In this document: positions 1 to 64,000 of the stretch, one piece after another | Position numbering within the stretch: the stretch's first letter is position 1 | Layout of the letters: every line of letters starts with the position of its first letter | Assembly (NCBI GenBank): GCA_963765145.1 | Contig: CAVXVG010000005.1 | Location: 4,007-68,006 of the forward strand | DNA: 64,000 bases | Direction: 5' to 3' | DNA from: Parachlamydiales bacterium | GTDB taxonomy: Bacteria; Chlamydiota; Chlamydiia; Chlamydiales; JAJFMK01 | Notes under the pieces: generated by a model | What the model was told of the DNA's origin: nothing | What the model saw: the letters and a program-made list of their open reading frames with translations, nothing else | Database searches by the model: none | Translations under genes and position numbers: made by a program

Positions 1-536
1 GGGATCGCCCTACCTTCATTGTCCCCCTCAACAACGGAAAGTTTTTGCGAAAGGTGGGGGTGAAAGGGATCATTGAACTGGATTGGTGGGAATCGTATGG
101 TCCTGTCACTTTAACCCCTTCCCACCATTGGTCTTCCCGCACCCTTTTTGATCGGTGTAAATCTCTTTGGGGCGGCTTTTTGTTCCAAGAAAAGGGGTGG
201 AAAATCCTCTATGCCGGCGATGGGGGATATGCAAATGACTTCAAGAAGATCTACGAAAAATTTGGCTCACTCGATCTGTCTCTCATCTCGATAGGCTCTT
301 ATGCCCCCCGCTGGTTTATGAAAGAACACCACATGTGCCCGGAAGAGGCTTTGCAAGCACACCTCGACCTCCATTCCAAAAAAAGCATAGCTTACCATTT
401 TGGTACTTTCCAGCTAGCCGACGAGCCCTACCACGAACCTGCCGAGCGTCTGAAAGCCGCCCTGCAAGAGCACGGGTTATCGCCAGACACCTTCCTCGTC
501 CCCGAGCACGGCCAAACCTTCAAGTTCTCCCTTTAG
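1..536 (+). CDS. MBL-fold metallo-hydrolase, C-terminal part (gene enters from left edge)
   Basis: Frame of ORF 45..536 stays open back to nt 3. Sequence (ILYAGDGGY, IAYHFGTFQLADEP) resembles beta-lactamase-fold / NAPE-PLD-like hydrolases. Stop TAG at 534-536. Confidence 0.55.
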   Translation, partial: DRPTFIVPLNNGKFLRKVGVKGIIELDWWESYGPVTLTPSHHWSSRTLFDRCKSLWGGFLFQEKGWKILYAGDGGYANDFKKIYEKFGSLDLSLISIGSYAPRWFMKEHHMCPEEALQAHLDLHSKKSIAYHFGTFQLADEPYHEPAERLKAALQEHGLSPDTFLVPEHGQTFKFSL

Positions 537-553
537 TTACCCTTTTTTTTGGG
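483..553. repeat. Direct repeat DR1, copy a (true 3' end of the MBL-fold gene)
   Basis: ccagacaccttcctcgtccccgagcacggccaaaccttcaagttctccctttagttaccc+T8+ggg recurs at 1392-1462. Confidence 0.9.
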
Positions 554-554
554 G

Positions 555-1322
555 CTATGGGTAACGTTCGTTAAATGCATCGATAGCCGCATTAATAACG
601 CCCGTTCCAAGATCTTTAGAGTCAATAAACTTCTGTTCATTATAAAATAAACCAGACTGAATTTGTGACGCTTTGTGATTAGTTGGTTGAAGAATTACAT
701 TTCTTCTAGGCGTCCTAAATAAACTATAATCAACTTCATCATAAGTGAAAGTGATCGAGTTTTTTTCCGTGACACGGCTCATGATTTCTTTAATTCCTTG
801 AGTTGCTACCAATCGGGCGTCTGAGATAGCTGCGGGGTCAACAAGCTTAACTTGTTCACCCTCTACATACTTGTTAAGAGTACCCAGACACGACGCGTCT
901 AAATTTCTTTTAATAAAATCATCGAATGATCCGAATTCTGTAGCTTTTGGCACAAATTTTAAGAATAAAGCCTGCATAACTTCATCTCGATTATTAAATT
1001 TTGAGGCAATAATATCGAGTTTTTTCAAAAAGACAAAGTTGCTCCCTTGAAGGGTATTAGTTGATCTCTCTGGACTCTGGTAATCTCCCGCCATACCAGT
1101 TTCTATAACGTGCTTATCAGGGTTATATTTGATGTATCCTTCCGAAATCAAGAAAGTGTCAGGCAAGCCTTTAAACTCTCCCACTGCTACTTTGATTTTT
1201 CTTGACGCAGCATCTTTCCCTACAGAATTAACTGTACTTTCCCATGCAGTCTTTAGCTTTTCTTGATTCGTGGGCAATATTGGTCGAGCATAAGAACCAT
1301 CACTAGTTAATGTTAAACTCAT
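555..1322 (-). CDS. Hypothetical protein (255 aa), AT-rich orphan cargo ORF
   Basis: Uninterrupted 255-codon ORF with ATG start. Visibly more AT-rich than its neighbours. I recognise no motif. Lies exactly between the DR1 copies. Confidence 0.5.
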   Translation of the reverse strand: MSLTLTSDGSYARPILPTNQEKLKTAWESTVNSVGKDAASRKIKVAVGEFKGLPDTFLISEGYIKYNPDKHVIETGMAGDYQSPERSTNTLQGSNFVFLKKLDIIASKFNNRDEVMQALFLKFVPKATEFGSFDDFIKRNLDASCLGTLNKYVEGEQVKLVDPAAISDARLVATQGIKEIMSRVTEKNSITFTYDEVDYSLFRTPRRNVILQPTNHKASQIQSGLFYNEQKFIDSKDLGTGVINAAIDAFNERYP

Positions 1323-1391
1323 AATAAAAACTCCAATCTTCTATTTTTCATATTAAAGTGAACTATATTTAATAGTAAAGAGTAGGGTGCC

Positions 1392-1462
1392 CCAGACACC
1401 TTCCTCGTCCCCGAGCATGGCCAAACCTTCAAGTTTTCCCTTTAGTTACCTTTTTTTTGGGT
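1392..1462. repeat. Direct repeat DR1, copy b
   Basis: Matches 483-553 with two substitutions and a 1-nt length difference. Still encodes PDTFLVPEHGQTFKFSL-stop on the + strand. Confidence 0.9.
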
Positions 1463-1887
1463 TTTGCTTTTTCAGGTGTGGAAAGAAAGACACGATAATC
1501 TGTTTTTAGGACTGTCGCTAATTTTTTTGCCGTTTTTTCACCAACAGGCCTTTTTCCATTTTCCATCTTGGAAATATTGTCTTGTGAAATGTTGGTAAGG
1601 GCGGATAATTCTTTTTGGGAAAGGCTTTCACGAAAGCGCGCTCCTCTTAGTGCCAAACCTGCTTTTGTATGTTTCTCAATACGGTCTTTGGCAACCTCTT
1701 CCCAGGGCTTAGCCTCATCCCATGACTTTCTTGCGTCTTCTAAATGATCTAAAAAGGATTTTAGGCTTTCTTTAGTTGCCTTGTCGTTTGGTACTTGGTA
1801 AAGGATTTGTTTGTTTCCGGGGATCCCAATCGTTATCTGTATAGTACTTTGAGTACTAGTATGGCGCTGCCTCATGTGTCCCGACAT
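1429..1887 (-). CDS. XRE-family helix-turn-helix antitoxin (HigA-like)
   Basis: C-terminal HTH LSQKELSALTNISQDNISKMENGKRPVGEKTAKKLATVL. Overlaps the upstream toxin ORF. The toxin-then-antitoxin order is as in higBA. Real start may be the M at 1875. Confidence 0.7.
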   Translation of the reverse strand: MSGHMRQRHTSTQSTIQITIGIPGNKQILYQVPNDKATKESLKSFLDHLEDARKSWDEAKPWEEVAKDRIEKHTKAGLALRGARFRESLSQKELSALTNISQDNISKMENGKRPVGEKTAKKLATVLKTDYRVFLSTPEKAKPKKKVTKGKT

Positions 1888-2158
1888 AAAAAACCTCTAT
1901 TTCTTTCCGATTGGTACTTACAACTCTCCAGCAAGCAACAAATGTTGGCTTGCCCCGTTTGAGATGGCAATGGTAGGTGTCTTTTGACAGTTTCCCATAG
2001 TGAGGCCATGCAATTCTTTCAGGGCCGCTTATCTCCATCTCAATGATCAAAAAATCTACTAAATCAGTAATGGAAGGTTTTGTCCTGCCATTTTTTTTTA
2101 GTTTTTCATACTGCTTTTCAGCTTTGTTGGATAAACGAATGTGCCAACGTTCGCCCAT
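1856..2158 (-). CDS. RelE/ParE-superfamily (RelE/YafQ-like) toxin
   Basis: About 100 aa from ATG 2156-2158; the track ORF starts at a TTG at 2215. HCHLKRGKPTFVACWRV ... VFYVGTHEAAPY resembles the RelE/YafQ C-terminal pattern. Paired with the XRE antitoxin. Confidence 0.6.
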   Translation of the reverse strand: MGERWHIRLSNKAEKQYEKLKKNGRTKPSITDLVDFLIIEMEISGPERIAWPHYGKLSKDTYHCHLKRGKPTFVACWRVVSTNRKEIEVFYVGTHEAAPY

Positions 2159-2216
2159 TTCAATCTCTTGGGTAGCATACAATTTGACATATGTCAAATT
2201 AATGAGCAAGGCCAAA

Positions 2217-4484
2217 CTACCAGGGAAAGTGGCGGGCGATGCGGTGGAAGAGGGCTTCGAGACAGGAAGTTAGGACAGAAATTTTGCGGAAGAAGAGGGC
2301 GCTCCAAGAAGAAGGCTCCGGTTGAGCCCTATTTTTCCACTGGTGGGCTGTTTTTGCTTGGGTGATCTCAGCAAGTCTTGGCACATCGACTATAGGGCAG
2401 CGGTTTTTCCACAAAGGGGGAATCTCTACATTTTCACGCATCTCTACGACTAAAAAGAGCTTTCCACATTCCACCTTTTCTTCAATGCGATCCAGAAAGA
2501 TCGATCCAAACTTAGTAGCTAATTGAGTGCCTTGAAAGAAAAGAATCAACTGTTCTGCCTTGTCGGTAATCTCTTCGACCACTTCGCTTAATTGAACTTT
2601 CCGGTCTTGAATATCTTGATAAATTTCATTCAGGTCGATGGTTAAAGTGGCTCTAGAAGGAAATTGCTTGAAAACTTGATGGATCAAGGTAGTCTTTCCA
2701 ACGCGTGGTTGGCCGGTGACAAACACTGCAGTGTATTCATCTGAATGCAAAGCTTTTGTAACAACGTTTGTTTCAGTCCGATCGATACTTGTCTTGGTAG
2801 ATGGGGCGATACGCTTGCCATACTTGTGCAAGAGAGAGGCTTGATCGATCAAGGTTAAATGTGGGTCGTTCTTCAATCGTTCAAGTTCAAGTGTGACATC
2901 CTCAGCCGACAACTTTTCTATTTTAGCTAACCTGTTGATGACAACTTCTGGAGTGACTTCTGTGATCCCCTCTCTTGAGGCTCGGTTACAGATAGTATCG
3001 AGGAGCTTATAGGCAGAAGAGGGGAGCCCTTCATGCTTTACGAACTTAAAAGAGAGGTAAACAATGGCTTCCAGAGCTTCGGATGTAATCGAGAAAGGGG
3101 CTTCATGTTTGCAGTAGCTTGCTTCAAGCCGTTTTTTATCAAGCTTGAGCACTTCAAGAGCTAGCTTGGGGGTCATTCTGTCGATTTTTTGAAGCTGAAA
3201 ACGGCGTACAAAGTCGGGAGCTGACTTGACCAAACGTTCAAATTTCAACTCGGTGGTCATAGCGACCATAGGAAAGTTTGCCTCGTCAATGTGGGTCAGT
3301 AAAAGATCGGCAATCGTCGTCTCTTGCGACGAATGACTATCGGAAGTTTGAGAAATTTCATCAAAGACGATCAAAACTTCGTTGGCATGCTTTTTTGCAT
3401 AGTCGACAAGTGTTTGGATCTTTCCTTCCATCATGCCACGATAGGGAGTGTTTGCGAGCAATCTGCTAGTATCTACAAACAAGACCCTTCGTCCTTTCAT
3501 ATTGTCAGGGGCTTTACCTTCATGAATTCTTCGGGCAATTTCTCTGGCGATTTGCGTTTTACCACACCCTGTAGGACCTGTAAGAAGAACAGATGATAAT
3601 TTCTTTCCACCTAAGTCATCAAAAATTGACTGGATCTCTTCCTCTCGGCCATAAGCCGGAGAGATTAGCCCCTTTTCTGCAAGCTCGGTAAGATCGATTG
3701 TAAAGGTTTTGATATCCACTTCGGATTTGCCAGCTTGGGAACCTAGGATCTCTTTAAAAAACGATTCCATCATTCTTTCCGGATGGCGATCAACTTTAGA
3801 CGGTTTTTCTATCCGATACTCGCCTGAAATCGAAGGGAGTTCTTCTTGAGTAAAGGTGCGTGTGGAAAATGCGTTTTTTAAATCTTCATCTAATAAAACA
3901 GCGCTGAATTTTGCACCCTCTTGCAGGGATGTCTCCTCAAAATCGACAAAAACTGTCTTGTCAGTCCCATAAGCTGAGATGATTTGCTCTCGCAAGAAGA
4001 CTTTTTCCTCATTTGGCAAAGAGGGTTCAATAAGAAAAACCCGTTTGGCAATCTCATCCTCTCCTGGTTTTGTGTCAGGCTTTTCATATTTCATCAGGTA
4101 GGCAAGGGTCATGAGTTGATTTTTTGCCTCTTCAAGTCCCAATGATTCAAACGAGGTAATCATCGACGAAACAATCCTCATATTTCGGTAATGATATTGT
4201 AGAAAAAGCTCCCGACCTTTTTCATTTTCAGAAACCATTTCGAATGCTTCGTCTGTCAGGTCACGTACGAGCCCATTATCCATCATCTTTTGTAGAACTT
4301 TTTTGGCGTTCTGATCTGCCTGAGGTAAATAATGGGGCTTTTCTAGGGGTGCAGGCGGCAAAGAGCGGCTGACCCCATTGGTAAATACATGAGGGGGCAG
4401 AATGGGTGCAGTCTTAGTCGGAATGATCTTAAAGTTTGGCCAGGCGGGGATCCAAGAATATAGCTTATTAAGGTTGAATAGCAT
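2217..4484 (-). CDS. Divergent Clp/Hsp100-type AAA+ ATPase with novel N-terminal module and degenerate second P-loop domain
   Basis: Residues about 265-520 align by eye with the D1 domain of the clpC in this window. Shared elements: GREEEIQSIFD..LLTGPTGCGKT (Walker A), YRGMMEGKIQTLV, LIVFDEI (Walker B), FVRRFQ. A second P-loop, VTGQPRVGKTTL, lies near residue 590. Confidence 0.75.
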   Translation of the reverse strand: MLFNLNKLYSWIPAWPNFKIIPTKTAPILPPHVFTNGVSRSLPPAPLEKPHYLPQADQNAKKVLQKMMDNGLVRDLTDEAFEMVSENEKGRELFLQYHYRNMRIVSSMITSFESLGLEEAKNQLMTLAYLMKYEKPDTKPGEDEIAKRVFLIEPSLPNEEKVFLREQIISAYGTDKTVFVDFEETSLQEGAKFSAVLLDEDLKNAFSTRTFTQEELPSISGEYRIEKPSKVDRHPERMMESFFKEILGSQAGKSEVDIKTFTIDLTELAEKGLISPAYGREEEIQSIFDDLGGKKLSSVLLTGPTGCGKTQIAREIARRIHEGKAPDNMKGRRVLFVDTSRLLANTPYRGMMEGKIQTLVDYAKKHANEVLIVFDEISQTSDSHSSQETTIADLLLTHIDEANFPMVAMTTELKFERLVKSAPDFVRRFQLQKIDRMTPKLALEVLKLDKKRLEASYCKHEAPFSITSEALEAIVYLSFKFVKHEGLPSSAYKLLDTICNRASREGITEVTPEVVINRLAKIEKLSAEDVTLELERLKNDPHLTLIDQASLLHKYGKRIAPSTKTSIDRTETNVVTKALHSDEYTAVFVTGQPRVGKTTLIHQVFKQFPSRATLTIDLNEIYQDIQDRKVQLSEVVEEITDKAEQLILFFQGTQLATKFGSIFLDRIEEKVECGKLFLVVEMRENVEIPPLWKNRCPIVDVPRLAEITQAKTAHQWKNRAQPEPSSWSALFFRKISVLTSCLEALFHRIARHFPW

Positions 4485-4491
4485 GGTGATC

Positions 4492-6243
4492 TCAAGTAGT
4501 GCTTAGAAGCTCTTTTCGCTTCTTTTCATCTAAAGCCTTAAAGAAAGCCTTAAATTTTAGATCTTCAGGCAAGCAGATACAGTTAACGTTATTTTTCTCT
4601 CCATAGTTGTTTGTAAAAGTGACAAAAAGTGCCTTTAACTTATAAATAGATCTGATTTCTTCTTTCACAAGAAGAGCTTCGTCTGGCGTTAAGCTGGGGT
4701 GAATCCAGAAAAATCTTCTTGTAAACTCACTCTCTTTTGGTCGATCGGTTTTCATGTAAAATGCAGCAGCTCTGACGGCCTCTTCTGCAGATTTCTTGCC
4801 ACTATTAGGTAGGGCAATGGTGACATTGCCATTACCCATTTTCATTTGGGCAAAAGATTGTTTTTTCCACTGAGAAGAAAAAGCCGCCTCATCAGTAATG
4901 TCACGAATAAGACCCGCCTTTTCGTAGGGGAGGAGTTCTTCGGCTTTTCTTGGCAAATAATCCTTTTTGCTATGAAGCTTGTCTATGTAAGAACGGGCTG
5001 CTTGGCTGAGTGGGGGAGGTGTCGCTTTTTCTTTTTTTCTCACTTCTTGAATAACATAAGAGCCAGGTTCTAAGCTGCAAGCCTTCCATGCATGATCAGA
5101 AGATTCCAAATCTACTTTTTCCCAAGACTCCAGAAGAGCGGCAGTTTTATCTAATGTGAAAATTTGCTTTGTAAGTAACTGTTTGTCAACCCCATTGAGT
5201 CTCTCATGGAGAACATAAATCCGTTTTGCTTTTTCCTCTCCTTTCAGAGGCAATGTTTTCATTAAAAAAGCGACATCATTAATAAGCAATTTTCTTTTAG
5301 AAGATACTGAGCCTCCTGAGGGTGTAAGACTTACAGCGTAATAGTCTTCCATATAGAGGGTAGGTAAATCGCGTGTGTTTTGGCGTAGCGCTTCGACAAT
5401 CTTCTTGGCATCATTGTAGAACTTAGTTCTTTCAGGAGTCGCTTCATTTGCTTCTGTTGTGTCAGTTATTTCGCGAACGAGTCCAAGGCTCAGAAGTGTT
5501 TGCATTTCTGAACTAATGAGAGGTAAAAAGTTCTCTGTAGAAATCGTTTGTTCTCCGTGGTCGACATAATGACCACCGAGGCGAAGAGGGCCATCTGCTT
5601 GCGCTTCCCTCAGCTCTTTCATTCCTGGTAAATGATCGAGTTTTTCTGGAATCGGAGGAAATCTTTCAGCTTCGTCCATCTCTTGTTGCAGTGTTTTTAA
5701 CACCTCATTTCCCTTCTCGGTAATGTAGGCATAAGAAAGCTTTTTTTTAAAACTTTCTGGCAAAATCAGGTAAGTTCCAGAACCTACCCTGTCAAATTTA
5801 TGCTTGTCGGCTGTACACTCAGCAATGCAGGCATATCGGTCGTACACAGATTTAAGCTTCCATCTAACTAACACTTGCTGTTCTTCTGTCAATTTTTCAG
5901 AGAGTATGAAAATTCTTTTAGGAGTCTCGTCTTTCTCAGCAGGCGGTTGAATTTTCATGAGAAGTGCAGTGGTTTTCATGAATGCCGTTACACTGGATGC
6001 ATTGATCTGAACCATCCCTGAAAAAGATCTTATCATGCGTACAGATTGCTGCTGATCAGGAGTTATTAGGTCAGCATGACAGGAACATGTGTAAGCATCT
6101 ACTGTAAGGTCGCGGACCAAGCCGGTAGTGATCAAGTCATAAATTTTTTCATCGAGCTTGGGTAGATAGCTTCTAGAGTTAGATGATTCCAATTTACTTA
6201 AAGCATTGAAAAACGGATTTAATATTGTAGCAAGAAAAGACAT
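4492..6243 (-). CDS. Protein built of three copies of the module found at the N-terminus of the adjacent ATPase
   Basis: The pattern YLP..GL(V/I)R(D/E)(L/I)TD ... (F/L/Y)MK..P...(K/R)R(I/V/F)(F/Y)...L..E...L...I..(Y/L) repeats three times. Ends 7 nt before the ATPase gene start. Confidence 0.6.
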   Translation of the reverse strand: MSFLATILNPFFNALSKLESSNSRSYLPKLDEKIYDLITTGLVRDLTVDAYTCSCHADLITPDQQQSVRMIRSFSGMVQINASSVTAFMKTTALLMKIQPPAEKDETPKRIFILSEKLTEEQQVLVRWKLKSVYDRYACIAECTADKHKFDRVGSGTYLILPESFKKKLSYAYITEKGNEVLKTLQQEMDEAERFPPIPEKLDHLPGMKELREAQADGPLRLGGHYVDHGEQTISTENFLPLISSEMQTLLSLGLVREITDTTEANEATPERTKFYNDAKKIVEALRQNTRDLPTLYMEDYYAVSLTPSGGSVSSKRKLLINDVAFLMKTLPLKGEEKAKRIYVLHERLNGVDKQLLTKQIFTLDKTAALLESWEKVDLESSDHAWKACSLEPGSYVIQEVRKKEKATPPPLSQAARSYIDKLHSKKDYLPRKAEELLPYEKAGLIRDITDEAAFSSQWKKQSFAQMKMGNGNVTIALPNSGKKSAEEAVRAAAFYMKTDRPKESEFTRRFFWIHPSLTPDEALLVKEEIRSIYKLKALFVTFTNNYGEKNNVNCICLPEDLKFKAFFKALDEKKRKELLSTT

Positions 6244-6292
6244 ATATTCTATTTTATAGACATTCTATTTAAAAATAAATTGATTTTTACTT

Positions 6293-6563
6293 CGCAACGC
6301 GTTTGGAGTGCTCGAACTCTTGTTGCGCTTTGACTTTCAAAGAGTGAAAGCGCAACAAGAGTTCGAGCACTCCTGAGTAAGTCTCTTAAAACACAATTCT
6401 CTTAAACTTAAGAAATACTCTCTGTGATCTCTCGAGTCCTCTGTGGTTGAAATATCTTTAAATTTTTATAACCACAGAGGACTCGAGAGATCACAGAGAG
6501 TATGAAAACTTACTTCATGATCTTAGGGACGGCAGTCTCTTCCTTGCTCCAAACGCTAGCGCG
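6293..6563. repeat. Composite palindromic repeat, family G (termini CGCnAnGCGTTTGGAG / CTCCAAACGCnnGCG)
   Basis: Contains hairpin gtgctcgaactcttgttgcgc...gcgcaacaagagttcgagcac and the cacagag hairpin at 6418-6500. Related copies at 24390-24944, 29049-29471 and 52029-52696. Confidence 0.85.
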
Positions 6564-6573
6564 TGGGGTGGGG

Positions 6574-7533
6574 TTACCACACAGGGATGATGCCGGTGAG
6601 GTTGTTGCGGTCCCATTGAGTGTGGATGGATGCTTGAGGATCATACTCCAGTTGGCCGTTCATCTGGTTGTACACCATGAGATTGCGCTCATCATATCGG
6701 TCGAGGAAAATATTGGTTTGAGAAGTGTGCACATCAAACCCCGGCTTTGCGACGATTGTTGTTCGCTTGCTGCCATCTTCCAGCTTTTCTTCAATCGTTT
6801 CGTAACGAGTGGTAGGCATCAAATTCCAGTGAGATTTTGTATCGAGTAATTCTCGTCTGAAGACAAGGGTCTGGCCTACGAGAGATCTATCGCCCATCTG
6901 ATCAAAGATCAGGGTTGCTACACTGAATTGATTCAAGCGAAGAGCTAAAAGAAAAGGGGTTGCTTCGATGAATCGTTGCGGTTGGAGAGATCTTTCCGGC
7001 AGACGAGGGGCAAAATGCTTTGTAAAGAAAAATTCACCTGTGTCTTCGTTGAGCCACGCATGGGTGTTGAGCTCTGCCCCTTGGCGGATCTTCTTTTCTG
7101 CAAGAGAGGGATTGTCGGTAGCGATCGCTTTAAATAGTTCTTTTGAAAGGATGTCCTTTGTGTATTGGCTGATGTTGCCTCTCATGAACCGTTTTTCGCC
7201 ATATAAAGGGAGCACTCTAAACTGATAGCTAGAGAGATCTTTGTAGCTCAGCTCTTGAAGGGAACGGAAGTCATCGGCCTGATTTTTGAGCATGAACTCA
7301 CGGACGCTATTGATGTTGGCATAGACCTTTTCGCCATTCACTGTGATGGTGACAGCTTTGCCAAGGATGTAAGCGCCGGCTTGTGTTAGTGCATTATTAT
7401 AGGTGTCGATGCTACCTGCGTAGTCGCCATTGATCGCAAAATGGGTTCTACCCCCATCTACAACTGTATCGATAAGTTCAGCTTTTTCGATTCTCATTTG
7501 AAAGTCCTTTTTTTTAGAAGTCAACATTCTCAC
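6574..7533 (-). CDS. Hypothetical protein, possibly with two ankyrin-like repeats
   Basis: ELFKAIATDNPSLAEKKIRQGAELN and ATPFLLALRLNQFSVATLIFDQMGD resemble the ankyrin consensus (TPLhlA...LL..GAD). Lies 17 nt downstream of mfd on the same strand. Confidence 0.45.
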   Translation of the reverse strand: MRMLTSKKKDFQMRIEKAELIDTVVDGGRTHFAINGDYAGSIDTYNNALTQAGAYILGKAVTITVNGEKVYANINSVREFMLKNQADDFRSLQELSYKDLSSYQFRVLPLYGEKRFMRGNISQYTKDILSKELFKAIATDNPSLAEKKIRQGAELNTHAWLNEDTGEFFFTKHFAPRLPERSLQPQRFIEATPFLLALRLNQFSVATLIFDQMGDRSLVGQTLVFRRELLDTKSHWNLMPTTRYETIEEKLEDGSKRTTIVAKPGFDVHTSQTNIFLDRYDERNLMVYNQMNGQLEYDPQASIHTQWDRNNLTGIIPVW

Positions 7534-7550
7534 AAATAAATGTTAAGATT

Positions 7551-10500
7551 TTATGAAGTGAGTTGGTCGATGGCGGCCACGAGAGAAGCGGGGGTCATGG
7601 CTTTAGGTAAGAAAGTTTTCCGGTCAACTAGATCTTTCCCCACTTTTTTCTGAGCAGTAATGGTGAATTTTTCAATTTTGATCAAAGGACATTTGCGTGT
7701 TGCGCCAAAAACTCTCGCTTTAGAAAGGGCCAAGAGCCATTCGGCCTCTGAAGGCAGTGGACCAAAACGGTCAGCAAGCTCTTCTCCGATCGAATCAATT
7801 TCGTTGATCGCAACCGCGTCGCCAAGTCTTCGGTAGAGGTCGAGCCGAAGGGTAACATTGGGGACATAAAGCTCCGGCAATTTGGCGTTCAAAGAGGTAT
7901 CGACTTTGCAGTCGATCAAGCTTTTTGGGCCTTCCCCTTTTAGGGCGTGGATGGTCCGTTTCAATAATTTGCAATAGAGGTGAAAGCCAACAGACGAGAC
8001 ATCGCCCGACTGCTCTGTGCCTAGAAGGTCGCCGGCTCCTCGAAGTTCTAAATCTCGCAAGGCTACTTTTAATCCTCCTCCATGTCCAGAGGTGTTGACT
8101 AAAGCATCCAACCGTTTTTTGGAAATTTCAGGTAACCGCTCGATTTTGCGGACAAAAAAGTAACAAAAAGCCTTTCTGTTCCATCTTCCAACTCTTCCTC
8201 TCAGTTGATAAAGGTCGGCAATTCCAAATGTGTCTGCTCGGTCGATAATGATAGTATTAGCATTGGGGATGTCAATGCCGCTTTCTACAATGGTTGTGGA
8301 GACCAAAATGTCGGCATCACCTTTTTTGAAGGTGTGGAAAATTTGATCGATCTCGTCGTTTGATAACTGACCATGTCCAACGATGATTCTGGCTTCAGGA
8401 ACCAATTTTTTTAAGTGGGCTGCCACATCAAAAATGGTTTCCACCCTATTGTGGATGAAATAGGCCTGTCCACCCCGGTTAAGCTCCCTCCTTAACGCTG
8501 TTTGAATCATGATGTCGTTTGGTTCGACCAAAAACGATTGGATCGGCAGCCGGTCTTGCGGAGGGGTCTTAATTTCAGAAATATCACGCACCCCAATGAG
8601 GCTCATGTAGAGAGTGCGGGGAATCGGGGTGGCGGAAAGGGTTAAACAATCGACGCCTGCCCGCATTTTTTTGAGGTGCTCTTTGGCTTTGACCCCAAAC
8701 CGTTGCTCTTCATCGATGATTACAAGACCAAGATCTTTAAAGCCGATATCTTCCCCAATGATCCGGTGTGTGCCGATCAGAATGTCGATCGACCCCTTTT
8801 TTACCGATTCGATGATCTCTTTTCGCTCTTTGGGCTTAACAAAGCGGGACAGATGGGCCACACGGAGGGGAAAGCCCAACATCCTTTCGGTGAAGTTTTC
8901 GTAATGTTGCAGAGCCAGAAGGGTAGTAGGAACTAGGACGGCGACCTGTTTGCCCCCTTCTATAGCCTTGAAAGCGGCCCGCATCGCTACTTCTGTTTTT
9001 CCATACCCTACATCGCCTGAAATCAACCGATCCATCGGTTCGGGATCCTGCATATCCTTTTTGATGTCGGCAATCGCAGATAGCTGATCTTCTGTCTCGA
9101 TGTAGGGGAACGCATGTTCAAAAGCGATCATCTCTTCATCATCCGGCGGGAAGGCAAAACCCCCTTCAATTTCCCTTTTGGCATAGAGCTGGAGCAGATC
9201 GTTGGCATAACCAAAAATTTCACGCTCTGTTTTTTCTTTGATATGTCTCCATTTGGGAGAGCCAATTTCAGAAAGGCGAGGAGTCGATTGATCAACACCG
9301 ATATAGCGAGAAACGAGGTGAGACTGATGGAGGGGAACGTAAAGTTTTCCTGCTTGAGCATATTCCAGAATCAAAAATTCGGTTTCGACTCCTTCATGGT
9401 TCGGCTGTTTTGCAAACCCTATAAACTTTCCAATCCCATGGTTAAGGTGGACCACCAAGTCGCCCGGATCAAATTCTTCCAGTAGAAGCTCGTTTGAATG
9501 GCGGGTTGACCTTTGCCTTTTCCTTCGGATCTTTGGTCGATTGGTCCACTCGGCAAAAGGGAAAAGAACATCTCCCTTTTTGCCGTCGACGAGCCCTTCC
9601 GATAAATAGCCTCTGTTAAAAGTGTAGGGCATTTTTGGAGATAAAGAACAAAAAGCTTCTCCAAGTAGCTTATCCTCTCGGTCGCTCTCGGTAAGGAAGG
9701 TAATCGAAATAGGGGCAGGAGGGGAAAGGAGGTCAGTTAAAAGCCGGTCTCCCGCGACATCTTCATCGACTGCTAAAAAATCGCGCAGTCGTTGGTAAGG
9801 GTGGTGATAGGCAAAGGCGGTAAAAGGGCGGCCAAAGGCCTCGAAAGTCACCTGGCTGGCACGCCGTTGTACAGTTGACAAGGCTTCTAACGATTGATCT
9901 GTCAGAAAAATTTTCTGCAGGTCATTGGCTTCGTTCAGAAACTGTTCAAAGGTAATCAGGTGAACCGGTGAGGGCCCAATCAAGCTTTTAAGTTGCACCC
10001 ATCTTTCTTCCATCTCCTCAATGTCATCGAAAATAATCAGTGGAGGCTTTTGAAAGCTATGAAGCAGCGATACCTCATCCCCTTTATTCAACATTTCTCG
10101 CTCGATGGCAGGAAAGAGGGTAAAAGAGGGCAGTTTTTCAATCGAACGTTGGCCAAGTGGATCAAACCGACGGATCGATTCAACCTTCCCTTCCCAAAAT
10201 TCCATCCGGATAGGGTCGGCGCATGTACTTGGGAAAAGGTCGATAACCCCACGTCGGCGAGAAAATTCGCCCTTGTCGGCGGTTAAAAGGACCTCTTGGT
10301 AACCAAAGCGTTGCAGCGTCTCGACAAAGGCCTTTTCATCTAGTTCTTGTCCCGTTTTAATTGGAAGCTCAAGAGTAGAAAGCTTGTGACGGGGCAGTAC
10401 TTTTTGCAAAAGACCTTGCAAATTGGTCACCACAAGCGGCTTTGGGTCTTTGGCAATTTTTTTAAGCACTTCAAAGCGCTCGCCGACCACGTCGGCCGAA

Positions 10501-10730
10501 GGGGAAATCTCTTCTGTCGGCAACGTTTCCCAGGCCGGCAATTCCAAAATAGGGCAAGAAGCAAAATAGGGGAGATCTAGAAGCATCCCGCCCTCTTTGT
10601 CGCCCAAATTGGAGACGATCAATACAGGTCTGTCTGTCAAGTCATAAGCAAGGGCTGCCAATAAGGCCTTCGGAGTGCTCCAAAGGTCTGAAATGACAAC
10701 CGATTGACCAGCCAGGATCGCTTCCTTCAT
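7551..10730 (-). CDS. mfd: Transcription-repair coupling factor
   Basis: Helicase motifs GDVGYGKTEVAMRA and IIDEEQRFG, plus the TRCF C-terminal region. Start placed at ATG 10730 (MKEAILAGQ) because the 20 upstream codons of the track ORF run towards and partly into the repeat at 10750-10988. Confidence 0.93.
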   Translation of the reverse strand: MKEAILAGQSVVISDLWSTPKALLAALAYDLTDRPVLIVSNLGDKEGGMLLDLPYFASCPILELPAWETLPTEEISPSADVVGERFEVLKKIAKDPKPLVVTNLQGLLQKVLPRHKLSTLELPIKTGQELDEKAFVETLQRFGYQEVLLTADKGEFSRRRGVIDLFPSTCADPIRMEFWEGKVESIRRFDPLGQRSIEKLPSFTLFPAIEREMLNKGDEVSLLHSFQKPPLIIFDDIEEMEERWVQLKSLIGPSPVHLITFEQFLNEANDLQKIFLTDQSLEALSTVQRRASQVTFEAFGRPFTAFAYHHPYQRLRDFLAVDEDVAGDRLLTDLLSPPAPISITFLTESDREDKLLGEAFCSLSPKMPYTFNRGYLSEGLVDGKKGDVLFPFAEWTNRPKIRRKRQRSTRHSNELLLEEFDPGDLVVHLNHGIGKFIGFAKQPNHEGVETEFLILEYAQAGKLYVPLHQSHLVSRYIGVDQSTPRLSEIGSPKWRHIKEKTEREIFGYANDLLQLYAKREIEGGFAFPPDDEEMIAFEHAFPYIETEDQLSAIADIKKDMQDPEPMDRLISGDVGYGKTEVAMRAAFKAIEGGKQVAVLVPTTLLALQHYENFTERMLGFPLRVAHLSRFVKPKERKEIIESVKKGSIDILIGTHRIIGEDIGFKDLGLVIIDEEQRFGVKAKEHLKKMRAGVDCLTLSATPIPRTLYMSLIGVRDISEIKTPPQDRLPIQSFLVEPNDIMIQTALRRELNRGGQAYFIHNRVETIFDVAAHLKKLVPEARIIVGHGQLSNDEIDQIFHTFKKGDADILVSTTIVESGIDIPNANTIIIDRADTFGIADLYQLRGRVGRWNRKAFCYFFVRKIERLPEISKKRLDALVNTSGHGGGLKVALRDLELRGAGDLLGTEQSGDVSSVGFHLYCKLLKRTIHALKGEGPKSLIDCKVDTSLNAKLPELYVPNVTLRLDLYRRLGDAVAINEIDSIGEELADRFGPLPSEAEWLLALSKARVFGATRKCPLIKIEKFTITAQKKVGKDLVDRKTFLPKAMTPASLVAAIDQLTS

Positions 10731-10749
10731 CTGCAACTCATTAAAATAA

Positions 10750-10988
10750 ACCACAGAGGCACAGAGATCACAGAGGAAATATGAGAGCAATGAGAGAGAC
10801 TGCTGCTATACATTTTAACTTTTTTTCTTTGTGTATCTTTATCTTCGTGTCTTTGTGTCTTCGTGTTTAATTTTTTTAAAATGGTTGGAACACAAAGACA
10901 CGAAGGCACAAAGAAAGAAGGATGCTTCCTACGAGCAATACACTCACTGCTCTCAATCTTTCTCTGTGATCTCAGTGCCTCTGTGGTG
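10750..10988. repeat. Nested hairpin repeat (cacagag family with inner cacaaag hairpin)
   Basis: Outer arms are ccacagaggcacagagatcacagagg / cctctgtgatctcagtgcctctgtgg. An inner palindrome lies at about 10826-10918 (ctttgtgtcttcgtgtt...aacacaaagacacgaaggcacaaag). Confidence 0.85.
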
Positions 10989-10998
10989 AAATGAAAAA

Positions 10999-13596
10999 TC
11001 ATTCGATGAGGCTCAAAAACAGTTTGGAAGCCTCTTCAAAGCGGCCCCGATTCTTCATCACACCCTGGGCAAGGTTTGGGCGTCCACCCGCGCTGCCGTC
11101 GACGACCGCAGCTACTTTTTTGAGGAGATCGGCGGCGTTGTGCCCTTTTGCAACCAACTCTTCGTTGATCCTTAAGATGAGGGGAGAAACTTGCCCCTCT
11201 TTTGTTGTGATCAAAAAAGCTTGGAAACGTTGATCAGTAGCTAAAAGTTCGGCCACCTCTTTCAATTCGTCTTGAGAAACGTCAAACGTGGTAACAAGAG
11301 TTTTTTGAGCAGGCAAAGCTTGAAGCAGGTTTTTTAATTCCAATCGCTTAGCCTCTTTTAAATCTTTTTGAAGATTTTTGTTTTCCTCAAGCAGCGATTT
11401 TACTTTGGTGACGAGTGTTGGACCAGACCCTTTCAACAACTCTTCAAGGGCAAGAAGGGTTGCCTCTGCATTGCGGTAGTGCAACAGGGCTTCTTCTCCG
11501 GTCACCGCTTCGATCCGGCGGACGCCGGAAGCGATGCTCCCCTCTTTTACAATTTTTAAAAGGCCTAAAGTCCCCGTTGATTGGGCGTGTGTTCCCCCGC
11601 ACAGTTCGATTGAAGGGCCCATTTGGACAACACGAACTTTTTCACCATACTTTTCGCCAAAAAATTGCTTAATATCAGAACGTCCTTTGACAGCATTGTA
11701 GGCTAATTCTTCCGTTTTAACAGGAACGTTTTGCAAAATCAGCCGATTGATGATCCCTTCAATAGAGGCAATTTCTTCGGAGGTCAACGGTTTATGGTGG
11801 TTGAAGTCGAAACGGAACCGTTCTCCTTCTACCAAAGAACCGGCCTGTTTGATGTGGTCGCCCAACACTTGAGCCAACGCATAGTGAAGCAGATGAGTTG
11901 CCGAGTGGTTTTTTTCCACTTTTCGACGATTTTGGGCATCAAGCGTAGCAGAGATGGTTTCATTAGCCTCTAAAGAGCCCTCTTTCATGACGCCGTAGTG
12001 GAAAGTTAAACCTGTAAAGGGGGATTTTGTCGTCTGAACTTGAAAACGTCCGGTTTTGCATTCAAGCAACCCTTTATCGCCCGATTGTCCACCCATCTCT
12101 GCATAAAAAGGGGTTTGATCAAGCAAAACGGCCCCTTCATCCCCTTCTGAAAGGCGATCGACAAGCTCTCCGTTTTTCATCAAAGCGACAATTTTTCCTG
12201 TCGAGTGGTCGTGACCATAACCGGTGAAGGTGGTCGCCCCTGCTTTATTCAGAAGCTGTTGGTAGACCTGGGATGAAACTTCTTGGCTGGTTGTCTTTTG
12301 GCTTTGTTTCGACCTTTCACGTGCCTCTTTTTCAAGCACGGCAAACCCATCTAGGTCTACTTTAAGGTTACTATCTTTGGCTAAAAGGACGATCTCATCA
12401 ACCGGCAGGCCGTAAGTATCTTTAAGCTTAAAAGCATCAGAGCCCGAAATCAGATGAGAGGCACCGGCATTTTCGATCACTTCTCGTAAGAGGTTGCCGC
12501 CTCGCTTGAGGGTGCGGAAAAAACCTTCTTCTTCTTGTGTCAATACGTCGGCGATGATCGACTGGTGTTTTTTAAGTTCAGGATAGTCTTCGCCCATCTC
12601 TGCAACTAAAGTAGGCAAAATGTCGGCTAGGAAAGGTTTTTCGAAGCCTAAATTTTTTCCATAACGTACGGCCCGTCTCAACACTTTACGTAAGACATAG
12701 CCCCGGTCGACGTTGCCGGGCTGAACCCCGTCTGCAATAGCAAAAGATAGTGTTCTTAGATGGTCGGCGATCACACGGAAAGCAGGAGCTAATTTATCGT
12801 CATCGGCTTTGTAGACAAGGCCGGAGTGCTTTTCAATTCCGTTAATTAAACTGCGCAAAATATCTGTTTCAAAAACAGTGTCAACACCGCTCTTGAGCAT
12901 CATGACTCTTTCAAGGCCACTACCGGTGTCGATGGAAGGGTTTGGAAGGGGGTGTAAAACGCCATCCTGCGTCCGGTTGTACTGCATGAACACCAAGTTC
13001 CAAAACTCGATGAACCGATCGCCTGTTGGGTCATCTTTAGGAGAGGTCCCGGAACCATAAGCGTCACCTCTGTCGAGATAAAGCTCGGAGCATGGACCGC
13101 ATGGGCCGGTTTCACCCATCGCCCAGAAGTTGTCTTTTTCTCCCATTCTGACGATGCGGGAGGCAGGGACATAACGGGTCCAAAGCTTAAAAGCCTCTTC
13201 ATCGGTTTCAAAAACTGAAGGCCAAATTTTTTCTGCAGGAAAGCCGAAAATTTCAGTAGCTACTTCCCAAGCGTAGGCAATGGCAGCCTCTTTGAAATAA
13301 TCGCCAAACGAGAAGTTGCCCAACATTTCAAAGAAGGTGAGGTGCCTTGCGGTATGACCTACGTTTTCTAAGTCGTTGTGTTTGCCCCCGACCCGTAAAC
13401 ATTTTTGGCTTGTCACGGCCCTCTTGTAAGAGGCTTGACGATGTCCCAAAAATAAATCTTTAAATTGATTCATTCCTGCATTGGTAAACAACAAAGTTGG
13501 GTCGTCATGCGGCAAAAGAGGAGAAGAGGGAAGAAGCGTATGTCCACGCTCTTGGAAATAGTGGAGATAATTCTCCCGAGTTTTTTGGCTGTCCAT
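10999..13596 (-). CDS. alaS: Alanine--tRNA ligase
   Basis: FTNAGMNQFK, HLTFFEMLGNFSFGDYFK, editing-domain HSATHLLH and a C-terminal DHHA1-like region. Full length, 865 aa. Confidence 0.96.
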   Translation of the reverse strand: MDSQKTRENYLHYFQERGHTLLPSSPLLPHDDPTLLFTNAGMNQFKDLFLGHRQASYKRAVTSQKCLRVGGKHNDLENVGHTARHLTFFEMLGNFSFGDYFKEAAIAYAWEVATEIFGFPAEKIWPSVFETDEEAFKLWTRYVPASRIVRMGEKDNFWAMGETGPCGPCSELYLDRGDAYGSGTSPKDDPTGDRFIEFWNLVFMQYNRTQDGVLHPLPNPSIDTGSGLERVMMLKSGVDTVFETDILRSLINGIEKHSGLVYKADDDKLAPAFRVIADHLRTLSFAIADGVQPGNVDRGYVLRKVLRRAVRYGKNLGFEKPFLADILPTLVAEMGEDYPELKKHQSIIADVLTQEEEGFFRTLKRGGNLLREVIENAGASHLISGSDAFKLKDTYGLPVDEIVLLAKDSNLKVDLDGFAVLEKEARERSKQSQKTTSQEVSSQVYQQLLNKAGATTFTGYGHDHSTGKIVALMKNGELVDRLSEGDEGAVLLDQTPFYAEMGGQSGDKGLLECKTGRFQVQTTKSPFTGLTFHYGVMKEGSLEANETISATLDAQNRRKVEKNHSATHLLHYALAQVLGDHIKQAGSLVEGERFRFDFNHHKPLTSEEIASIEGIINRLILQNVPVKTEELAYNAVKGRSDIKQFFGEKYGEKVRVVQMGPSIELCGGTHAQSTGTLGLLKIVKEGSIASGVRRIEAVTGEEALLHYRNAEATLLALEELLKGSGPTLVTKVKSLLEENKNLQKDLKEAKRLELKNLLQALPAQKTLVTTFDVSQDELKEVAELLATDQRFQAFLITTKEGQVSPLILRINEELVAKGHNAADLLKKVAAVVDGSAGGRPNLAQGVMKNRGRFEEASKLFLSLIE

Positions 13597-13686
13597 AGGA
13601 GAAATTGTATCGCAAGCAAACGAAAAATAACAGAGTGAACAGAATGCACGGACAGAAGCATCAACCTAAGGAAAAACATCCTATAA

Positions 13687-13833
13687 ATTTAACAGGGTGA
13701 ACAGGATGACCAGGATAAGCTCTGCCTAATTTCACTCTAGAGTGGTAAATAAAGAGCAAAAAAAGGCTTCATTTAATTAGCGCCTATTGGTGGCGAAGCT
13801 TATCCTGGTCATCCTGTTCACCCTGTTAAATTT
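13687..13833. repeat. MITE-like inverted repeat, family B (arms TTAACAGGGTGAACAGGATGAnCAGGATAAGC)
   Basis: The roughly 40-nt arm atttaacagggtgaacaggatgaccaggataagctctgcc has its reverse complement about 65 nt downstream. Other copies at 22767-22927 and 39811-39966, plus a half copy at 42148-42205. Confidence 0.85.
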
Positions 13834-13855
13834 ATTGGTGTGATGAGCGGAATCG

Positions 13856-14464
13856 TTATTCGATTTGTTCTTTTGTTAAGGAAAATCCCGTGATTGGTGG
13901 GTCGTCATCCCAAAAGCTTAAAGGGGGAGGCGGGGCGTTGAAAAAGGCGTCTTTTTCAAGGAAGCGGTCGACCGCTTCCCGTTCCTCAGTCGAAAATTTA
14001 AATCCGAAGTCTTTCAAATGGTCCCAAGGAACTTTGGTGGGTGCCGGTTGCGAGGATAAAAGGGATTTGCCGTGGACAAAAATTTTTTGTGTGGCATCTT
14101 CCCCGCCTGCAGAGAGGAGGGCTAGCGCCTCGCCGAAGTTGTAAGCCACTCCTAATGCATTGACGCCGATAGCGCTAAATTTTTTCAAACTTAAGCCTAT
14201 CTCTGCGGTGACCGAGGAAAAACGGGGAGAGCTATAATCTGCGTCACTCACTTGATGTACAGCTTTTTGAGAGTTTTGAACGTTTTTTACTGACTCCATC
14301 GTTTTAGCGTAGATAGCAGTTAAAGCGATGATAAGAGCTGCATTTCGTAAAGCCGGATTCCCAAACCACCCATCAATCACACGGCCAAGAGTCATCCATC
14401 CAGGGTTTTGTGTTTGATGGATCACATCGATCCCCACAAAGACTAAAGGCGTTAAACTACTCAT
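13856..14464 (-). CDS. Hypothetical protein (202 aa)
   Basis: ORF with the ATG at 14462-14464 forming an ATGA overlap with the stop of the upstream membrane-protein gene. No recognised motif. Confidence 0.45.
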   Translation of the reverse strand: MSSLTPLVFVGIDVIHQTQNPGWMTLGRVIDGWFGNPALRNAALIIALTAIYAKTMESVKNVQNSQKAVHQVSDADYSSPRFSSVTAEIGLSLKKFSAIGVNALGVAYNFGEALALLSAGGEDATQKIFVHGKSLLSSQPAPTKVPWDHLKDFGFKFSTEEREAVDRFLEKDAFFNAPPPPLSFWDDDPPITGFSLTKEQIE

Positions 14465-15336
14465 TTGATCCAGATGAGCACTGCCGTTAATAGGCAAAGT
14501 GCTGAAATCTCAGATTTTCTAAGTTCTTCTTTTAAAATGAAATACCCTCCTAATGATGCAATCAATGGGGTGCAGTTCAGAATAGGCCATGTTAAATAGG
14601 AATGTGGCTGCCCAAGCGCAAGGAGAAAAGCCCCTTGGGTGAACAGGAAGGCAAATGTCCGAAGAAGGGTCATCGGAATATTCATTGTCGCCATCACCTC
14701 GGCCATCCAAAGAGCCGGGTGTTTGGCTTTGAACAGAAGGGGAATGAACGAATAGACCACCCGGCAGCCTAAGATGGCATTGTTTAGCAGCCAAAACGCC
14801 TCAACAGTTTGTATGCCTCCGTCTTTTGGCAAAAAGACAAACACGACGGCTTGAAAGTTGATGGCAAAAGCGATGGTGATCAGCGAGATCCAAGGAATAT
14901 GTTTGAAAAAGTTGCCATTGCGGATAAACAGGGGGCAAAAGGCAAGAAGGGAGGCAGCGTAAAAAAGATATTCCCTCTCACTCCAGGCTCCAGTGATCGG
15001 CAGCAAACAAAGAGGAATCAATACCTCTCCAATTTTTGACAGGATCATCACCCGTGTGATTTCCATATGCTTAAAAGCAAAGGAAAAACTATAGGAGGCC
15101 AGCTGTATGGCTAAAGCAAAAATCCAAGGTCCCGGCTGCAAAAAGAGGTCGAGAAAGTTTTGCACCGGAAAAAAGATGAGCGAAATGACCAGGCAAAGGA
15201 TAAAGGGGAGGGTGACATTGAAAAGGGCGTTGAGGAACAAATCTTTTGTTTTCATTCCTAAAAGGTAGCGGTCGATAAGGTTGACACCCCCTCTGCAGAA
15301 TGCAGAAAAGAGGGCAACCCAAAGCATGGGATCCAT
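14461..15336 (-). CDS. Polytopic membrane protein (DMT/EamA-like by topology only)
   Basis: About ten hydrophobic segments across 291 aa. Family assignment is tentative. Confidence 0.5.
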   Translation of the reverse strand: MDPMLWVALFSAFCRGGVNLIDRYLLGMKTKDLFLNALFNVTLPFILCLVISLIFFPVQNFLDLFLQPGPWIFALAIQLASYSFSFAFKHMEITRVMILSKIGEVLIPLCLLPITGAWSEREYLFYAASLLAFCPLFIRNGNFFKHIPWISLITIAFAINFQAVVFVFLPKDGGIQTVEAFWLLNNAILGCRVVYSFIPLLFKAKHPALWMAEVMATMNIPMTLLRTFAFLFTQGAFLLALGQPHSYLTWPILNCTPLIASLGGYFILKEELRKSEISALCLLTAVLIWIK

Positions 15337-15550
15337 AAGCGTCTATTATAAATTATATTCTCTATCTCATCCAGAGGATAGGGATTCCTCCATTTATAGC
15401 AAGCTCCACTTTTCCCCGTGCCCTCATTCTATTACCCACAAATTCAACCCTTGCCCGTGCCCTTGCCCGAAAATGAAAAGGCCCGGCTCTTTTAAGTCGT
15501 AGCGTAGTTTGATATACTTAGGCCTTAACTGCGCTGAGGTAAATTAGAAA

Positions 15551-16492
15551 TTGTTGCTGTCTTGTGAAAATGTAGAATTGGTTTCCCCGTTCTTTGACAG
15601 AACGGAGTGTTTGACTTGCTATGAAGCTATCATTTATGCAGGCAAAACAATGAAAGTGATTGTTCCCGAATGTCCGCTTGCCTTGGGTTCTCTAAAAATT
15701 GTTCCTCATTCGCATGCTGAAAGTTTCTCTGAATGGAGTGACTTCAACGAACTAGAAACATACGAGCTTCTTCAAAAAATTGTTCGGATTTGGGAGAAGA
15801 AGGGGATCACTGACTACCTTATTTACGGGAAGGAATCGAATCATTCCAAGTCTATATTTAGCTGGGAAATTGTTCCGTATCCAAAGGATGGATGGAAATT
15901 TTGGAAGCAGTTCAAAGTCTTATGGAACATTGCTTTTGGAAGCCGGTGCTTACCTGAAGTTGAACGGCGTAGGATCGTTAAAGATTTTTTTCTCCAGCCC
16001 CTCACTAATCAAATTGAATCTATCACAAAAATTGCTCAAGGAAACGATGCATTTTGTAATCAAAAAGTTATCGACAAGCAACTAGTTTTTGAAGGGAAGG
16101 AAGTAAATGTCCTTTATGATTATGCCCCTATAGGAATTGGTGAAGAGAAGCTCCATTTCTTGATAGTCCCGAAGCTACACCGTTTAAAATTTTCTGATTT
16201 AACAGAAACAGAATATTTGGAAGCCATGCAGTTATCGCAAAAGTTGATCAGCTTTTACAAAGATAAAGGCTGTCACACTGCTTACCTTTTTGATAAAACA
16301 GGTGCTGAGGCTGGGCAATCGGTGCCCCATTGGCACGAGCATCTCATCTTTGCAGCTACGAAAACCCAAGAACTTTTCGGTAAGTTGACTATTTTAAAAA
16401 ATATGCTTATTGGCTCTTCTCCTCTTTCTGAAAAAGAACTTCAAGCTCGCGTTCAGTCATTGCAAAATGAACTGAAGGAAGCTTTAAGTTAG
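15551..16492 (+). CDS. Tandem HIT-fold protein (degenerate N-terminal HIT + intact C-terminal HIT)
   Basis: The C-terminal half carries the histidine triad SVPHWHEHLIF after HFLIVPKLH. The N-terminal half keeps the fold pattern (CLTC..., LKIVPHSH) but FSWEIVPY replaces the triad. The track start is a TTG; the next ATG is at 15650-15652. Confidence 0.65.
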   Translation: MLLSCENVELVSPFFDRTECLTCYEAIIYAGKTMKVIVPECPLALGSLKIVPHSHAESFSEWSDFNELETYELLQKIVRIWEKKGITDYLIYGKESNHSKSIFSWEIVPYPKDGWKFWKQFKVLWNIAFGSRCLPEVERRRIVKDFFLQPLTNQIESITKIAQGNDAFCNQKVIDKQLVFEGKEVNVLYDYAPIGIGEEKLHFLIVPKLHRLKFSDLTETEYLEAMQLSQKLISFYKDKGCHTAYLFDKTGAEAGQSVPHWHEHLIFAATKTQELFGKLTILKNMLIGSSPLSEKELQARVQSLQNELKEALS

Positions 16493-16534
16493 TAAGAGCG
16501 TGGCCCTAAGCTACGTTTTTAGATAAACAAGGAA

Positions 16535-16584
16535 AAATTCGAACTAAAAAAAACGCACTTCGTGCGTTTTATCATGAGCAGGCC
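16535..16584. repeat. Direct repeat DR4, copy a
   Basis: aaattcgaactaaaaaaaacgcacttcgtgcgttttatcatgagcaggcc recurs at 18289-18339. Confidence 0.8.
16546..16570. terminator. Bidirectional intrinsic terminator hairpin between convergent HIT and BTB genes
   Basis: aaaacgcac-ttc-gtgcgtttt, flanked by an A-run and a T-run. Confidence 0.6.
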
Positions 16585-16586
16585 CT

Positions 16587-18077
16587 TTAGGACTTGAACC
16601 GTTCTTCTACCTGTTCCTTATAGGTGTCGCCGGCCTCAATTTTTTTCAAGACCGGAAGGTTTCTGATCAGTGAGTCTTCCTCAAGCAGGGTCTGGATGAA
16701 TGCTTCCCTTTCTTCGTCTGTTTTAAGAGAGGAAAAATGGTTGTTTAACCAGGTGACAGCGCGGTCTACCAGGGTGGGCGCTTGGAAGTAATCTGCCGTC
16801 GCAATGATGTCGATCGCGTTGTTTACATCTGTAAATTCCAAAAAGGGATCAGCAAGATATCTAAGAAGATCTAGGACAGCATCGGCAGAGACGTCTTGTA
16901 GAGGCAATGCTTGCATAGTTCCCGAAAAATAGGTAGAAAAATAATTTGAATTGTCGGCAAGCAGTTTTTGATCAGCGCCAAAAAGGGAGGCTATCTCTGT
17001 TTCCCCTTCCAATGTGCACTCAATTGTTCGCTCTTCTTTCGTCAGCTCGTCCCAGGTGATCTCTTTTGAACCATTGAGAAGTGCTAATGCCATTGCGGGA
17101 GACAATACAGCCTCTTTTCCTTCATTCGCAATTATTAGCAACTTCCATTCATCTGCTCCTGTTTTTGACCATTGATGGAGGGCTTTAGCGATCAACAGCC
17201 TGGGATCTTTCACCTCTTTTTCGTCCAAATCTCGGGCAGCAACTTTGAACAGCTCCAGCGTAGCCCTTGGAGACAGCTTGAATAAGGAGTTTTGAGGTGG
17301 ATTGAAGCCTTTATCTAATTCTGGGAACAGCTCTTTCGTAGCTCTTGGAGACAACTCGGACAAGATGTCTTGAGGTGGGTTGAAACCTTTATCTAATTGA
17401 TCTAATAAGGATGCTAGTTGGACGATGTGGCGAGCATGATCGCGATTTCTGACATTCTTCAATTGAGAGTTAGCAGCTTTCAGTACATCATTCCTTTGTT
17501 CCTTGGGAATGCCTAGAATTGCGTCTATAATATAAGATATGTGTTCACGGCTATTCTTAAAGTCAAAATAGGGAGCCGTCATCGTAAGAACAGACGCGAG
17601 TTCATCCTCAGGTATTTTTTCCAGAAGCAAATATTCCATATAATGAGACGCTACTTGTTGAGCTATAAGGCTCATACAAACCCTATTTGCAGCCAGTACG
17701 ACTTCTTTGTTTAAACTAGTTTCGGGGATTCGCAATAAACACCTCCTCAAAATTGAAGCATGATAAAAGTCTTGAAAAGGCAGGCCAAGCGAGTTCATGA
17801 ATATTTTCATGGAGACGCCTTCAACGTTGGTTTTTCCAGCCTCTTCCTCAGAATTACGATTAAAAACAATCTCTCCTATTGTTCTTAAAAAACTCTGTGG
17901 GAGGGGCTGAGGGATATTGACCTCATTGCTGTTGGGAGTGATGACTGCGCTAGATAATGCCTTGATGCGTGTTAGAAGATCCCCTTCTCCTCTCAAATAG
18001 GAAGTAGGATTATGAATGAATTGCTGGATGTTTGGATTGGAAAAATCAATCGTCATGATCACCTCCACGGTCATCAT
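16587..18077 (-). CDS. Eukaryote-like BTB/POZ domain protein
   Basis: Residues about 352-447 fit the BTB pattern: ECTLEGETEIASLFGADQKLLADNSNYFSTYFSG...LPLQDVSADAVLDLLRYLADP...AIDIIATADYFQAPTLVDRAVTWL. An internal 25-aa tandem duplication is encoded at nt 17247-17399. Confidence 0.7.
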   Translation of the reverse strand: MMTVEVIMTIDFSNPNIQQFIHNPTSYLRGEGDLLTRIKALSSAVITPNSNEVNIPQPLPQSFLRTIGEIVFNRNSEEEAGKTNVEGVSMKIFMNSLGLPFQDFYHASILRRCLLRIPETSLNKEVVLAANRVCMSLIAQQVASHYMEYLLLEKIPEDELASVLTMTAPYFDFKNSREHISYIIDAILGIPKEQRNDVLKAANSQLKNVRNRDHARHIVQLASLLDQLDKGFNPPQDILSELSPRATKELFPELDKGFNPPQNSLFKLSPRATLELFKVAARDLDEKEVKDPRLLIAKALHQWSKTGADEWKLLIIANEGKEAVLSPAMALALLNGSKEITWDELTKEERTIECTLEGETEIASLFGADQKLLADNSNYFSTYFSGTMQALPLQDVSADAVLDLLRYLADPFLEFTDVNNAIDIIATADYFQAPTLVDRAVTWLNNHFSSLKTDEEREAFIQTLLEEDSLIRNLPVLKKIEAGDTYKEQVEERFKS

Positions 18078-18288
18078 CCTAAAAGTAGTTCCTTTCTATT
18101 AAGAGGGTATTGATCCACTATTTAAAGTGTATAAAGGCGGTATAGCCCATCAATATAGCTTTAAACTTTCAATAGGTTGTAAATAAGATAGTTACATTCT
18201 AAAGGAAGCCGGCCAGGCGATTATAAGCCACTGCCAAAAGCCCCTCCCTGACCGGAAGTTGCGAAGCAACGATGAGAAGATGCAGAGA

Positions 18289-18339
18289 AAGATTCGAACC
18301 AAAAGAAACGCACGAAGTGCGTTTTATCAGGAGCAGGCA
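18289..18339. repeat. Direct repeat DR4, copy b
   Basis: aagattcgaaccaaaagaaacgcacgaagtgcgttttatcaggagcaggca. Same flanks as copy a, but the hairpin loop is inverted (gaa versus ttc). Confidence 0.8.
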
Positions 18340-18445
18340 CTCCAAACGCGCTGCGGAGTAAAAAGGGTTGGGTTTTGAGGAGTGGTCATTTAATTTTTGC
18401 TTTCACTTCTTAGAAAAGGGGGAGGGGGGATAGAATGGATGGCCT

Positions 18446-20428
18446 ATGGAAAACTTGACCCTTGATTTAAAGAAACAACTAGAAGAAATAGCGAAAACGA
18501 TCCGTCACCTCTCCATCGACGCAGTGGAAGCGGCAAATTCCGGCCATCCGGGCCTTCCGCTAGGTTGCGCAGAGATAGGCGCTTATTTGTATGGAAATCT
18601 TTTAAAACATAATCCCAAAAATTCTAAATGGATGAACAGAGACCGCTTCATCTTGTCTGCGGGGCATGGGTCGATGTTGCTTTACAGCGTTCTTCATTTG
18701 GCAGGGTTCGACCTTTCTTTAGACGAGATCAAAAAGTTTCGACAATTAGGTTCTCATACACCAGGCCACCCTGAATCGTTTGAAACAGATGGTGTTGAGA
18801 CAACGACTGGTCCTTTAGGTCAAGGGATTGGGAATGCTGTTGGTCAAGCCCTTGGACTAAAGCTTTTGGGCGCACAGTTCAACACACCAGAATTTAAAGT
18901 ATTTGATGCCAAAGTTTATACCTTGGTAGGCGACGGTTGCATCATGGAGGGGATCTCGTCTGAAGTTTCTTCTTTAGCAGGTCACCTTTGCCTTGATAAC
19001 TTGGTTGTGATTTACGATGCCAATAAAGTCTCTTTAGATGGCCCTTTAAGCGATTCTTGCTCCGAAAATACAGCCGAGCGATATAAAGCTTATGGTTGGG
19101 ATGTGTATGAAGTGGATGGTCATGAACTCGATGACCTTCACCAAACTTTTTCAAAGGCTTTGAAAGACCAAAAGCGGCCTATCATTATCATTGCAAAGAC
19201 GACTATCGGAAAAGGATCTCCCAATAGAGCAGGTACTTTTAAAATACATGGCTCTCCTCTTGGAAAAGAAGAAACATTGTTGACAAAAGCTGCTTTGGGA
19301 ATAAATGGGGAACCATTTTTTGTCCCACCTTCAGTCACATCGTTTTTCGATCAAAAACTCAAAAACGATCGCCAAAAAGAAACTGAGTGGAAAGATAAAT
19401 TTGAAGTGTGGTCAAAAGCTCATCCTGAATTGCGGAAGAAATTTGATCAAATGGCGCAAAAAAAGCTTCCGGACAACATGATCGAATTGTTGAAGCAAGT
19501 TCCGTTTCCTGCTGCTATTTCGACACGTAAAGGGTCGCAAGAATTGTTGCAGGTCATAGGCAAGGAACTTCCCTTCGTCTACGGAGGTTCTGCCGACCTT
19601 TCAGGTTCTGACATGACCTGGATGAAAGTTTTCCCTGCAGTGACTAAAGACCATTTTGAAGGAAGAAACATCAAATTTGGTGTCAGAGAGTTTGGAATGG
19701 CAGCGATGGCTTCCGGGCTTTACGAAACAGGGATGATCATCCCGTTTGTAGGGACTTTCTTGACCTTCTCAGACTACATGAGAAACGCGATCCGTCTGGC
19801 CAGTTTGATGAAGCTGCGAGTCGTCTACCACTTTACCCACGATTCGATCTTCTTGGGAGAAGACGGGCCGACTCACCAACCGATTGAACAACTCGCTTCG
19901 TTGCGGACGATTCCGAACCTCCATCTGTTCCGCCCCGCCGACCCCAATGAATTAATTGCGGCTTGGGTCTCTGCTTTAACTTATCAAGGGCCAACAGCTT
20001 TTGCCCTGTCCCGCCAAAATCTGCCAATTTTACAACACTCTTCCATTGAAGGGGCTCTTAAAGGGGGCTATGTCCTTAAAAAAGAAGAAAACGGGCATGC
20101 CTTTACTTTGATTGCAACAGGTTCAGAGGTTTCATTAGCACTTGAGACTGCTCAACTGTTGGAATCAAAAGGGAAAGGGACACGCGTTGTCTCGCTACCT
20201 TGCTGGCAACTGTTTGATGGGCAAAGCAAGAGCTATCAAGATGAAGTGTTAGGAAAGGCAAAAAGGGTCAGTATTGAAGCCGGAACCACTTTTGGTTGGG
20301 CCCATTTCATCGGACTCGATGGTGTTGCCATAGGGATCGACCACTTCGGAGCCTCTGCGCCAGACAAAGAGTTAGCGAAAGCTTTCGGATTTACCAAAGA
20401 AGCCATTACCGATAGGTTGTTAAAATGA
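18446..20428 (+). CDS. tkt: Transketolase
   Basis: SGHPGLPLG, GDGCIMEGISSE and THDSIFLGEDGPTHQPIE. 660 aa. Confidence 0.95.
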   Translation: MENLTLDLKKQLEEIAKTIRHLSIDAVEAANSGHPGLPLGCAEIGAYLYGNLLKHNPKNSKWMNRDRFILSAGHGSMLLYSVLHLAGFDLSLDEIKKFRQLGSHTPGHPESFETDGVETTTGPLGQGIGNAVGQALGLKLLGAQFNTPEFKVFDAKVYTLVGDGCIMEGISSEVSSLAGHLCLDNLVVIYDANKVSLDGPLSDSCSENTAERYKAYGWDVYEVDGHELDDLHQTFSKALKDQKRPIIIIAKTTIGKGSPNRAGTFKIHGSPLGKEETLLTKAALGINGEPFFVPPSVTSFFDQKLKNDRQKETEWKDKFEVWSKAHPELRKKFDQMAQKKLPDNMIELLKQVPFPAAISTRKGSQELLQVIGKELPFVYGGSADLSGSDMTWMKVFPAVTKDHFEGRNIKFGVREFGMAAMASGLYETGMIIPFVGTFLTFSDYMRNAIRLASLMKLRVVYHFTHDSIFLGEDGPTHQPIEQLASLRTIPNLHLFRPADPNELIAAWVSALTYQGPTAFALSRQNLPILQHSSIEGALKGGYVLKKEENGHAFTLIATGSEVSLALETAQLLESKGKGTRVVSLPCWQLFDGQSKSYQDEVLGKAKRVSIEAGTTFGWAHFIGLDGVAIGIDHFGASAPDKELAKAFGFTKEAITDRLLK

Positions 20429-21432
20429 AACCTTCTCCTCTCTTACAAGCCCTTTATGGCGAACGGACAGGCAGACCGCCTGTTTGGTTCATGCGTCAGG
20501 CGGGACGTGCATTGCCTCCCTTTCGTAAACTAAGAGAGGAGCACTCGTTTTTAGAAATTTGCCACGATCCTGCCCTTGCCGCTGCTGTCACATTGATGCC
20601 GGAACAGCTCGGTGTGGATGCCTTGGTCATATTTTCTGATATTTTAATTCCTTTAGAAACTTATGGGGTTGGGTTGTCTTATCCTGAAGGGGTGGGCCCA
20701 AGGATTGAACATCCTATCGAGCGTACCGGCGGAGTGGATGACCTTTTTCCTCTCAACTTAGAAGCGCTCTCTTTCCTTCCTGAGGCTATCAGACGGGTGA
20801 AGCACGAAAGCCCGTTGCCGGTCATCGGTTTTGCAGGCGGTCCTTTTACACTGGCCTCTTACCTTATTGAAGGTGGACATGTAGGGGAATTGAAAAAAAC
20901 CAAATGTTTCATGTTGGACGACCCGCGTGCTTTTGCCGCTTTGATGGAACGGCTCACACGAGACACGATCCGCTATTTAAAGATCCAGTTTGATGCAGGG
21001 GCCGATGCTCTTCAAATATTTGAAACATGGGCTTCACACCTTTCACCTTATCAGATGAATCAACATGTGATTCCCCATTTGCGCCTCATCGTCGAAGAGG
21101 TCAAACGGTGGCAGGTACCTTTATTGCTCTTTGCGCGGGGACACCATTATCCTGCGCTTGGCAAGTTGGAACCGACCGGCTTGAGCATCGATCACACTGT
21201 AGATTTACAAAAAGTGAGAGATATGTTCCCCCACATGGTTTTGCAAGGGAATTTAGACCCTGCTGCACTATTGTCGCCGCATGGACTAAAAGGGGAAGTT
21301 GAACGTATTTTGAACGAGAGAGAAGGGGATAGGGCCTTCATATTTAATTTGGGGCATGGGGTGTTACCAGAAACGCCAGTTGCTTCACTGCAAGAGGTGA
21401 TTCGTCTTGTCAAATCTGCTCACGGATCTTAA
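20425..21432 (+). CDS. hemE: Uroporphyrinogen decarboxylase
   Basis: N-terminal PPVWFMRQAGRALP signature. 4-nt overlap with the tkt stop. Confidence 0.9.
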   Translation: MKPSPLLQALYGERTGRPPVWFMRQAGRALPPFRKLREEHSFLEICHDPALAAAVTLMPEQLGVDALVIFSDILIPLETYGVGLSYPEGVGPRIEHPIERTGGVDDLFPLNLEALSFLPEAIRRVKHESPLPVIGFAGGPFTLASYLIEGGHVGELKKTKCFMLDDPRAFAALMERLTRDTIRYLKIQFDAGADALQIFETWASHLSPYQMNQHVIPHLRLIVEEVKRWQVPLLLFARGHHYPALGKLEPTGLSIDHTVDLQKVRDMFPHMVLQGNLDPAALLSPHGLKGEVERILNEREGDRAFIFNLGHGVLPETPVASLQEVIRLVKSAHGS

Positions 21433-22762
21433 GGTTTATGACAAACCGCTTCCACGGTATACAAGCTATCCTACAGCGCCTCTGTGGTATTCCCTTGCCG
21501 AAGCAGATTATGTAGAACATCTGTCCCGCATCGAGGGGCAGTCGGTCAGCGTCTACATCCATGTCCCCTTTTGCCATTCGATGTGTCTCTATTGCGGCTG
21601 TTCAGTGGTGCTCAACAGAAAACGGGAAAATGAAGAGCGGTATGTCGCAGCATTGCAAAAAGAAATACGCCTTCTCCCTTTCAAGAAGAAAGAGGTGACG
21701 CAGCTTCACTTTGGGGGAGGGACTCCCACAAAATTGACTGTAGAAGATTTTCAGGCACTTTTCGAAACATTGCAAGAACGGTTTGTCTTTTCTAAGAATG
21801 CAGAAATTGCCATTGAAATTGACCCCAGGACCGTTTTTGGCGATGGGGGAGAAAAGTTAAGAGGCTTGAAGCGAGTCGGTTTTAACCGTGTTAGCTTTGG
21901 CGTGCAAGATACCGATCAACAGGTCCAAGAAGCGGTTAAACGTCGGCAAACAAGGGAAATGACAGAAGAAACTTTCCACAAAGCGCGTGAAATTGGTTTT
22001 GAGGGGGGCATTAACATCGACCTGATCTATGGATTGCCTTATCAGACCGAACAGACGTTTAGGCAAACGGCAGAAGAGATTGTCACCTTAGGGCCCGATC
22101 GGATTGCCCTGTTTTCCTATGCTAAAGTCCCTTGGTTAAAAGCCCACCAAAAAGCGATTAAAGATGAAACCTTACCTACAACGGAAGAGAAATTTCACCT
22201 TTATATTGCTGCTAGAGAAACATTTTTGGCGGCAGGCTATGTGGCTTTGGGGATGGACCATTTTGCAAAAAAGGGAGATTCGCTCTCTTTAGGGATTGCC
22301 AATGGGACGTTGGGACGTAATTTTCAAGGTTATACGGTGAAAGCTTCTCCGTTATTAATTCCTCTTGGTCTTACGGCTGTCGGCGATTTAGGCTCCGGCT
22401 ATTTCCAAAACGAAAAAGAATTAGACGATTATTATGGGGCGCTGGAACAAAACAGACTGCCGATTCATCGAGGAATGATTTTGAAGCCGGAAGATCAATT
22501 GAGAAGGTATGTGATTCACACCTTGATGTGCCGTTTCAAACTGGATAAAAAGGAATTCGAATTGCTTTATCATGAGCAGTTTGATGTCCACTTTGCAAAA
22601 GAGGTGCAGGTGCTTCAACCTTTTATCGATAATGGCTTTGTGATCGACACATCAAACGAGCTACAGATCGTTGCCAACGGGCAGTTATTTGTCAGAAATA
22701 TTGTGTCTGTTTTCGACGAATACCTCCCTTCCCAAAAACACCATTTTTCCAAAGCTGTCTAG
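21407..22762 (+). CDS. hemN: Oxygen-independent coproporphyrinogen III oxidase (radical SAM)
   Basis: YIHVPFCHSMCLYCGC (CxxxCxxC), GGGTP and a HemN C-terminal domain. The track start is a TTG overlapping the hemE end, so the start is uncertain. Confidence 0.88.
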   Translation: MSNLLTDLKVYDKPLPRYTSYPTAPLWYSLAEADYVEHLSRIEGQSVSVYIHVPFCHSMCLYCGCSVVLNRKRENEERYVAALQKEIRLLPFKKKEVTQLHFGGGTPTKLTVEDFQALFETLQERFVFSKNAEIAIEIDPRTVFGDGGEKLRGLKRVGFNRVSFGVQDTDQQVQEAVKRRQTREMTEETFHKAREIGFEGGINIDLIYGLPYQTEQTFRQTAEEIVTLGPDRIALFSYAKVPWLKAHQKAIKDETLPTTEEKFHLYIAARETFLAAGYVALGMDHFAKKGDSLSLGIANGTLGRNFQGYTVKASPLLIPLGLTAVGDLGSGYFQNEKELDDYYGALEQNRLPIHRGMILKPEDQLRRYVIHTLMCRFKLDKKEFELLYHEQFDVHFAKEVQVLQPFIDNGFVIDTSNELQIVANGQLFVRNIVSVFDEYLPSQKHHFSKAV

Positions 22763-22766
22763 TGGC

Positions 22767-22927
22767 AAAAGCATCCTAAAAATTAACAGGGTGAACAGGA
22801 TGAACAGGATAAGCTCCGCCTATAAAAAGCAGTTCCTTTTGTAGACATAAATGAAAAGAGTGGACTTCGCCTATAAAAGCGCTCTATAAAGCTAGGCGGA
22901 GCTTATCCTGTTCACCCTGTTAATTTT
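22767..22927. repeat. MITE-like inverted repeat, family B
   Basis: Left arm aaaagcatcctaaaaattaacagggtgaacaggatgaacaggataagctccgcc; right arm ggcggagcttatcctgttcaccctgttaatttt. Confidence 0.85.
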
Positions 22928-22961
22928 ATATTATAACCAAAAAACCTTAGGTTGCGGCGTA

Positions 22962-23046
22962 TGCCCGTGCCCGATTTTTTACCAAAAAGGTTTTAGGCAA
23001 AGGGGTAAGGGGAAGGTTTTTTTCGGGCAAGGGCACGGGCAAGGGT
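22962..23046. repeat. Small palindrome with GCCCGTGCCC arms
   Basis: gcccgtgcccgatttttt ... ttttttcgggcaagggcacgggc. Related motif cccttgcccgtgcccttgcccgaaaa at 15449-15473 and gagggcacggg at about 52698. Confidence 0.6.
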
Positions 23047-23065
23047 TGTTTCTTCTTGAAGAGAG

Positions 23066-23128
23066 ATGTGGAGATGGCTACGATGAAGTGTTGAAGTGAG
23101 GGTAGAATGAAACGTTCGTTATTGGCTT
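23066..23128. repeat. Direct repeat DR2, copy a (degenerate copy of the 5' end of the TPR gene)
   Basis: atgtggagatggctacgatga...atgaaacgttcgttattggctt matches 25004-25066. Here it reads MKRSLLA-stop. Confidence 0.75.
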
Positions 23129-24263
23129 AATCCGATTTTTGCAAGTGGCTAATAAGTGCTTGTCGTGCTTTCTTTAAAGTATTCTGATTGTAGCCAACGA
23201 AACCAGTTTGGGTGTACATAGAGTCATCCATCAATTTTTTCCATATCCATGCGTAAAGCGCAAAAATGTCGTCGAGATCATCCTCATCTTTTTTAGAGAG
23301 TGAGTCGTTTGAACTATGTAAGCAAAAACGGTAGCGGGTTGTGCTTTTTTCAATGTTGTATGTTTGATCATCAAAGAAGATATTTGTATGTAAGATGCAG
23401 AATGGTGCAATCCTGCTTAGCAAGTCAATTTTGTACGTCGATTCAGGAATATTAGAAACATCGAGTAACCCAATCGGTAAACTTGTCGGAATCTTCGTTC
23501 CAAGGTCTTCAAAATTCCCTATCACTGACACGATGTTCCCAGACAGGGCATAGTGGTGTAGTTGTTTAAATTGTAGGTCGTTTTGGTGATACCCTACTCC
23601 TTCAAAAGCCCCTGTTGTGTTATTCCTCCAATAGTTACGTGGAGAGAAATAGACTTTGGCGCAACTCTCTAAATTTTTTTCATAGTATTTTTTGATCCGA
23701 TCGGGCAATGAGCCTATTGCGAGCTTCTCTCTTATTTGCTCAACTCTCTTTCCAAAGGGGAGACAATTTTTCTTGTTAAAATCATAAATAGGCTCATTAC
23801 TTGGCCATTTTCTCTTAATCAGTTGAGGCACACTTTCTATTTGCTGCTCTGAAATAGGTTCAGAAAGCTGCTGAAATGCCTCTTTTGTTTCAGAAATTGC
23901 CAGCAATAGTACAAGAAAATCGTTGTAAGCTTTAATGCAATGGTTGAGATCAACAATCACTACACCCTGTGTCTTCGCCGGGTCTGCCAAAGCAAGTGTA
24001 AAGAAATTTCTTTCCGCCCCTGTGCCAATCGTATAACCATGCGGCACACTTTTTAGATGAGATGCCATCCGTTCAGGATATGTCTCATTGGGGGATAGAT
24101 AGATGTGATAAGGGTTGTTTTCGATATCCAGAGAGAATTTTTCAGAGTAAGACTCTTCAAAGAGGTGCCAGAGTGATTTTTCGACATTTTTTCTAATTTG
24201 TAAAGGTTGGGCAGGAGGCTGGGCTTGGTTCTGGGAACTAAAATAGATATCTACTATGTGCAT
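23127..24263 (-). CDS. Hypothetical protein (378 aa), AT-rich cargo ORF
   Basis: Uninterrupted ORF with ATG start and no motif I recognise. Its stop codon overlaps the end of DR2 copy a. Confidence 0.5.
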   Translation of the reverse strand: MHIVDIYFSSQNQAQPPAQPLQIRKNVEKSLWHLFEESYSEKFSLDIENNPYHIYLSPNETYPERMASHLKSVPHGYTIGTGAERNFFTLALADPAKTQGVVIVDLNHCIKAYNDFLVLLLAISETKEAFQQLSEPISEQQIESVPQLIKRKWPSNEPIYDFNKKNCLPFGKRVEQIREKLAIGSLPDRIKKYYEKNLESCAKVYFSPRNYWRNNTTGAFEGVGYHQNDLQFKQLHHYALSGNIVSVIGNFEDLGTKIPTSLPIGLLDVSNIPESTYKIDLLSRIAPFCILHTNIFFDDQTYNIEKSTTRYRFCLHSSNDSLSKKDEDDLDDIFALYAWIWKKLMDDSMYTQTGFVGYNQNTLKKARQALISHLQKSD

Positions 24264-24389
24264 ATTTACCGATTCCTAATCCTTATGCAACAATTTTACC
24301 AATGCAATTAATTAATTTAATTAGGAGAGGGTTAATTTTTGATTAATAGCTTTTTCGTTAAAACCCCATGTTTCCAAAGCTGTTTAATT

Positions 24390-24944
24390 CGCGAAGCGTT
24401 TGGAGTTGTTGCATAATTCCTTGTAATGTTTCGTCTCTCCTGCAGCCCTTCAGGCTGCCATATAAATTTTCGTCCTGGACCCGGGGCGTTGCCCACGGGC
24501 TGTTGCAGTTTTGGCCTTTCAGGCCAAGGGAAAAGCATATATTGCGAAGGTTTTCCGGCTGAAAGCCGGATAGTTGCAACAGCCCGCGGGCAACGCCCCG
24601 GGTTAAGTTGGAAAATAAAATTGGCAGCCTGTAAGGTTGCAGGAATAAAGAAGCGCAGTGAACAATTATGCAACAAGGCCGTGCTCCTGAGCCTGTTTAG
24701 CTTTGACTTATCAGTAAAAGTGAAAGCTAAACAAGAGTTTAGCACTCCTGAGTAAGCGCTCTCAACAACAAAGGATTTCAATTTAGCAAAGCATCTCCGT
24801 GTTCTCTGTGCCTCTGTGTTTAAAACTTTTTAAAAAATTAAAACACAGAGACACAGAGATAACAGAGGAAGATAGAAAGAGAAATACATTCTTACTTCAG
24901 GATCCGAGGGACGAGAGTCTCTTCCTTGCTCCAAACGCTTCGCG
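24390..24944. repeat. Composite family G repeat carrying one nested family D palindrome
   Basis: Termini cgcgaagcgtttggag / ctccaaacgcttcgcg. D element (ctgcagcccttcaggctgcc...) inserted at ttgttgcataatt/aattatgcaacaa. Also contains a cacagag hairpin at about 24795-24880. Confidence 0.85.
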
Positions 24945-25003
24945 GAAGAAAAAACTTTTAGGCTTCAAGCGCATCACAGAGGCTGCAAACATTTCGCGTT
25001 AAA

Positions 25004-25066
25004 ATGTGGAGGTGGCTACGATGAGAGATTGAGGTGAAAACATGATGAAACGTTCGTTATTGGCTT
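25004..25066. repeat. Direct repeat DR2, copy b (true 5' end of the TPR gene)
   Basis: See DR2 copy a. Confidence 0.75.
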
Positions 25067-25860
25067 TAACGCTGTGTATCGGTGGATTGCAGGCTGACTG
25101 GTGGGATTCTGTCACAAACGTTTTAGGCCCAAGTGGGCAAGAAGAAGAATCTGGCCCTTCTTCTGACGACAAGCTGAAAATTTTGAACGCGGCGATCAGC
25201 TCCAATACCTTGCCGCCAAATCTACAGATGTCGTTGTTAGTCGAAAGGGGCAACATCTATCTCGATAACCAACAGTATCAATTGGCTCTGAACGACTTTA
25301 ATGCGGTATTAGCAAGAAAACCTGAAGACAAAGAGACCCTTTTAGAAGCATTAGCGGGCCAGGCTAAAGCACAATTAGCTTTGGGAAAAACCGATCAATA
25401 TTTGGCAACTCGTACCATCTTGATCAACATGGCGCCACCTGAAGGGTATCCGGTCGAGTCCGATTACTATTACCTTGTAACGTTTCCGGACACATGGGGC
25501 GGACCCAATTGGTGGAGAAACCCTGCCTGGAGAACCCCCTATCACCAATGGTTACGTAATAACCACTCCCACTCGCCAAGCGTTGTCTTCTCTAAAAACA
25601 ACGTCAATGTTGTTAAAAAGCCAATGATTAAAACTGTTCCTTCCGCACAGCCTGTAAAACCTGCCACACCTGTAAAAAGTGTGGAAGAGGCAAAAAAGAG
25701 GATGGGTGAAAAATTGCCAGAGACAATGCCTGCCGAAAAGCCTATGATGGAAAGAGAAAGGGAAGCTCAACGTTCTACTGAACGGGTGGACGAGCCCCAA
25801 AGCAGACCGGCGGCTCCGGAAGCCAGACCCGGTCCCGACCGTCCGGGCAGTAATAGATAA
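25042..25860 (+). CDS. Secreted TPR-like protein with Pro/charge-rich C-terminus
   Basis: Signal peptide MMKRSLLALTLCIGGLQA. TPR-like segment RGNIYLDNQQYQLALNDFNAVLARKPEDKE. Confidence 0.6.
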   Translation: MMKRSLLALTLCIGGLQADWWDSVTNVLGPSGQEEESGPSSDDKLKILNAAISSNTLPPNLQMSLLVERGNIYLDNQQYQLALNDFNAVLARKPEDKETLLEALAGQAKAQLALGKTDQYLATRTILINMAPPEGYPVESDYYYLVTFPDTWGGPNWWRNPAWRTPYHQWLRNNHSHSPSVVFSKNNVNVVKKPMIKTVPSAQPVKPATPVKSVEEAKKRMGEKLPETMPAEKPMMEREREAQRSTERVDEPQSRPAAPEARPGPDRPGSNR

Positions 25861-25920
25861 ACTGAAAGTTGAAAATTAAAGGGGTCCTCCCTAGAGTTCA
25901 AGAAAAGATAGAGATCATCC

Positions 25921-28479
25921 ATGTTCGATAAATTCACCAACCGCGCAAAACAGGTCATTAAATTAGCTAAGAAAGAGGCGCAAAGACTGAACCACAACTA
26001 TTTGGGCACCGAACATGTCCTTTTAGGGCTCCTAAAATTAGGGCAAGGGGTTGCAGTTAATGTCCTCCGGACGTTGAACATCGATTATGAAGCCATACGC
26101 GCTGAAGTCGAAAAAGTCGTTGGCTTTGGCCCTGAAGTACAGGTGTTTGGCGATCCTGCGCTCACCGGTAAAGTTAAAAAAGTTTTCGAATATGCAAATG
26201 AAGAAGCTGCCAACTTAAACCACAACTATGTGGGCACCGAGCACCTTCTTTTAGGGTTGCTACGGCAAACTGAAGGCGTTGCAGCTCAAGTGCTTGAAAA
26301 CCTCAACGTCAATCTGAAAGACGTTCGAAAAGAGGTGTTGAAAGAGCTTGAAAACTTTAACCTCCAATTGCCTCCGCTCGGCAGTTCCGGCACGCCTCCG
26401 CCTCCTTCCTCCAGCCGCCCTTATGAAAAAGGGGCCACAGCGGCAAATAATGATAAAATGCCGGCGCTAAAAGCCTATGGCTATGATCTGACCGAAAAAG
26501 CCCGTGAAGGGAAGATGGATCCTGTCATCGGCCGAAAAGACGAGGTCGAAAGGCTTATCCTTATTTTATGCCGTCGCCGTAAAAACAACCCTGTATTGAT
26601 TGGTGAAGCAGGCGTTGGTAAGACAGCGATTGTCGAGGGGCTTGCACAAGCGATTGTCAGGGGAGATGTGCCTGATAACCTGCGCAAAAAGAAGCTGATT
26701 AGCCTTGACTTGGCTTTGATGATTGCAGGTACTAAGTACCGCGGGCAATTTGAAGAGCGGATCAAAGCTGTCATGGATGAGATCAAGAAAAATGGAAACA
26801 TTTTGCTGTTCATCGACGAGCTCCATACGATTGTTGGGGCAGGTGCAGCTGAAGGAGCCATTGATGCATCCAACATTTTAAAACCGGCCCTCTCTCGCGG
26901 CGAGCTGCAGTGTATTGGTGCGACAACAGTTGATGAATATCGCAAACACATCGAAAAAGATGCTGCCCTAGAAAGACGTTTCCAGAAAATATTCGTTCAG
27001 CCGCCGACGGTCGATGACACCATCATGATTCTGAATGGCTTGAAGCAAAAGTATGAAGAGCACCACAAGTGTATCTACACACCGCAAGCAATCGATGCTG
27101 CTGCAATGCTGTCTGACCGTTATGTCCATGGCCGCTTTCTACCCGATAAGGCGATCGACCTACTTGATGAAGCCGGTGCAAAAATGAGGATCTCGATGAT
27201 GAACCAGCCTCAAGACATCAGCAATTTTGAAAAAGAGATCGAAGAGGTCCGGGTTGCTAAAGAAGAATCGATCAGTAAGCAGGAATATGAAAAAGCTGCC
27301 AACTTGCGCGATCGGGAAAAGAATCTCCGAGAAGACCTTCAACGAGTTAAATCGCAGTGGGAAAGCAATAAAGAAGAACATGAAGTGATCGTTGAGGAAG
27401 AAGATGTCGCCATGGTCGTAGCTCGACAAACCGGCATCCCGATCCACCGCTTGACCGAAGAAGAGACCCAAAAGGTTCTCAAAATGGAAGAGGAGCTGAA
27501 AGGGACTATCATTGGTCAAGAAGATGCGATCAAACAGGTCTGCCGAGCTATCCGTAGAAGCCGTGCCGACATCAAAGATCCGAACCGGCCGATCGGTGCC
27601 TTCCTATTCTTAGGTCCTACAGGTGTTGGTAAAACCCTGCTTGCAAGACTTTTAGCCATCCAATTATTTGGTGGGGAAGATGCCTTGATACAAGTTGACA
27701 TGTCTGAGTACATGGAAAAATTTGCCGTCAGCCGTATGACAGGTTCCCCTCCGGGCTATGTTGGGCATGAAGAGGGTGGTCAGCTGACCGAACAGGTGAG
27801 ACAACGCCCCTATTCTGTTGTCCTTTTTGACGAAATCGAAAAGGCCCACCCAGATGTGATGGATATTTTACTGCAAATTTTGGAAGAAGGGCGTTTAACA
27901 GACTCTTTCGGACGAAAAATCGACTTCCGCAATACCATCATTATCATGACATCGAACGCCGGTGCCGACTTGATTAGGCGCACCACAGAGATGGGCTTTG
28001 GAGCAAAAGAAGAAACACTTGAGTACGAGGCAATTAAAGAAAAAATCGAGCGTGAGGTGAAAAAACGGTTTAAACCAGAGTTTTTGAACCGTCTCAATGG
28101 CGCTGTCATTTTCCACCCATTGACCAAAGAGCACTTGAAGAAAGTTATCCGGTTAGAAATCGAGAAGCTGCATAAGCGATTAAAAGCTCGCCAAGTCACT
28201 TTGGATCTAGACGAAAAGGCTTTAGATTTCTTAGTGGACAAAGGGTACCAACCTGAAATGGGGGCAAGACCTATCCGAAGAACTGTTGAAGAGTATCTTG
28301 AAGATCCATTAGCAGAAAAACTGTTGTTGAACCCAAATGAAGGGCGCCGCTGTTTGGTCACTGTTGAAGGAGATGCTATCAAAATCATCGATGAAGAGGT
28401 GTTTCCTTTGATCAATCAAAAAGGGAAAAAAGTAAAAGCTCCTCTTCCGGTTCAAGTGTCTCAAGAAAATCCTCAATGA
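25921..28479 (+). CDS. clpC: ATP-dependent Clp protease ATP-binding subunit ClpC
   Basis: Duplicated Clp_N repeats and two AAA+ modules ([18 protein letters not shown]). UVR-like linker [18 protein letters not shown]. 852 aa. Confidence 0.95.
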
Positions 28480-29045
28480 CGTTTTATCAAATTAGATCAG
28501 ATCCTCCTGAAGTGCAGGTGGATCTGATCTATGCAACGGCTGAGAATTTCACCGGAAAAACACTTTACGATGCCCCTATTTTTGCCTTGATTGGCGAGAC
28601 GATTGAGGCCCTTAAAAAAGCTAAACAGCAATTGGCAGCTATGGGTTTTGGTCTATTGCTGTGGGATGGTTACCGCCCTTTTGCCACTCAGGTTATGATG
28701 TGGGACATGGTACAAAATGAACGGTATGTGTCTGATCCGCACAAAACAGGAGGACGACATACAAGGGGCACCGCTGTCGATTTGACGTTGACCGATCGAT
28801 CGGGGCACCCTTTACAGATGCCGACCCGTTTCGACGATTTTACGGACAAGGCTTCGTATGCTTATCAAGATTTGCCCGAAGAGGTTTTGGCCAGGCGCAC
28901 GTTGCTAAAAAGTGTCATGGAAGCTTGTGGGTTTGTTGCATTCCACACTGAGTGGTGGCATTTCGATTTGCAGGGTTGGGAAGGGTTCCCCCCGCAACAT
29001 GTCCCGTTAAGCACCCTTCAGAACGCCCCTCTAGTAAAGCTTTAA
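28476..29045 (+). CDS. ddpX: D-alanyl-D-alanine dipeptidase (VanX/DdpX family)
   Basis: [22 protein letters not shown] and EWWHFDL match the VanX zinc-ligand motifs. 4-nt overlap with the clpC stop. Confidence 0.85.
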
Positions 29046-29048
29046 CAA

Positions 29049-29471
29049 CGCAACGCGTTTGGAGTGCTAAACGGCCTTGTTGCATAATTCAATTTCTAAT
29101 TAAAAAATGTAGCTCCAGGCTTTAGAAGTACTTGCAAAAATCGGATTGTTGGCTTTTTTTTAGAAACAGGTCCGAAGACCGAAATATGAAAGCCCAGCGC
29201 CGAAGGCCTGGGTTACAAATGTGAAATAAAATTGGAGTCCTGAAAGGACGGCATAAAATATCTCCTGTAGTGTTTGTGGAACAGGATATGTCGTCCCTTC
29301 AGGACTCCAATTTCTATTGGCATACTTACCCTGGCCTTCGACCAGGGCTTTCATATTTCGGCCCTTCGGGCCTGTTTCTGAGCTTAATCTGATTTTTGCA
29401 AGTGCCTCTAAAGTCTAAGCTACAATATTTGTCCAAATTAAGATTAATTATGCGCTCCAAACGCTAGCGCG
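29049..29471. repeat. Family G palindrome split by a nested family E element
   Basis: Reads cgcaacgcgtttggagtgc...ttgttgcataatt [E] aattatgcgctccaaacgctagcgcg. Confidence 0.8.
29108..29424. mobile_element. MITE-like 317-bp palindromic element, family E, copy 1
   Basis: Terminal inverted repeats tgtagct..ctttagaagtacttgcaaaaatc.gatt / aatc.gatttttgcaagt.cctctaaag.ctaagctaca, with long internal symmetry. No credible coding capacity. Confidence 0.85.
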
Positions 29472-31599
29472 AGGCAGGTAGTTTTGCTGTTTGTAGAGGG
29501 AGGGTGACGGTGAAGGTGGAGCCGAGGTCGGGGGTGCTGGTGAAGGTGATGGTGCCATCCATCATTTCGACGATGGCGCGGGTAATGTAAAGGCCAAGCC
29601 CAGATCCTGGCACGTTTCCACGCCTGATCGGCGAGAATTTTTCAAAGAGATGTTGCTGGTCTTCTTTGTTAATACCCACGCCAGTATCTTCCACCTCGAG
29701 CGATAACACCCCTTTTTCTAAGGCTTCGGTATATCCGATGGTAACTAAAACAGACCCTTTATTTGTAAATTTGATCGCATTTCCCACCAGGTTATTAAAG
29801 ATCTGCCGCAATCTTGTTGGGTCGATATAGAGCTGTTCCGGAACATTGCAATGCAGTTCAAGCGATATCCCTTTTTCTTTTGCTTTAGGTAAAAGAAGGG
29901 TGATTAAATCGCCCGCGATTTTGTTGACATCTTCGATAGAAGGTTCAAGGGGGATTTTACCTGTTTCCAGTTTGGCTAAATCTAACACCTCATTGACCAC
30001 CTTTAGAAGGTGTTGGCCTGAAGAGCGCATGATGTCCAGCAATCGCAACTGTTTGGCATCTTCTGTGGTATTTTCCAGAATGTCGACTGAGGCAATGATC
30101 CCCGAAAGAGGTGTCCTCAGTTCATGGCTAACTTGGGCAAGAAAAGCCGACCGAGCCAAACTGCGGGCAGCTATCATTCTGCTCTCTTCAAATAACTTGA
30201 GGGCCATGTAGGTCAAAATCGCCACAAAAATCGAAATCAAAGACCCAAAAAGAAAAGCTGTTAAAGGAAAATAGCTTTGTTCGTTTTTAATAAACTGAGA
30301 AGTGGCCCAAAAATCTACCTTCCACTTTGTGTTGAAAATTTTAACAGAATCTTTTGCCTCTAAATACTTATAAGTCACATCATTTTTGTTGTTTTCATAG
30401 ACCTCATGTCCACTAGCAGAAATGGTCAAGCCTGTTTCTTTTTTCCGATATTCGGGCACAAAGTCTGACAAAAGCTCATCGATTGAAATCACTCCGACTT
30501 CATGGTTGTTTTTACGTCCTTTAGGAGTTACATAAATTAAATGGGGGCGATCGGTCGCATGAGAAAAGCGGATTTTGGGCTTTCTTTTGGGCGTCAGCTC
30601 TTTTGCACGCTCTTGGATCTCTCTTTCTATGTCGCCTCTGTTGGTCAAAATAGACCATTTTTTTTGAATGATCTCTCCGGAATCCGACAATTTGACGATG
30701 CCGACTAGCCCCTGTAGGTCGTGTAGGTAACTGATAGCGCTCTTCTTCCATTCGTTTTCTGGCGAAGAGGGTGACTTTTCAAAATTTATCTTCGACAGCC
30801 GATCAAGTGCGCTTGTCACAATTGTCATTTTTTCAACCAGGGCCTTTGTATACTCTTTGGCTAGCGATTCCACCGTTTGATGGATGTAGGAGGCTTGGTG
30901 GAGCGCCAAAGCCCTTGTAAAAGCAATCGTGGTAGAAAAAAGGATCATCCCAACCAGGGCAGCACTCCAAATAGGCAAGATGCTCTTGTCAGTCTCTGCA
31001 AGTTCTTTTGTGGCAGCTGCAAGTTGGAGGAGGGAGGCTATTGAGAGGCCAATAGCCGTTGAAAAGGCCATCCTTGTTAAATCGCCCCAGCTGTAGGCAG
31101 CTTCAATCCCCGAAACATACCCCCAAAAAGCAACCAAAGTGATGGCAAAACAAAGCCCGGCTAGTAGACCAATTAGTAAGAGGTGGAACGTCTTGAGCTT
31201 TTTAAGATTAAAGAGCAGCAGAGAAAAGAAAAGGCAAGTAAAACAAAATAAGGTGTTTAAACCACAATATTCGACCTCCATAAGTTTCGAAGGCTCGAAA
31301 AAAAGCTGGTTTAACCCCCAAGGAAAGTCAAATAGCCTCTGGATGAGTAAAATCAGGGCAAAAAGCCCCCCCATCAAAGCAATAGCTGTCGACGCTTTCT
31401 TTAATCCGAGAATGTAAAAAAGAGCTCCAAACCCTAGAATAACTAAAAGAAGGGCTGAATTGAAATACATGGGGGCAAAGGAGGGGCTCCATTGAACCAG
31501 CCAGACCGCTCCGGTCAGCCATCCTATAATAACGCTTAGCCCCAGTAGGATAACGAAAATTGAACCCCATACTCCCACTTTCCAGATCTTTTCGCCCAT
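29464..31599 (-). CDS. Membrane sensor histidine kinase (no response regulator adjacent)
   Basis: Multi-TM N-terminus. HisKA FLAQVSHELRTPLSGI; HATPase_c NLVGNAIKFT, EDTGVGI, GSGLGLYITR. Confidence 0.88.
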   Translation of the reverse strand: MGEKIWKVGVWGSIFVILLGLSVIIGWLTGAVWLVQWSPSFAPMYFNSALLLVILGFGALFYILGLKKASTAIALMGGLFALILLIQRLFDFPWGLNQLFFEPSKLMEVEYCGLNTLFCFTCLFFSLLLFNLKKLKTFHLLLIGLLAGLCFAITLVAFWGYVSGIEAAYSWGDLTRMAFSTAIGLSIASLLQLAAATKELAETDKSILPIWSAALVGMILFSTTIAFTRALALHQASYIHQTVESLAKEYTKALVEKMTIVTSALDRLSKINFEKSPSSPENEWKKSAISYLHDLQGLVGIVKLSDSGEIIQKKWSILTNRGDIEREIQERAKELTPKRKPKIRFSHATDRPHLIYVTPKGRKNNHEVGVISIDELLSDFVPEYRKKETGLTISASGHEVYENNKNDVTYKYLEAKDSVKIFNTKWKVDFWATSQFIKNEQSYFPLTAFLFGSLISIFVAILTYMALKLFEESRMIAARSLARSAFLAQVSHELRTPLSGIIASVDILENTTEDAKQLRLLDIMRSSGQHLLKVVNEVLDLAKLETGKIPLEPSIEDVNKIAGDLITLLLPKAKEKGISLELHCNVPEQLYIDPTRLRQIFNNLVGNAIKFTNKGSVLVTIGYTEALEKGVLSLEVEDTGVGINKEDQQHLFEKFSPIRRGNVPGSGLGLYITRAIVEMMDGTITFTSTPDLGSTFTVTLPLQTAKLPASR

Positions 31600-31685
31600 G
31601 CTTTTTCTATAAAGCTCTGAAATTTTAAAGAATATTAATAAAGATCGGTTTCAATGGGGTTGACGAAATAAAAGGGGAGCTCCCT

Positions 31686-34600
31686 ATGAGTACAGTTGGC
31701 GGCGGCAATGCAAGCTATGGTGATATTGAGAATTTTTATGGGCAATGGAAGGCCAACTTGTCTACAGATATGAAAGAACAGGCGGCTTTCGCAGCTTTAA
31801 GCGACGATGATAAAACCATTGTTTTATTAGCATTTAAGTCTCTGTCAAAGAGAAACATTGAAGGCAATTTAGGGACTATTAGATCCGATACATCGGAGCC
31901 TGAAACTGATGCCCCTGATAATATCTCCTTACATTCCATTGAGAGTATTGGAACTGATGGTAGCTCTATGTATTCCTACGCAAGTGGTGATAGTAATGAC
32001 AGTGATTATAGTGATGATGATGGCCCTTTTTACAGGTTGCTTTCCTTTGTAGCTGACGATGGAGATGATAGCTCCCTCACCTCAAATGATAGCTCTGTAG
32101 ATTTTGGCCACACAGGCAACATTGTAACGAAGGAAGATTTGGATGGCGTTCTAAGTAAGTTGAAAAGTAATAAGCGTTTAAATTTTGAAAATCGTAAAGA
32201 AGTCTCTCGAGACATCACCAAGGCTGTCGACCAGAGTTACAGAAATATCATGCGGGTTGCAGGACACCTTCCCACAGACAGTGAGAGGAAATATGCAGCT
32301 GGCTATACAGAAGCAAAATTTAAAAGTATTTACAAACAGCGGGCCGCCTTGCAGGAGGCGTTTGAAGGCGATTTTGTAGGTCAGATGATGGAGGGGATTG
32401 ATGTCCCCACTGAAGGTCTACTTTCTTCTAAACCTCTCTATGACAATTTAAAAGCTTGGGCAGAGAAGAACATTAAGAGTGGAGATTTTCAAAAAGCTGC
32501 GCTCAAAATTATTAAAGACTTGAAGGAGCACGAAACCGAATTTACGAAGGGAAAAGTTCAAGATAGTAATTTGCGAAATCAAGTTGAGGTATTTAAGGAT
32601 AGGCTCACCTTGGCTTTTATCGAATTAAACCCGCAACTAACACCAGAAGATATTAAAAAACTAAATCGGTTCGGTTTGAAAGGAACAAGCCAGCAACAGG
32701 TGATACGAGATTGTTTTATCGATTTAGGGAAAGTCTTTATTTGGCCCCTCCAAAAAGCCTTTGAGGTGCTTAAACCGGGTGAAGTGAGGGACGAAGCGGT
32801 ATCTGCCATTCGGTCCGGGTTTATGAAGCTGATTATTGACCCCGATAAAGGAAATCGGTTGATTGCGACCTTTAAGGAGATATTTACCCAGATTACAAAA
32901 GCCCCATTAGAGTCGATGGGGGCAGTGGGTCGTATGAAAGGGCCTTTCGCCGCGATTGCTAATAGGCCTGAAAACGTCGTGTTTCAAGAAATCAATAAGT
33001 TGGAGGCCCAGGTAGTCGAAGAGCGGGCAGAGATAGATAAAGTGATTAATGACGGGCTGACACTGGAAGGAGGCATTCCGGAAGCGCAAAGAGAGACCCT
33101 TTTAGAAAAGATCGCGGTTTACCATGAAAACTGCCAGTTATTGCTGGCTATGATGGAGCTAAAGGAAAGCCTTTTTGTAAAAGGGTACGTTCTTCTTCCC
33201 CACTTGGCAGCTGGTCACGGTAAGGAGATACACGCTCAAGCAAATGTCTTGATGAACCATGTAGCCTTTGCTGTCGATATGAGGGGTGTTCTAGAGCATG
33301 CCGATCAAGTCGCAGTCAGGATGGAAGAAAAAGGGATCAGCGCTCAAAATGCCTACTTATCTTTGGTCAAAGGCACTCCTCCGAAAGAGGGAGAGACCAT
33401 TGAGTTGTCTCAGGAAAGAGTAGAAGTTGAAGCCGAAGCTGCAGAAAAGTTGGAGAGGGCAGGCAATTGGTTGCAGTATGCCCGCTCGAGAGGAGATCTG
33501 TCTGCACCCATTTATTTGGCTGACTTGATTTGTACTTCAGATCGAAAAGCTTGGTCTCCGGAAAATGCCGATCGCACCTTTGCAACAGCGCAGATGTTGT
33601 TAAACGAGTCTTTCAAAGGGGGAGACTATGAACGTCGAGCAGATGCCGAGACAGCGATGAGATCTTTGCTCCGGCTCCGTTTTGAGGCTTCTGTTCGAAA
33701 TGATCGGCCTATGGCGGAGCAGACCTATAATGCCCATGAGCTCATCAAAGGGATGAAGTATGTCAACTCGGTCACCCGCTTCCCAACAACTGCAGCTAGA
33801 GAAACAGCTTTAAGAAATCAGCTGTTAGGTTTGGTTCTATTAGGCTCGCAAGAGGCCGGACAAGTTATTCTCGACCAAATTGACCAGCATGCCAAAAAAG
33901 GGCGTGTAACCGCAGGTGATGTTTTGGTGCTTTCAGAATTGGCAGCCGAGGGGTTTCCCGGCGCAAAAGAGAGGTTGCAAAATGTTACGCAAATGAAATC
34001 CTTTCTGGATAAGGTTGAAAAAGATGCTAAAAAAGAGATACTAACTTCTGAAGCCTTCAGAGCTTTAGCCAGTCTGGCAGCCCACGGAAATGTGAAGGCA
34101 AGATCTGTTCTTGGTGATCTTAATAAGGGAGACTCAGGCTTTCTTGGGGTATTTGGTCGTTCATATCCTCCAACAGAAGATGAAGATTTTTTGGATATGG
34201 CCATTTCCAACTGGGCGATGTCTATTGCCGCCGGGAGCTCATTAACACAAATTCCATCCATGCAATACGACCACGTGAAAGGCTTTAAAGAGTTTTATGA
34301 TCGGTATGCCCTGTCGCCTATCCAAATAGACTTCAACATTCCTCCTTTCAAGGGAGTAGAAGTAGACCTTGAAGCGATATCAGACCGGGCAGCTAAAGGG
34401 AAGCTAACTGAAAAAGATGTCAATAACTTGGTTTTAGCCATTGGCAGCGGAAATCGCGAGGCTATCCTCACCTTAGACGATGCTATCGTCAAGATGGCTG
34501 CTAGGCATAGTGAAATCCAAAAATCCAAAAATCCGAATGAAGTATTGAAATTTGCAAAGTGGGCTTTAGGGCAGGCCAAGAGCCCCGATGGTTTGCAGCG

Positions 34601-35375
34601 TCCTCTTGCAGATCAGGCTGACAATATCAAGGAAAGATACAATAAATTGTTCCCATCAGTGTTCGCGGAACAAATCCCAGCTCAACAGGTTCAACCAGAA
34701 GTTCCATCATCGGAAACGGAAGCTGAAACGATTAGCCAAGGATCGATCGACGATAGTCTTTTGGATTCAGATTTAAACGATTTTGGACCTCCTCAAGCAC
34801 CTATGGAGCCTTTTTCGTTGCAACAGACTCTGATTGCAGCAATTGAACGTGTAAATGAAAAAGTAGAGATAGAGGTAGAGAGCGAGTATGAGGTTGCCCC
34901 AGCTGCAGCTACCGCGTCCCCAGCCGCAACTGTTACTGAAGTTCCTCCCCTGTCAGACACTGAATTTTTGTTTAAAAAAATGAACGAGGGGGGGCAAGTG
35001 GAAAGCGAAGCATTTTTCACTGAGATGGGGCGTCGTTTTGAAAGAGGAGTCGTTTCTTGGGTGGATTTAAAATTCCTAACGAACTCTCTTCTAAGCAGTG
35101 AGAATAAAGTTAAGGCAGATAACCTTTTAAGAATAATTGCAAATGCAAAAACAGAAGGAACCGACGACTACGCAGCCATTGCGAATTTAAACATGGGTGA
35201 AAAATGGGCTGCCGATGTGTTGTTAAATGAAATCAATACATCGCTTAAGCCTCCCTCAGATCCCTTGGGGGAAAACTCATTGTTATCAGGTCAGCCTAAG
35301 GCTATCTCTACCTTCAAGATAAATTGGCAGTTTTGGAAAAAGAGTTCGAAAGGCACACAGGGAGAATCTCTATGA
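31686..35375 (+). CDS. Large hypothetical protein (1229 aa) with acidic Ser/Asp/Tyr-rich N-region and Sel1-like motifs
   Basis: No signal peptide. SYASGDSNDSDYSDDDGPFY tract. AA..G...A...L motifs (LAAEGFPGAKERL, LAAHGNVKARSVLGDL, IGSGNREAILTL). SD-like aggggag upstream. Confidence 0.6.
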   Translation: MSTVGGGNASYGDIENFYGQWKANLSTDMKEQAAFAALSDDDKTIVLLAFKSLSKRNIEGNLGTIRSDTSEPETDAPDNISLHSIESIGTDGSSMYSYASGDSNDSDYSDDDGPFYRLLSFVADDGDDSSLTSNDSSVDFGHTGNIVTKEDLDGVLSKLKSNKRLNFENRKEVSRDITKAVDQSYRNIMRVAGHLPTDSERKYAAGYTEAKFKSIYKQRAALQEAFEGDFVGQMMEGIDVPTEGLLSSKPLYDNLKAWAEKNIKSGDFQKAALKIIKDLKEHETEFTKGKVQDSNLRNQVEVFKDRLTLAFIELNPQLTPEDIKKLNRFGLKGTSQQQVIRDCFIDLGKVFIWPLQKAFEVLKPGEVRDEAVSAIRSGFMKLIIDPDKGNRLIATFKEIFTQITKAPLESMGAVGRMKGPFAAIANRPENVVFQEINKLEAQVVEERAEIDKVINDGLTLEGGIPEAQRETLLEKIAVYHENCQLLLAMMELKESLFVKGYVLLPHLAAGHGKEIHAQANVLMNHVAFAVDMRGVLEHADQVAVRMEEKGISAQNAYLSLVKGTPPKEGETIELSQERVEVEAEAAEKLERAGNWLQYARSRGDLSAPIYLADLICTSDRKAWSPENADRTFATAQMLLNESFKGGDYERRADAETAMRSLLRLRFEASVRNDRPMAEQTYNAHELIKGMKYVNSVTRFPTTAARETALRNQLLGLVLLGSQEAGQVILDQIDQHAKKGRVTAGDVLVLSELAAEGFPGAKERLQNVTQMKSFLDKVEKDAKKEILTSEAFRALASLAAHGNVKARSVLGDLNKGDSGFLGVFGRSYPPTEDEDFLDMAISNWAMSIAAGSSLTQIPSMQYDHVKGFKEFYDRYALSPIQIDFNIPPFKGVEVDLEAISDRAAKGKLTEKDVNNLVLAIGSGNREAILTLDDAIVKMAARHSEIQKSKNPNEVLKFAKWALGQAKSPDGLQRPLADQADNIKERYNKLFPSVFAEQIPAQQVQPEVPSSETEAETISQGSIDDSLLDSDLNDFGPPQAPMEPFSLQQTLIAAIERVNEKVEIEVESEYEVAPAAATASPAATVTEVPPLSDTEFLFKKMNEGGQVESEAFFTEMGRRFERGVVSWVDLKFLTNSLLSSENKVKADNLLRIIANAKTEGTDDYAAIANLNMGEKWAADVLLNEINTSLKPPSDPLGENSLLSGQPKAISTFKINWQFWKKSSKGTQGESL

Positions 35376-37909
35376 CAACACGTTCAGGTGATTTAAGTTT
35401 TGGGCAAGCTCGCGATGTCTATTCTGCATTTTATACTGCAGGCCATGCAGATGGAAAATCGGAAGCGAAAGTGTTTGGAGAGCTGTCGCTAGATGAGCGT
35501 AAGGTGATTGTCCGTGCCATCGAAGTGTTAGGAGGAAGAAAAGGTACCGCCGGAAGTTCTCTTGTGTCAGACGATCGATTAACACCTCTAATTAAAAAAT
35601 TAGGAGGCGATAACGTGACGACCATTGATGATAAAGACTTACCAAATGCTCTAAAAGGTAGTAAACCCATCCTTGTCCAAGGGCGGGCTGAAATAGGGAT
35701 GGCCAACCGCTTCTTAGTACACGATAAATTTTTAAAAGCTCTTGAGCCAGACGGAGAACTTTATCAAAAGCTTGAAGGGTTTTTTAATAATCCTCACGCA
35801 TCGCAAAAAACATTGGTGAACAGGGCCGTAAAAGAATGGGTGGAGAATTTACCTCCCGGAGAAGGGAAAGCGGCGGCTAAAGAAGCTTTGCAATACCTAG
35901 AAGCAAGTATCAACAATTTTTCTTCTGCGCATGGCTTTACCCCAGAGAATTTAAAGAAGGTCATTGGCGATTTTAGAGAAAATATTCACAAAGAACTTGT
36001 GCTTGCATGGGGTGCAACACCTTTAACAAAAGCAGACCATCAAGCGATGGGGATTGGCGCTTTGGATCTGCTGCCATTTTCTATCAACAAAACCACCATC
36101 AAACAAAAACGGGCAGAGTTTGAGAGCATTGTTGACGATCTTAGGGATCCTAAGAAAAGCAAGGAAGGGCTTGAGGAAAGGCTGTCGCAACTTGAGGGCG
36201 AGCTGTTGCCAATGGTCCGCTATCCGGAATGTGCCGGTCTTTATTCACGTGTTGTAGGTGAGCATGTAAATCTCTTAAGAGAAAGCAGGGATCCAGAGGT
36301 TGAAGATCGGGCGATTGAGCTTACGAAAATTCAGTATATTTATGCCATGTACGCCGCTGCAAAGGGAAATGGAGAGGGGGCGTATAGCTTTGCTAGAGGG
36401 TTTGTCGAGTTTGGGTTGTGGACTAAAGATGAGAGGGAAAATACCCTAAAAGAGGGTTTGCGTTTAGTTGACTTAGCCATTAATGCGGCCAAGAAAAGCG
36501 GAGATAAAGGGTTGCTCGCGAAAGCCAATGTTCTAAGAGCTGTTCTTTTAGAAAAAAATTACCTGACTTTACTTGAGCTAAGAAATGAGTTTGAGGAACC
36601 GAGAAGTGTAAAAAAAGCGGAAAAATATGTCATAGACAACTTTGTTAAATTGGGTTTTGATGGCATTGAGGGGCTTTATATTTTGTTTGTCAGGGGTGGA
36701 TCTTCTGCCGACCCGATGATCGACCTGCTGAAGAGGTTCCTGGTAGGCCCATTCAAGGTAAAGCCAACAGCAGAACATGTTAAGTGGATCACCACCGCAG
36801 CCTTAGCCGGCAATGAGAAGGCTATAAAGCTTTTAACCAAGCTTGTTGAACTTTATCCTGCAGAAACCAAAAAAGTTCCTGCCCTTATCCCGGCCGCGCT
36901 GTTAGTAAAGGATGGGGTCCATACCAATGCAAACGTTAGTGAATTTACACGAATAGACGCTTTGAAATGTTACCAAGAGGCCTTTGACCATTTGGCAAAC
37001 GAACTTAGGGAATTAAAGAATTCCGGACAGTTAAATCGAGCTACACTTGATGCGATTTTGCCAAGATTAGAGGTATTACGTGGCAAGTATGAGGCGCTTC
37101 TTAGGCAATTCCCGGATAAGACTCTTACACAGTCAGCAATGCAGTTAAGAAAGGACATAAACACTGCAATCGAAGAAATCAAAGAGGCTGAAGTTGGAGT
37201 TTTGGAGGAAGCGCCAGTCCCGGGCATAGCTAAGCACATGGACTTAGGCTCGCCAAAAGTTGCTCCATCTCGTAATAGGTTTTTCAGTGCCGTCAGCAAG
37301 TTTTTTAATGAATGGGTCATGCCCAAGTCTGAAATTCTGAAGTTCAGGGAACCTGCAGGAAGCCCTGAGCCGATAGATCCCCAGTTGACAGCTGCCGATT
37401 TTCATAAGTCGAAAGATGAAGATTTAACGAAAACCGAACCCTCTTTGTTAACTACCACCATCTACGACATCGATGCCCTAGAAATAAGTGATTCATTCAT
37501 CGACCGCATAGGTGGTTCTTTAACTCCAATTCCTGCGCCAGCTAAAAAAGCAGCTCCTGTGATTTCAGCGGTTGAAGTCGGTGACGAAGCTACTCAAGGT
37601 GTCGTCAATGTGTTTGGGGAATTTTGGGATGCAGCAGATGGAAAAGTTCACTTGAAAGGATTTCTTTCCATGGCAGGGCAAGACGAATTTGATAAGGGGA
37701 ATTTTAATCAAAAGCAAATAGAAGCTGCAAAGAAGACCGAGTTCATGGCTCAAATAGCCAAATTAAAAGAGCTGGGTGAAAAAGAACAACCTATCGCTAT
37801 TCGGTTGATGGCCGATAAAATGGGCAATGCCAAATATGTTAATTCCCTAACCAAGCTTATTGAAGATGATAGATTTGAAGCAGTCCAAAAACTCCTTTCC
37901 GCTCAGTAA
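35372..37909 (+). CDS. Large hypothetical protein (845 aa), paralogous N-terminus to the upstream gene
   Basis: ATG at 35372 forms an ATGA overlap with the upstream stop. FGELSLDERKVIVRAIEVL compares with AALSDDDKTIVLLAFKSL in the upstream protein. Sel1-like AALAGNEKAIKLLTKL. Confidence 0.6.
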   Translation: MTTRSGDLSFGQARDVYSAFYTAGHADGKSEAKVFGELSLDERKVIVRAIEVLGGRKGTAGSSLVSDDRLTPLIKKLGGDNVTTIDDKDLPNALKGSKPILVQGRAEIGMANRFLVHDKFLKALEPDGELYQKLEGFFNNPHASQKTLVNRAVKEWVENLPPGEGKAAAKEALQYLEASINNFSSAHGFTPENLKKVIGDFRENIHKELVLAWGATPLTKADHQAMGIGALDLLPFSINKTTIKQKRAEFESIVDDLRDPKKSKEGLEERLSQLEGELLPMVRYPECAGLYSRVVGEHVNLLRESRDPEVEDRAIELTKIQYIYAMYAAAKGNGEGAYSFARGFVEFGLWTKDERENTLKEGLRLVDLAINAAKKSGDKGLLAKANVLRAVLLEKNYLTLLELRNEFEEPRSVKKAEKYVIDNFVKLGFDGIEGLYILFVRGGSSADPMIDLLKRFLVGPFKVKPTAEHVKWITTAALAGNEKAIKLLTKLVELYPAETKKVPALIPAALLVKDGVHTNANVSEFTRIDALKCYQEAFDHLANELRELKNSGQLNRATLDAILPRLEVLRGKYEALLRQFPDKTLTQSAMQLRKDINTAIEEIKEAEVGVLEEAPVPGIAKHMDLGSPKVAPSRNRFFSAVSKFFNEWVMPKSEILKFREPAGSPEPIDPQLTAADFHKSKDEDLTKTEPSLLTTTIYDIDALEISDSFIDRIGGSLTPIPAPAKKAAPVISAVEVGDEATQGVVNVFGEFWDAADGKVHLKGFLSMAGQDEFDKGNFNQKQIEAAKKTEFMAQIAKLKELGEKEQPIAIRLMADKMGNAKYVNSLTKLIEDDRFEAVQKLLSAQ

Positions 37910-37932
37910 GCCACACCTTGTTGCATACTAAA

Positions 37933-38249
37933 TGTAGCTTAGACTAAAGAGCCACTTGCAAAAATCAGATTAAGCTCAGAAACAGGCCCGAAGGGCCGAA
38001 ATATGAAAGCCCTGGTCGAAGGCCAGGGTAAGTATGCCAATAGAAATTGGAGTCCTGAAGGGACGACATATCCTGTTCCACAAACACTACAGGAGATATT
38101 TTATGCCGTCCTTTCAGGACTCCAATTTTATTTCACATTTGTAACCCAGGCCTTCGGCGCTGGGCTTTCATATTTCGGTCCTTCGGACCTGTTTCTAAAA
38201 AAAAGCCAACAATCCGATTTTTGCAAGTACTTCTAAAGTCTAAGCTACA
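37933..38249. mobile_element. MITE-like 317-bp palindromic element, family E, copy 2 (inverted relative to copy 1)
   Basis: Reverse complement of 29108-29424 with only a few mismatches by eye. Confidence 0.85.
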
Positions 38250-38286
38250 TTTTTTGTTCTCTGTGCTATCTGTGGTCGCGGAATCA

Positions 38287-38715
38287 TTAGGATTTATTCT
38301 TAGTTTTGTTTTTGAAAACAATCGGTTCGGCATAGAGGGGATGCTTTGCGATGGCGACAGGGAGACCTTCGTAAAAGAGAATCGCTTGGTAGGAGAGGTA
38401 GCCGCCGGTATCGAGATAGGTTTGCCCTCTCAACGGGATTTCGAAGCGACCGGCGCAGTTGGGGAGGAAGAAGGCCTCTGTTTCTCGCTCACCACAATGG
38501 AAAACACGGGTGAGTTCGAGCCAGTAACCCGGTTTTTTAGGAATGGTCCAGTGGATGATGAGAGTTTCGCCTTGGCTATTTGGGTCGCACCGACGGGGGT
38601 CTGGAGTTTGAACGTAAGTACTGGCAAGACGTTCGAGGGTGTCATAGCGGGTGTAAACGGTTAGATTGGGGCCGCAGCAGGCCGAAAGTAAGAAAAGGAA
38701 AAGAAGGGCTCTCAT
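38287..38715 (-). CDS. Putative lipoprotein
   Basis: MRALLFLFLLSAC lipobox. ATG at 38713-38715 forms an ATGA overlap with the DAHP synthase stop. Confidence 0.55.
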   Translation of the reverse strand: MRALLFLFLLSACCGPNLTVYTRYDTLERLASTYVQTPDPRRCDPNSQGETLIIHWTIPKKPGYWLELTRVFHCGERETEAFFLPNCAGRFEIPLRGQTYLDTGGYLSYQAILFYEGLPVAIAKHPLYAEPIVFKNKTKNKS

Positions 38716-39698
38716 CTGCAACTTAAAATGAGTTCTTCGGTCTCTTCCCAGCCGAGGCATGGGTCAGTGGCTGAAAGGTAAGGAGAGTTGCCTTTGCCAC
38801 GCTCGATGAAACTTTCTACCATGGCGCCGATGATCCTTTTTTCCCCTTTTTCGTAGCGTTCGAACACCTCTAAAAAATTTTTCTTTTGCTTTTCTAAATC
38901 TTTTTGAGAGTTGTCGTGGGCGCAGTCGATGACCATCTTGGGCTCCAGATCAAATTCGAGTAGCCGGTGTTCAATTTGGTCAAGAACATGGGTTTGAAAA
39001 TTAGGGCCATTTGGACCACCACGGAGAACTAAGTGGGTGTAGGGGTTCCCGGGTGTTTCAATGAACTCGAGTTGTCCTTGCAAGTTGGGAAGAATGGTCG
39101 ATTGAGGCTGGCGTGCCGCGACCACCCCTTGGATGGCCATTTCAAAAGAACCATCGATCCCGTTTTTAAAAGCGATGGGAAGTGTCAGAGAGGAAGCTAA
39201 TTCACGATGAACGGCTGAGGCCGAGGTTCTGGCTCCAATCCACCCCCACGTCACCAAATCGGAGGTGTAAGGGGCAAGTAAGGGGTTTAAAAACTCTGTT
39301 GCAAGTGGAACTCCCATTTTGGTGAGCTCTAAAAACAGCTTGCGAGATTCATAGATCCCTTTCACAACTTCAGGAGGCTTTGAGCTAGTTGGGTCGGTGA
39401 TAAAGCCTTTCCACCCTCCCCAGCTGCGGGGCTTTTCTAAAGAGGCCCGCATGACAATGAAGAAAGTATTTCCTAAAGATTTTTGAAGCTCAACCACTCT
39501 TTGGCCATATTCTAAAGCACTTTCAGTGTGGTGGATAGAGCATGGGCCTAATACAAGCAGAAATCCGGGCGATCCCTGTAGTTTTTTTTCAATCTTCTGC
39601 CTAAAAGCTGCAATTTTTAACGCCTCGGCAGGTTGCAAGGATAAATCCTTATGCAATTGATCAAGGGTTGGAAGAGGGGTCGAGTGGCAAAAGAACAT
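38712..39698 (-). CDS. aroG: 3-deoxy-7-phosphoheptulonate (DAHP) synthase, class I
   Basis: LVLGPCSIH, EKPRSWGGWKGFITDP and WIGARTS are typical of class I DAHP synthases. Confidence 0.8.
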   Translation of the reverse strand: MFFCHSTPLPTLDQLHKDLSLQPAEALKIAAFRQKIEKKLQGSPGFLLVLGPCSIHHTESALEYGQRVVELQKSLGNTFFIVMRASLEKPRSWGGWKGFITDPTSSKPPEVVKGIYESRKLFLELTKMGVPLATEFLNPLLAPYTSDLVTWGWIGARTSASAVHRELASSLTLPIAFKNGIDGSFEMAIQGVVAARQPQSTILPNLQGQLEFIETPGNPYTHLVLRGGPNGPNFQTHVLDQIEHRLLEFDLEPKMVIDCAHDNSQKDLEKQKKNFLEVFERYEKGEKRIIGAMVESFIERGKGNSPYLSATDPCLGWEETEELILSCR

Positions 39699-39810
39699 AT
39701 CGTTAAAGATTCTTCCTCATTCCCACTAAACAGGCAATCCAAAAAATAACCAGATGGCTAAGTATATTTGCATGAATCAAAGACATTCTTGTTGTGACGC
39801 CAGAAAAAAA

Positions 39811-39966
39811 TAACAGGGTGAACAGGATGAACAGGATAAGCTCTGCCCACAAAGGAAATGTTTTTTTAAACAAATGGAAAGAATGGCTTCGCCTCTGCTT
39901 TTACCATTTTGAAATAGAGAGGCAGAGTTTATCCTGTTTACCCTGTTAAATTTTTAGGATGCTTTT
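39811..39966. repeat. MITE-like inverted repeat, family B
   Basis: Left arm taacagggtgaacaggatgaacaggataagctctgcc; right arm ggcagagtttatcctgtttaccctgttaaatttttaggatgc. Confidence 0.85.
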
Positions 39967-40004
39967 TCCTAGGTAATGCCGCTAGCGCGGACTGCTTATT
40001 TTTG
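39907..40004. repeat. Direct repeat DR3, copy a (orphan copy of MITE arm + recF 3' end)
   Basis: ttttgaaatagagaggcagagtttatcct..gtttaccctgttaaatttttaggatgctttttcctaggtaatgccgctagcgcggactgcttatttt matches 42132-42240. Confidence 0.85.
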
Positions 40005-40025
40005 TTTGGATGTGGGTATGGTTCT

Positions 40026-41435
40026 TTAATCTGGAAATAAGGCGAGGACTAGATGTCTTTTATCCAAAGTCGTCGGAAGTGGTAGCAGATTAATATCAGT
40101 TTTAATGTAGTAGAGTTCTTTTAGTCGTTTATAAAGCATGTTGATGAATTGTCTTAAGAGATAAAATTCCGGCATGAACATCTGATATTGGCGAATGGCT
40201 AACTGGGCGCTAGTGATCTGATCAATAGACTTAATCTGTTTCAATTTCTCTAATAGCTGAGGAAGCTTTTCTTTTGAAAACCGATAAGGGATGTCGGCAA
40301 AGGATTCATCCATCATTTGGTGAAAGGGAAACTTGAGAAACTTTTCTAGGCGGACTTCCAAATCTTTAGCGAAACTTAAAAACAGTTGATAACACTCTTT
40401 GTAAACTTTTGCGTGTTGAGTCATTTTATGTTCAACTTGATCTTGAATCGTTTCAATTCCATCAACACAATCATCCACCGGATAGAGATCGCCTAAAAGG
40501 TGGCTTACAGTTTTCTCAAAGTCGTCATTGAGTTCAAAGTCCATAAAAAAGTTTCCTTGTCGAAAAGCATTCAAAATCTCAATCACCCCCTTCCAGTCTT
40601 GCCCAAAGTGAGGTGGGCTGCGCAGAATGGGAGCGATAAAAGCTGGCAATAATGGCTCTATTTGGATTAAGCAATTGCGAAAAAGTACTGTCTTAGTTAT
40701 TTCAGAACTATTTTGGAGCCCGGGAATTACTGAACGGATTGCAATAATTGCTTGGAGTATTCTATTCCAGGTAGGGGCTGTTTTTGGCAATTTGCCGATG
40801 ATAACTTGCAATTCTTTTTGTTTTTTTAATTCATAGTTTTTTTTGTTTTTTACCTGTGTTGCTATGAGTATCCCTGCTGCGGCAAAATGGTCAAGCGCAG
40901 TCATCAAGCTTCTTTTAGAGTATCCTATTTCAACGAGGTCGGCGGCTGAAAAATACTTCCCTTTTCGTGCGAGAAAGTGTGTCAAGATGTCAGCTTTTGC
41001 CCCAGGGCCAAATAAGCTTCGTGTTCGAAGCGCTAGAAGGGAGGGAGATTCAAGCGGCGGAAGCAAAGATTTTCCGCTCAAGTGAACTTTAAATTGAACT
41101 GTCTCTTCTGCGCTCGGCCACTTTGCTGATGATATCGAATTTAAAGCTGCAGCAAATTGTGAGAAAGAGCGCATTGCATCATTATTCAATCCTTTTAGAA
41201 GCGCGCGTAGCCGACTGACCGAAACATACTCATGGTAGCGAGAGAGCCAATCTAAGGCTTCATCGCGTAGGCGAGGGTCATATTCTGAGACAACTGTAGT
41301 CAAAATAATCAACTCTTCTGGTGGGATTAGGCAGTTCTCGTGAAAGCGGTCGATTCCGGCTACCCCCAATTCTTTCCACAAGCTCCATGCAAGTCCAGCA
41401 AGCAGGTGATCAAACTCTTCCTTCATTTCCACCAT
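40026..41435 (-). CDS. Hypothetical 469-aa protein with central winged-helix-like segment
   Basis: ADILTHFLARKGKYFSAADLVEIGYSKRSLMTALDHFAAAGILIATQ looks like a wHTH. Its start lies 1 nt after the stop of the upstream nucleotidyltransferase gene. Confidence 0.55.
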   Translation of the reverse strand: MVEMKEEFDHLLAGLAWSLWKELGVAGIDRFHENCLIPPEELIILTTVVSEYDPRLRDEALDWLSRYHEYVSVSRLRALLKGLNNDAMRSFSQFAAALNSISSAKWPSAEETVQFKVHLSGKSLLPPLESPSLLALRTRSLFGPGAKADILTHFLARKGKYFSAADLVEIGYSKRSLMTALDHFAAAGILIATQVKNKKNYELKKQKELQVIIGKLPKTAPTWNRILQAIIAIRSVIPGLQNSSEITKTVLFRNCLIQIEPLLPAFIAPILRSPPHFGQDWKGVIEILNAFRQGNFFMDFELNDDFEKTVSHLLGDLYPVDDCVDGIETIQDQVEHKMTQHAKVYKECYQLFLSFAKDLEVRLEKFLKFPFHQMMDESFADIPYRFSKEKLPQLLEKLKQIKSIDQITSAQLAIRQYQMFMPEFYLLRQFINMLYKRLKELYYIKTDINLLPLPTTLDKRHLVLALFPD

Positions 41436-41436
41436 T

Positions 41437-41991
41437 TTATTCTCCGAGTTGTAGTAATGCTTCAGCTAAAGTTCTCGCAAATTCTTCTGATACGTCATGC
41501 GTTTTACACCAAAAGCCCGCTTTTAAAAGCTCTTCGCTTGTGGGGTGTAATCGCTTTAAATCTTCGAAATGCTTGGAGCCGGGGCCTTGATCGACTGAGG
41601 CATAGAGTTTAAAACAAATCTGATCAAACCGGCTTGCGCAGAAGAGGGTTAGTCCACCGAAGTGGATGGGTTCTAAGCGCTTTTGAAATCCTTCTGGTAG
41701 TCCCATTTCCCATAAATCGGCTGCTGTGGAATTGATCCAGTCTTCAGGCAGCTTAAGTGCCGTTCCAACTTCTCTAATTGCTGCAAGAAGTGGAGCTGGT
41801 AAGGGTCTGGCTGAAATGAGCTCGTTTCCATCGATCATGGCAACAACATCTACATCTTTTGTAGGTCGAATGACGCATCCCAATAATAATAAGGCGCCTC
41901 CACCAATGGCGACTATTTCATATTTCAATCCTTTATCTGACAAATAGGAGCCTAATACCTCTAAGGCATCATTTAATGTATTTGAATCCAT
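41437..41991 (-). CDS. Minimal nucleotidyltransferase-fold protein (MNT / AbiEii / DUF6036-like)
   Basis: From ATG 41989-41991 (MDSNTLNDALEVL). Contains the polymerase-beta-type NTase pattern IGGGALLLLGCVIRPTKDVDVV (G-G-x-A ... R-x-T-x-D-x-D). Confidence 0.6.
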   Translation of the reverse strand: MDSNTLNDALEVLGSYLSDKGLKYEIVAIGGGALLLLGCVIRPTKDVDVVAMIDGNELISARPLPAPLLAAIREVGTALKLPEDWINSTAADLWEMGLPEGFQKRLEPIHFGGLTLFCASRFDQICFKLYASVDQGPGSKHFEDLKRLHPTSEELLKAGFWCKTHDVSEEFARTLAEALLQLGE

Positions 41992-42131
41992 AATGCTCCA
42001 GATCGAGAAGTTTAACATCTCAATTCGACATCTTAATCTTACCAAAAAGTGAATTAAAATGGTAATGCGGCTTGCTTTAGCCAATACCAACTATGGTTTG
42101 GGGGAAGCCTTTTTTGTCTCTGTTTCTACCG

Positions 42132-42240
42132 TTTTGAAACAGAGATAGGCGGAGCTTATCCTATTGATCCTGTTCACCCTGTTAAATTTCTAGGATGCTT
42201 TTTTCCTAGGTAATGCATGCTAGCGCGGACTGTTTATTTT
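42132..42240. repeat. Direct repeat DR3, copy b (half family B MITE + true recF 3' end)
   Basis: See DR3 copy a. Contains the recF stop codon at 42220-42222. Confidence 0.85.
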
Positions 42241-43248
42241 CTTTCTAATTTCGGTGTGGTGGGTGGCGGTGTTGGCAACGGGAGCGGTTGAGGTGATGAT
42301 GACTTGGCCGAGGGTGGGGGCGATGTCCCAAAACTTTTCGATGCGGATGGGGTCTAGGCTGGCTGTCAAATCGTCCAGAAGAAGAAGAGGCTTCCCTTCA
42401 TGGATGGCATGGTGGGCCAGCTTTATGGCCAATAAATAAGATTTTTTTTCCCCTTCGCTTCCAAAATGACGAATTTCCCTTCCATCAGCATGAAAAAGAA
42501 TGTCATCTCGGTGGGGCCCGTTCAATGTATAGCCGCAATCGAGCTCCTTTTCCCTTGCTGTTTTCCACAGCTCTCTTAAATTTGTTTTGGTTTTGTAAAC
42601 AAACTCCATCTTTTTGTGTACGCCAAGGAGATGACGAAAAAGAGGGTCGGCGTGAGGCAACAGTTTTTGCAGCCCCTGTTCTCGTTCCGAAATCAGGTAA
42701 AGGGCGCTTTTTTCTAGTTCAGTTTCAATCGCATCGAGCATCTGAACGCGCTTGCTTTTCAAGTTCCCATTTCGGCACTCCAAACCCTTTTGATAACGAA
42801 GTCTATGGTGCAGATAAGTGGGATTCTGTTTGGCTAACAGTAGGTCAAGAAAACGGCGCCGGTCATCTGAAGAACCGGTTATGAGGGTGGCATCTTGAGG
42901 AGTTAAAGAAACTGCAGGGATCAGGCCCAACACTTCGCTTGCACCGCTCAATTTTTTTTGACCGGCGTAAAAACTCGCCTTTTCATCAAAAGTCCAGCCA
43001 AGTTGATGGTGCATGGCCGTGCCGGATTTATAATGCAATTTTGCAAATGCTTTAGAAAAGCCCTCTTCAACAAGATGTTGGGCTCTTTTTGTTCTAAACG
43101 ATTGGCCAAAAATAAAAAGGGTTAAAGCCTCAAGGATCGAACTTTTACCTGCTCCATTTTCTCCCCAAAGCAGGTGAATCCCGTCCGAAAAAGAAAAAGC
43201 AGCTTCTTCAAAGCACCGAAAATGGGAAAGAAGAAGCTGCTCGATCAT
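42220..43248 (-). CDS. recF: DNA replication and repair protein RecF
   Basis: Walker A GENGAGKSSILEAL. SMC-type signature FGSEGEKKS and Walker B LLLLDD. Immediately downstream of dnaN. Confidence 0.9.
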   Translation of the reverse strand: MIEQLLLSHFRCFEEAAFSFSDGIHLLWGENGAGKSSILEALTLFIFGQSFRTKRAQHLVEEGFSKAFAKLHYKSGTAMHHQLGWTFDEKASFYAGQKKLSGASEVLGLIPAVSLTPQDATLITGSSDDRRRFLDLLLAKQNPTYLHHRLRYQKGLECRNGNLKSKRVQMLDAIETELEKSALYLISEREQGLQKLLPHADPLFRHLLGVHKKMEFVYKTKTNLRELWKTAREKELDCGYTLNGPHRDDILFHADGREIRHFGSEGEKKSYLLAIKLAHHAIHEGKPLLLLDDLTASLDPIRIEKFWDIAPTLGQVIITSTAPVANTATHHTEIRKKINSPR

Positions 43249-43263
43249 TTTTACGATGAGATA

Positions 43264-44391
43264 CTAATGTGTCTCTTCAAGACGCATTGGCATCAACATG
43301 AAGAGAGGGGTCGTTTTCGAATTGTATCCTTCAGGCTCTTGGTCGATCAAAAGGCCGGGATTGTACGCATCGGTGATTCCCAAAGTGACTGTTTCTCCTT
43401 TGCAGTGGCGAAGGATGTCTAAAAAATAACCGGGGTTAAAGGCGATGTCAATTTTATCCCCGCTGTATTGTAGAGGCATCGATACTTTTCCTTCTCCCAC
43501 CTCGGCTGCGTTAGCAGATAATTTGAGCTCTTCTGGGCAAAAAGAGAATCTTACCGATTGAGAAGCATCAGCTGTAAACAGAGAGATTTGTCTCAATAAG
43601 GAGATCAATTCATCTCTGTGGATAGTCAACATTTCTTGCGGGCTTTGAGGAATGACTCGCATAAAGTCAGGAAATTCGCCCGGAAGCAGTTTAGTGACAA
43701 AAAGGAATGAGGGTGTTTGGACAGCTACTCGATCGGGTTGGAGATAGAGGACCATTTTCTCTTCCCCTTCCAAGTTTCTGAGCAGCTCATCCACCGCACG
43801 GATGGGGAGGATGGCATTTCCAAGAAATTCTTGAGTTCCAATAGGAGGAAGGTGGGCTTTTGACAACTTTTTCCCATCAGTCCCAACAAAGGTAACCAGC
43901 CCCTCTTCAATTCTCATCAACACGCCGGTCAAAGCGTAGCGGCTATCTTCTTTTGAAACGGCAAAAGCCGTTTTATAAAGAGACTCTTTGAACGTTTTTG
44001 CGTCGATTGTGGTTTTTTGTGCCCCTTGAAGATCGGGGAAAGGAGGGTATTCAGCAGGGGGAAGAGCGTGGATTTTAAAGCGAGAAGCATTGGCGTTGAT
44101 CTCAATGACCTCGTCTTTTCCTTTCCAAATTTCCACCGCGTGGCAGGTTAATTCGTTGATGAGCTGAGTAAGCCTGCGCGCAGGAAGGGTAGTAGCCCCC
44201 TCTTCTTGCACTCGGGCTTCGGCAAATGTTTGCATACCGATCACAAGATCGGTACCTGTTACAGTCAGTGTATTCCCTTTAGCTTCCAATAAAATATTGG
44301 ATAGAATTGGGAGGGCTGCTTTTTGCCCCACAACTGTCTGTAGACGCTTTAATAATTGAAGAAGATCTTGTCTTTGAGCAATAAATCGCAT
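43264..44391 (-). CDS. dnaN: DNA polymerase III beta sliding clamp
   Basis: Three-domain clamp pattern (LPILSNILLEA, ..TGTDL.., FNPGYFLDIL). Start taken at ATG 44389-44391 (MRFIAQRQDLL). Confidence 0.9.
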   Translation of the reverse strand: MRFIAQRQDLLQLLKRLQTVVGQKAALPILSNILLEAKGNTLTVTGTDLVIGMQTFAEARVQEEGATTLPARRLTQLINELTCHAVEIWKGKDEVIEINANASRFKIHALPPAEYPPFPDLQGAQKTTIDAKTFKESLYKTAFAVSKEDSRYALTGVLMRIEEGLVTFVGTDGKKLSKAHLPPIGTQEFLGNAILPIRAVDELLRNLEGEEKMVLYLQPDRVAVQTPSFLFVTKLLPGEFPDFMRVIPQSPQEMLTIHRDELISLLRQISLFTADASQSVRFSFCPEELKLSANAAEVGEGKVSMPLQYSGDKIDIAFNPGYFLDILRHCKGETVTLGITDAYNPGLLIDQEPEGYNSKTTPLFMLMPMRLEETH

Positions 44392-44474
44392 AGTACTGGC
44401 ACTTTTTACAAAACGGGAGCATATCATTTTTCCCGTTTTCAGATTAGACTTCTTTTCGAGTATAATAATTCGAT

Positions 44475-44918
44475 ATGACCGACCTTGTTTCCAACAGAAA
44501 AGCCTTTCATGACTATGAAATTCTTGAGACTTTAGAGTCTGGAATTGCTCTTGTCGGAACGGAAGTCAAGTCGCTTCGTGAACACCACGGTAGTTTGTCA
44601 GACGCCTTTGTCATCTTTGAAGAGGGAGAAGCTATTTTGATTTCTTCCGCAATCACCCCTTATCGGTTTGGAAATGTCCATAACCATGAAGAGCGGAGAA
44701 AAAGAAAGCTACTCCTCCATAAAAAAGAAATTTTTGACCTGAAAAGGAAAAGAGAAGAGAAGGGGCTTACCATCATTCCCCTTGCATTTTACCTGAAAAA
44801 GGGGAAAGTCAAAGTGCGCCTTGCTGTTGTAAAAGGGAAAAAGCAACACGATAAACGGGCTGCCACAAAAGATCGCGAGGTTAAACGAGAAATCGACAGA
44901 GCGATGAAAGAGAAGTAG
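44475..44918 (+). CDS. smpB: SsrA-binding protein
   Basis: [29 protein letters not shown] and a basic C-terminal tail. 147 aa. Confidence 0.93.
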
Positions 44919-44919
44919 A

Positions 44920-45339
44920 ATGAAAGTTTTAGTTGCTGCGGTTGGTAAACCACCCAAGGGATGGGTAGCAGAAGGTCTTTCAGAGTATACCGAGCGGCTA
45001 AAAGGTGTTCTTTCAATCGAGTGGCATTTTTTTAAAACGGACGATCAGTTAATCGCGTTCGTCAAAAAGCAGAGACAGATTGTTCTTTTAGACCCCAATG
45101 GTAAGCAAGTAACAAGCCCTGCTTTTTCGACTCTATTTCATCAAAAAGTGGTCGAGGGGGGCGCCTCTATTACTTTCGTCATTGGCGGCTCCGACGGCCT
45201 TCCCGAATCGCTCAAAAGCCAGGGACACCTGCTGAGCCTTTCTTCCCTGACCTTTACCCATCAGATGGCGCCTCTCATCCTGATCGAGCAGATCTACCGC
45301 GCCATCGAAATCGCAAAAGGCACTCCCTACCACAAGTGA
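44920..45339 (+). CDS. rlmH: 23S rRNA (pseudouridine1915-N3)-methyltransferase RlmH (SPOUT)
   Basis: ITFVIGGSDGL and LSLSSLTFTHQMAPLILIEQIYRA...G.PYHK. Confidence 0.88.
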   Translation: MKVLVAAVGKPPKGWVAEGLSEYTERLKGVLSIEWHFFKTDDQLIAFVKKQRQIVLLDPNGKQVTSPAFSTLFHQKVVEGGASITFVIGGSDGLPESLKSQGHLLSLSSLTFTHQMAPLILIEQIYRAIEIAKGTPYHK

Positions 45340-45378
45340 ATAAACGTGCCCGAACAAAAAAAGGCGGAGCGAAGAGGA

Positions 45379-45452
45379 TGAAATAACGAAAAAGTCACCC
45401 ATCGGTAGTATATTGGCTGGCATACACCGATGGGTGACTTTTATCGTTATTT
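45379..45452. terminator. Long hairpin between convergent rlmH and ClC genes
   Basis: gaaataacgaaaaagtcacccatcggt ... accgatgggtgacttttatcgttatttc. Arms of about 27 nt with a 17-nt loop. Confidence 0.55.
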
Positions 45453-45470
45453 CGCCTCTGCAGGCCTCGC

Positions 45471-46829
45471 CTACCGGGAGGCTTTAAGGCCGCGGGGCAA
45501 TAATATGCCACGCCTAAAGAGTCTGAGGGTGTAAATGCTTTCGTGGCAGATGGCTGCGCGAACGCTATAAGCAATTGCAACCGTCAACATTGTAGGAAGG
45601 ATGTGGTAAAAGTCGTGGGTCATCTCCATCACAATGACGATCGCTGTGATGACAGCGCCTGTTGTTCCTCCTACCATTCCAGCCATTCCAGCCACAGCAA
45701 ATAGACTTGCGTCAATGGCAACGCTCGGAAATAACGCATTGAAAAACTGGCCGTAGGCAGCGCCAAAGACAGCTCCTAAAACAAGCGATGGCAAAAACAC
45801 ACCGCCTGTTCCTCCTGATCCTAAGGTCAGGCAGGTTGCAAGGAGTTTGGAGAAAAATAAAAAAGAGAGTACCCAAGGGTTTACAAGGAGTTCTTTTAAT
45901 GTATCGAAGATAAGCGCATAGCCTAAGCCCTCGATATAATAGTGACCGAAAAACACCATGCACAAGTAAAACATGACTCCTACTATAAACATGCCTATTG
46001 AATGTCGAAGATAGGGGTTTTTAAAGACTGCATGGAACAGGTCGTCAAGGCCGCAAAGAAGGTAAATAAATAGGGCGCTTGCGAGGCCTAAAAAGATGCC
46101 GAAAGGGATGAAAAACAGAGTCATCTGCAATATTGACGGATAATCTAGAGGAGGCAAAGAGGCGACTAGAAGGACAGGATCCATTCCGAAAAGGAAATAA
46201 CCAATAAATGTGGCCACAACAGTAGAAATGGTGACCAAGCTGATGCTGGTTTCATTAACAGATACAAGAAGTAATTCAAGTGCAAATAGCATTCCGCCAA
46301 GAGGCGCGTTAAATGTGGCGGCAAGTCCGGCAGCACCTCCTGCTGCAACAAGCATGGTGCGTTGCGCAGCAGGCATAGCAATCAATTGTCCGATAGCTGA
46401 GCCAAGTGCACTGCCAATTTGGATGATGGGCCCTTCACGGCCAACCGAGCCGCCGCTTCCGATAGAAATGGCAGATGTTAAAGCTTTGACAAACGCAACA
46501 ACCGGCCTGATTTTGCCCCCTTGAAAGTGATTGGCATACATCACCTCAGAGACCCCATGCCCTTTAGCTTCATGAGAAACATTTTCAATCAACCATGTGA
46601 CGACCAAGCCTCCAAGCACCGGGGCAAAGATAATGCCTGCACCCCAAACGCTTGGCAACGTGTGTAGATCTGTGCCGTAATAAAAGCTAAATTCCCCCAA
46701 AAAAAAGAGGTTGTGCATCAGGTTGATGAGATTGCGAAAAATCGCCGCACCCACACCGGCCAATAGCCCAACGGCTACAGCGCACCCTATCAGGACTGGG
46801 ACCGATAAAGATTTTCTACTTGATGCCAT
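45471..46829 (-). CDS. ClC-family chloride channel / H+-Cl- antiporter
   Basis: GSGGSVGREGP and GGVFLPS motifs. Polytopic, 452 aa. Confidence 0.88.
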   Translation of the reverse strand: MASSRKSLSVPVLIGCAVAVGLLAGVGAAIFRNLINLMHNLFFLGEFSFYYGTDLHTLPSVWGAGIIFAPVLGGLVVTWLIENVSHEAKGHGVSEVMYANHFQGGKIRPVVAFVKALTSAISIGSGGSVGREGPIIQIGSALGSAIGQLIAMPAAQRTMLVAAGGAAGLAATFNAPLGGMLFALELLLVSVNETSISLVTISTVVATFIGYFLFGMDPVLLVASLPPLDYPSILQMTLFFIPFGIFLGLASALFIYLLCGLDDLFHAVFKNPYLRHSIGMFIVGVMFYLCMVFFGHYYIEGLGYALIFDTLKELLVNPWVLSFLFFSKLLATCLTLGSGGTGGVFLPSLVLGAVFGAAYGQFFNALFPSVAIDASLFAVAGMAGMVGGTTGAVITAIVIVMEMTHDFYHILPTMLTVAIAYSVRAAICHESIYTLRLFRRGILLPRGLKASR

Positions 46830-46843
46830 CTGGGGTGCAAAAA

Positions 46844-47335
46844 CTAAGCAGGTTTTAGCGAACGATAGACGCGTAGCGAGGCAACGCCGCCTTGGATCAG
46901 GGCAACGCCGACAGCCACATCAATAAAGCCGCGGACATCAATTGGAACGGGTAGATTATTGATCAACATCCCAAGTGTCATCATGACCCCTAAGATGATC
47001 CATCCTTTCCGATCATAGGCTTGTGAAAGGGGGATTGGGTTGGTTTCAGACTGCAGCCGTAATAGGTTTCTTTCCACCCCGGGTACAATGACTTTCCGAC
47101 CTTTAAAAACGCCTGCAACAAGAGCAATGATCACTAAAAAAATCATAGCCATGCTTGCATCGCCAAAAAGAGAAGTGAGAGGTCGCACAAAAGGGAGTGT
47201 TAAAGAGGGAAGTTCTCCTGCAAGGCTTGTCGCCTCTGAAATAAAATTAACGCCTTTTCTATTGAGCATGATGCCCGCAAGGAAATAGGGCAAGCCAGAG
47301 AGAAAAATGATCAGTTGCGGTTTAAACCGAAGCAT
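46844..47335 (-). CDS. Small integral membrane protein
   Basis: Four hydrophobic segments. Same strand as the ClC gene and 14 nt upstream of it. Confidence 0.45.
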   Translation of the reverse strand: MLRFKPQLIIFLSGLPYFLAGIMLNRKGVNFISEATSLAGELPSLTLPFVRPLTSLFGDASMAMIFLVIIALVAGVFKGRKVIVPGVERNLLRLQSETNPIPLSQAYDRKGWIILGVMMTLGMLINNLPVPIDVRGFIDVAVGVALIQGGVASLRVYRSLKPA

Positions 47336-47383
47336 GGGAAAGACTCCTTAAAATAGAATATTTTAAGGAGTGCTCCCATTAAT

Positions 47384-48478
47384 TTAGTAGGTAAATGATG
47401 CGGAAAGGACAAGACCTTGGAAAGAAAGGTCATTGCTGGATTGGTTGGCATTAGGTGATACAACAACTTGGCCGAGAGAAAAATTGGCAAAATTCACTTG
47501 TCTGAAATATTGATGGAGTTCCCAACCGGCTTTCAGTTGCAATAACCCGTTGCCGTTTTCATACATAAAATGGTTCCATTGCACACCAAAAGCTAGATCC
47601 ATGATGGTGCGGACGACGTTTGGCCTATATGTACTTTCTACAGTAATAAGTGATGTGAAATTTAGTACGTTTGTTCCCGCCCCGGAAAGAGAGGATTTAT
47701 TTTTACCATATAGCAGGGCTGTGGAAAAATCTCCGTATAGCCCAAGGCCGCACATCATGTCCCAGGTAGAGGAAAGGCCTGCCACAATTCCAATTCCCTT
47801 AAATTCATTCCTTAACTTTGCGGTAATGGTAGCGGTATTTGAAATAATGGAGCCGTCGGTTGTAAAGATTTGGTTAAAAGAGGAAGTTTTTTGATTTAAG
47901 AAAAGGGCTCGTAATCCACCATAGGGTTTTAATGTGACCTTATGGCCGACATAAAATTCCCTATTGATGACAAGATCCGCTTGCTCTAATTCCACTTGCC
48001 AGTGGGCCTTTAAACTGGAATCGGAAACAGCTGTAAAATTAGTTGAGTTGACATAGGGAGATGCGACCAGTGTTGTTGTAGTCGTCGTATTTGCTAATGC
48101 CGTGGAGTAGAAGAAATCGTGCAAGTAGTGAGTCCAATTGAACGCGACTCTCCATTCATTGCAAGGCCATCCTGCATCTACGCCTACTCTAAAGCCCGCT
48201 TTGTATTCATACTTGTAATCTTGCAAGCTCACAAAGATCGCCTCAGATAAGACATCGCCCGCTAGTCTTGCTGGCGAATTGATCGTAATGGCAGCGGGAT
48301 TTCCTTCTGCATGCGGTTGCCAGTAAAGGAAATCAAAATGGCCTCCCCAAACACAGCATTCATTTGAGATTAAAGGAGGGTTGACTGCGTAGGTGTAGCA
48401 GTTCGGATCATCCAAAGCCATACAGCAAGGACCAGCAAAAAGAGTGATGGGGGCTAAAAGAGATAGAAATTTTTTCAT
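47384..48478 (-). CDS. Cysteine-rich beta-barrel outer membrane protein, family member 1
   Basis: Signal peptide. N-terminal CC..DP.CY.YAVNPP...CC.WGG.FDFLYW, WTHYLH, and a C-terminal FQGLVLSASFTY. Confidence 0.7.
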   Translation of the reverse strand: MKKFLSLLAPITLFAGPCCMALDDPNCYTYAVNPPLISNECCVWGGHFDFLYWQPHAEGNPAAITINSPARLAGDVLSEAIFVSLQDYKYEYKAGFRVGVDAGWPCNEWRVAFNWTHYLHDFFYSTALANTTTTTTLVASPYVNSTNFTAVSDSSLKAHWQVELEQADLVINREFYVGHKVTLKPYGGLRALFLNQKTSSFNQIFTTDGSIISNTATITAKLRNEFKGIGIVAGLSSTWDMMCGLGLYGDFSTALLYGKNKSSLSGAGTNVLNFTSLITVESTYRPNVVRTIMDLAFGVQWNHFMYENGNGLLQLKAGWELHQYFRQVNFANFSLGQVVVSPNANQSSNDLSFQGLVLSASFTY

Positions 48479-48485
48479 TATAGGC

Positions 48486-49577
48486 CTAATGGTTAAAGGT
48501 TGCGGATAGAACGAGTCCCTGGAAAGCTATGTTACTGGCCGGCTTTTTGAAGCTGCCACCCACAAACATCTGGTCTTCGCTCAAATTCATAAGAGTGTTT
48601 TGGTTAAAATAAAGGTGTTCTTCCCAACCGGCCCTTAAGCAGACGACACTTCCATTGGCTAAGTTGGAACTTTTCCACTGAAGGCCAAGGGCAAAATCGA
48701 ACGCATATTTGACCGTATTGAGGTCGTGAGAAAAATGGGCGTTTATAAAAGTTAAGTTTTGGCCTAATTCAAGGCCGGTATTGGTTAGTTGGCCTTGTAG
48801 GGTTGACCGACTTTTTCCGTAAAAAATGGAACATTTCATATCGGTGTATAAGCTGCATTGGCAGAGAAAGTCCCAAGTAGAGAAAAATCCTCCCACCAAA
48901 CCTACCCCTTTAAAATCGGTTGAGGCTTTAAGGTTTGTGGTAGAAGTATTGAATGACTGCCCAACGGGCGCACCGTGGATGGTGTTAGAGGCTTCGACTT
49001 TTTGTTTTAACAAAAAGGCCCTCAAGCCTCCATAGGGACAAAAAGTTACTTGATGTCCAAAGTAAAATTTCCGATTCAATACAAGGTCAAGCACCTCTAG
49101 TTGCGTGCGCAAAGAAGAATCGACGAATGAATCCGAGTATAAAACATCATTGTCTTGAGGCGTAAAAAATCCAATGTTTAGGTAAGAGGATAGGGCAACC
49201 TGATTTCCGGTAGCTGAAACAGATCCCTGATTGTGGTGAAGGTAGTGGGTCCAATCTAAAGACACATTCCACTCGTCGCAGGGTAATCCTGCATCAATAC
49301 CTATACGAAATCCGGCTAGATAGTCATATGCATACTCTTTTGTTATGAAAGAAAACGGGCCGCTGGTTGTGGAGGATTTTGCATTAGAATCATTTTTCAC
49401 CACATAGGCAAACGGGTTTTCATCTTCTGAAATTTGTAAATAGAGAAAATCGAAATGACCTCCCCAATTGCAGGTTTCACGTGAAATGGGTGGAGGGTTG
49501 ACCCCAAAGGGATAGTTACAGCCGGTATCTGCTAGCAATAGGGTAGGGACTAAAAAAGTAAGGAAACCTTTTTTCAT
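48486..49577 (-). CDS. Cysteine-rich beta-barrel outer membrane protein, family member 2
   Basis: Paralog (GVNPPPISRETCNWGGHFDFLYLQ, WTHYLH, FQGLVLSATFNH). Start taken at ATG 49575-49577. Confidence 0.7.
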   Translation of the reverse strand: MKKGFLTFLVPTLLLADTGCNYPFGVNPPPISRETCNWGGHFDFLYLQISEDENPFAYVVKNDSNAKSSTTSGPFSFITKEYAYDYLAGFRIGIDAGLPCDEWNVSLDWTHYLHHNQGSVSATGNQVALSSYLNIGFFTPQDNDVLYSDSFVDSSLRTQLEVLDLVLNRKFYFGHQVTFCPYGGLRAFLLKQKVEASNTIHGAPVGQSFNTSTTNLKASTDFKGVGLVGGFFSTWDFLCQCSLYTDMKCSIFYGKSRSTLQGQLTNTGLELGQNLTFINAHFSHDLNTVKYAFDFALGLQWKSSNLANGSVVCLRAGWEEHLYFNQNTLMNLSEDQMFVGGSFKKPASNIAFQGLVLSATFNH

Positions 49578-49579
49578 GA

Positions 49580-50695
49580 TCAATAAGTCAAACTAGCAGA
49601 GACAACAAGTCCTTGCAAGGTTATATCACCTGCAGGTTTGCTCAAATTAACATTGAAGAGGGCCTGATCAAATGACAAGCTAGGTAAGGTGTTTTGGCGG
49701 AAGTAAATTTGTTGTTCCCATCCTGCACGCAGGGTCAGTATAGCCCTCTGTTGGCAAAAAGATTCTCTCCATTGCAAGCCAAAAGAAAGGTCTAGTAAGG
49801 CTTTAATTTGATTGCGGTTTTGGGTCACATTGGCCGTAAAGCCGGTTGTAGGTGCATTTGTTAAAGTTGGAGTCGTTGCATTGCCTGTCAGGTTAGATTT
49901 GTTTTTCCCATAAAGGGCAGAGGCTGAAATATCCCCATAAAAACTTAAGTTGCACAAAAACTCCCAAGAAGAAAATAGGCCAGCCTCTATCCCAACACCT
50001 TTAAAATCGGATGAGGATGTGGCAAGGCTTGTTTGGGTGGCTAAAGGTTCTCCGCCTATGAAGCTTGCGATAGTATTGGTTGTATGGACTTTTTGTTTCA
50101 AAAGGAGGATTTGCAATCCGCCATATGGCATGAGGGTCACTTGGTGGCCAATATAAAATTCTCTGCTGCATACCAGATCAATGAGGTCTAATTGGATTTT
50201 CCAGTTAGCATTGACGCTGGTTTGACCAAAAGTAACACCTGCATCAATGAACGAAAAGGTTCCGAAATTAAAATAACTACCTAAGGCAACTGTTAGCGGG
50301 TCATTCGTGAAGATAGATCCGTGGTTAGTATGGAGATAATGGGTCCAATCTGCATTTAGTCTCCATTCGTTTTGAGGTAGGCCAACGGCTATTCCTAACC
50401 TAAAGCCCCCCTCGTAATCGTAGTTAAAATCTTTAAGAGTTAAGGAATAATTCCCGTTTGGCGAAGGTGCTCTTGTCGTAACGCTGTTTGAGATACTTGC
50501 AGCAAACTCATTGTTTTCAACAGAAGGTCTCCAATAAAGAAAGTCTAAACGTCCTCCCCATATCCAACAAGGGTTGCAACAAATAGGTGGGTTAACAGCG
50601 TAAGGATAACAATGTGGTTCTTGCAGCCTTTCACAACAAGGATCTGCCAAGAGGGGAGAGATTGCAGCGAGGAGAACAGGCAAAGTTATTTTCAT
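49580..50695 (-). CDS. Cysteine-rich beta-barrel outer membrane protein, family member 3
   Basis: Paralog (DPCCERLQEPHCYPYAVNPPICCNPCWIWGGRLDFLYW, WTHYLH, LQGLVVSASLTY). Confidence 0.7.
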   Translation of the reverse strand: MKITLPVLLAAISPLLADPCCERLQEPHCYPYAVNPPICCNPCWIWGGRLDFLYWRPSVENNEFAASISNSVTTRAPSPNGNYSLTLKDFNYDYEGGFRLGIAVGLPQNEWRLNADWTHYLHTNHGSIFTNDPLTVALGSYFNFGTFSFIDAGVTFGQTSVNANWKIQLDLIDLVCSREFYIGHQVTLMPYGGLQILLLKQKVHTTNTIASFIGGEPLATQTSLATSSSDFKGVGIEAGLFSSWEFLCNLSFYGDISASALYGKNKSNLTGNATTPTLTNAPTTGFTANVTQNRNQIKALLDLSFGLQWRESFCQQRAILTLRAGWEQQIYFRQNTLPSLSFDQALFNVNLSKPAGDITLQGLVVSASLTY

Positions 50696-50874
50696 TATCC
50701 AACCTTCTGAAGTATGTATTTGAGAGTCATGGAAAAAAGATTTTTATGCAACGCATTAAAGCTTTTTGTAAGAAAGCTCAGTGGTCATCTGTTTGGCAAA
50801 TATCTTATGAAAGTGCTAGTGTCTAATTGCGTAAATAAGTGATCATATTTTTAACCAAAATTACCCTCTAGAGG

Positions 50875-51645
50875 ATGATGACAGCCCTTCCTTTTCTTGC
50901 ATTCCTAGGTGGCATAGGCGCCACATTTTTAATATACCCTTTTTGGAGCTCGATCCTTATAAAAAGGAAAAAACGGTTTGCACCAGGAACACTTGTTATT
51001 GATTCAAGTGCACTTTTAGACCCACGCTTAGTTGATGTCGCAGTTTCAGGGTTATTAGATAAGAGATTGTTATTGCCTCACAGTGTTCTTAAAAAATTAT
51101 CATTAGAAGCGCAGTCTGAAGATGAAATGGAAAGGCTGAAAGGGAAAAAAGGGTTAGAAAACTTCCGTCGGCTTGAAGCATTGGAAAACCTTGAACTGCA
51201 AATTGTGGATGTCAAAAGTGAAAAACGGGGCAGCACCTATCTAGAAGCCTTATCAATTGCGAAAACTTTAGACGCCGATCTATTAATTTCTGACCCAACT
51301 TTACAAGACCCTGCTATCACTGAAGGGGTTAAAATCATCAATCTTCAACTGGTTGCACCATCCTTCAAGCAGCCTATCCAAGGTGGAGAAAAATTGGTTG
51401 TGAAAGTGCAGCGAATGGGAAAAGAGATAGGGCAAGGGGTAGGCTATTTAGAAGATGGCACCATGGTTGTCATCAATGGTGCTTCAGACCTGATCGGTGA
51501 AACTTTAGAAACGATTGTTCTATCTGTTAAGCATAACACCGCAGGCCGTATGGTCTTTTGCAACACCAAAGAAGAGCATGCAAAAACTGCAGAGGGGCTG
51601 CTAGATAAGATGAAGCGACCGACTCTTGCCCGATTTCCTTTATGA
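50875..51645 (+). CDS. PIN and TRAM domain membrane-anchored protein (YacL-like)
   Basis: N-terminal TM segment. PIN-like LVIDSSALLDPRL ... LLISDP. C-terminal TRAM-like GEKLVVKVQRMGKEIGQGVGYLEDGTMVVINGA. Confidence 0.65.
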   Translation: MMTALPFLAFLGGIGATFLIYPFWSSILIKRKKRFAPGTLVIDSSALLDPRLVDVAVSGLLDKRLLLPHSVLKKLSLEAQSEDEMERLKGKKGLENFRRLEALENLELQIVDVKSEKRGSTYLEALSIAKTLDADLLISDPTLQDPAITEGVKIINLQLVAPSFKQPIQGGEKLVVKVQRMGKEIGQGVGYLEDGTMVVINGASDLIGETLETIVLSVKHNTAGRMVFCNTKEEHAKTAEGLLDKMKRPTLARFPL

Positions 51646-52019
51646 GTGCAATCAGAGGGATTGGTCATGATCTGATCGAAATTGATCGGATCGAGAAAGT
51701 TCACAAAGAACATGGCGATCGTTTTTTGGAAAGGATTTTCACAACAGAAGAAATTAAGTACTGCTTTACGAATCGCGATCCATACCCTTCATTAGCAGCC
51801 CGATTTGCTGCCAAAGAAGCGGTGTCTAAAGCCATTGGCACAGGAATTGGCAGGGAAGTCAACTGGAAGGATATTGAAGTGAGAAGAGAAGCTTCTGGCA
51901 AGCCTGTTGTTGTGTTGAGCCGCTCCTTGCAGGCCAAATTTCCTGGTGTGGATGTTTTGCTTACCCTGTCACATACCAAAAAAATAGCTTCCGCTTTCGC
52001 TATCCTTATCCAGAAGTAA
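51642..52019 (+). CDS. acpS: Holo-[acyl-carrier-protein] synthase
   Basis: GIGHDLIEIDRIEK, AARFAAKEAVSKA and LTLSHT. Confidence 0.88.
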   Translation: MSAIRGIGHDLIEIDRIEKVHKEHGDRFLERIFTTEEIKYCFTNRDPYPSLAARFAAKEAVSKAIGTGIGREVNWKDIEVRREASGKPVVVLSRSLQAKFPGVDVLLTLSHTKKIASAFAILIQK

Positions 52020-52028
52020 AGTTAAATA

Positions 52029-52696
52029 CGCGAAGCGTTTGGAGCAAGGAAGAGACTCTCGTCCCTCGGATCCTGAAGTAAGAATGTATTTCTCTTTCTA
52101 TCTTCCTCTGTTATCTCTGTGTCTCTGTGTTTTAATTTTTTAAAAAGTTTTAAACACAGAGGCACAGAGAACACGGATATGCTTTGCTAAATTGAAATCC
52201 TTTGTTGTTGAGAGCGCTTACTCAGGAGTGCTAAACTCCTGTTTTAACACGGCCTTGTTGCATAATGCCTTATACGTTTCTCCTGCAGCCCTTCAGGCTG
52301 CCATCTTTATTTTCTACCTTAACCTGGGGCGTTGCCCACAGGCTGTTGCAACTATCCGACTTTCAGCCGGAAAATCTCTATACACGTTTTCATTGGACTG
52401 AAAGGCCAAAATTGCAACAGCCCGTGGGCAACGCCCCGGGTCTAGGATGAAAATTTATATGGCAGCCCTTCAGGCTGCCATCTTTATTTTCTACCTTAAC
52501 CTGGGGCGTTGCCCACAGGCTGTTGCAACTATCCGACTTTCAGCCGGAAAATCTCTATACACGTTTTCATTGGCCTGAAAGGCCAAAATTGCAACAGCCC
52601 GTGGGCAACGCCCCGGGTCTAGGATGAAAATTTATATGGCAGCCTGAAGGGCTGCAGAATTATGCAACAAGACCGTTTAGCGCCAAACGCTTCGCG
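52029..52696. repeat. Composite family G repeat, inverted relative to 24390-24944, with a tandem pair of family D palindromes
   Basis: Termini cgcgaagcgtttggag / cgccaaacgcttcgcg. Cacagag hairpin at about 52095-52185. D elements at 52284-52461 and 52462-52657. Confidence 0.85.
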
Positions 52697-52730
52697 TGAG
52701 GGCACGGGATTAGGCGTGCCCTGAAATGAC

Positions 52731-53940
52731 CTAGTATTGGAATAAGGCCGAGATGACTAAGCCTTGAAAGGAAACATCGGTTAACCGTTGTGTTACAGTA
52801 GATTTAGCAACCCCGGTTTCTTGATAGTGCACATCCATTTCAATGAAGGTGTTTTGACGGAAAAGGAGGTGCTCTTCCCATCCGGCTCTAACGGCAAAGT
52901 TATTTGCCCCCCTGAATAGCTCTCCTGACCATTCAATTCCAAAGGCCAAATCTAAAGTGGCTTTTAGGTTGTTAACCCTTCTATCTGCAAAATAATTAAC
53001 AACGTTTGGGCCGGCTATCACCCCTATGGCAGCTGGAGGAACGATCGAATTTAATGATCCTTTTAAATTCGATCTGCTATTTCCATATAGAATAGATGAG
53101 GAAATGTCTCCATAAAATCCTAAGTTACAAACAACATCCCAAGTGGTTTCAAGGCCCGCCTCTATTCCAACGCCCTTAAAGTCTGAGCATAAATCAGCAG
53201 TCATGTTGGTCGCTACGATGCTTTTCTCAGCTCCGGCTGTGAATAAGTAAGATGTACTTGCGCTAGAGTGAAGGGTTTGTTTTAAGAACATTGCCTTTAA
53301 GCCGGCGTAGGGGGCTAAGAGTGACTTTATGCCCTACATAAAATTGCCTTTGGAAAAGAAGGTCGAGTGTATTGTAGTCGACTCTCCATTGTCCATTAGC
53401 GCTGGAATCAAAGAGCAGAGAGGATGCAAAGGAGTCACTTGTAAGCGCTGAATAGAAGGAGGGGTCTTGTAAGTAACTTAATGTTGCAACCTGCATGGTG
53501 CCGGGAACTGAGGCAGAGTTGCTATTTGAACCTCCTGCACTTGCATAAGCTTTTGGACTGTGATGTAAATAGTGTGTCCAATCTAAGCTAAGGCGCCATT
53601 CGTTGCATGGATAACCTACATCTACACCTACGCGAAAACCGGCTTGCCAATCATACTTCACATCAGCTTGGGTCACTGAAAATTCATCAGATCGAAAAAA
53701 GGAGCGAGTTCCGAATGATCCAAAAGCGCCGCTATTTAATACTGTGGCAAAGGAGTTATTATCCGAATAGGGTCTCCAATACAGGAAGTCGATTCGCCCA
53801 CCAAAATTGCAGCAAGAAGCTGCGCTGATTGGAGGGTTAACCGCGTAAGGGTAACAAAGCGGGTCTTCAAGCGGCATGCAGCAAGTGCTTGCTAAAAGCG
53901 GTGTAGAGGCTAACAATGCCAATGGCAAAATTTTAAGCAT
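52731..53940 (-). pseudogene. Frameshifted member of the cysteine-rich OMP family
   Basis: ORFs 53263..53940 and 52731..53291 together align along the whole of the 53971..55191 paralog. The frame is lost at 53310-53314, where a C5 run on the coding strand corresponds to C4 in the paralog. Confidence 0.8.
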
Positions 53941-53970
53941 AAGATTCCTTTTTGTCTAAGATTGGCATTT

Positions 53971-55191
53971 TTAATATTGAAATAAGGCTGTAATAACCAG
54001 GCCTTGAAAGGAAACATCTGTCATCCGTTGCTTTACATTGGAAGTAGCAACGCCGAGACTTTCGTAATTCACATCCATTTCGATGAAGGTGTTTTGACGG
54101 AAAAGAAGGTGCTCTTCCCATCCGGCTCTAACGGCAAAGTTGCTTGCCCCGCTGAATAGCTCTCCTGACCACTCAATTCCAAAGGCCAAATCTAAAGTGG
54201 CTTTTAGGTCGTTAACTCTTCTTTCTGCAAAATAATTAACAATATAAGGAGTGGCCAACAGTGTATCGCTCGGAGGAACATTGGAATTTAATGATCCTGT
54301 TAACTTCGATTTGCTATTTCCATAGAGTATAGATGTTGAGATGTCACCATAAAACCCTAAATTACAAATAACATCCCAATTGGTTTCAAGGCCTATCTCC
54401 ACTCCAACACCTTTAAAATCGGAGCATAGATCGGCATTCATGTTGGTTGCTACGCTATGTATAGTAGCTAGGTCTACAACAGAAAATTGATAAGATGTTT
54501 CTGCATAAGAGCGAAGGTTTTGTTTTAAGAACAAAGCCTTTAAGCCTGCATAAGGGGCTAAAGTAACTTTATGTCCCACATAAAATTGCCTTTGGAAGAG
54601 AAGGTCCAGTGTATTGTAGTCGACCTTCCATTGGCCAACAGCATTGGAAGCAAAATTCATGGCAGGAGTTGTGAAAGCACTCGAAAGAGGTGCATAGAAA
54701 GAGGGATCTTGTAAGTAACTTAAGATGACAACCCGGTTTGGGGGGATTGCGGTAAGGGTGTTAAGGAATTGGCTGCCTGCATTTCCAGCGTTTACATAAG
54801 TCTTTGGTGTGTGATGCAAATAGTGTGTCCAATCTAAGCTAACGCGCCATTCGTTGCATGGATAGCCCACATCTACACCTACACGAAAACCGGCTTGCCA
54901 ATCATATTTCAGATCAACTTGGGTCACTGATAATTCGTTAGAGCGGAAAAAGCCGGCTCCTTCGAATGTTCCAAAAGCGCCGTTATTTATCACAGTTGCA
55001 AAAGAGTTGTCGTCTGAATAAGGCCTCCAATACAAAAAATCGACCCTTCCGCCAAAATTACAACAAGGGGATGAGCTCACAGGAGGATTTACCGCATAAG
55101 TGTAGCAATTGGGGTCTTCAAGAGGCATGCAGCAAGTGTTTGCTAACAGCGGTGTAGAGGCTAAAAGCGCCAAAGGGAAAGTTTTAAGCAT
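53971..55191 (-). CDS. Cysteine-rich beta-barrel outer membrane protein, family member 5
   Basis: Start taken at MLKTFPLALLASTPLLANTCC, by analogy with the pseudogene start. CCMPLEDPNCYTYAVNPP, WTHYLH, FQGLVITALFQY. Confidence 0.7.
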   Translation of the reverse strand: MLKTFPLALLASTPLLANTCCMPLEDPNCYTYAVNPPVSSSPCCNFGGRVDFLYWRPYSDDNSFATVINNGAFGTFEGAGFFRSNELSVTQVDLKYDWQAGFRVGVDVGYPCNEWRVSLDWTHYLHHTPKTYVNAGNAGSQFLNTLTAIPPNRVVILSYLQDPSFYAPLSSAFTTPAMNFASNAVGQWKVDYNTLDLLFQRQFYVGHKVTLAPYAGLKALFLKQNLRSYAETSYQFSVVDLATIHSVATNMNADLCSDFKGVGVEIGLETNWDVICNLGFYGDISTSILYGNSKSKLTGSLNSNVPPSDTLLATPYIVNYFAERRVNDLKATLDLAFGIEWSGELFSGASNFAVRAGWEEHLLFRQNTFIEMDVNYESLGVATSNVKQRMTDVSFQGLVITALFQY

Positions 55192-55347
55192 AGGGTTTCT
55201 GATTTCCAAATCTTAGAAAAATTCAATATGATGGAATGGCAGATTAAAAAACTAGCAATTCCCGTTGGAAGACAGTGCAGCACCCCGAATGGGTACCCAC
55301 ATCAATTTCCTATAAATTTAATAGGATGAATAGGAGCTTGATTATTC

Positions 55348-56148
55348 CTAAAAGGCTAAAGGGAACCGCCATTCAAGCCAAAGCTTGGTCACGTTTGTGT
55401 AGAAATTTGCGGTCCAAACAGTGCTTTCGACTACAATTCCGACTTCGGTGTCACAAATTGTTTCCCAATAGCCTGCCACCGCAGAGATAGCATAAAATTC
55501 GTAAGGTCCCCAACCTTTGTTAAAGGGCGTATTTCTGATCAGATGGCTCCCAAAAGACTCTATTCCTCTAATCCCTATCAAATAGTGACGTGCATCGTTG
55601 ATCTTTTGCTCAAAGGTACAGCCTTCTTCAAGCCAGGGCGTCCCTCTATTGGCTATGCCGAGGGAGAAAAACCCGGATAGCCTAAACCACCAATCTAAGC
55701 AGCGAGTCCACTCTTTTCCAACAGCTAGAATCGCTCTCCATTCCCATTCACCAAAATGGATTAAGGCAGGTTGCGCAAGGGCACGCCCACCCACATTAGT
55801 CACATTGAGCGATAGCATGACGCTTACCGGATCGCCGATCAAATCGTTCATCAGCAATTTAGAAAACGAAAAATCGAAACGATTATAGAGAAACGAGTCT
55901 CGATCAGTTTCTGCAAATTCGAAATCAAAACCCATTTCTAGGTCTCGATCTAATGCCAGGTCGAAATCTAAGCCCTGAATCCAGACATTGTGGGCACTTT
56001 TTTGAGGTAAATGGCCTAAATTCCAATACCCCCCATACAGTGTTGCAACAGGGAGCTTGTCAATGCCGGTCCAAGGGCTATAGACGTCTGCAGACAGAGA
56101 GGTAAGAAGTAAGGAAATGGTTAGACTTCCAAAAATCTGCATTTTTTT
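55348..56148 (-). CDS. Putative outer-membrane beta-barrel protein (unrelated family)
   Basis: Signal peptide MKKMQIFGSLTISLLLTSLSA. Alternating hydrophobic pattern and a C-terminal ...WRFPLAF. The start at 56148 avoids overlap with trxB. Confidence 0.45.
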   Translation of the reverse strand, partial: KKMQIFGSLTISLLLTSLSADVYSPWTGIDKLPVATLYGGYWNLGHLPQKSAHNVWIQGLDFDLALDRDLEMGFDFEFAETDRDSFLYNRFDFSFSKLLMNDLIGDPVSVMLSLNVTNVGGRALAQPALIHFGEWEWRAILAVGKEWTRCLDWWFRLSGFFSLGIANRGTPWLEEGCTFEQKINDARHYLIGIRGIESFGSHLIRNTPFNKGWGPYEFYAISAVAGYWETICDTEVGIVVESTVWTANFYTNVTKLWLEWRFPLAF

Positions 56149-56174
56149 CATGCAAAGCAAATTTCGAAAGAAGT

Positions 56175-57119
56175 CTATTCCCGCGCTGCAAGCCACCGTT
56201 CCGCCTCAAGTGCTGCCATACAACCTGTTCCGGCGGCGGTAATGGCTTGTCGATAGACGGAATCTTGCACATCACCTGCTGCAAAGACCCCTTCTATGTT
56301 TGTTTTTGTCGTGCCTGGAACAACTTTGATATACCCATTGGGGTATAGGTCGATTTGATTATTTAAAAAGGCTGTATTTGGAACATGTCCAACCGCAAAG
56401 AATAATCCGGAGGCTGGGTGGGTCTCGATCTGGCCAGTTTTTAAGTTTTTGATCGTGATCGATTCCATCAATTTAGTGCCGGCAACCTTTTCGACAACTG
56501 AATCCCAAACAATTTCTAATTTAGGGTGGGACAGCGCCCTTTTGGCCATGATTTTTGAAGCGCGGAGCTCGTCACGTCTGTGGACTAAATAAACACGGCT
56601 TGCATAGTGGGTTAAAAAGAGGGCCTCTTCAACAGCAGAATCACCACCCCCGATCACATAAAGGGGTTTGTTTCTGAAAAATGGGTTGGCACCGTCGCAA
56701 ACAGCACAAGCGCTGACACCCTTATTCCAATATTCTGCATCTCCGGTTCCCGGAACATCGAGCCTTTTTGCAGTGGCGCCTGTTGCGATGATCACACATT
56801 CGGCAAGATAGGTTTGTTTAGCGATCACTTCAAAGGGGTGTTTGCCAGTCAGATTGCAGGCTGTCACATCTTCTTGCAAAAAACGGGCGCCAAAACGTTC
56901 GGCCTGTTTTTTGAAAATCTCCATCAAGTCAGGACCTGTAATTCCGTTTGGAAAGCCGGGATAATTTTCTACTTCGGTGGTGGTCATGAGTTGGCCTCCA
57001 GCAGGGCCAGAGTAAAAACCTTCAAACATGAGAGGGTTCATGTTCGCTCTTGCGGCATAAAGGGCAGCTGTATAACCGGCAGGACCCGAGCCAATGATGA
57101 TCACTTTTTCTTTATTCAT
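56175..57119 (-). CDS. trxB: Thioredoxin-disulfide reductase
   Basis: IIIGSGPAGYTAALYAAR, redox site CAVCDG, GGGDSAVEEALFL. Confidence 0.93.
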   Translation of the reverse strand: MNKEKVIIIGSGPAGYTAALYAARANMNPLMFEGFYSGPAGGQLMTTTEVENYPGFPNGITGPDLMEIFKKQAERFGARFLQEDVTACNLTGKHPFEVIAKQTYLAECVIIATGATAKRLDVPGTGDAEYWNKGVSACAVCDGANPFFRNKPLYVIGGGDSAVEEALFLTHYASRVYLVHRRDELRASKIMAKRALSHPKLEIVWDSVVEKVAGTKLMESITIKNLKTGQIETHPASGLFFAVGHVPNTAFLNNQIDLYPNGYIKVVPGTTKTNIEGVFAAGDVQDSVYRQAITAAGTGCMAALEAERWLAARE

Positions 57120-57196
57120 AATTCTAATTATAAAGGCTGATCAGCTATTCCCGCTAGCCTCAATTACTCGAAGAGGTGTCAAGGATTGTGAAAAAA

Positions 57197-57205
57197 TGGT
57201 ACAAT
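57197..57205 (+). promoter_or_regulatory. Possible extended -10 promoter element upstream of the symporter gene
   Basis: tggtacaat (TGn + TACAAT) lies 32 nt before the ATG. No convincing -35 element. Confidence 0.25.
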
Positions 57206-57236
57206 ATAGTGATTGTAACTGTATGAGAGAATCTGC

Positions 57237-58676
57237 ATGATTTCCGGTCGGCTTTTAGCCTTCCTTATTTACTTCGCCATCCTATTGACGATTGGTTTGG
57301 TTTCAAGACGTCGGATGAAAAATGACGCCGATTTCGTCATGGGAAACCGGAAGGTTAACTTCTGGTTAACGGCATTATCTGCCCAATCAAGTGACATGAG
57401 CGCTTGGTTATTTATGGGTTTTCCCGGCATCGTTTTTGCTCGTGGAATGCCGGAAGCTTGGATAGCCTTAGGGCTTGTGGGTGGGATGTTCGCCAACTGG
57501 AAGCTTGTGGCTCCAAGACTGCGTCGTATGACTGAAAGCTACGACAGCTACACACTGTCTACCTTCTTTGAAAGACGCTTCAACGATCATTCGGGTATTA
57601 TCCGTGTTTTGACAGGTCTTTTAGCCCTTCTTTTCTTAACGGCCTATCTTACAGCTCTTGTGATTGCAATGGGCAAAGTTGTCTCGTCCCTATTCCCAAT
57701 CTCTTATGCAGCCGGCATCTTGATTTCGATGCCGATTCTGATTTTCTATGTTTTCATCGGTGGTTTTTTGACAGTTGCATGGATGGACTGTTTCCAAGCC
57801 ATTTTTCTTATTTGCGTTGTTTTGTTTGTCCCTTACATTGCCTACGATGCGATTGGTGGTGCAGCTGCCATTGCACACGTTGCCGCTGCAAAACATATCT
57901 CTATTTCCCTCTTTCACCAAGATTGGATGTTGATGCTGCCCGCTCTTTTATACGGGTTGGGATGGGGAATGGGCTATTTTGGCCAGCCCCATATCATCAC
58001 AAAATTCATGGGGGTTACATCTCCAAACGATCTTAAAAAATCGATGATTTTGGGGATGAGTTGGCAGATTGTGGCTTTAAGCGCCGCTGTTTTTATTGGT
58101 TTGATCGGGATTGCCTATTTCCCTGATGGGCTTTACAACCATGAAATGGTCTTTGTCGAAATGGTGAAGATCCTTTTCAACCCATTTGTTGCCTCATTCT
58201 TGTTGTGCGCTGTCATTGCTGCCAATATGTCGACGATGGATTCGATGGTGCTGGTTGCAGGTTCCATTTTCTCTGAAGACATAGTTCGCAAAATGACAAA
58301 GAAGCCGCTTGGCCCTAAAGCGCTTTTGGTCATGGCGCGCATTGGCGTCGTTTTGTTCCCATTGATTGCGATGATCATTGCGTTCTTTTATGAAAATGGG
58401 CTTATTTTGGATATGGTTGGATATGCTTGGGCAGGTCTTGGCGCTACATTTGGCCCCATCGTTTTTGCAGCCCTTTATTCAAAAGTGATCAACAAGTATG
58501 GTGTGATTAGTGGGGTAGCAGTAGGAGGAGCCGTTGCGGCGACATGGCCCTTATACGGTTTATATTTAATACCCATACCATTATTGCCTATAATTCCAGG
58601 CTTCATTGCTTCTTCGGTTGTGATGTATGTGGTTTCGTTTCTAACTCGCCAAAAGGAGCATGAACATGTGTCCTAA
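57237..58676 (+). CDS. Sodium:solute symporter family transporter (PutP/PanF-like)
   Basis: About 13 TM segments with an SSS-family layout. Substrate not assignable from sequence alone. Confidence 0.75.
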   Translation: MISGRLLAFLIYFAILLTIGLVSRRRMKNDADFVMGNRKVNFWLTALSAQSSDMSAWLFMGFPGIVFARGMPEAWIALGLVGGMFANWKLVAPRLRRMTESYDSYTLSTFFERRFNDHSGIIRVLTGLLALLFLTAYLTALVIAMGKVVSSLFPISYAAGILISMPILIFYVFIGGFLTVAWMDCFQAIFLICVVLFVPYIAYDAIGGAAAIAHVAAAKHISISLFHQDWMLMLPALLYGLGWGMGYFGQPHIITKFMGVTSPNDLKKSMILGMSWQIVALSAAVFIGLIGIAYFPDGLYNHEMVFVEMVKILFNPFVASFLLCAVIAANMSTMDSMVLVAGSIFSEDIVRKMTKKPLGPKALLVMARIGVVLFPLIAMIIAFFYENGLILDMVGYAWAGLGATFGPIVFAALYSKVINKYGVISGVAVGGAVAATWPLYGLYLIPIPLLPIIPGFIASSVVMYVVSFLTRQKEHEHVS

Positions 58677-58881
58677 AATGGATGAAAAAGCACTTTTAGA
58701 ACTGTTTGCCTCCTTTGTTCACGAACATGAAAAAGAAGATCAAAACACTAAAGCTGAAGAGCTTAAAAACAAAATCCGCAAAAAGATGGACCCATTCTCT
58801 GCCCGCTTTGCCTCCGGCGCCCAAGAATTATTGAAGTCGTTAGAAGCTACATCCGCCACATAGCTGCACATCTCTGCTTCT

Positions 58882-59805
58882 CTAAATTTCGTTGAAACAT
58901 ACGGACGGATCCCACTCTTCTGCAAGAGGAGGAGGGCTTGGGGGCAAGATCTCTCCATAATAATCCATTTCATTGTCTATCGCAGGAGATTGTAGATTAG
59001 ATGGATATGTGTTCTCTTGGTCTGAAGGTAAGTGTTCATACGGTGAGGTAACTAGGTCTTCGAGAGTATTTGACGGTACTCTTGGAAGAGGGTTTGCTAG
59101 GGAAGAGGGAATGGCGGTGTGCTTTTTTTGCAAATCATCCATTATTGGAAGGCAGATTTTGGAGATTTTTTGAGTATCGCTATTAGGATTCCTATGAGAC
59201 TTTTTTTTGGAAGTGTTGCGGTGATGGGGGCGTGTTTTGGCTTGCGCTCTTAGTATTCTTTGGTAACATGCATCACAGATTTTAGCAGTCGTATCTTTAG
59301 GGTTGGAATGCCAGCGGTGAGTGTTAGCAGTGCGTGAGCAGGTGGAACACGCCACTTTGGGTTGGGCTCTCCTTATTCTTTCATAGCATGTGTGACAGAC
59401 TTTAGCAGTCCTATCTTGAGGGTTGGGACGCCAGTAGCGAGAGTGTGTGTTTGAGCAGTTGGAACACGCTTCAGGCTTCGGTAGAAATTTAGGCCCACGT
59501 TTATTAGGAGCTTTAGCCAACGAAACGGGCTGTTTACTTTCGCTACTATTTTGAACCGGATTTTCGTGAAGAGGTCGCGGTTGATCTTTAGTAACTTCAA
59601 CATGTGAAATAGTTGGTTTACCACGACGTTCTGCGAATGTTTTAGCGTCAAAAACTTTTACAACAATGTTTGCACTTCTTTGTGCAACGGACTGATGACT
59701 TTCGGCACTTGCTGTATTTCTGTATTTTGGTGGAAGTCGAAATTCGTCTGAGATCGCAGGAAATTTGAAACTAATTTTGCTGCCAAATGTTGTGTTTAAT
59801 AACAT
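58882..59805 (-). CDS. Protein with two tandem GATA-like C4 zinc fingers
   Basis: CSNCSNTHSRYWRPNPQDRTAKVCHTCYERIRR and CSTCSRTANTHRWHSNPKDTTAKICDACYQRILR (residues about 114-180, nt 59266-59466). Basic tract after finger 2. AT-rich flanks. Confidence 0.6.
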   Translation of the reverse strand: MLLNTTFGSKISFKFPAISDEFRLPPKYRNTASAESHQSVAQRSANIVVKVFDAKTFAERRGKPTISHVEVTKDQPRPLHENPVQNSSESKQPVSLAKAPNKRGPKFLPKPEACSNCSNTHSRYWRPNPQDRTAKVCHTCYERIRRAQPKVACSTCSRTANTHRWHSNPKDTTAKICDACYQRILRAQAKTRPHHRNTSKKKSHRNPNSDTQKISKICLPIMDDLQKKHTAIPSSLANPLPRVPSNTLEDLVTSPYEHLPSDQENTYPSNLQSPAIDNEMDYYGEILPPSPPPLAEEWDPSVCFNEI

Positions 59806-59886
59806 GAAAATACCTAAACAAATAATGTTATATTATTTTACTGTTTTTTTGTGATATTTTCTATTAAATATTGTTGAAATATTAAT

Positions 59887-60750
59887 TTATCTGCGGACTG
59901 TCCACCAAACTTTGATGGTGGAGGGGAGAAGGGCTTTTCCTGCAACTTCAGTTTCTAATAATAATAAGATCGTGGCGTAGGCATCGGCCTCTTCTGCAGT
60001 TGGAGCTAAGACCGAAACGCTAGTAACATGTCCTGACTTTTGTTCTAAAAATCTTCTTTCAAGTGGGTTATAAAGATGAAAGAAGGTTTTTTCTTCTTCT
60101 TTCCAAAATTGTTGGTAGTCACCACTTGTGGCAAGCCCCCCCTCCCAAACATCGAGAATTTCATCTTGCCCATAGAGAGCAATTCTCCAGGGGGCTTCTT
60201 CCTTGCTTTTGGTTGAAAAGGCAAAATCACCCCCCCATTCTACCAAGACCGATGGAAACCCAAGTTGATTCATGGCTTTCAGCAGGGTGTCAATGGTAGT
60301 TCCTTTGGCAATTCCACCAAGGTCAAGTGTGAGTGGCAGCGTCTTGATGATAGCATCAGCTTCAAAGTGTAAAGTATTCCATCCGTCGGTTTTTAATGAG
60401 GGGTCAAAAATCCCTTTAGATAGTTTTACAAAGGCATCAGTCCTTTGTAAAAGGGATAACAAGGATGGAGAGGGGTGGAAAGGAACATTTGCCGGCCAAC
60501 TATTTAAAGCAGAAAGCTCTGAATCGGGGTTGAATTTGTTAAAAACCCGATGAGTTTCAAGGAAAATAGCCTCGATTCTATCTTCAATGGTTTGCTTTTC
60601 TTCTTCCGACAATTGTTTTCTGATCGCAACCTGGTAGGGCATGGTCATGGCAATGCCGGTAAAAACCACTTTGGGTTCAGGAAGCGTTTCCTGGCAGCCC
60701 GGAATGAGCAGTAAAAGGCTTAAGAAGTGTGATAGACAAAGCTTTTCCAT
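59887..60750 (-). CDS. apbE: FAD:protein FMN transferase (ApbE family lipoprotein)
   Basis: Lipobox LLLIPGC. MTMPYQV, DLGGIAKG, ATSGDY and HLYNP. Confidence 0.85.
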   Translation of the reverse strand: MEKLCLSHFLSLLLLIPGCQETLPEPKVVFTGIAMTMPYQVAIRKQLSEEEKQTIEDRIEAIFLETHRVFNKFNPDSELSALNSWPANVPFHPSPSLLSLLQRTDAFVKLSKGIFDPSLKTDGWNTLHFEADAIIKTLPLTLDLGGIAKGTTIDTLLKAMNQLGFPSVLVEWGGDFAFSTKSKEEAPWRIALYGQDEILDVWEGGLATSGDYQQFWKEEEKTFFHLYNPLERRFLEQKSGHVTSVSVLAPTAEEADAYATILLLLETEVAGKALLPSTIKVWWTVRR

Positions 60751-61598
60751 GTATTTTCCAATAGCATTGCAATGGTCATCGGCCCAACACCGCCGGGAAC
60801 AGGGGTGATATAGCTGGCGTGGCCGATCAGCTCTTCAAAAAAGACATCGCCGACAATTTCTTGTCGTCCATCGAGCAAGTTGACCCGTTTGGTGATGCCA
60901 ACATCCACAACAATGGCCCCTTTCTTCACCATATCGCGGCGGATAATGTGGGGTTGCCCTGCAGCAACGATGAGTATGTCTGCATGTCGAGTGATAGAGG
61001 CTAAATCGGGAAAAGCACGGTGCAAAACAGTCACGGTGGCATCAAAACCTGGAACTGTTTGCATCAGTAAGGCTGCCATTGGCTTTCCAACGATGTTGCT
61101 GCGGCCAAAAATGACCACATGCTTACCCGAAACAGACAAGCCATAGGTGTCGAGCAACCTCTTGATTCCAAGGGGAGTGCAGGGGATCAACCCTGTCAGG
61201 TTTCCGCATAGCAGATTGCCCTGGTTAAGAGGATGTAATCCATCGACATCTTTATGTGGGTCGATCCAAGATGCAACCTCTACAGGGTTAAAGTGAGGAG
61301 GGAGTGGAAGCTGAACTAAAATTCCATCAACGCTAGGGTCATGATTCAACCGGTCGATGAGGGCAAATAAAGTTTCTTTGGAAGTGGAGTGGTTCAATAA
61401 AAACTGTGTTGAATGGATACCGACTCGCTCGCAAGCGGCGATTTTTCGTCCCACATACACATGCGACGGAGGGTGATCGCCTGCTAAAATGACGGCAAGG
61501 CCCGGCCTTCGCCCACCACCTAGTTGGGCAATCATCAAGGCTAGCTCCTCTTCGATGAGGGCTGCAATTTTTTTTCCGTCTAGAAGACAGGTATCCAT
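60720..61598 (-). CDS. folD: Bifunctional methylenetetrahydrofolate dehydrogenase/cyclohydrolase
   Basis: PGLAVILAGDHPPSHVYV, VQLPLP, VVIFGRSNIVGKPMAALL, TPVPGGVGPMTIAML. Confidence 0.93.
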   Translation of the reverse strand: MDTCLLDGKKIAALIEEELALMIAQLGGGRRPGLAVILAGDHPPSHVYVGRKIAACERVGIHSTQFLLNHSTSKETLFALIDRLNHDPSVDGILVQLPLPPHFNPVEVASWIDPHKDVDGLHPLNQGNLLCGNLTGLIPCTPLGIKRLLDTYGLSVSGKHVVIFGRSNIVGKPMAALLMQTVPGFDATVTVLHRAFPDLASITRHADILIVAAGQPHIIRRDMVKKGAIVVDVGITKRVNLLDGRQEIVGDVFFEELIGHASYITPVPGGVGPMTIAMLLENTWKSFVYHTS

Positions 61599-61750
61599 CC
61601 CATCAGTTTACAGCAGATAGGAGTTCAATGGAATTTCCTTGGAAAGAAATACGAAAGCCTTCAAAGCCCGAGGCCCCAGTAAAACTCCTGAAAGGAGTTC
61701 CGGATTGTAGCCCAGAGTAAACGAAGTGTAACTCTGGGTGAGTTGGCACA

Positions 61751-61781
61751 TAAAAAACGGCACCCACGAATGTGGGTGCCG
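61751..61781 (-). terminator. Intrinsic terminator after the vWA gene
   Basis: On the minus strand: cggcacccac-attc-gtgggtgccg followed by tttttta. Confidence 0.7.
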
Positions 61782-61841
61782 CTCTAAACACTTCGCAAGA
61801 AGAGAAGTTTTGAAGGGTTAGCTTCGGTTAACCCTTAAAAC

Positions 61842-63731
61842 TCACTCATCGCGGCGTCCTCTTACAACGTACGTTCTCTCTTGTAACTCTTCAAAAGTGG
61901 GTTGGTAAGTGACTTGTCGATCAAGAGCTGTTTTGAGCCTTAATAGCGATGCGATAGATTTGGCAAGCTTTGTGTTCGTGCAGTTGAATTGTTCATCCAT
62001 AAATTCAGCTTTGATCAAAGATTGCGCGATCTCTTCTATTTTCTTCTTTTTCTCATCGTTGCTAAGGCCGTAACCCTCGCATGCTTTTATAACAGCAAGT
62101 GTCTCTAAGTTGAGCGCTTCAGTTAAAATTTCTGGATCCTCATTTTCGTCAACAGGTACTGATACCTTAGCACTAGTATTGCCGCTGATCAAAGCGATCT
62201 CAAACCGAGCGTTATTTAAAGGGTTTTGCCCTTTTGGCATTTCAACACGGACAATTTTCACATTAACATCAGTAGAAGAGAGGCCCCCTAAGTGGTAAGC
62301 ATTCCCATCTTTCCGCACGTCGTTGAGGAAGGTCACGGTATTTTGATCGATACCTTTGACTTCACAAAGCATATTGTCAATCTGCTGGTTGGAAATTTCC
62401 TTGAAGATCTTATTAACAGCTCCCTGGGTAGTTAATCCTCCTGCCTGAGCATTCCCGTTATCAGCGATGTAGTTGTAGATAGAGCTAAACGCACCTGGTG
62501 AGCCTTGCGGACGTTGGTCGGTGGTGGCCATTCGCATGAACGCTTCCTCATGACCTTTGCCAGCGCCAAGCGCCATGAATGTAGCATCACTCTGCGCTAA
62601 CCGCTCATGGATTGGGCGAAATGATATAGGCTCTATCTCAACATCATTTTTGCCGTCTGTCAAGACGAGCAATGCTGCGGATGCAGCGGTGCAAGCCGTT
62701 TTCATTTGTTGCAGAGATAAGGAACTCACATCCAGTCCTGCCATAATGTTGGTACTACCACTTGCAATAAGATCCTTTAGGACGGTGTTTTGAACGGATG
62801 TAATATTGTCTTCGGTGAGCAATGTATTTGCTAATACTGTTTTAGCAGAGCCACTAAAGGTGACAATTGACACCCAGATTTCGGCGTCCTCCTCAATGAT
62901 TTTGGCTAGGGCTTTTTCAAAAAAGAGGATCATCGCAGCTCTGACGTTGATCAATCGACCACAATCATCCATGCTACCACTCACATCAACACAAAAGGCA
63001 AAGATCATCTTTTTATTGCCGATCGGCAAAGCGGTAACGCCAGTCTCTGGCTGCGCCTTGATTTGCAGGTAATAAACATCATTTTCTTCTGTGCCAGGAC
63101 CTTTTTTTGCAGAAATGACTATGCGTACTCTATCAGCAAGGCTTGTGACAGCTGAAGTAGAACTTGTTGCAACGTTAGAAGATGAGGTTGCGACCCTGCT
63201 GGCAGGGGGATTAATCGACTGTTGGCGAGTAGAAGAAGCTGCATTTGGAGATGAGGTCATCGATGGTTGGCGAGATTGTGAGCTGCCGGAATTCGTTGAA
63301 GGTTGAGGATTTGCAGCAGCTGGGGCTGGTGGGTTAGAGCGAGAAGAGGAAGCTGTAACTGGGGAGGGGGTCGTCGGTTGTTGACGAGATTGTGGGCTAC
63401 CAGAATTTGTTGACCGAGAGGAAGAAGATTGCGGATTTGGGTTAGAGCGAGAGGGGTTAGTGTTTCCACTGCCTCTAGAGGCTGAACCCTGGCCGCTGCT
63501 AGGTGGACGAGGACGAGGTGTATGGAAGCCGGCGGCTCTTAAGATTCTTTCAGCGATGATGTTGATGACAGGAACAAGCAGTATAATAGCTGTTGCCAGG
63601 GAAGCAAGGCGTTTAGAGAGATCGATGACGGCATAGGTTTTGCTGTCTTTAGTTGCAGTCACTGCACTAAAGTATTGCGCTCGAGCAAAGTTTGTTGCCG
63701 GTGTGTTTGTTAGGTTAGTAAAAAAGTTCAT
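61842..63731 (-). CDS. Membrane-anchored von Willebrand factor A (vWA) domain protein with Ser/Pro-rich repeats
   Basis: One TM helix (LASLATAIILLVPVINIIA). Low-complexity S/P/N/Q region with an imperfect ~38-aa duplication. MIDAS-type FCVDVSGSMD ... VTFSG ... LVLTDG. Confidence 0.75.
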   Translation of the reverse strand: MNFFTNLTNTPATNFARAQYFSAVTATKDSKTYAVIDLSKRLASLATAIILLVPVINIIAERILRAAGFHTPRPRPPSSGQGSASRGSGNTNPSRSNPNPQSSSSRSTNSGSPQSRQQPTTPSPVTASSSRSNPPAPAAANPQPSTNSGSSQSRQPSMTSSPNAASSTRQQSINPPASRVATSSSNVATSSTSAVTSLADRVRIVISAKKGPGTEENDVYYLQIKAQPETGVTALPIGNKKMIFAFCVDVSGSMDDCGRLINVRAAMILFFEKALAKIIEEDAEIWVSIVTFSGSAKTVLANTLLTEDNITSVQNTVLKDLIASGSTNIMAGLDVSSLSLQQMKTACTAASAALLVLTDGKNDVEIEPISFRPIHERLAQSDATFMALGAGKGHEEAFMRMATTDQRPQGSPGAFSSIYNYIADNGNAQAGGLTTQGAVNKIFKEISNQQIDNMLCEVKGIDQNTVTFLNDVRKDGNAYHLGGLSSTDVNVKIVRVEMPKGQNPLNNARFEIALISGNTSAKVSVPVDENEDPEILTEALNLETLAVIKACEGYGLSNDEKKKKIEEIAQSLIKAEFMDEQFNCTNTKLAKSIASLLRLKTALDRQVTYQPTFEELQERTYVVRGRRDE

Positions 63732-64000
63732 AAATCTCTCTAAATGTGGTTAAATTATTGCTCGGCATTTTTGCCTTTTATGGGTTTAAGAGGCCAGTTC
63801 TTGTGAGTAGCATGATGACCGCCTTCTCGGTGATCGAAATGCCGTAGGTTGCCTCATCTGTTGGGAAGAGTTGATCTACTTTGCCGTCGAGTTCTGTTTC
63901 TGTAAACCCTTTATCCCTGAGGATATCGCGAATTTCTGCTTGATGGGCCGATTCCAGGTTGTTTTAAATAGGTCAAAGCGTGGTTTTGCTTCTTTCCAAG

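Follow-up and report, generated by a model that had tools for sequence, protein, structure and literature searches.

Target-site duplications left by staggered cleavage, whether by transposons, LINE-type retroposition, Cas1-Cas2 (CRISPR repeat duplication) or paired nicks, have the order flank-copy-insert-copy-flank, a geometry shared by the cassettes described here. Duplications made by transposases or Cas1 are short and of fixed length, and LINE-type events require a reverse transcriptase and leave tails. Free-standing mobile ORFs of organelles and phages (for instance in fungal mitochondrial atp6 and cox) insert at the 3′ end of a gene, and the displaced end persists downstream as a pseudo-copy. 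What defines minimal mobile elements is their exchange, with DNA uptake and homologous recombination in the flanking genes; to our knowledge they do not duplicate their flanks. In Neisseria, as the term is used in PMC1797815, these elements comprise one to three accessory genes, without mobility genes and with MITE-type repeats nearby. When we compared the window (the whole 64-kb stretch of DNA analysed) with its relatives we found a related arrangement, in which variable small cassettes, or none, lie between conserved genes and no mobility genes are present in the window.

Four cassettes and their bracketing duplicates

An earlier note, made from the letters of the window, had claimed four direct-repeat pairs around accessory genes. 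All four are present (55 to ~148 nt, 78–94% identical), and in a blastn self-comparison these pairs, DR1 to DR4, were the sole non-paralogous direct repeats at 0.5–5 kb spacing in the 64-kb window. The same filter applied to 77 control loci of unrelated genomes (1.33 Mb) returned five pairs, three of them 'clean', against four in the 64 kb of the window; one 'clean' control pair proved on inspection to be a kinase-gene fragment. Repeat-pair density in the window is ~15–30 times that of the 1.3 Mb of control loci. The repeat edges are sharp, without significant extension outward. Each pair differs in sequence from the others and all are unique local sequences except for a MITE arm in DR3; the non-MITE part of DR3 (39970–40022) and the whole of DR1, DR2 and DR4 occur just twice each in the window self-comparison. 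Assembly artefact had been named as a possible refutation, but two of the pairs recur in independent assemblies. The Logan contigs L100 and L081 (99.95–99.98% identical) cross both copies of DR1 and both copies of DR3, and an ENA contig from a different sample (L101, 97.8%) contains the DR3 cassette with identical differences between its left and right copies.

DR1 duplicates the end of a metallo-beta-lactamase-fold (MBL) gene. Its left copy (483–553, plus strand) contains the functional last 17 codons and stop codon (534–536) of this gene and 17 nt downstream, and its right copy (1392–1461, plus strand) is a pseudo-copy of the same 3′ end. The two are 94% identical over 70 nt, with a weak extension from 466/1378 that gives 89.8% over 88 nt. 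Between them, insert 1 (554–1391, minus strand, ~37% GC) consists of a 255-aa ORF (555–1322), an orphan without detectable homologue, and 69 nt upstream. Read on the minus strand, the right copy encodes the final 11 codons of an HTH gene (1429–1887). Only two coding differences were found in the right copy, both synonymous. Each copy keeps some of the states shared with the relative L098, and polarisation against a relative shows that both are of local-lineage descent.

At the hemN-TPR locus, the DR2 pair stood as claimed, with a core at 23066–23128 and 25004–25066 (81% identity over 63 nt), but its reported extent did not; the duplication is larger, running ~150 nt from the end of hemN as far as codon 8 of TPR. 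The functional hemN 3′ end (H, 22709–22761, plus strand) is 74–75% identical to a degenerate 3′ pseudo-copy (H′, 24336–24389, plus strand), and none of 500 shuffles scored as high. H′ retains an ancestral TAATT that is present in a relative. Nearer the cargo lies the left copy L (23066–23128, plus strand), a pseudo-copy of the TPR upstream region and first 7–8 codons, and the functional TPR upstream region and gene start (ATG at 25042) make up the right copy R (25004–25066, plus strand), preceded by its ancestral 11-nt flank (24993–25003, plus strand). Both target copies have since received further insertions: MITE-like palindromes in copy 1 (22764–23065; MITE A at 22764–22970, then a second small palindrome), and composite dispersed repeats in copy 2 (24390–24992), related to 52029–52662 and 6308–6557. 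Insert 2 (23129–24335, minus strand) contains c378, a 378-aa DUF7790 ORF (23127–24263), with 72 nt upstream. Over its last ~30 nt this ORF is similar to the MITE C terminal inverted repeat, and the c378/target junction shows a 4-nt microhomology (AAGC) and falls within a MITE terminal-repeat fragment. A three-way comparison of the single copy in relative L091 with R and L was star-like, with 4, 8 and 4 specific columns of 63, respectively, and polarisation against a relative again places both copies in the local lineage. H′ has diverged on its own branch ~3 times as far as L. The DR2 duplication takes in both gene ends and all of the intergenic DNA between them, a geometry that fits a duplicated target and not an att core.

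The DR3 pair (39888–40022 and 42113–42260, 77.7% over 148 gapped columns) contains the final 14 recF codons, a hairpin and the right half of a MITE. In the left copy (39888–40022, minus strand) a complete MITE A (39804–39969) contributes its right half, joined by the hairpin and a pseudo-copy of the last 14 recF codons; the right copy (42113–42260, minus strand) comprises half of MITE A, the hairpin and the functional recF 3′ end (stop codon 42220–42222). Insert 3 (40023–42112, minus strand) carries a 469-aa ORF (40026–41435) and a DUF6036 nucleotidyltransferase gene (41437–41991, or to 42090 from an upstream start), with 22–121 nt upstream. DR4 (16532–16586 and 18287–18341, 85% identity over 55 nt) is a bidirectional terminator hairpin, located in its left copy between a HIT-domain gene (stop 16492) and a BTB gene (stop codon 16587). 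Insert 4 (16587–18286, minus strand) encodes a BTB/POZ-domain protein of 496 aa (16587–18077) and includes 209 nt upstream. The right copy is the same hairpin with identical stems and an inverted loop (GAA vs TTC), an inversion expected from copying through a hairpin. Compared with shuffled sequence, only DR4 shows better folding, and DR1, DR2, DR3 and the repeat of a further cassette in a relative (L094, below) do not.

The proposal that three of the repeats are duplicates of the local backbone and the fourth an intergenic terminator is borne out by this content: the MBL 3′ end, the TPR start, the recF 3′ end with half a MITE and, for DR4, a terminator hairpin. The MBL, recF and hemN 3′ ends and the TPR 5′ end are all duplicated, with one functional copy apiece. 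The gene map is compact, with frequent overlaps. Cargo stop codons had been placed 0–22 nt from the left copy; the adjacency holds and the distance is tighter, with the stops at 555, 16587, 23127 and 40026 lying between −2 and +3 nt of the left-copy edge as refined here in all four window cassettes. All four cargos are on the minus strand, as had been stated, but this orientation does not extend beyond the window, where a fifth example, in a relative, is on the plus strand. In the window, all four lie antisense to the positive-GC-skew strand. Inserts measure 0.8–2.1 kb, with upstream parts of 69, 72, 209 and 22–121 nt, and cargo GC is 37–40% vs 45–50% for the backbone. Together, these data support the insertions of non-backbone genes as real and bracketed by local duplicates that leave the neighbouring gene ends intact.

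The units had been described as carrying no recombinase, and none was found in any cargo or neighbouring ORF tested in the 64-kb window with Pfam, NCBIfam, PADLOC and PHROGs. Integrase, transposase and reverse-transcriptase domains were absent from every ORF tested in the window, which also has no tRNA; the cargos are mutually unrelated, and no nuclease domain could be recognised in them. Terminal inverted repeats, tails, shared end motifs and integrase pseudogene debris are all missing from the inserts, and the repeats have no k-mer of ≥6 nt in at least three of them and no common fold. The resemblance to attL/attR that had been drawn holds for the regenerated gene ends and is not supported as a mechanism, given the lack of a shared core motif or fold, the lengths of 55 to ~150 nt and the local origin of the copies, neither of which, at DR1 or DR2, has the look of a foreign attP brought by an element. 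A site-specific integrative element (island, IME or CIME), which would likewise regenerate gene ends, is not supported, with no recombinase in the window, two local copies and no common core. An integron gene cassette was rejected on folding better than shuffled sequence at DR4 only, no integrase in the window, four separate loci and backbone-derived repeats. For a DDE/HUH transposon or MITE-borne cargo, terminal inverted repeats and conserved ends were missing from the inserts, and the duplications vary from 55 to 150 nt. A diversity-generating retroelement was set aside on the absence of a reverse-transcriptase domain in the window, mismatches that are not adenine-specific and repeats that include non-coding and 5′ sequences. 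As for target-primed retroposition, variable duplications are present and inserts end at stops; there are no tails and no reverse transcriptase in the window.

Empty and alternatively filled sites in relatives

The earlier note had proposed looking in relatives for empty sites that hold a single repeat copy, and empty sites were found. In L091–L093 the hemN-TPR site consists of hemN, 198 nt and TPR, with the repeat in single copy in the close relative L091, and the recF site is empty in L082/L083 (77% relative), where recF is followed by 281 nt and DAHP synthase. Outgroups at three distances are without the window cargos. The 77% relative, a second species, has a fifth cassette, built in the same way, at its hemN-TPR site (L094), with a different cargo, a 292-aa gene on the plus strand; here the boundary lies 27 nt after the cargo stop codon. 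With this cassette included, the five events have duplication lengths of 55, 56, 71, ~135–148 and ~150 nt. The hemN 3′ end was duplicated independently in the window and in the 77% relative, and both duplications start at the same hemN position, a TTTTCGA. TTCG lies ≤8 nt from the left boundary in three events (two of them at this same hemN site) vs a 4.5% background, a feature that we noticed post hoc. By lineage, the hemN-TPR/clpB site is empty in L091, filled by c378 in the window and by the 292-aa gene in L094, and lacks the TPR gene in L106; the recF-DAHPS, MBL-mfd and alaS-tkt intervals, like hemN-TPR/clpB, vary in content among relatives. None of the cargos could be traced to a donor sequence, so microhomology was assessable at one junction only.

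Possible origins of the cassettes

The reading we prefer, to which we give about even chances, is a recombinase-independent insertion that duplicates its target by repair synthesis at breaks, with survival only of events that spare the ends of both neighbours. The units would be compact non-backbone genes, with 20–380 nt upstream, one or two ORFs and almost nothing past the stop, each captured at a chromosomal break close to a gene boundary. Illegitimate repair would copy 55–150 bp of target onto both sides of the insert, either by fill-in of a widely staggered break or, as we favour, by brief extension of one broken end on the sister chromosome before it is joined to the foreign fragment, whether by a template switch or by synthesis-dependent repair that aborts. 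In a compact genome whose neighbouring genes abut or overlap, an insertion may be tolerated only if the duplication restores the ends or terminators of both neighbours, and this would give the survivors their look of 'regenerated gene ends'. The copy beside the cargo stop could then act as the cargo's 3′ end or terminator. Since 55–150 bp should suffice for RecA-dependent excision and for re-entry at sites still empty in sibling strains, the cassettes could act as minimal mobile units at fixed hotspots.

Some observations sit awkwardly with repair synthesis. Random capture predicts neither insert ends ≤3 nt from the cargo stop in four of five cases nor the same hemN breakpoint in two independent events, and the stop-codon precision and recurrent breakpoint are left unexplained. 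Four events per 64 kb is high for a rare repair accident, and H′ and L have diverged unequally, though one event should have produced both.

Homology-guided exchange offers a different, rather unlikely, account in which a circle with the cargo and one local copy integrates by a single RecA crossover (Campbell type), duplicating the homologous stretch. The circle might be made, for example, via repeat-by-repeat excision in a sibling strain, in a process akin to Neisseria minimal mobile elements. The repeats, at 55–150 nt, exceed the minimum length for RecA pairing; copies that are local or from a near strain, with a star-like three-way tree, fit a donor about as diverged as a sister lineage; and alternative cargos occupy the same syntenic hotspot by lineage. 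The two synonymous changes of the DR1 right copy look as if it had evolved as a working gene end, but are too few to carry weight. Exchange of this kind accounts for spread and not for origin, as the first cassette still requires a duplicative event. Moreover, the cargo at DR2 is bracketed by the entire ~150-nt region, whose two copies were filled by MITEs independently of each other, and none of the cargos turned up in circular form or in another context. A further account, which we regard as improbable, is a dedicated trans-acting system encoded elsewhere. This would be a so far undescribed, clade-specific installation of single genes, with trans-acting breaks at preferred sites near gene ends, such as the twice-used TTTTCGA of hemN, stop-trimmed units inserted there and 55–150 bp of target copied on both sides. 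It might use an integrase with long staggered cuts, or a copied transcript or single-stranded intermediate ending at the stop (retro-like target-primed synthesis), for which the short upstream parts could be 5′ UTRs. The junctions in all four window cassettes, the shared hemN breakpoint, the TTCG near left boundaries, the uniform orientation relative to GC skew and the unusual event density would all fit. Yet no reverse transcriptase, integrase or nuclease candidate lies in the 64 kb, the inserts lack tails, terminal motifs and terminal inverted repeats, duplication length ranges threefold, and the fifth example departs in both stop distance and orientation. The c378 stop lies inside MITE-derived sequence, where breakage of the DNA within a palindromic element accounts for the junction at least equally well.

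Decay of site-specific integrative elements (islets, CIME-like), in which an integrase and an attP with the target end were once present and later deleted down to one or two cargo genes, appears very unlikely. The repeats regenerate the recF and MBL 3′ ends as at many island att sites, and imperfect copies (78–94%) and accessory low-GC cargos would be expected. However, five 'att' sequences without a common core would demand that five different integrases had each disappeared; the repeats include the 5′ end of a gene and an entire intergenic region with both gene ends; both copies are local at DR1 and DR2; and the 0.8–2.1 kb inserts show neither integrase debris nor tRNA targets. A last reading, that the cargos are ancestral and the repeats leftovers of tandem duplication after deletion, or else chance matches, dispersed repeats or assembly artefacts, is largely refuted and hardly credible. 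An 'empty' site could in principle come from repeat-by-repeat deletion, and DR3 does include a dispersed MITE arm, but against this stand the cargo-free outgroups at three distances, the atypical cargo GC, the mere two occurrences of DR1, DR2, DR4 and non-MITE DR3, the concordant independent assemblies and alignment scores far above those of shuffled sequence.

Relation to known systems

At least four small foreign gene units at gene boundaries in this uncultured chlamydia-like bacterium, each with a 55–150 bp local duplication and no mobility gene that could be recognised, point to a recurrent and so far undescribed insertion process; the statement that no described mechanism produces this pattern was a fair one, as none was found in the literature searched. 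If a dedicated installation system were at work, it would provide a route for the spread of orphan and effector-type genes, such as those for BTB proteins, in these genomes. Insertion by repair synthesis would liken the cassettes to the templated insertions, with their flanking duplications, that are products of synthesis-dependent end joining or MMBIR, in variable length and in the derivation of both copies from one resident sequence. We know of no report of such products recurrently delivering whole functional genes in bacteria, and our literature search found none. The cassettes resemble free-standing mobile ORFs in that one inserted ORF lies between the 3′ end of a host gene and a divergent second copy of it; those ORFs encode the homing endonuclease that drives the insertion, whereas the cargos here are without a recognisable nuclease domain. 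Islands with attL/attR and CIMEs also have direct repeats that bracket accessory DNA and regenerate the target end, and CIMEs likewise lack a recombinase, but the cassettes differ from such islands in having no core or common target type, local copies, repeats as varied as the 5′ end of a gene, a terminator by itself and an entire intergenic region, and units of only 0.8–2.1 kb. In content the cassettes resemble Neisseria minimal mobile elements, which, in the concept of Saunders and Snyder (2002) as it is used in PMC1797815, are accessory genes between conserved backbone genes with alternative cargos per site; unlike these, every cassette here is bracketed by a 55–150 bp duplicate of its target.

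Direct-repeat pairs and cassette anatomy

All four direct-repeat pairs claimed in the earlier note (DR1 to DR4) were recovered by repeat scanning and by blastn of the window against itself, each pair enclosing a non-backbone insert, or cargo, between its copies. By global alignment the copies are 94% identical over 70 nt for DR1 (483-553 / 1392-1461), 85% over 55 nt for DR4 (16532-16586 / 18287-18341), 81% over 63 nt for DR2 (23066-23128 / 25004-25066) and 77.7% over 148 gapped columns for DR3 (39888-40022 / 42113-42260). With a tandem outer-membrane-protein paralogue family at 47–55 kb and dispersed MITE-like elements left aside, these were the sole direct repeats at 0.5–5 kb spacing in the self-comparison. 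With the identical filter, 77 unrelated 20-kb loci (1.33 Mb total) yielded five pairs, of which three were clean, and therefore four pairs per 64 kb is approximately 15–30 times the background. The one control inspected, the best-looking pair (L012), was ruled out as a cassette, being a protein-kinase gene fragment. Assembly artefact, which the earlier note had named as a possible refutation, is excluded by Logan contigs L100 and L081 (run ERR11630400; 99.95–99.98% identical), which cover both copies of DR1 and of DR3, and by an ENA contig from a different sample (L101, 97.8%), in which the DR3 cassette has left/right copy differences identical to those of the window.

DR1 comprises the last 17 codons of the MBL-fold gene and 17 nt downstream, and its right copy, read on the opposite strand, also supplies the final 11 codons of an HTH gene. 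Before the insertion, the MBL-fold and HTH genes must have overlapped tail to tail. DR4, a terminator hairpin, occurs in two versions (16550-16570 and 18306-18324) with identical stems and a reverse-complemented 3-nt loop (TTC versus GAA), a flip of the kind produced by template switching or by stem-arm recombination. DR3 combines a right MITE half, a hairpin and the final 14 codons of recF; a coincidence of its boundary with the centre of the MITE palindrome was rejected, as the boundary falls at some point within the 73-nt central spacer, a match without significance.

DR2 as first delimited spans the upstream region and first codons of the TPR gene. A more sensitive search found the hemN 3′ end (22709-22761) duplicated in degenerate form at 24336-24389, immediately right of the cargo start codon; the two are 74–75% identical, and none of 500 shuffles scored as well. 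The duplicated DR2 target therefore extends from ~52 nt inside hemN, through the intergenic region, to TPR codon 8, a length of ~150 nt with later MITE insertions discounted, and the insert proper is just 23129-24335. The DR2 pair first reported was thus real but its extent was not, as 23066-23128 / 25004-25066 covers only part of the duplication. Tests for hidden extension found no significant similarity past the boundaries of DR1, DR3 and DR4.

All four inserts are compact, with 69 nt upstream of the ORF in DR1, 72 nt in DR2, 209 nt in DR4 and 22–121 nt upstream of the ORFs in DR3. After the stop codon there remain 0–1 nt in DR1, 0 nt in DR4 and 3 nt in DR3, and in DR2 the stop overlaps the repeat by 2 nt. 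The reported abutment of the cargo stop codon on the left repeat copy holds, at −2 to +3 nt after edge refinement versus 0–22 nt originally.

Empty sites and a fifth cassette

Relatives at several distances were obtained by protein searches with recF, hemN and an MBL fragment; a genome-contig search with a hemE-like protein gave distant genomes only (best 40% identity), and two chlamydial loci were used for synteny. The empty site with a single repeat copy that the earlier note proposed to seek is present at hemN–TPR in L091-L093 (hemN 97% identical in amino acids, DNA 92–94%), where the TPR gene comes 198 nt after hemN; the MITE there is a different one, and the DR2 sequence occurs exactly once. 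A three-way comparison over 63 DR2 columns assigned four private changes to the relative, eight to the right copy (clustered right before the ATG) and four to the left copy, and therefore both window copies are local derivatives of one ancestral sequence. The degenerate hemN end retains the relative's TAATT where the functional end has changed, and each DR1 copy retains some states in common with relative L098.

At the recF site of a 77% relative (complete 2.6-Mb genomes), recF is followed by 281 nt and DAHP synthase, with the cargo absent. A 76% relative has the orthologue of window gene 6574-7533 next after its MBL gene, and window 555-6570 is therefore wholly accessory; the entire block 555-6570 is missing from L099 (76%). 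In a 68% relative clpB comes straight after hemN, which indicates that the TPR gene is an older insertion in its own right at the hemN site. The recF C-terminal tail (42223-42260; L082 10975-11011; L086 2120-2153) changes by frameshift and extension, ending ...EIKKK* in the 77% relative, ...EVRKKTTG* running into a MITE in a 93% relative and ...EIRKKINSPR* in the window.

For the DR4 site, a metagenome-contig search with the HIT-domain protein recovered no close relative, and the content of the surrounding alaS–tkt interval differs in every lineage examined. This interval (13597-18445; L094 2907-7000; L016 7317-7574; L001 3150-8003) is a variable region across Chlamydiales: alaS and tkt are adjacent in a Waddlia MAG, elsewhere 4–5 kb of differing genes separate them, and only one gene (14461-15336) is common to the window and the 77% relative. 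A Parachlamydiaceae MAG (L001 2445-2690 / 3595-3830) repeats 248 nt from inside alaS upstream of the gene at 73% identity, and this may be a further partial gene-end duplication at the variable interval. A Waddlia MAG (L016 17072-17170 / 18700-18798) has a 99-nt direct repeat, 98% identical at 1.6 kb spacing, with short ORFs only between the copies.

The single architecture proposed for the four cassettes was borne out, with a larger duplication at DR2, and it extends beyond them to a fifth cassette in L094, a 77% relative. There, a 292-aa ORF separates hemN from the TPR orthologue, flanked by the functional hemN 3′ end (11305-11360) and by a second, frameshifted version of that end (12643-12697; 85.7% identity over 56 nt); the ORF's stop codon is 27 nt from the downstream copy. 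The rule that cargo always lies on the minus strand applies in the window (4/4), where all four cargos are antisense to the positive-GC-skew strand, but not beyond it, as the L094 cargo is opposite. Each hemN-end pseudo-copy resembles its own lineage's hemN, and no such copy exists in the closer relative L091; on this sequence comparison, the two duplications would most simply be independent events. Both begin at one aligned hemN column, TTTT[C/T]GA. Either this position is a breakage hotspot, or gene conversion has homogenised an old bracket that L091 has lost.

Cargos and neighbouring elements

Family and protein searches found no relation among the cargos, whose GC content is 37–44% versus 45–50% for the backbone. 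The DR1 cargo, a 255-aa ORF (555-1322, minus strand; 37% GC), has a GGAG ribosome-binding site 8 nt ahead of its ATG, and neither a family match nor a homologue was found among 1.84 billion representative proteins, plasmids and phages. DR4 carries a BTB/POZ protein, DR2 a 378-aa DUF7790 protein, and DR3 a DUF6036 nucleotidyltransferase with a 469-aa partner; the 378-aa and 469-aa proteins had no relatives among viral contigs. PDB sequence searches with the cargos were empty or marginal, PADLOC, PHROGs and NCBIfam searches returned nothing usable, and AlphaFold single-sequence models were poor (pLDDT 34 for the 255-aa and 42 for the 469-aa protein).

The gene map is very compact. MITE-like palindromic elements of at least four families (13646-13847, 22764-22970, 39804-39969, 42113-42206; 10750-10996; MITE C at 29082-29453 and 37930-38257; 6305-6564, 24390-24944, 52027-52700) lie almost always 0–30 nt from a stop codon, and relatives L091, L098 and L086 have different MITEs directly after the hemN, MBL and recF stop codons. 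The only Rfam match was Acido-Lenti-1 RNA (RF01687), just above gathering score inside both MITE C copies (29329-29373 (+) and 37984-38028 (−)), and the motif may belong to a repeat that is mobile in this lineage. Within a composite repeat region, a 177-nt unit is tandemly duplicated almost perfectly (52285-52638; 97–99% identical). Beside DR1, an XRE-type HTH gene overlapping a 119-aa ORF (1429-2215, minus strand) looks like a toxin-antitoxin pair, and 2217-6243 (−) encodes a 755-aa double P-loop/AAA ATPase and a 583-aa protein without family. Tandem Legionella_OMP-family paralogues occupy 47384-55209 (−), one copy apparently split (ORFs 52731-53291 and 53263-53940); their number is three in L081, two to three in L082 and zero in L087.

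Origin of the cassettes

The earlier note had likened the repeats to attL/attR, and this reading stands only in part: the architecture fits, but a common recombinase core does not. Neither a k-mer of 6 nt or longer nor a fold is common to the repeats, the DR4 hairpin alone folds better than shuffled sequence, and the inserts lack terminal inverted repeats and common ends. Integron attC cassettes, transposons and diversity-generating retroelements were therefore rejected, and one site-specific recombinase using a shared core at all sites is unsupported. No ORF tested across the window contained a recombinase, transposase or reverse-transcriptase domain, and the window has no tRNA genes. Nor is an origin as decayed integrative islands supported, as five different integrases would all have to be lost, and a duplicated gene 5′ end and a duplicated whole intergenic region would be left unexplained.

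The geometry is that of a target duplication, in which two copies of local origin each lie between the insert and one flank, and no known transposase or Cas1-type ruler gives duplications as long and as variable as these (55–150 nt). These features favour capture at a break with repair synthesis. Foreign DNA would be captured at a chromosomal break with limited synthesis, the duplication arising either by fill-in of a widely staggered break or by extension of one end on the sister chromosome followed by end joining or a template switch. At a gene end, an insertion would survive only if the duplication restored both neighbours, so that selection would create the regenerating look, and the brackets are long enough for later RecA-mediated loss and reinsertion. 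This sequence of events is the best explanation, and one we hold with moderate confidence. The inverted DR4 loop fits it, as do the palindromic elements crowding exactly these gene-end positions and a 4-nt microhomology at the junction of the 378-aa ORF, the one junction with guessable donor-side sequence; the end of that ORF is a fragment of a MITE terminal repeat. Capture and repair does not account for the stop-codon precision (−2 to +3 nt in four of the five cassettes), the reused hemN breakpoint, the high event density, the unequal divergence of the degenerate hemN end and the left DR2 copy, or an excess of TTCG near left boundaries, noticed post hoc. These leftovers give some weight to a dedicated trans-acting insertion system, which we consider improbable.

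Environmental chlamydiae acquire many accessory and effector-type genes. Their genomes have been described as poor in classical mobile elements (PMC4209131). The cassettes are datable footprints of single gain events, with both junctions kept, empty sites in relatives and one hotspot reused. If they arose by ordinary break repair, they let illegitimate gene capture be seen directly, a rare chance in an obligate intracellular bacterium, and also show genome compactness selecting insertions that regenerate gene ends. Should the stop-codon precision and recurrent breakpoint hold genome-wide, a new insertion mechanism would be indicated. The 55–150 bp brackets predict RecA-mediated excision and reinsertion, which, if true, would amount to recombinase-free gene mobility.

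Within the literature searched, the earlier statement that no described mechanism produces this pattern holds: the architecture is not described in Chlamydiae, and we found no account of it under long target duplications or homology-facilitated illegitimate recombination with duplication. After RecA-mediated loss and reinsertion, the cassettes would behave like minimal mobile elements (PMC1797815), and they are best filed as target-duplicating illegitimate insertion at minimal-mobile-element-like hotspots.

Follow-up and report, generated by a model that had tools for sequence, protein, structure and literature searches.

Two adjacent genes in the window, the whole 64,000-nucleotide stretch of Parachlamydiales DNA that we analyzed, raise the question of what kind of domain an ATPase shares with its upstream neighbor and what the two proteins could do together. 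Gene A (2217..4484) encodes a 755-aa AAA+ ATPase with three D1-derived tiers, as judged from its ORF and its Pfam, NCBIfam and PDB matches, while gene B (4492..6243) encodes a 583-aa protein that ORF and module-profile matches divide into three tandem degenerate D1-type AAA+ modules. B lies upstream of A at a spacing of 7 nt, and the ORF layout places both on the minus strand, which the first-pass annotation had left unstated. The evidence leans, by somewhat more than an even balance, toward a joint explanation in which the shared module, no new fold, is what degeneration has left of a first Clp D1-type AAA+ domain, and in which an active multi-D1 ATPase is accompanied by a dead-D1 partner that binds its ring. 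The pair would then be an unusual variant of a known Clp-type machine, a motor with a partner made of three copies of the motor's own N-domain.

The ATPase, its relatives and their distribution

Gene A had been described as a divergent Clp/Hsp100-type ATPase with a D1 core, and the searches bear this out. Pfam places AAA at residues 299-412 and AAA_lid_9 at 454-533 (E 3e-6), NCBIfam returns ClpA (8e-35) and ClpV1 (1e-34), the D1 domain of ClpB in the PDB matches residues 256-502 (3e-28), and the window's own clpC is 28% identical (E 2e-23). The motifs GREEE, GPTGCGKT, PYRG, VFDEIS and VRRFQ are all present in the alignment, and the scores stay far under every NCBIfam equivalog cut-off (e.g., 120 bits vs 885-993). 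Domain searches found no AAA_2 (D2) and no Clp_N, the latter in agreement with the earlier view of the N-terminal region, and a sequence scan found no ClpP-docking loop (IGF/L) and no transmembrane segment.

From these matches, A reads as a dead D1, followed by an active D1 with its lid and then by a D1 remnant, all on the minus strand. The N-terminal module (3837..4334; residues 51-216) is assigned as a degenerate first D1-type AAA+ domain that has lost Walker A, every other nucleotide motif and helix alpha3. Only the middle domain retains all catalytic residues: its large subdomain (3135..3710; residues 259-450), delimited by Pfam, motif alignment and the PDB match, has an intact Walker A (GPTGCGKT), Walker B (VFDE), sensor 1 (MTT) and arginine fingers (RRF), and its pore-loop tyrosine (PYRG) varies among orthologs (ILHG in P0006, PNRG in P0007). 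The small subdomain, or lid, follows at 2865..3134 (residues 451-540, from the AAA_lid_9 match). The third D1-derived domain (2385..2777; residues about 570-700) aligns with the third D1 of P0008 and has AAA_14 and NB-ARC type P-loop matches in Pfam. Its GQPRVGKT, previously called a degenerate second P-loop, is really a canonical, intact Walker A (GxxxxGKT); the degeneration lies in Walker B (QG for DE), in sensor 1 and in the arginine fingers, which are lost. This domain, with the lowest omega of the protein (0.12), appears to be a D1 remnant with nucleotide binding at most. An amphipathic, Trp/Phe-rich C-terminal tail of about 34 aa (2220..2321), of too low a hydrophobicity for a transmembrane segment, closes the protein.

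A belongs to a small unnamed Clp/Hsp100-derived ATPase family that has only D1-type AAA+ domains, two or three in tandem. Like the class-I D1 of ClpB, ClpA, ClpC and ClpV/TssH, its center is a bona fide D1, with the lead 'DLTxxA..G..P.yGRe.E', Walker A and B, sensor 1, RRFQ arginine fingers and AAA_lid_9, and the pore-loop tyrosine is dispensable as it is in ClpV D1. Unlike Clp/Hsp100 proteins, it is devoid of D2 (AAA_2), Clp_N, the M-domain and the ClpP-docking loop, and the domains on either side of this center are additional D1 copies, decayed to differing degrees. The multi-D1 ATPases P0127, P0008, P0128, P0129 and P0130, from metagenomes, share with A the collinear D1-lid-D1 arrangement (A residues 261-754 with D1b-lid-D1c of P0008, E 3e-41), the N-terminal lead (S/Y)(F/Y)LPK..GLI(K/R)DIT and a comparable amphipathic C-terminal tail. 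Three intact D1 domains are found in P0127 and in P0008. Walker A and B are intact in the first D1 of P0127, P0128 and P0008, whereas A has a fully degenerate first D1 with no lid, and none of the multi-D1 relatives examined has an adjoining B-like gene, unlike A.

An Mfd 81% identical to that of a Parachlamydiales MAG places the source of the window in Chlamydiota. Wherever B or A occurs, in five loci altogether (the window, L001/L002, L004 and L009), the two genes lie side by side; these loci all come from close relatives within Parachlamydiales, and among 1.84 billion representatives the module was found in no other protein than A and B. B orthologs are 72-76% identical in L001/L002, L004 and L009, while those of A are 78% identical in L004, 81-84% in L009 and partial in L001/L002. 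The L009 copy of A has two frameshifts beside an intact B, which represents either an assembly error or a sign that A is dispensable. With an omega of 0.28 (A) and 0.27-0.43 (B), 3-5x that of the neighboring o319, both genes are under relaxed purifying selection and appear to be functional.

Such fast evolution, together with the restriction of A and B to one lineage of obligate intracellular Parachlamydiales, would also suit type III-secreted effectors that act in an amoebal or other eukaryotic host, for example by remodeling a host complex, instead of serving the bacterium's own proteostasis. The surroundings of the genes are variable, with repeat elements and indels. Both proteins begin with an uncharged, hydrophobic stretch rich in Ser and Asn, and the amphipathic C-terminal tail is conserved family-wide; among the relatives, long N-terminal extensions rich in Pro, Ala, Ser and Thr occur in P0129 and P0130, and a giant neighbor of P0008 contains a DUF3638 domain of eukaryotic type. 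However, N-terminal composition is a weak criterion, and no chaperone or T3SS gene is adjacent. A host-directed role, which is compatible with the main explanation, therefore fits several features without being proven, and we regard it as possible although appreciably less probable than that explanation.

Origin of the shared module

The first-pass annotation had taken the N-terminal region of A for a novel N-domain, a view that profile comparisons overturn. The module HMM matches residues 23-144 of P0127, a D1 with an intact Walker A, at 30.8 bits (E 1.4e-11), with GSAGVGKT, the segment from alpha1 to beta2 and the strand of Walker B all in register, and a D1 HMM identifies this same segment as a Clp D1 domain (E 6e-25). 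Against the D1a family, composed of the first D1 domains of P0127, P0128, P0008, P0129 and P0130, hhalign gave a probability of 94.8% (E 5e-8). The first anchor of the module (GLVRDLTDEA) corresponds to the Clp pre-D1 'DLTxxA' motif and the second (A.LMK..P...KRvF.l) to helix alpha1 and strand beta2, the segment after the P-loop. The collinearity of A with P0008 over D1b-lid-D1c puts the module in the D1a position, and in the tree the modules form one clade, separate from the intact D1a domains. AF2 models show alternating beta/alpha elements in the order b-a-b-a-b(-b), and their highest-TM PDB matches are the D1 domains of ClpC and ClpA (TM 0.37-0.42).

The module thus matches a known family in part, as what appears to be a degenerate Clp D1-type AAA+ domain. 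This homology rests on the five intermediate sequences, since a generic Clp D1 profile misses the module (hhalign E 0.33, with HMM scores no better than those of shuffles). An independent alpha/beta domain, with only the lead of about 28 residues (YLPK..GLIRDLT) in common with the multi-D1 family and a non-AAA+ remainder, would account for this miss and for the absence of matches in the PDB sequence profile search and in Pfam (all 14 module sequences). It would also suit Foldseek, in which nothing was significant (best E 0.03-0.15, TM <=0.42) and the top matches of a second AF2 model by E-value were unrelated folds, and the split test, in which much of the D1a score stems from the 28-residue lead (2.6e-8 for the lead alone vs P 0.003 for the AAA core alone). 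Yet the register of the two parts is identical, and the core alone aligns as predicted at beta1, the P-loop position, alpha1 'A.L(M/I)(K/T)..P' and 'KRiF.l', with spacing and secondary-structure order that fit D1. Moreover, the third module of B retains 'GKKS' at the Walker A position, and A provably contains another decayed D1, its C-terminal domain. We consider an independent domain unlikely on these grounds.

With the module read as a degenerate D1, the earlier argument that it would dock adaptors as Clp N-domains do loses its basis, and inactive AAA+ tiers and partners become the fitting precedent. In Pex1/Pex6 D1, NSF D2 and the clamp-loader delta/delta-prime subunits, degenerate AAA+ domains persist in ring machines with a structural or regulatory function. 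These units belong either to the same chain or to a fixed hetero-oligomer of single-domain subunits, and a separate protein of three tandem dead AAA+ domains was found in none of the families compared.

The threefold partner and its possible role

The claim that the N-terminal module of A recurs three times in the product of the gene 7 nt upstream was confirmed. The repeated segment is residues 51-216 of A, and a blastp comparison of A residues 1-260 with B gave three matches, at 444-563 (6e-12), 26-134 (8e-10) and 247-368 (8e-4). Profiles built from a single class retrieve the others (A to B3 1e-11 to 2e-9, B3 to A 1e-11, B1 to A 1e-8, B1 to B3 1.5e-8). On the minus strand, module 1 (5704..6171; residues 25-180) matches the module HMM at 3.9e-63, a self-inclusive value, and independent profiles at 2e-4 (from A) and 5e-6 (from B3). 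Module 2 (5020..5532; residues 238-408) matches the module HMM and is the most divergent copy, with cross-profile E-values between 1e-3 and 2e-2 that stem mostly from the A.LMK..KR.F segment. Module 3 (4495..4962; residues 428-583), also matched by the module HMM, carries the Walker-A remnant 'SGKKS', and its AF2 model (pLDDT 72.5) has the order b1-a1-b2-a2-b3-b4. B has no nucleotide-binding motifs and no Pfam, NCBIfam, PADLOC or PHROG family. It appears to consist of three further copies of the already dead N-terminal domain of the A type, without lids and with fast-evolving linkers between them.

The loss of every catalytic motif and the extremely narrow distribution could also mean that B no longer functions and is a relic of duplicated ATPase domains, kept by chance beside A, and module 2 (omega 0.56-0.65) and the linkers (0.6-1.1, near neutral in the comparison of the window with L004) indeed evolve fast. 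However, the 575-583-aa ORF is unbroken in five loci at dS 0.37-0.71, modules 1 (0.23-0.33) and 3 (about 0.22) are constrained, and eight residues are invariant in all 13 module copies compared, which makes a chance remnant very improbable.

In a functional pair, the active D1 of A would mediate assembly into a ring, since its inter-subunit arginine fingers are conserved, and this ring would be a stack of a dead, an active and a nucleotide-binding tier. Having neither D2 nor an IGF/L docking loop, A would work without ClpP. It may remodel or disassemble a bound partner instead of threading substrates processively, given that the pore-loop tyrosine is unconserved, as in ClpV D1. B, a putative paralogue of A's N-tier, probably binds A's ring, most plausibly through AAA-type domain-domain interfaces; we infer this solely from paralogy and adjacency. 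With six modules between them, two B chains would amount to one ring, and B could be a cap or an extension of A's N-tier or interleave with it, and thereby control assembly or activity, or present a client. The adaptor, decoy or scaffold role that the first-pass annotation offered for B is likewise hypothetical. The ATPase family as such needs no B-like partner, as P0127 and P0128 have no B-like neighbor.

The pairing of an active AAA+ ATPase with a catalytically dead AAA+-fold protein resembles Torsin with LAP1/LULL1, where the AAA+ fold of LAP1 is atypical and lacks motifs for nucleotide binding (PMC4358337). Here, in contrast, three dead domains share the single chain of B, the ATPase itself holds another, and any interaction is putative. 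LAP1 supplies a strictly conserved arginine finger, whereas the modules of A and B have no conserved arginine at that position, so a LAP1-style activator role for B is not indicated.

Boundaries of the gene pair

Downstream of A lie a 119-aa ORF (1856..2215, 1-nt gap), a 152-aa HTH protein (1429..1887, 32-nt overlap with that ORF) and a 255-aa orphan ORF (555..1322, 106-nt gap). The first-pass annotation had joined these to B and A as one five-gene string, but the toxin-antitoxin pair is missing after A in L009 and L004 and the orphan also in L009; both are strain-specific insertions outside the B-A unit. A single functional cassette of B, A, toxin, antitoxin and orphan, e.g., an ATPase-using defense or addiction system, as tight spacing (7 nt, 1 nt, an overlap, 106 nt) and a terminator-like hairpin seen only after the antitoxin gene (1386-1400) might suggest, is the least probable reading and is largely refuted by L009, where repeat elements and, directly behind them, a homolog of window 124-537 come after A, by the repeat element after A in L004, by the 70-nt direct repeat that flanks the orphan as an insertion signature, and by PADLOC, which gave no more than generic P-loop matches for A and none for B. 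The true start of the 119-aa ORF is most likely an internal Met, since its PHROG match spans only residues 25-119.

Upstream, a promoter-like site (TTTAAA-16-TAGAAT; 6246..6273, minus strand) directly precedes the start codon of B; such sites are no more frequent in the region than in shuffles, and only the position of this one is suggestive. Between B and the upstream orphan o319 lie two long unstranded palindromes (6305..6503; arms of 31 nt and 34 nt), which are probably repeat elements or terminators dividing the o319 and B transcription units. Copies of the element at 6305-6373 sit directly after A in L004 and L009.

Organization, distribution and selection of the gene pair

Both genes lie on the minus strand, at the coordinates given by the first-pass annotation: B, a protein of 583 aa encoded at 4492..6243, is followed after 7 nt by A, a Clp-type ATPase of 755 aa encoded at 2217..4484. 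The proposal that the N-region of A recurs three times in B was also confirmed. Residues 1-260 of A match B at 444-563 (6e-12), 26-134 (8e-10) and 247-368 (8e-4), the profile of each module class retrieves the remaining classes, and eight residues of the module (residues 51-216 in A; B1, B2 and B3 in B) are invariant across 13 aligned copies. Similarly, the co-location of the two genes extends to other genomes, with B kept next to A in the sister loci L001/L002, L004 and L009. The B-A gene pair is real, conserved and under selection.

The distribution of the pair is narrow. A search of 5.8 billion clustered proteins gave three relatives of B, and across 1.84 billion representatives the module profile finds the A and B families only, besides two marginal matches that were rejected. 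These two, the eukaryotic proteins P0125 and P0126, were judged spurious, matching only 'LESIGLVDDIT' inside an unrelated repeat. As a single query against GTDB species genomes, B retrieved no relative, and a scan of metagenomes with the B alignment added only L009, which shares 85% DNA identity with the window. The pair is therefore known from only five metagenomic loci, all closely related. The lineage is Parachlamydiales; the Mfd protein of the window is 81% identical to that of a Parachlamydiales MAG (OY969899.1, locus L005), where neither A nor B occurs within 10 kb of mfd and a homolog of the orphan gene o319 is present.

Selection estimates gave omega values of 0.28 for gene A and 0.27-0.43 for gene B, with 0.22-0.33 in B modules 1 and 3, 0.56-0.65 in B module 2 and 0.6-1.1 in the linkers (A 217-258, B 186-244). 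The neighbouring o319 is under strong purifying selection, at 0.07-0.10. These values indicate that A and B are both maintained, yet fast-evolving. In L009, two frameshifts, near residues 80 and 621, break the A ortholog (2038-4273) into three ORFs, with an intact B upstream; the frameshifts represent either an assembly error or recent pseudogenisation.

Identity of the repeated module

Inspection by eye reveals that the first anchor segment of the module (GLVRDLTDEA) resembles the 'DLTxxA' motif preceding D1 in Clp proteins, and that the second resembles the alpha1-beta2 segment behind the P-loop, 'A.GLA.RI..g.VP..LkgkRv..lD'. Direct searches gave no significant relationship: with a generic Clp D1 profile, hhalign reached E 0.33 for the module, the best alignment being already in the register later confirmed; a Clp D1 HMM scored the module no better than shuffled sequences; and the module profile found only chance matches among PDB sequences (E at least 0.55). 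No family was assigned to B or the module in Pfam, NCBIfam, PADLOC or PHROGs.

The link to D1 becomes significant only through intermediates of the P0127 type, metagenomic relatives of A with tandem D1-type domains. The module HMM matches residues 23-144 of P0127 with 30.8 bits (comparison-specific E 1.4e-11), a stretch reading 'SFLPKIKPSINYLITTGLIKDITEE...GRAKDIKWIANRM..NGALIVGSAGVGKTLIIYHIAYLITRNQAPLGLKNKRIFLIQ...CILVSDEAH' that joins the module lead to an intact D1 domain; over these residues the Clp D1 HMM gives 6e-25. In the alignment, the 'GKKS' position of the module falls on the Walker A motif of P0127, and beta3 of the module on its Walker B strand. When the module alignment was compared with five first-D1 domains of such relatives, hhalign returned 94.8% probability and E 5e-8, and the register holds up to and including the Walker B strand.

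A residual doubt is that only the module lead is homologous to the D1 family. In a split test the lead alone reached 2.6e-8 and the AAA core alone P 0.003, both in an identical register. AlphaFold2 models of moderate confidence (pLDDT 66 for the A module and 72 for B module 3) alternate between beta and alpha elements and fit the order beta1-alpha1-beta2-alpha2-beta3-beta4, with alpha3 missing. Their highest-TM matches in the PDB are the D1 domains of ClpC and ClpA, at TM values of only 0.37-0.42, and Foldseek with both models gave no significant match and no E-value below 0.02. We consider it very probable that the module is a degenerate D1 domain. The novel N-domain of the first-pass annotation thus gives way to a cryptic, dead AAA+ domain recognizable through P0127-type intermediates, and a new adaptor-docking fold at this locus is removed as a false lead.

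The Walker A positions read SLGLEEAK in A, NASSVT in B1, SVSSKRK in B2 and NSGKKS in B3, and the Walker B strand lacks DE apart from a remnant 'DFEE' in A; the loss of both motifs marks the modules as pseudo-ATPase domains. A simple tree groups the four module classes in a single clade, with the A module next to B3 and the intact domains apart, which indicates that the motifs were lost first and that copying to make B came second.

The ATPase, its multi-D1 relatives and a possible role for the pair

The claim of a genuine Clp D1 module in A is upheld by Pfam AAA (PF00004; residues 299-412, 2e-19), AAA_lid_9 (residues 454-533, 3e-6) and a PDB match to ClpB D1 (3e-28) restricted to residues 256-502. 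Motif alignment reveals that A and its orthologs keep Walker A GPTGCGKT, Walker B VFDE, sensor 1 MTT and the arginine fingers RRFQ. The D1 pore-loop tyrosine of A (PYRG) is replaced by H in one ortholog and by N in another; the D1 of ClpV likewise lacks it.

Despite this intact domain, A differs from the named Clp families. The NCBIfam models for ClpA and ClpV1 match at about 1e-34, with 120.2 bits against an equivalog cut-off of 993 and 119.8 against 885, respectively, and ClpB scores 96.5 against 1232. The D2-type AAA_2 (PF07724) reaches 20.9 bits, under its cut-off of 27, and sits over D1 residues 295-381; the ClpB_D2-small lid (PF10431) is absent from A in Pfam searches. Clp_N (PF02861), carried by nearly all ClpV and ClpB matches, is found neither in A nor in its orthologs. 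ClpP-coupled ClpA, ClpC and ClpX have a docking loop in their last AAA+ module, whereas no IG(F/L) loop was found in that of A, the sole [ILMV]G[FLM] match (SLGLEE) falling within the N-module. No transmembrane segment was found in A.

A related architecture is that of P0008, a metagenomic protein of 966 aa with three D1-type domains, whose residues 350-872 are collinear with residues 261-754 of A (E 3e-41). The C-terminal domain of A finds its counterpart in a D1-type domain of P0008 and not in a D2, so that this P-loop domain is a decayed third D1, with Walker A intact, QG replacing DE in Walker B and the arginine fingers lost; the N-module occupies the position of the first D1. Searching with P0008 retrieved P0127, P0128, P0129 and P0130. 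A is thus a member of an unnamed tandem multi-D1 family (P0127/P0008-like), sharing the collinear D1-lid-D1 arrangement, the N-terminal lead and the amphipathic C-terminal tail. The more distant members P0127, P0128 and P0008 stand alone, with no B-like neighbour. Within one small family, AAA+ decay can be followed stepwise: from three live D1 domains to live and partly dead ones, next to a tier that is fully dead, and at last to an independent all-dead protein.

Other features of these relatives were also recorded. P0129 and P0130 have two D1-type domains each, the first with a variant P-loop AKPG(S/M)GKT outside the GxxxxGK[ST] pattern, and carry Pro/Ala/Ser/Thr-rich low-complexity N-terminal extensions (residues 1-230 and 1-125, respectively). 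P0008 (L003 1-9977) is encoded 24 nt downstream of a >3,606-aa protein with DUF3638, a mainly eukaryotic domain on which a literature search returned nothing useful.

A and B are a new variant within the Clp/AAA+ world. Most likely, A forms a ring via its active D1, as the conserved trans-acting arginine fingers suggest. It would operate without ClpP, and its variable pore loop suggests that it may remodel a bound client instead of threading it processively. B is made up of paralogues of the N-tier of A and most plausibly contacts A via AAA-type domain interfaces; two B chains would supply six modules, the equivalent of one ring, and B could cap the ring, regulate its assembly or provide a platform for clients.

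Functionally, the nearest precedent is provided by LAP1 and LULL1, inactive AAA+-fold partners of the active AAA+ ATPase Torsin (PMC4358337). There, the inactive partner contributes a conserved arginine finger. The modules show none: where the first D1 domains have 'RRF', the aligned module residues vary, and the only invariant arginine is in the KR before beta2, a soft negative because the C-terminal part of the module alignment is unreliable. A type III-secreted, host-directed role for the two proteins would be compatible with their rapid evolution, their restriction to one lineage, the uncharged N-termini rich in Ser and Asn, and the conserved amphipathic tail at the C-terminus. In its fullest form, the proposal is speculative and, in our estimate, rather unlikely: B would be a dedicated pseudo-AAA+ partner, two chains of which form or complete a catalytically silent AAA-type ring of six dead modules on A, the pair being exported by the type III system of an environmental chlamydia to remodel a host complex. 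If so, the Torsin-LAP1 principle would have a counterpart in bacteria, built as a three-domain chain.

Practical reach is limited by the few, closely related loci. The pair nevertheless offers a natural test case for the role of inactive AAA+ domains released as an independent multivalent partner and, for chlamydial biology, a fast-evolving, lineage-specific candidate host-interaction factor in a variable region.

Surroundings of the gene pair

Downstream of A on the minus strand lies a putative type II toxin-antitoxin pair in toxin-first, HigBA-like order (1429-2215), in which an ORF of about 99-119 aa (1856..2215 at 119 aa) overlaps a 152-aa XRE-HTH protein (1429..1887), followed after a 106-nt gap by the 255-aa orphan o255 (555..1322). 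The antitoxin candidate matches HTH_3 at 5e-10; the RelE/YafQ-like toxin candidate reaches only E 0.04 for Pfam YafQ and matches phrog_32175, of unassigned function, at 1.5e-15.

The first-pass annotation had read these genes with B and A as a five-gene string, a unit that does not persist in sister loci. Neither L009 nor L004 has the toxin-antitoxin pair at this position: behind A, L009 shows palindromic repeat elements and, immediately beyond them, the homolog of window 124-537, and in L004 a repeat element comes immediately after A. In addition, a 70-nt direct repeat (94% identical; 483-552 and 1392-1461) flanks o255, one copy forming the 3' end of the gene at 45-536 on the plus strand. In L009 the repeat sequence occurs once and the orphan is missing, so o255 resembles an insertion whose flank was duplicated. 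On this layout, we rejected the five-gene operon, and the toxin-antitoxin pair and o255 are better regarded as strain-specific insertions. A defence-system reading was rejected as well, PADLOC giving nothing specific.

Upstream, B is separated from o319 by a promoter-like site (6246-6273) and two long palindromes (6305-6373 and 6415-6503). These palindromes belong to an intergenic repeat family found also at 24694-24737, 29162-29408 and 37949-38196, one type of which recurs immediately after A in L004 and L009. Two Rfam 'Acido-Lenti-1' matches (29329-29373, plus; 37984-38028, minus; 37.6 bits, gathering score 37) lie within such palindromes and may thus be repeat elements instead of sRNA genes.

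The 319-aa orphan o319 (6574-7533; homolog at L005 18649-19590) has no family in Pfam, NCBIfam, PADLOC or PHROGs, and its identity is about 90% in sister contigs and 67% in the Parachlamydiales MAG without A and B nearby. In one sister lineage (L001 4910-8103, minus; also L002), two additional genes lie between mfd and o319. The first encodes a 512-aa protein that has hydrophobic segments and a coiled-coil repeat rich in lysine. The second encodes 571 aa with an unrecognised N-region and, as its sole recognised domain, a Clp D2-type AAA_2, which makes it another orphan ATPase of Clp descent within this variable region.

Follow-up and report, generated by a model that had tools for sequence, protein, structure and literature searches.

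Two adjacent genes on a 2.1-kb insertion, encoding a nucleotidyltransferase (NTase) and a winged-helix partner, on balance probably form a self-contained, horizontally moving toxin-antitoxin (TA) module of the AbiE/MenAT-like sort, with the NTase as the presumed toxin, a partner that would represent a previously undescribed antitoxin/repressor family, and a reversed gene order. We view it as a divergent form of the known DUF1814 NTase kind of TA system rather than as something wholly new. The preliminary description of this DNA had proposed a TA or abortive-infection-like system, and this proposal is supported by AbiEii/MenT-type motifs, a MenT1-like fold, decay of the NTase gene and a palindrome in the promoter. 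General features of TA modules are present as well: the genes are tightly paired behind a palindrome-bearing promoter, an empty site and variable genomic contexts were found, and the NTase is disrupted in 16 loci vs 3 for the partner.

The host of the cassette is an environmental chlamydia. In the window (the whole stretch of DNA analysed, 64 kb), the cassette lies between recF and the DAHP-synthase gene:

38712..39698, minus strand: DAHP synthase gene, 328 aa, downstream chromosomal neighbour (Pfam DAHP_synth_1, E 2.6e-49).
40026..41435, minus strand: gene 2, 469-aa partner, predicted antitoxin and autorepressor (homologues, AF2 model, profile search).
41437..41991, minus strand: gene 1, 184-aa DUF6036 nucleotidyltransferase, predicted toxin (Pfam, AF2 model, Foldseek, invariant residues).
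42220..43248, minus strand: recF, 342 aa, intact, upstream chromosomal neighbour (Pfam SMC_N/AAA_23; homologues are RecF; dnaN-recF synteny as in contigs L141 and L143).

In the closest long contig, L141 (2.6 Mb, RecF 77% identical), rlmH-smpB are followed by dnaN-recF, 281 nt and a DAHP-synthase gene (328 aa) with no cassette, and the 40-nt leader of the DAHP-synthase gene aligns with ours. Since recF adjoins the DAHP-synthase gene in this relative, the NTase/partner pair is an insertion. The cassette does therefore interrupt the aroG/recF-dnaN neighbourhood, as had been proposed, while 60 other loci sit in unrelated neighbourhoods. A conserved recF-linked location was ruled out, as none of these 60 is near recF, dnaN, aroG or smpB. 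Inside the 2.1-kb unit we found no integrase or transposase, and an Rfam search for structured RNA in the cassette region gave only noise-level matches.

The cassette is bracketed by imperfect direct repeats of ~125-160 nt, including an orphan recF 3' end, and one of the repeats runs into a dispersed element:

39806..39955, unstranded: complete copy of a dispersed MITE-like inverted-repeat element (inverted-repeat search).
39880..40022, unstranded: direct-repeat copy B, a decayed recF 3' end and then the full MITE-like element (repeat search, alignment, motif counts).
42100..42260, unstranded: direct-repeat copy A, the recF 3' end with its stop, a spacer, one MITE-like arm (42189-42148) and about half its loop (repeat search, pairwise alignment, motif counts).

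Copy A begins with the last ~42 nt of recF. Copy B begins 4 nt past the stop codon of the partner; its first stretch (40022-39981) is a decayed recF 3' end that carries in-frame stops. Block by block the copies are about 79-93% identical, with one 9-nt indel, and CAGTCCGCGCTAGC occurs exactly twice in the 64-kb window vs 0.14 expected; the direct repeats of roughly 100 bp with an orphan recF stop region, reported beforehand, are thus real. One correction to that report is that part of the flanking repeat is an arm of the MITE-like element, which is also present elsewhere in the window. The element has arms at 39806-39847 and 39921-39955 and a loop of about 73 nt; further full copies lie at about 13.63-13.83 kb and 22.78-22.92 kb, and the window contains 12 matches to the arm motif vs 0 expected. 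Metagenome contig depth across the arm is ~18 times that of the flanks, and when an empty allele was sought in peat metagenomes, apparent 2.3-kb "skips" were other copies of the same element.

Imperfect flanking direct repeats of 47-154 nt also occur at 6 of the 61 other loci, vs 0 of 167 same-geometry controls. Such unusually long duplications would be explained if both proteins worked to move or maintain their own cassette, for example as a palindrome-recognising DNA-binding protein and a polymerase-beta-fold enzyme acting in insertion. The lack of an integrase or transposase in the 2.1-kb unit speaks for this idea, as does the plasmid-segregation protein TubR among the top structural matches of the partner's winged helix-turn-helix (wHTH). 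We nevertheless consider it highly improbable: the flanking repeat is absent at most other cassette loci, different cassettes share no conserved terminal inverted repeats, motifs of known recombinases or primases are lacking, and the NTase motifs fit RNA-modifying toxins.

Nucleotide homology between cassettes begins at the promoter and is limited to the promoter and the two genes. Two elements were delimited in this upstream region:

42036..42065, minus strand: putative cassette promoter (conserved block upstream).
42005..42021, unstranded: palindrome GAGATGTTAAACTTCTC, 7 of 8 pairs, putative operator of the winged-helix partner (enrichment and alignment).

From sequence, we infer at 42036..42065 a promoter made of a -35-like TTACCA (42065-42060), an 18-nt spacer and an extended -10 element, TGGTAAGAT, at 42044-42036. 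A generic promoter scan did not call this interval; the block is conserved among 11 otherwise unalignable upstream regions, with the consensus TTGCA ... TTTGGTAAGAT. The palindrome follows the -10 element, precedes the Shine-Dalgarno sequence and stops 17 nt short of the NTase ATG. Palindromes of the form GAAGTTnAACTTC or CTCGAnTCGAG were found in 30 of 105 upstream windows vs 15 of 6053 control windows, a ~115-fold enrichment upstream of the NTase that extends across phyla. An RNA hairpin was disfavoured as an explanation of this 5' palindrome, as its outer positions show no covariation and only the half-sites are conserved. We place the NTase start at the ATG at 41991 and not at the TTG at 42090 because homologues begin there, with the conserved promoter, the palindrome and a GGAG just upstream.

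Gene 1 had been described as a small polymerase-beta-type NTase running from 41991 to 41437, and it is a member of Pfam DUF6036 (PF19502; 37.1 bits, E 3.5e-9, gathering threshold 23.6 bits). At an E-value cut-off DUF6036 matches all 16 aligned NTase homologues; of the 11 whose scores were printed, 10 exceed the gathering score and one lies just under it at 22.8 bits. The protein carries the superfamily motif hG[GS] ... D-h-[DE]-h as I-G30-G31 ... D46-V-D48-V, and its key residues are G30-G31, R42, T44, D46, D48, K128-L-Y-A and K140-H-F-E-D144. The catalytic residues, whose presence had been in question, hold up on alignment: among 98 distinct homologues, 41-83% identical to the window protein, G30, G31, R42, T44, D46, K128 and D144 are invariant and D48 is kept in 97, which gives the signature GG, R-x-T-x-D-x-D, KLxA and K-H-x-x-D. 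In the AF2 model (pLDDT 88.5) the catalytic motif lies on strand 24-29, helix 31-36 and strand 47-54. Foldseek matched this model to the NTase-like 5uvd (prob 1.0) and to the MenT1 toxin 8an5_B (prob 0.87), as well as to TUTases and Cid1; a sequence search of PDB chains with the NTase returned nothing significant.

The motifs place the enzyme near the DUF1814 toxins, for which hG[GS], a long spacer (about 15), R-x3-D-h-D, KLxA and +xxxD have been defined (PMC3985639). Here the G-to-D spacer is 14 residues, and R42, T44, D46, K128 (in K-L-Y-A) and D144 (in K-H-F-E-D) occupy the positions of the DUF1814/AbiEii/MenT motifs. Two of these motifs are altered: motif IV is degenerate, K-H-x-x-D and not +DxxD, with His replacing the first Asp, and motif III lacks the Arg of KLxAaxxR, with Gln at that position in K128-L-Y-A-S-V-D-Q. 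The window NTase itself has no match to Pfam AbiEii (PF08843); 12 of 16 homologues match it weakly, over profile positions 3-94 only (motifs I-II), the best reaching 16.9 bits vs a cut-off of 22.5 (best E 0.001), and PADLOC AbiEii weakly matches 4 of 16. Thr44 aligns with the auto-phosphorylation site of MenT1, whose key residues are T39/D41/K137/D152 (PMC11375011), and it is kept in 98/98 variants. It stands two residues ahead of the catalytic Asp46, as do T39 of MenT1 and S78 of MenT3.

Gene 2 follows at once: the NTase TAA stop (41439-41437), one A and the partner ATG (41435), so that the single-nucleotide gap described before reads as claimed, and the GGAG of the partner is located within the NTase 3' end. 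The 469-aa product has no significant Pfam, NCBIfam or PADLOC family, and a PDB chain sequence search with it gave nothing significant. Two parts of it can be set apart:

40821..41045, minus strand: winged helix-turn-helix, residues about 131-205 (DSSP, Foldseek, family matches).
40029..40520, minus strand: C-terminal helical extension, residues 306-469, four long helices (profile search, long-form genome loci).

A central wHTH had been called the sole recognisable feature of this protein, and sub-threshold profiles (AbiEi_4, E 0.25; Hop2 wHTH, E 0.24) together with Foldseek matches to TubR, ArsR, MarR and Hop2 agree with that. In the AF2 model (pLDDT 87.5) DSSP assigns helices 146-156, 165-170 and 174-186 and strands 190-203 to it, and other family members match HTH_20, MarR_2 and AbiEi_4. 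An invariant L-R-x-R-x-L-F-G segment precedes the wHTH (R137, R139 and G143 are invariant). The invariant positions of the partner are W, R, L and G only, with no catalytic-type residue among them, while Ser18 and Ser72 are nearly invariant. The C-terminal extension has no fold match in the PDB or among viral structures. The partner is, as had been noted, far larger than HepT or AbiEi, but this size is partly a chlamydial peculiarity, since the family core is ~300 aa and the tail of ~170 aa appears in the gathered data only in the chlamydial long form. The core was found in 1794 clusters (50% identity; profile search), and among the 150 best hits the majority align to profile positions 1-300 only and measure ~300 aa. 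More than 200 long-form homologues (~470 aa) were found, all of those with a source name being chlamydial, and all full-length long-form genome loci are in Chlamydiota MAGs. One relative, P0343, fuses the ~300-aa core to a GGDEF diguanylate cyclase.

The preliminary description had also called the genes a coupled cassette, which predicts that they stay neighbours elsewhere, and they do. In 47 of 51 genome loci ascertained through the partner, the NTase, whole or in remnants, is found immediately upstream of it (the other four comprise one sub-threshold NTase trace and three with none), and the partner lies directly downstream in 76/76 NTase-ascertained metagenome loci with room for it. In essentially all loci examined the two genes are adjacent, overlapping or separated by 1 nt. 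The paired loci belong to Chlamydiota, Myxococcota and Hydrogenedentota; Planctomycetota and Actinomycetota also appear among the source names of partner homologues, and some MAGs hold two cassette copies. The cassette family is large and unnamed. Neighbourhoods are unrelated across loci and consist mostly of housekeeping genes, with no conserved third gene or regulon context. Enrichment in defence islands was not evident among 128 neighbouring ORFs, while HipA, an HI1420 antidote, AbiE and a type I S subunit sometimes adjoin the cassette. A phage-borne origin was ruled out, with no relative on 2.9 million viral contigs.

The two genes decay unequally. Of about 49 loci, 16 have an NTase gene that is frameshifted, truncated or lost altogether, and three have a disrupted partner; the partner gene is 1.6-2.5 times longer, yet the NTase is disrupted five times more often (binomial p 5e-6 to 5e-5). 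Such a bias is what one would expect were the NTase the harmful component. The same asymmetry would also be expected if the partner had an independent regulatory function. The pair might be an accessory regulatory one, unrelated to addiction or defence, in which a transcription factor set by its cognate NTase, acting through modification of the factor or a small molecule, controls other genes. Retention of the partner where the NTase is lost, the many housekeeping neighbours and the P0343 fusion, which suggests a signalling or regulatory core, all fit such a pair. We regard it as unlikely: the promoter-plus-two-gene unit moves into unrelated sites, more than one copy can occur in the same MAG, the palindrome lies in the cassette's own promoter, no third gene or regulon is conserved with it, and the NTase carries DUF1814 toxin-type motifs.

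Improbable, in our judgement, is a reversal of roles as in MntA-HepT (type VII), where the NTase would be an antitoxin that silences the partner by covalent nucleotidylylation and the partner a growth-inhibiting effector. The NTase-first order matches MntA-HepT and the usual antitoxin-first layout, and Ser18 and Ser72 of the partner could be modification sites. However, it is the NTase gene that decays and the partner that stays intact, the reverse of what would be expected if losing the NTase freed a toxin. By its motifs the NTase is of the DUF1814 toxin and not the MNT type, and the partner lacks both the invariant catalytic-type residues and the HEPN features of an effector: no R-x4-6-H motif was found in it by regex, and a HEPN or nuclease domain was ruled out, with no motif, no family and no fold in the PDB or viral structures. 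The earlier failure to find a HEPN motif is thereby extended to families and folds.

For the favoured TA module, we infer toxicity, a target, neutralisation, repression and a role in phage defence or DNA stabilisation. By analogy with MenT and AbiEii, the NTase would extend tRNA acceptor ends with nucleotides and thereby arrest growth. Gene 2 is translationally coupled to gene 1, and its product would repress the operon by binding the conserved promoter palindrome, which is flanked by the -10 element and the ribosome-binding site. The partner would, in addition, bind and neutralise the NTase, perhaps by triggering the enzyme's auto-phosphorylation at the invariant Thr44.

AbiEii/MenT-type NTase toxins, which extend tRNA ends and so block translation, are a focus of current research; their antitoxins silence them by triggering auto-phosphorylation, and three unrelated antitoxin families are known for them. 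The cassette defines a large unnamed sister group, with ~1,800 partner clusters (50% identity) in at least five phyla, that would bring a fourth type of partner and an inverted gene order while keeping the phospho-acceptor Thr; this combination therefore offers a direct test of how general auto-phosphorylation control is. It is also among the few candidate TA/abortive-infection modules seen repeatedly in environmental Chlamydiota, a group whose genome stability and conflicts with phages and mobile elements are, to our knowledge, little studied. How minimal cassettes move is a separate matter, on which the recurrent long flanking duplications offer a clue. A bolder reading, which we hold to be rather doubtful, is that of a distinct multi-phylum addiction/defence cassette with a previously unrecognised antitoxin family, moving without an internal recombinase and leaving target duplications of 50-150 bp. 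If true, this would add a fourth independent way of controlling DUF1814-like NTase toxins by an antitoxin and would point to a new route of spread for small TA cassettes, including into obligate intracellular chlamydiae.

The combination had been thought uncharacterised and, on the checks made here, it is: no named PADLOC-DB v2.0.0 system has both proteins matching its component models, the pair has no NCBIfam name, and we found no paper mentioning DUF6036 or PF19502. The PADLOC matches were weak and confined to single domains: the NTase matched AbiEii, and the wHTH of the partner matched PDC-M05A and Csa3. A known PADLOC system was ruled out, PDC-M05 being NTase + HEPN and its similarity confined to the wHTH. 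Against an AbiE/MenAT-like module it can be said that sequence comparison puts the NTase below threshold for AbiEii/MenT and structural comparison shows a modest likeness, that the gene order is reversed, that the partner resembles AbiEi/MenA only in a generic wHTH, and that viral copies and a clear defence-island signal are lacking among mostly housekeeping neighbours.

MntA-HepT (MNT-HEPN) and PDC-M05 (NTase + HEPN; PMC12988326) are likewise two-gene modules with the NTase gene first, and in 18/22 members the partner wHTH gives a weak match to the PDC-M05A profile, over about its first 90 positions. In contrast to both, the partner here lacks the HEPN motif, family and fold that type VII membership would call for, and the NTase does not match the PDC-M05 models. 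MenAT2/COG4861-COG4849 (PMC7450476, PMC3985639) shares a short NTase with a much larger predicted transcriptional regulator and very tight linkage across genomes, but the COG4861 gene lies ahead of the NTase. On the Pfam, PADLOC and Foldseek results the partner belongs to neither COG5340 nor the MazE-like MenA1 family, and probably not to COG4861 either; its AbiEi-family Pfam matches are weak AbiEi_4 (wHTH) ones. MenAT1 of M. tuberculosis (MenT1 Rv0078A/MenA1; PDB 8AN5; PMC10435456, PMC11375011) has a minimal NTase of ~184 residues; among solved toxin folds this one comes closest, with a corresponding T-x-D ... K ... D spacing (T44/D46/K128/D144 here). A shared neutralisation by antitoxin-induced auto-phosphorylation is plausible. 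Identity with MenT1 is about 18%, however, and the TM score only 0.46, and MenA1 is a 68-aa disordered MazE-like peptide encoded upstream, whereas the partner is a folded wHTH protein of 300-470 aa encoded downstream.

In AbiE (AbiEi/AbiEii; COG5340-COG2253; PMC3985639; bioRxiv 10.64898/2026.01.19.700257), as in MenAT, the antitoxin gene precedes the NTase gene (PMC3985639, PMC7450476), whereas the NTase is upstream in all of the about 130 paired loci here, confirming the opposite order first noted in the window. The NTase differs in being a 184-aa DUF6036 protein, sub-cut-off for DUF1814/AbiEii. The wHTH is N-terminal in AbiEi and central here, between two helical domains with no match to an AbiEi C-terminal-domain family; AbiEi_4 matches are sub-threshold in 2/22 partner members, PADLOC AbiEi matched 1/22 (E about 0.01), and AbiEi and Rv2827c are absent from the Foldseek top 50. 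Nevertheless, both systems are bicistronic, joining a polymerase-beta-fold NTase to a winged-helix DNA-binding protein; both NTases have a long G-to-D spacer, a first Asp preceded by Ser/Thr at -2 and Arg at -4, the lysine motif KLxA and, further downstream, an acidic motif; and both carry promoter palindromes, as with AbiEi autoregulation.

Both the insertion behind recF and the tight coupling of the two genes, as proposed in the preliminary description, are borne out. The genes of the region are arranged as follows:

44427-43264, minus strand: dnaN
43248-42220, minus strand: recF, after dnaN
41991-41437, minus strand: 184-aa ORF of the nucleotidyltransferase (NTase), Pfam DUF6036
41435-40026, minus strand: 469-aa ORF of the winged-helix partner
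39698-38712, minus strand: DAHP-synthase gene, 328 aa, downstream of the cassette

A single nucleotide separates the stop codon of the 184-aa ORF from the ATG of the 469-aa ORF, and the GGAG of this junction sits within the 3' end of the NTase gene. The G+C content is 37-40% in the distal half of the 469-aa gene versus 40-50% in the flanking genes. L141, a 2.6-Mb contig from a relative whose RecF is 77% identical, has the same rlmH-smpB / dnaN-recF block as the window, followed by 281 nt and then the 328-aa DAHP synthase, whose 40-nt leader can be aligned between the two. Because L141 joins recF to the DAHP synthase without the pair, the NTase and partner genes represent an insertion. None of the 60 other pair-carrying loci has recF, dnaN, aroG or smpB near the pair.

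Several further observations concern this site. A 56-aa ORF (39703-39873, minus strand) between the cassette and the DAHP-synthase gene mostly overlaps one arm of a MITE-like element; it has no match in a Pfam search, the L141 spacer between recF and the DAHP synthase contains no called gene, and the ORF is probably not a gene. In L145, a 2323-nt contig of the closest RecF relative (93% identical), the sequence following recF (positions 2154-2323) is already unlike the window and carries AACAGGATAAGC-type repeats in another arrangement; therefore, the spacer downstream of recF is a variable, repeat-rich spot even between close relatives. L141 has a HicB-type antitoxin gene (8699-9034) two genes downstream of the DAHP-synthase gene, and the neighbourhood in that genome also takes up small toxin-antitoxin-type genes. 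Upstream of this region, the plus strand carries two very large ORFs (31686-37909; 1229 and 861 aa).

Imperfect direct repeats bracket the cassette (about 42260-42100 and 40022-39880), with an orphan recF stop region as had been described. The proximal copy holds the true recF end, while the distal copy starts 4 nt past the stop of the 469-aa gene; its first 42 nt resemble a recF 3' end (79% identity) that has decayed and contains in-frame stops. The 14-mer CAGTCCGCGCTAGC occurs in the window only at these two copies. In part, the repeat corresponds to a single arm plus half of the loop from a dispersed MITE-like inverted-repeat element. This element measures about 140-200 nt and has variable loops between inverted arms that read (A)TTAACAGGGTGAACAGGATGAACAGGATAAGCTCTGCC:

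13627-13829: full copy with inverted repeats
22783-22923: full copy with inverted repeats
39806-39955: full copy with inverted repeats
42100-42189: partial copy

Within the 64-kb window, the arm motif matches 12 times, where 0 would be expected. Contigs from peat metagenomes show about 18-fold greater depth over the arm than over the flanking genes; the element is therefore high-copy in this genome and in the source metagenomes. Imperfect direct repeats of the same geometry (47-154 nt, 83-96% identical) surround the cassette in 6 of 61 other loci (L010, L022, L037, L042, L054 and L106), found in other Chlamydiota and one Polyangiaceae MAG, versus 0 of 167 controls of the same geometry. These repeats are locus-specific and host-derived in sequence: in L022 the promoter of the downstream gene is duplicated together with its start codon, and the L054 repeat takes in the last 20 or so nt of the partner gene. 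The structure found in the window would result if a circular DNA carrying a copy of the recF end region had integrated by a single crossover; alternatively, a long target duplication would leave an identical picture there.

The pair is widely kept as neighbours. Pairing was checked in both directions: of 51 genome loci ascertained from the partner, 47 have NTase sequence, intact or remnant, immediately upstream of it (the other four comprise one sub-threshold NTase trace and three without any), and the partner lies directly downstream of the NTase in all 76 metagenome loci ascertained from the NTase that had room for it. The same overlap with a DUF6036 gene is seen for a relative of about 315 aa on a JGI metagenome contig. 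Two MAGs contain the cassette twice (L028 with L041; L048 with L054), and no pair was found on viral contigs. The pair loci belong to Chlamydiota (long and short forms), Myxococcota and Hydrogenedentota, and partner homologues with a source name also come from Planctomycetota and Nitriliruptorales. For the NTase, more than 500 homologues were found. The partner has more than 200 of about 470 aa, chlamydial wherever the source is named, and all full-length genome loci of this size are in Chlamydiota MAGs. When 1.84 billion representative proteins were searched with a profile, 1794 partner clusters were retrieved, and most of the best 150 hits are about 300 aa long and align to positions 1-300 only; thus, the chlamydial partner consists of a widespread core to which a lineage-specific stretch of about 170 aa is added at the C-terminus.

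The 184-aa protein is a nucleotidyltransferase, as first noted, and its Pfam family is DUF6036 (E 3.5e-9). The best structural matches of its AF2 model (pLDDT 88.5) are the NTase-like 5uvd (prob 1.0) and the Mycobacterium tuberculosis toxin MenT1 (8an5_B; prob 0.87, TM 0.46). Pfam AbiEii matches 12 of 16 NTase homologues weakly over motifs I-II; this NTase does not reach its threshold. Across 98 intact and mutually distinct sequences that share 41-83% identity with the window protein, G30, G31, R42, T44, W85, N87, R105, K128, D144 and D166, together with D46, are invariant, and D48 is kept in 97. These conserved residues correspond to the DUF1814 motifs reported for AbiEii, namely a long G-to-D spacer, the motif II Arg, D-h-D, KLxA and an acidic motif IV (PMC3985639), and also with T39/D41/K137/D152 of MenT1, in which T39 is auto-phosphorylated upon antitoxin binding (PMC11375011); the same mode of control has been reported for AbiEii (bioRxiv 10.64898/2026.01.19.700257). 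By its motifs, the NTase thus looks active and belongs, as a distant member, to the AbiEii/MenT superfamily.

Searches of Pfam, NCBIfam and PADLOC gave no family for the 469-aa protein, only faint winged-helix matches. Its AF2 model (pLDDT 87.5) has five parts:

Residues 1-101: N-terminal helical domain
Between this domain and the winged helix: linker
Residues about 131-205: winged helix
Residues 223-292: second helical domain
Residues 306-469: four long helices of the chlamydial form

Foldseek against the PDB and viral structures returned winged-helix regulators only, in agreement with the single recognisable feature first noted, a central winged helix. The family-wide invariants (W17, R55, L56, L136, R137, R139, G143 and W223) include none of a typical catalytic kind, and a search for the R-x4-6-H motif of HEPN proteins confirmed its absence. 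In the relative P0343 (465 aa), the core is fused to a C-terminal GGDEF diguanylate cyclase domain (E 4.8e-24), and in P0282 (746 aa) and P0332 (1591 aa) it carries long extensions with no Pfam match; such fusions point to a core able to serve as a sensing or regulatory unit.

Between chlamydial cassettes at unrelated sites, nucleotide homology begins 50-70 nt upstream of the NTase ATG and ends at the partner stop codon. The conserved upstream block comprises a -35/extended -10 promoter and the palindrome GAAGTTAAACTTC, flanked by TCGA, whose end lies 17 nt from the NTase ATG; the window copy (42021-42005) has 7 of 8 pairs. Of 105 upstream windows from all clades, 30 contain this palindrome or the related CTCGAnTCGAG, against 15 of 6053 control windows, an enrichment that fits autorepression by a dimeric winged-helix protein.

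Which gene decays bears on the roles of the two proteins. Of about 49 informative loci ascertained from the partner, 16 lack the NTase gene or have it frameshifted, interrupted or truncated, and 3 have a disrupted partner gene, although this gene is 1.6-2.5 times longer (binomial p 5e-6 to 5e-5). Random assembly errors would strike the longer gene more. The asymmetry is the pattern expected if the NTase is toxic or costly, and it speaks against an MntA-like antitoxin role for this protein. The main alternative, a non-toxic regulatory pair, appears rather unlikely to us.

In the two nearest ORFs per side of 32 loci, toxin-antitoxin or defence neighbours were HipA (twice), HI1420-type antidotes (twice), one canonical AbiEi/AbiEii pair and a type I specificity subunit; the others included an SNF2 helicase, Ank and LRR effectors and many housekeeping genes. 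The pair is scattered as toxin-antitoxin loci are, without concentration in defence islands. In a Waddliaceae MAG (L008/L011, about 9776-13363 and 1-42), the cassette adjoins two ORFs of about 475 aa without a Pfam hit, a canonical AbiEii gene as well as a HEPN fragment, and this neighbourhood may be a small island of conflict genes.

MNT-HEPN and PADLOC PDC-M05, an NTase with a HEPN protein (PMC12988326), are ruled out because the cassette has no HEPN. No paper mentioning DUF6036 or PF19502 was found and PADLOC has no family for the partner, so the combination is, as suspected, uncharacterised. The comparative evidence of motifs, decay asymmetry and palindrome supports the original toxin-antitoxin or abortive-infection-like reading, and from it we lean towards a module of the AbiE/MenAT kind, in which an NTase toxin would be paired with an antitoxin/repressor of a novel family. 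The nearest known kind is the DUF1814 NTase toxin-antitoxin group of AbiE and MenAT1 to MenAT4 (PMC3985639, PMC7450476, PMC10435456, PMC11375011), with which the cassette shares the NTase motifs, including the phospho-acceptor Thr, a winged-helix partner and promoter palindromes. In contrast to this group, its NTase is a DUF6036 protein of only 184 aa, its partner forms a new family with an internal winged helix, and the gene order is reversed with the NTase gene first, as originally noted for AbiE.
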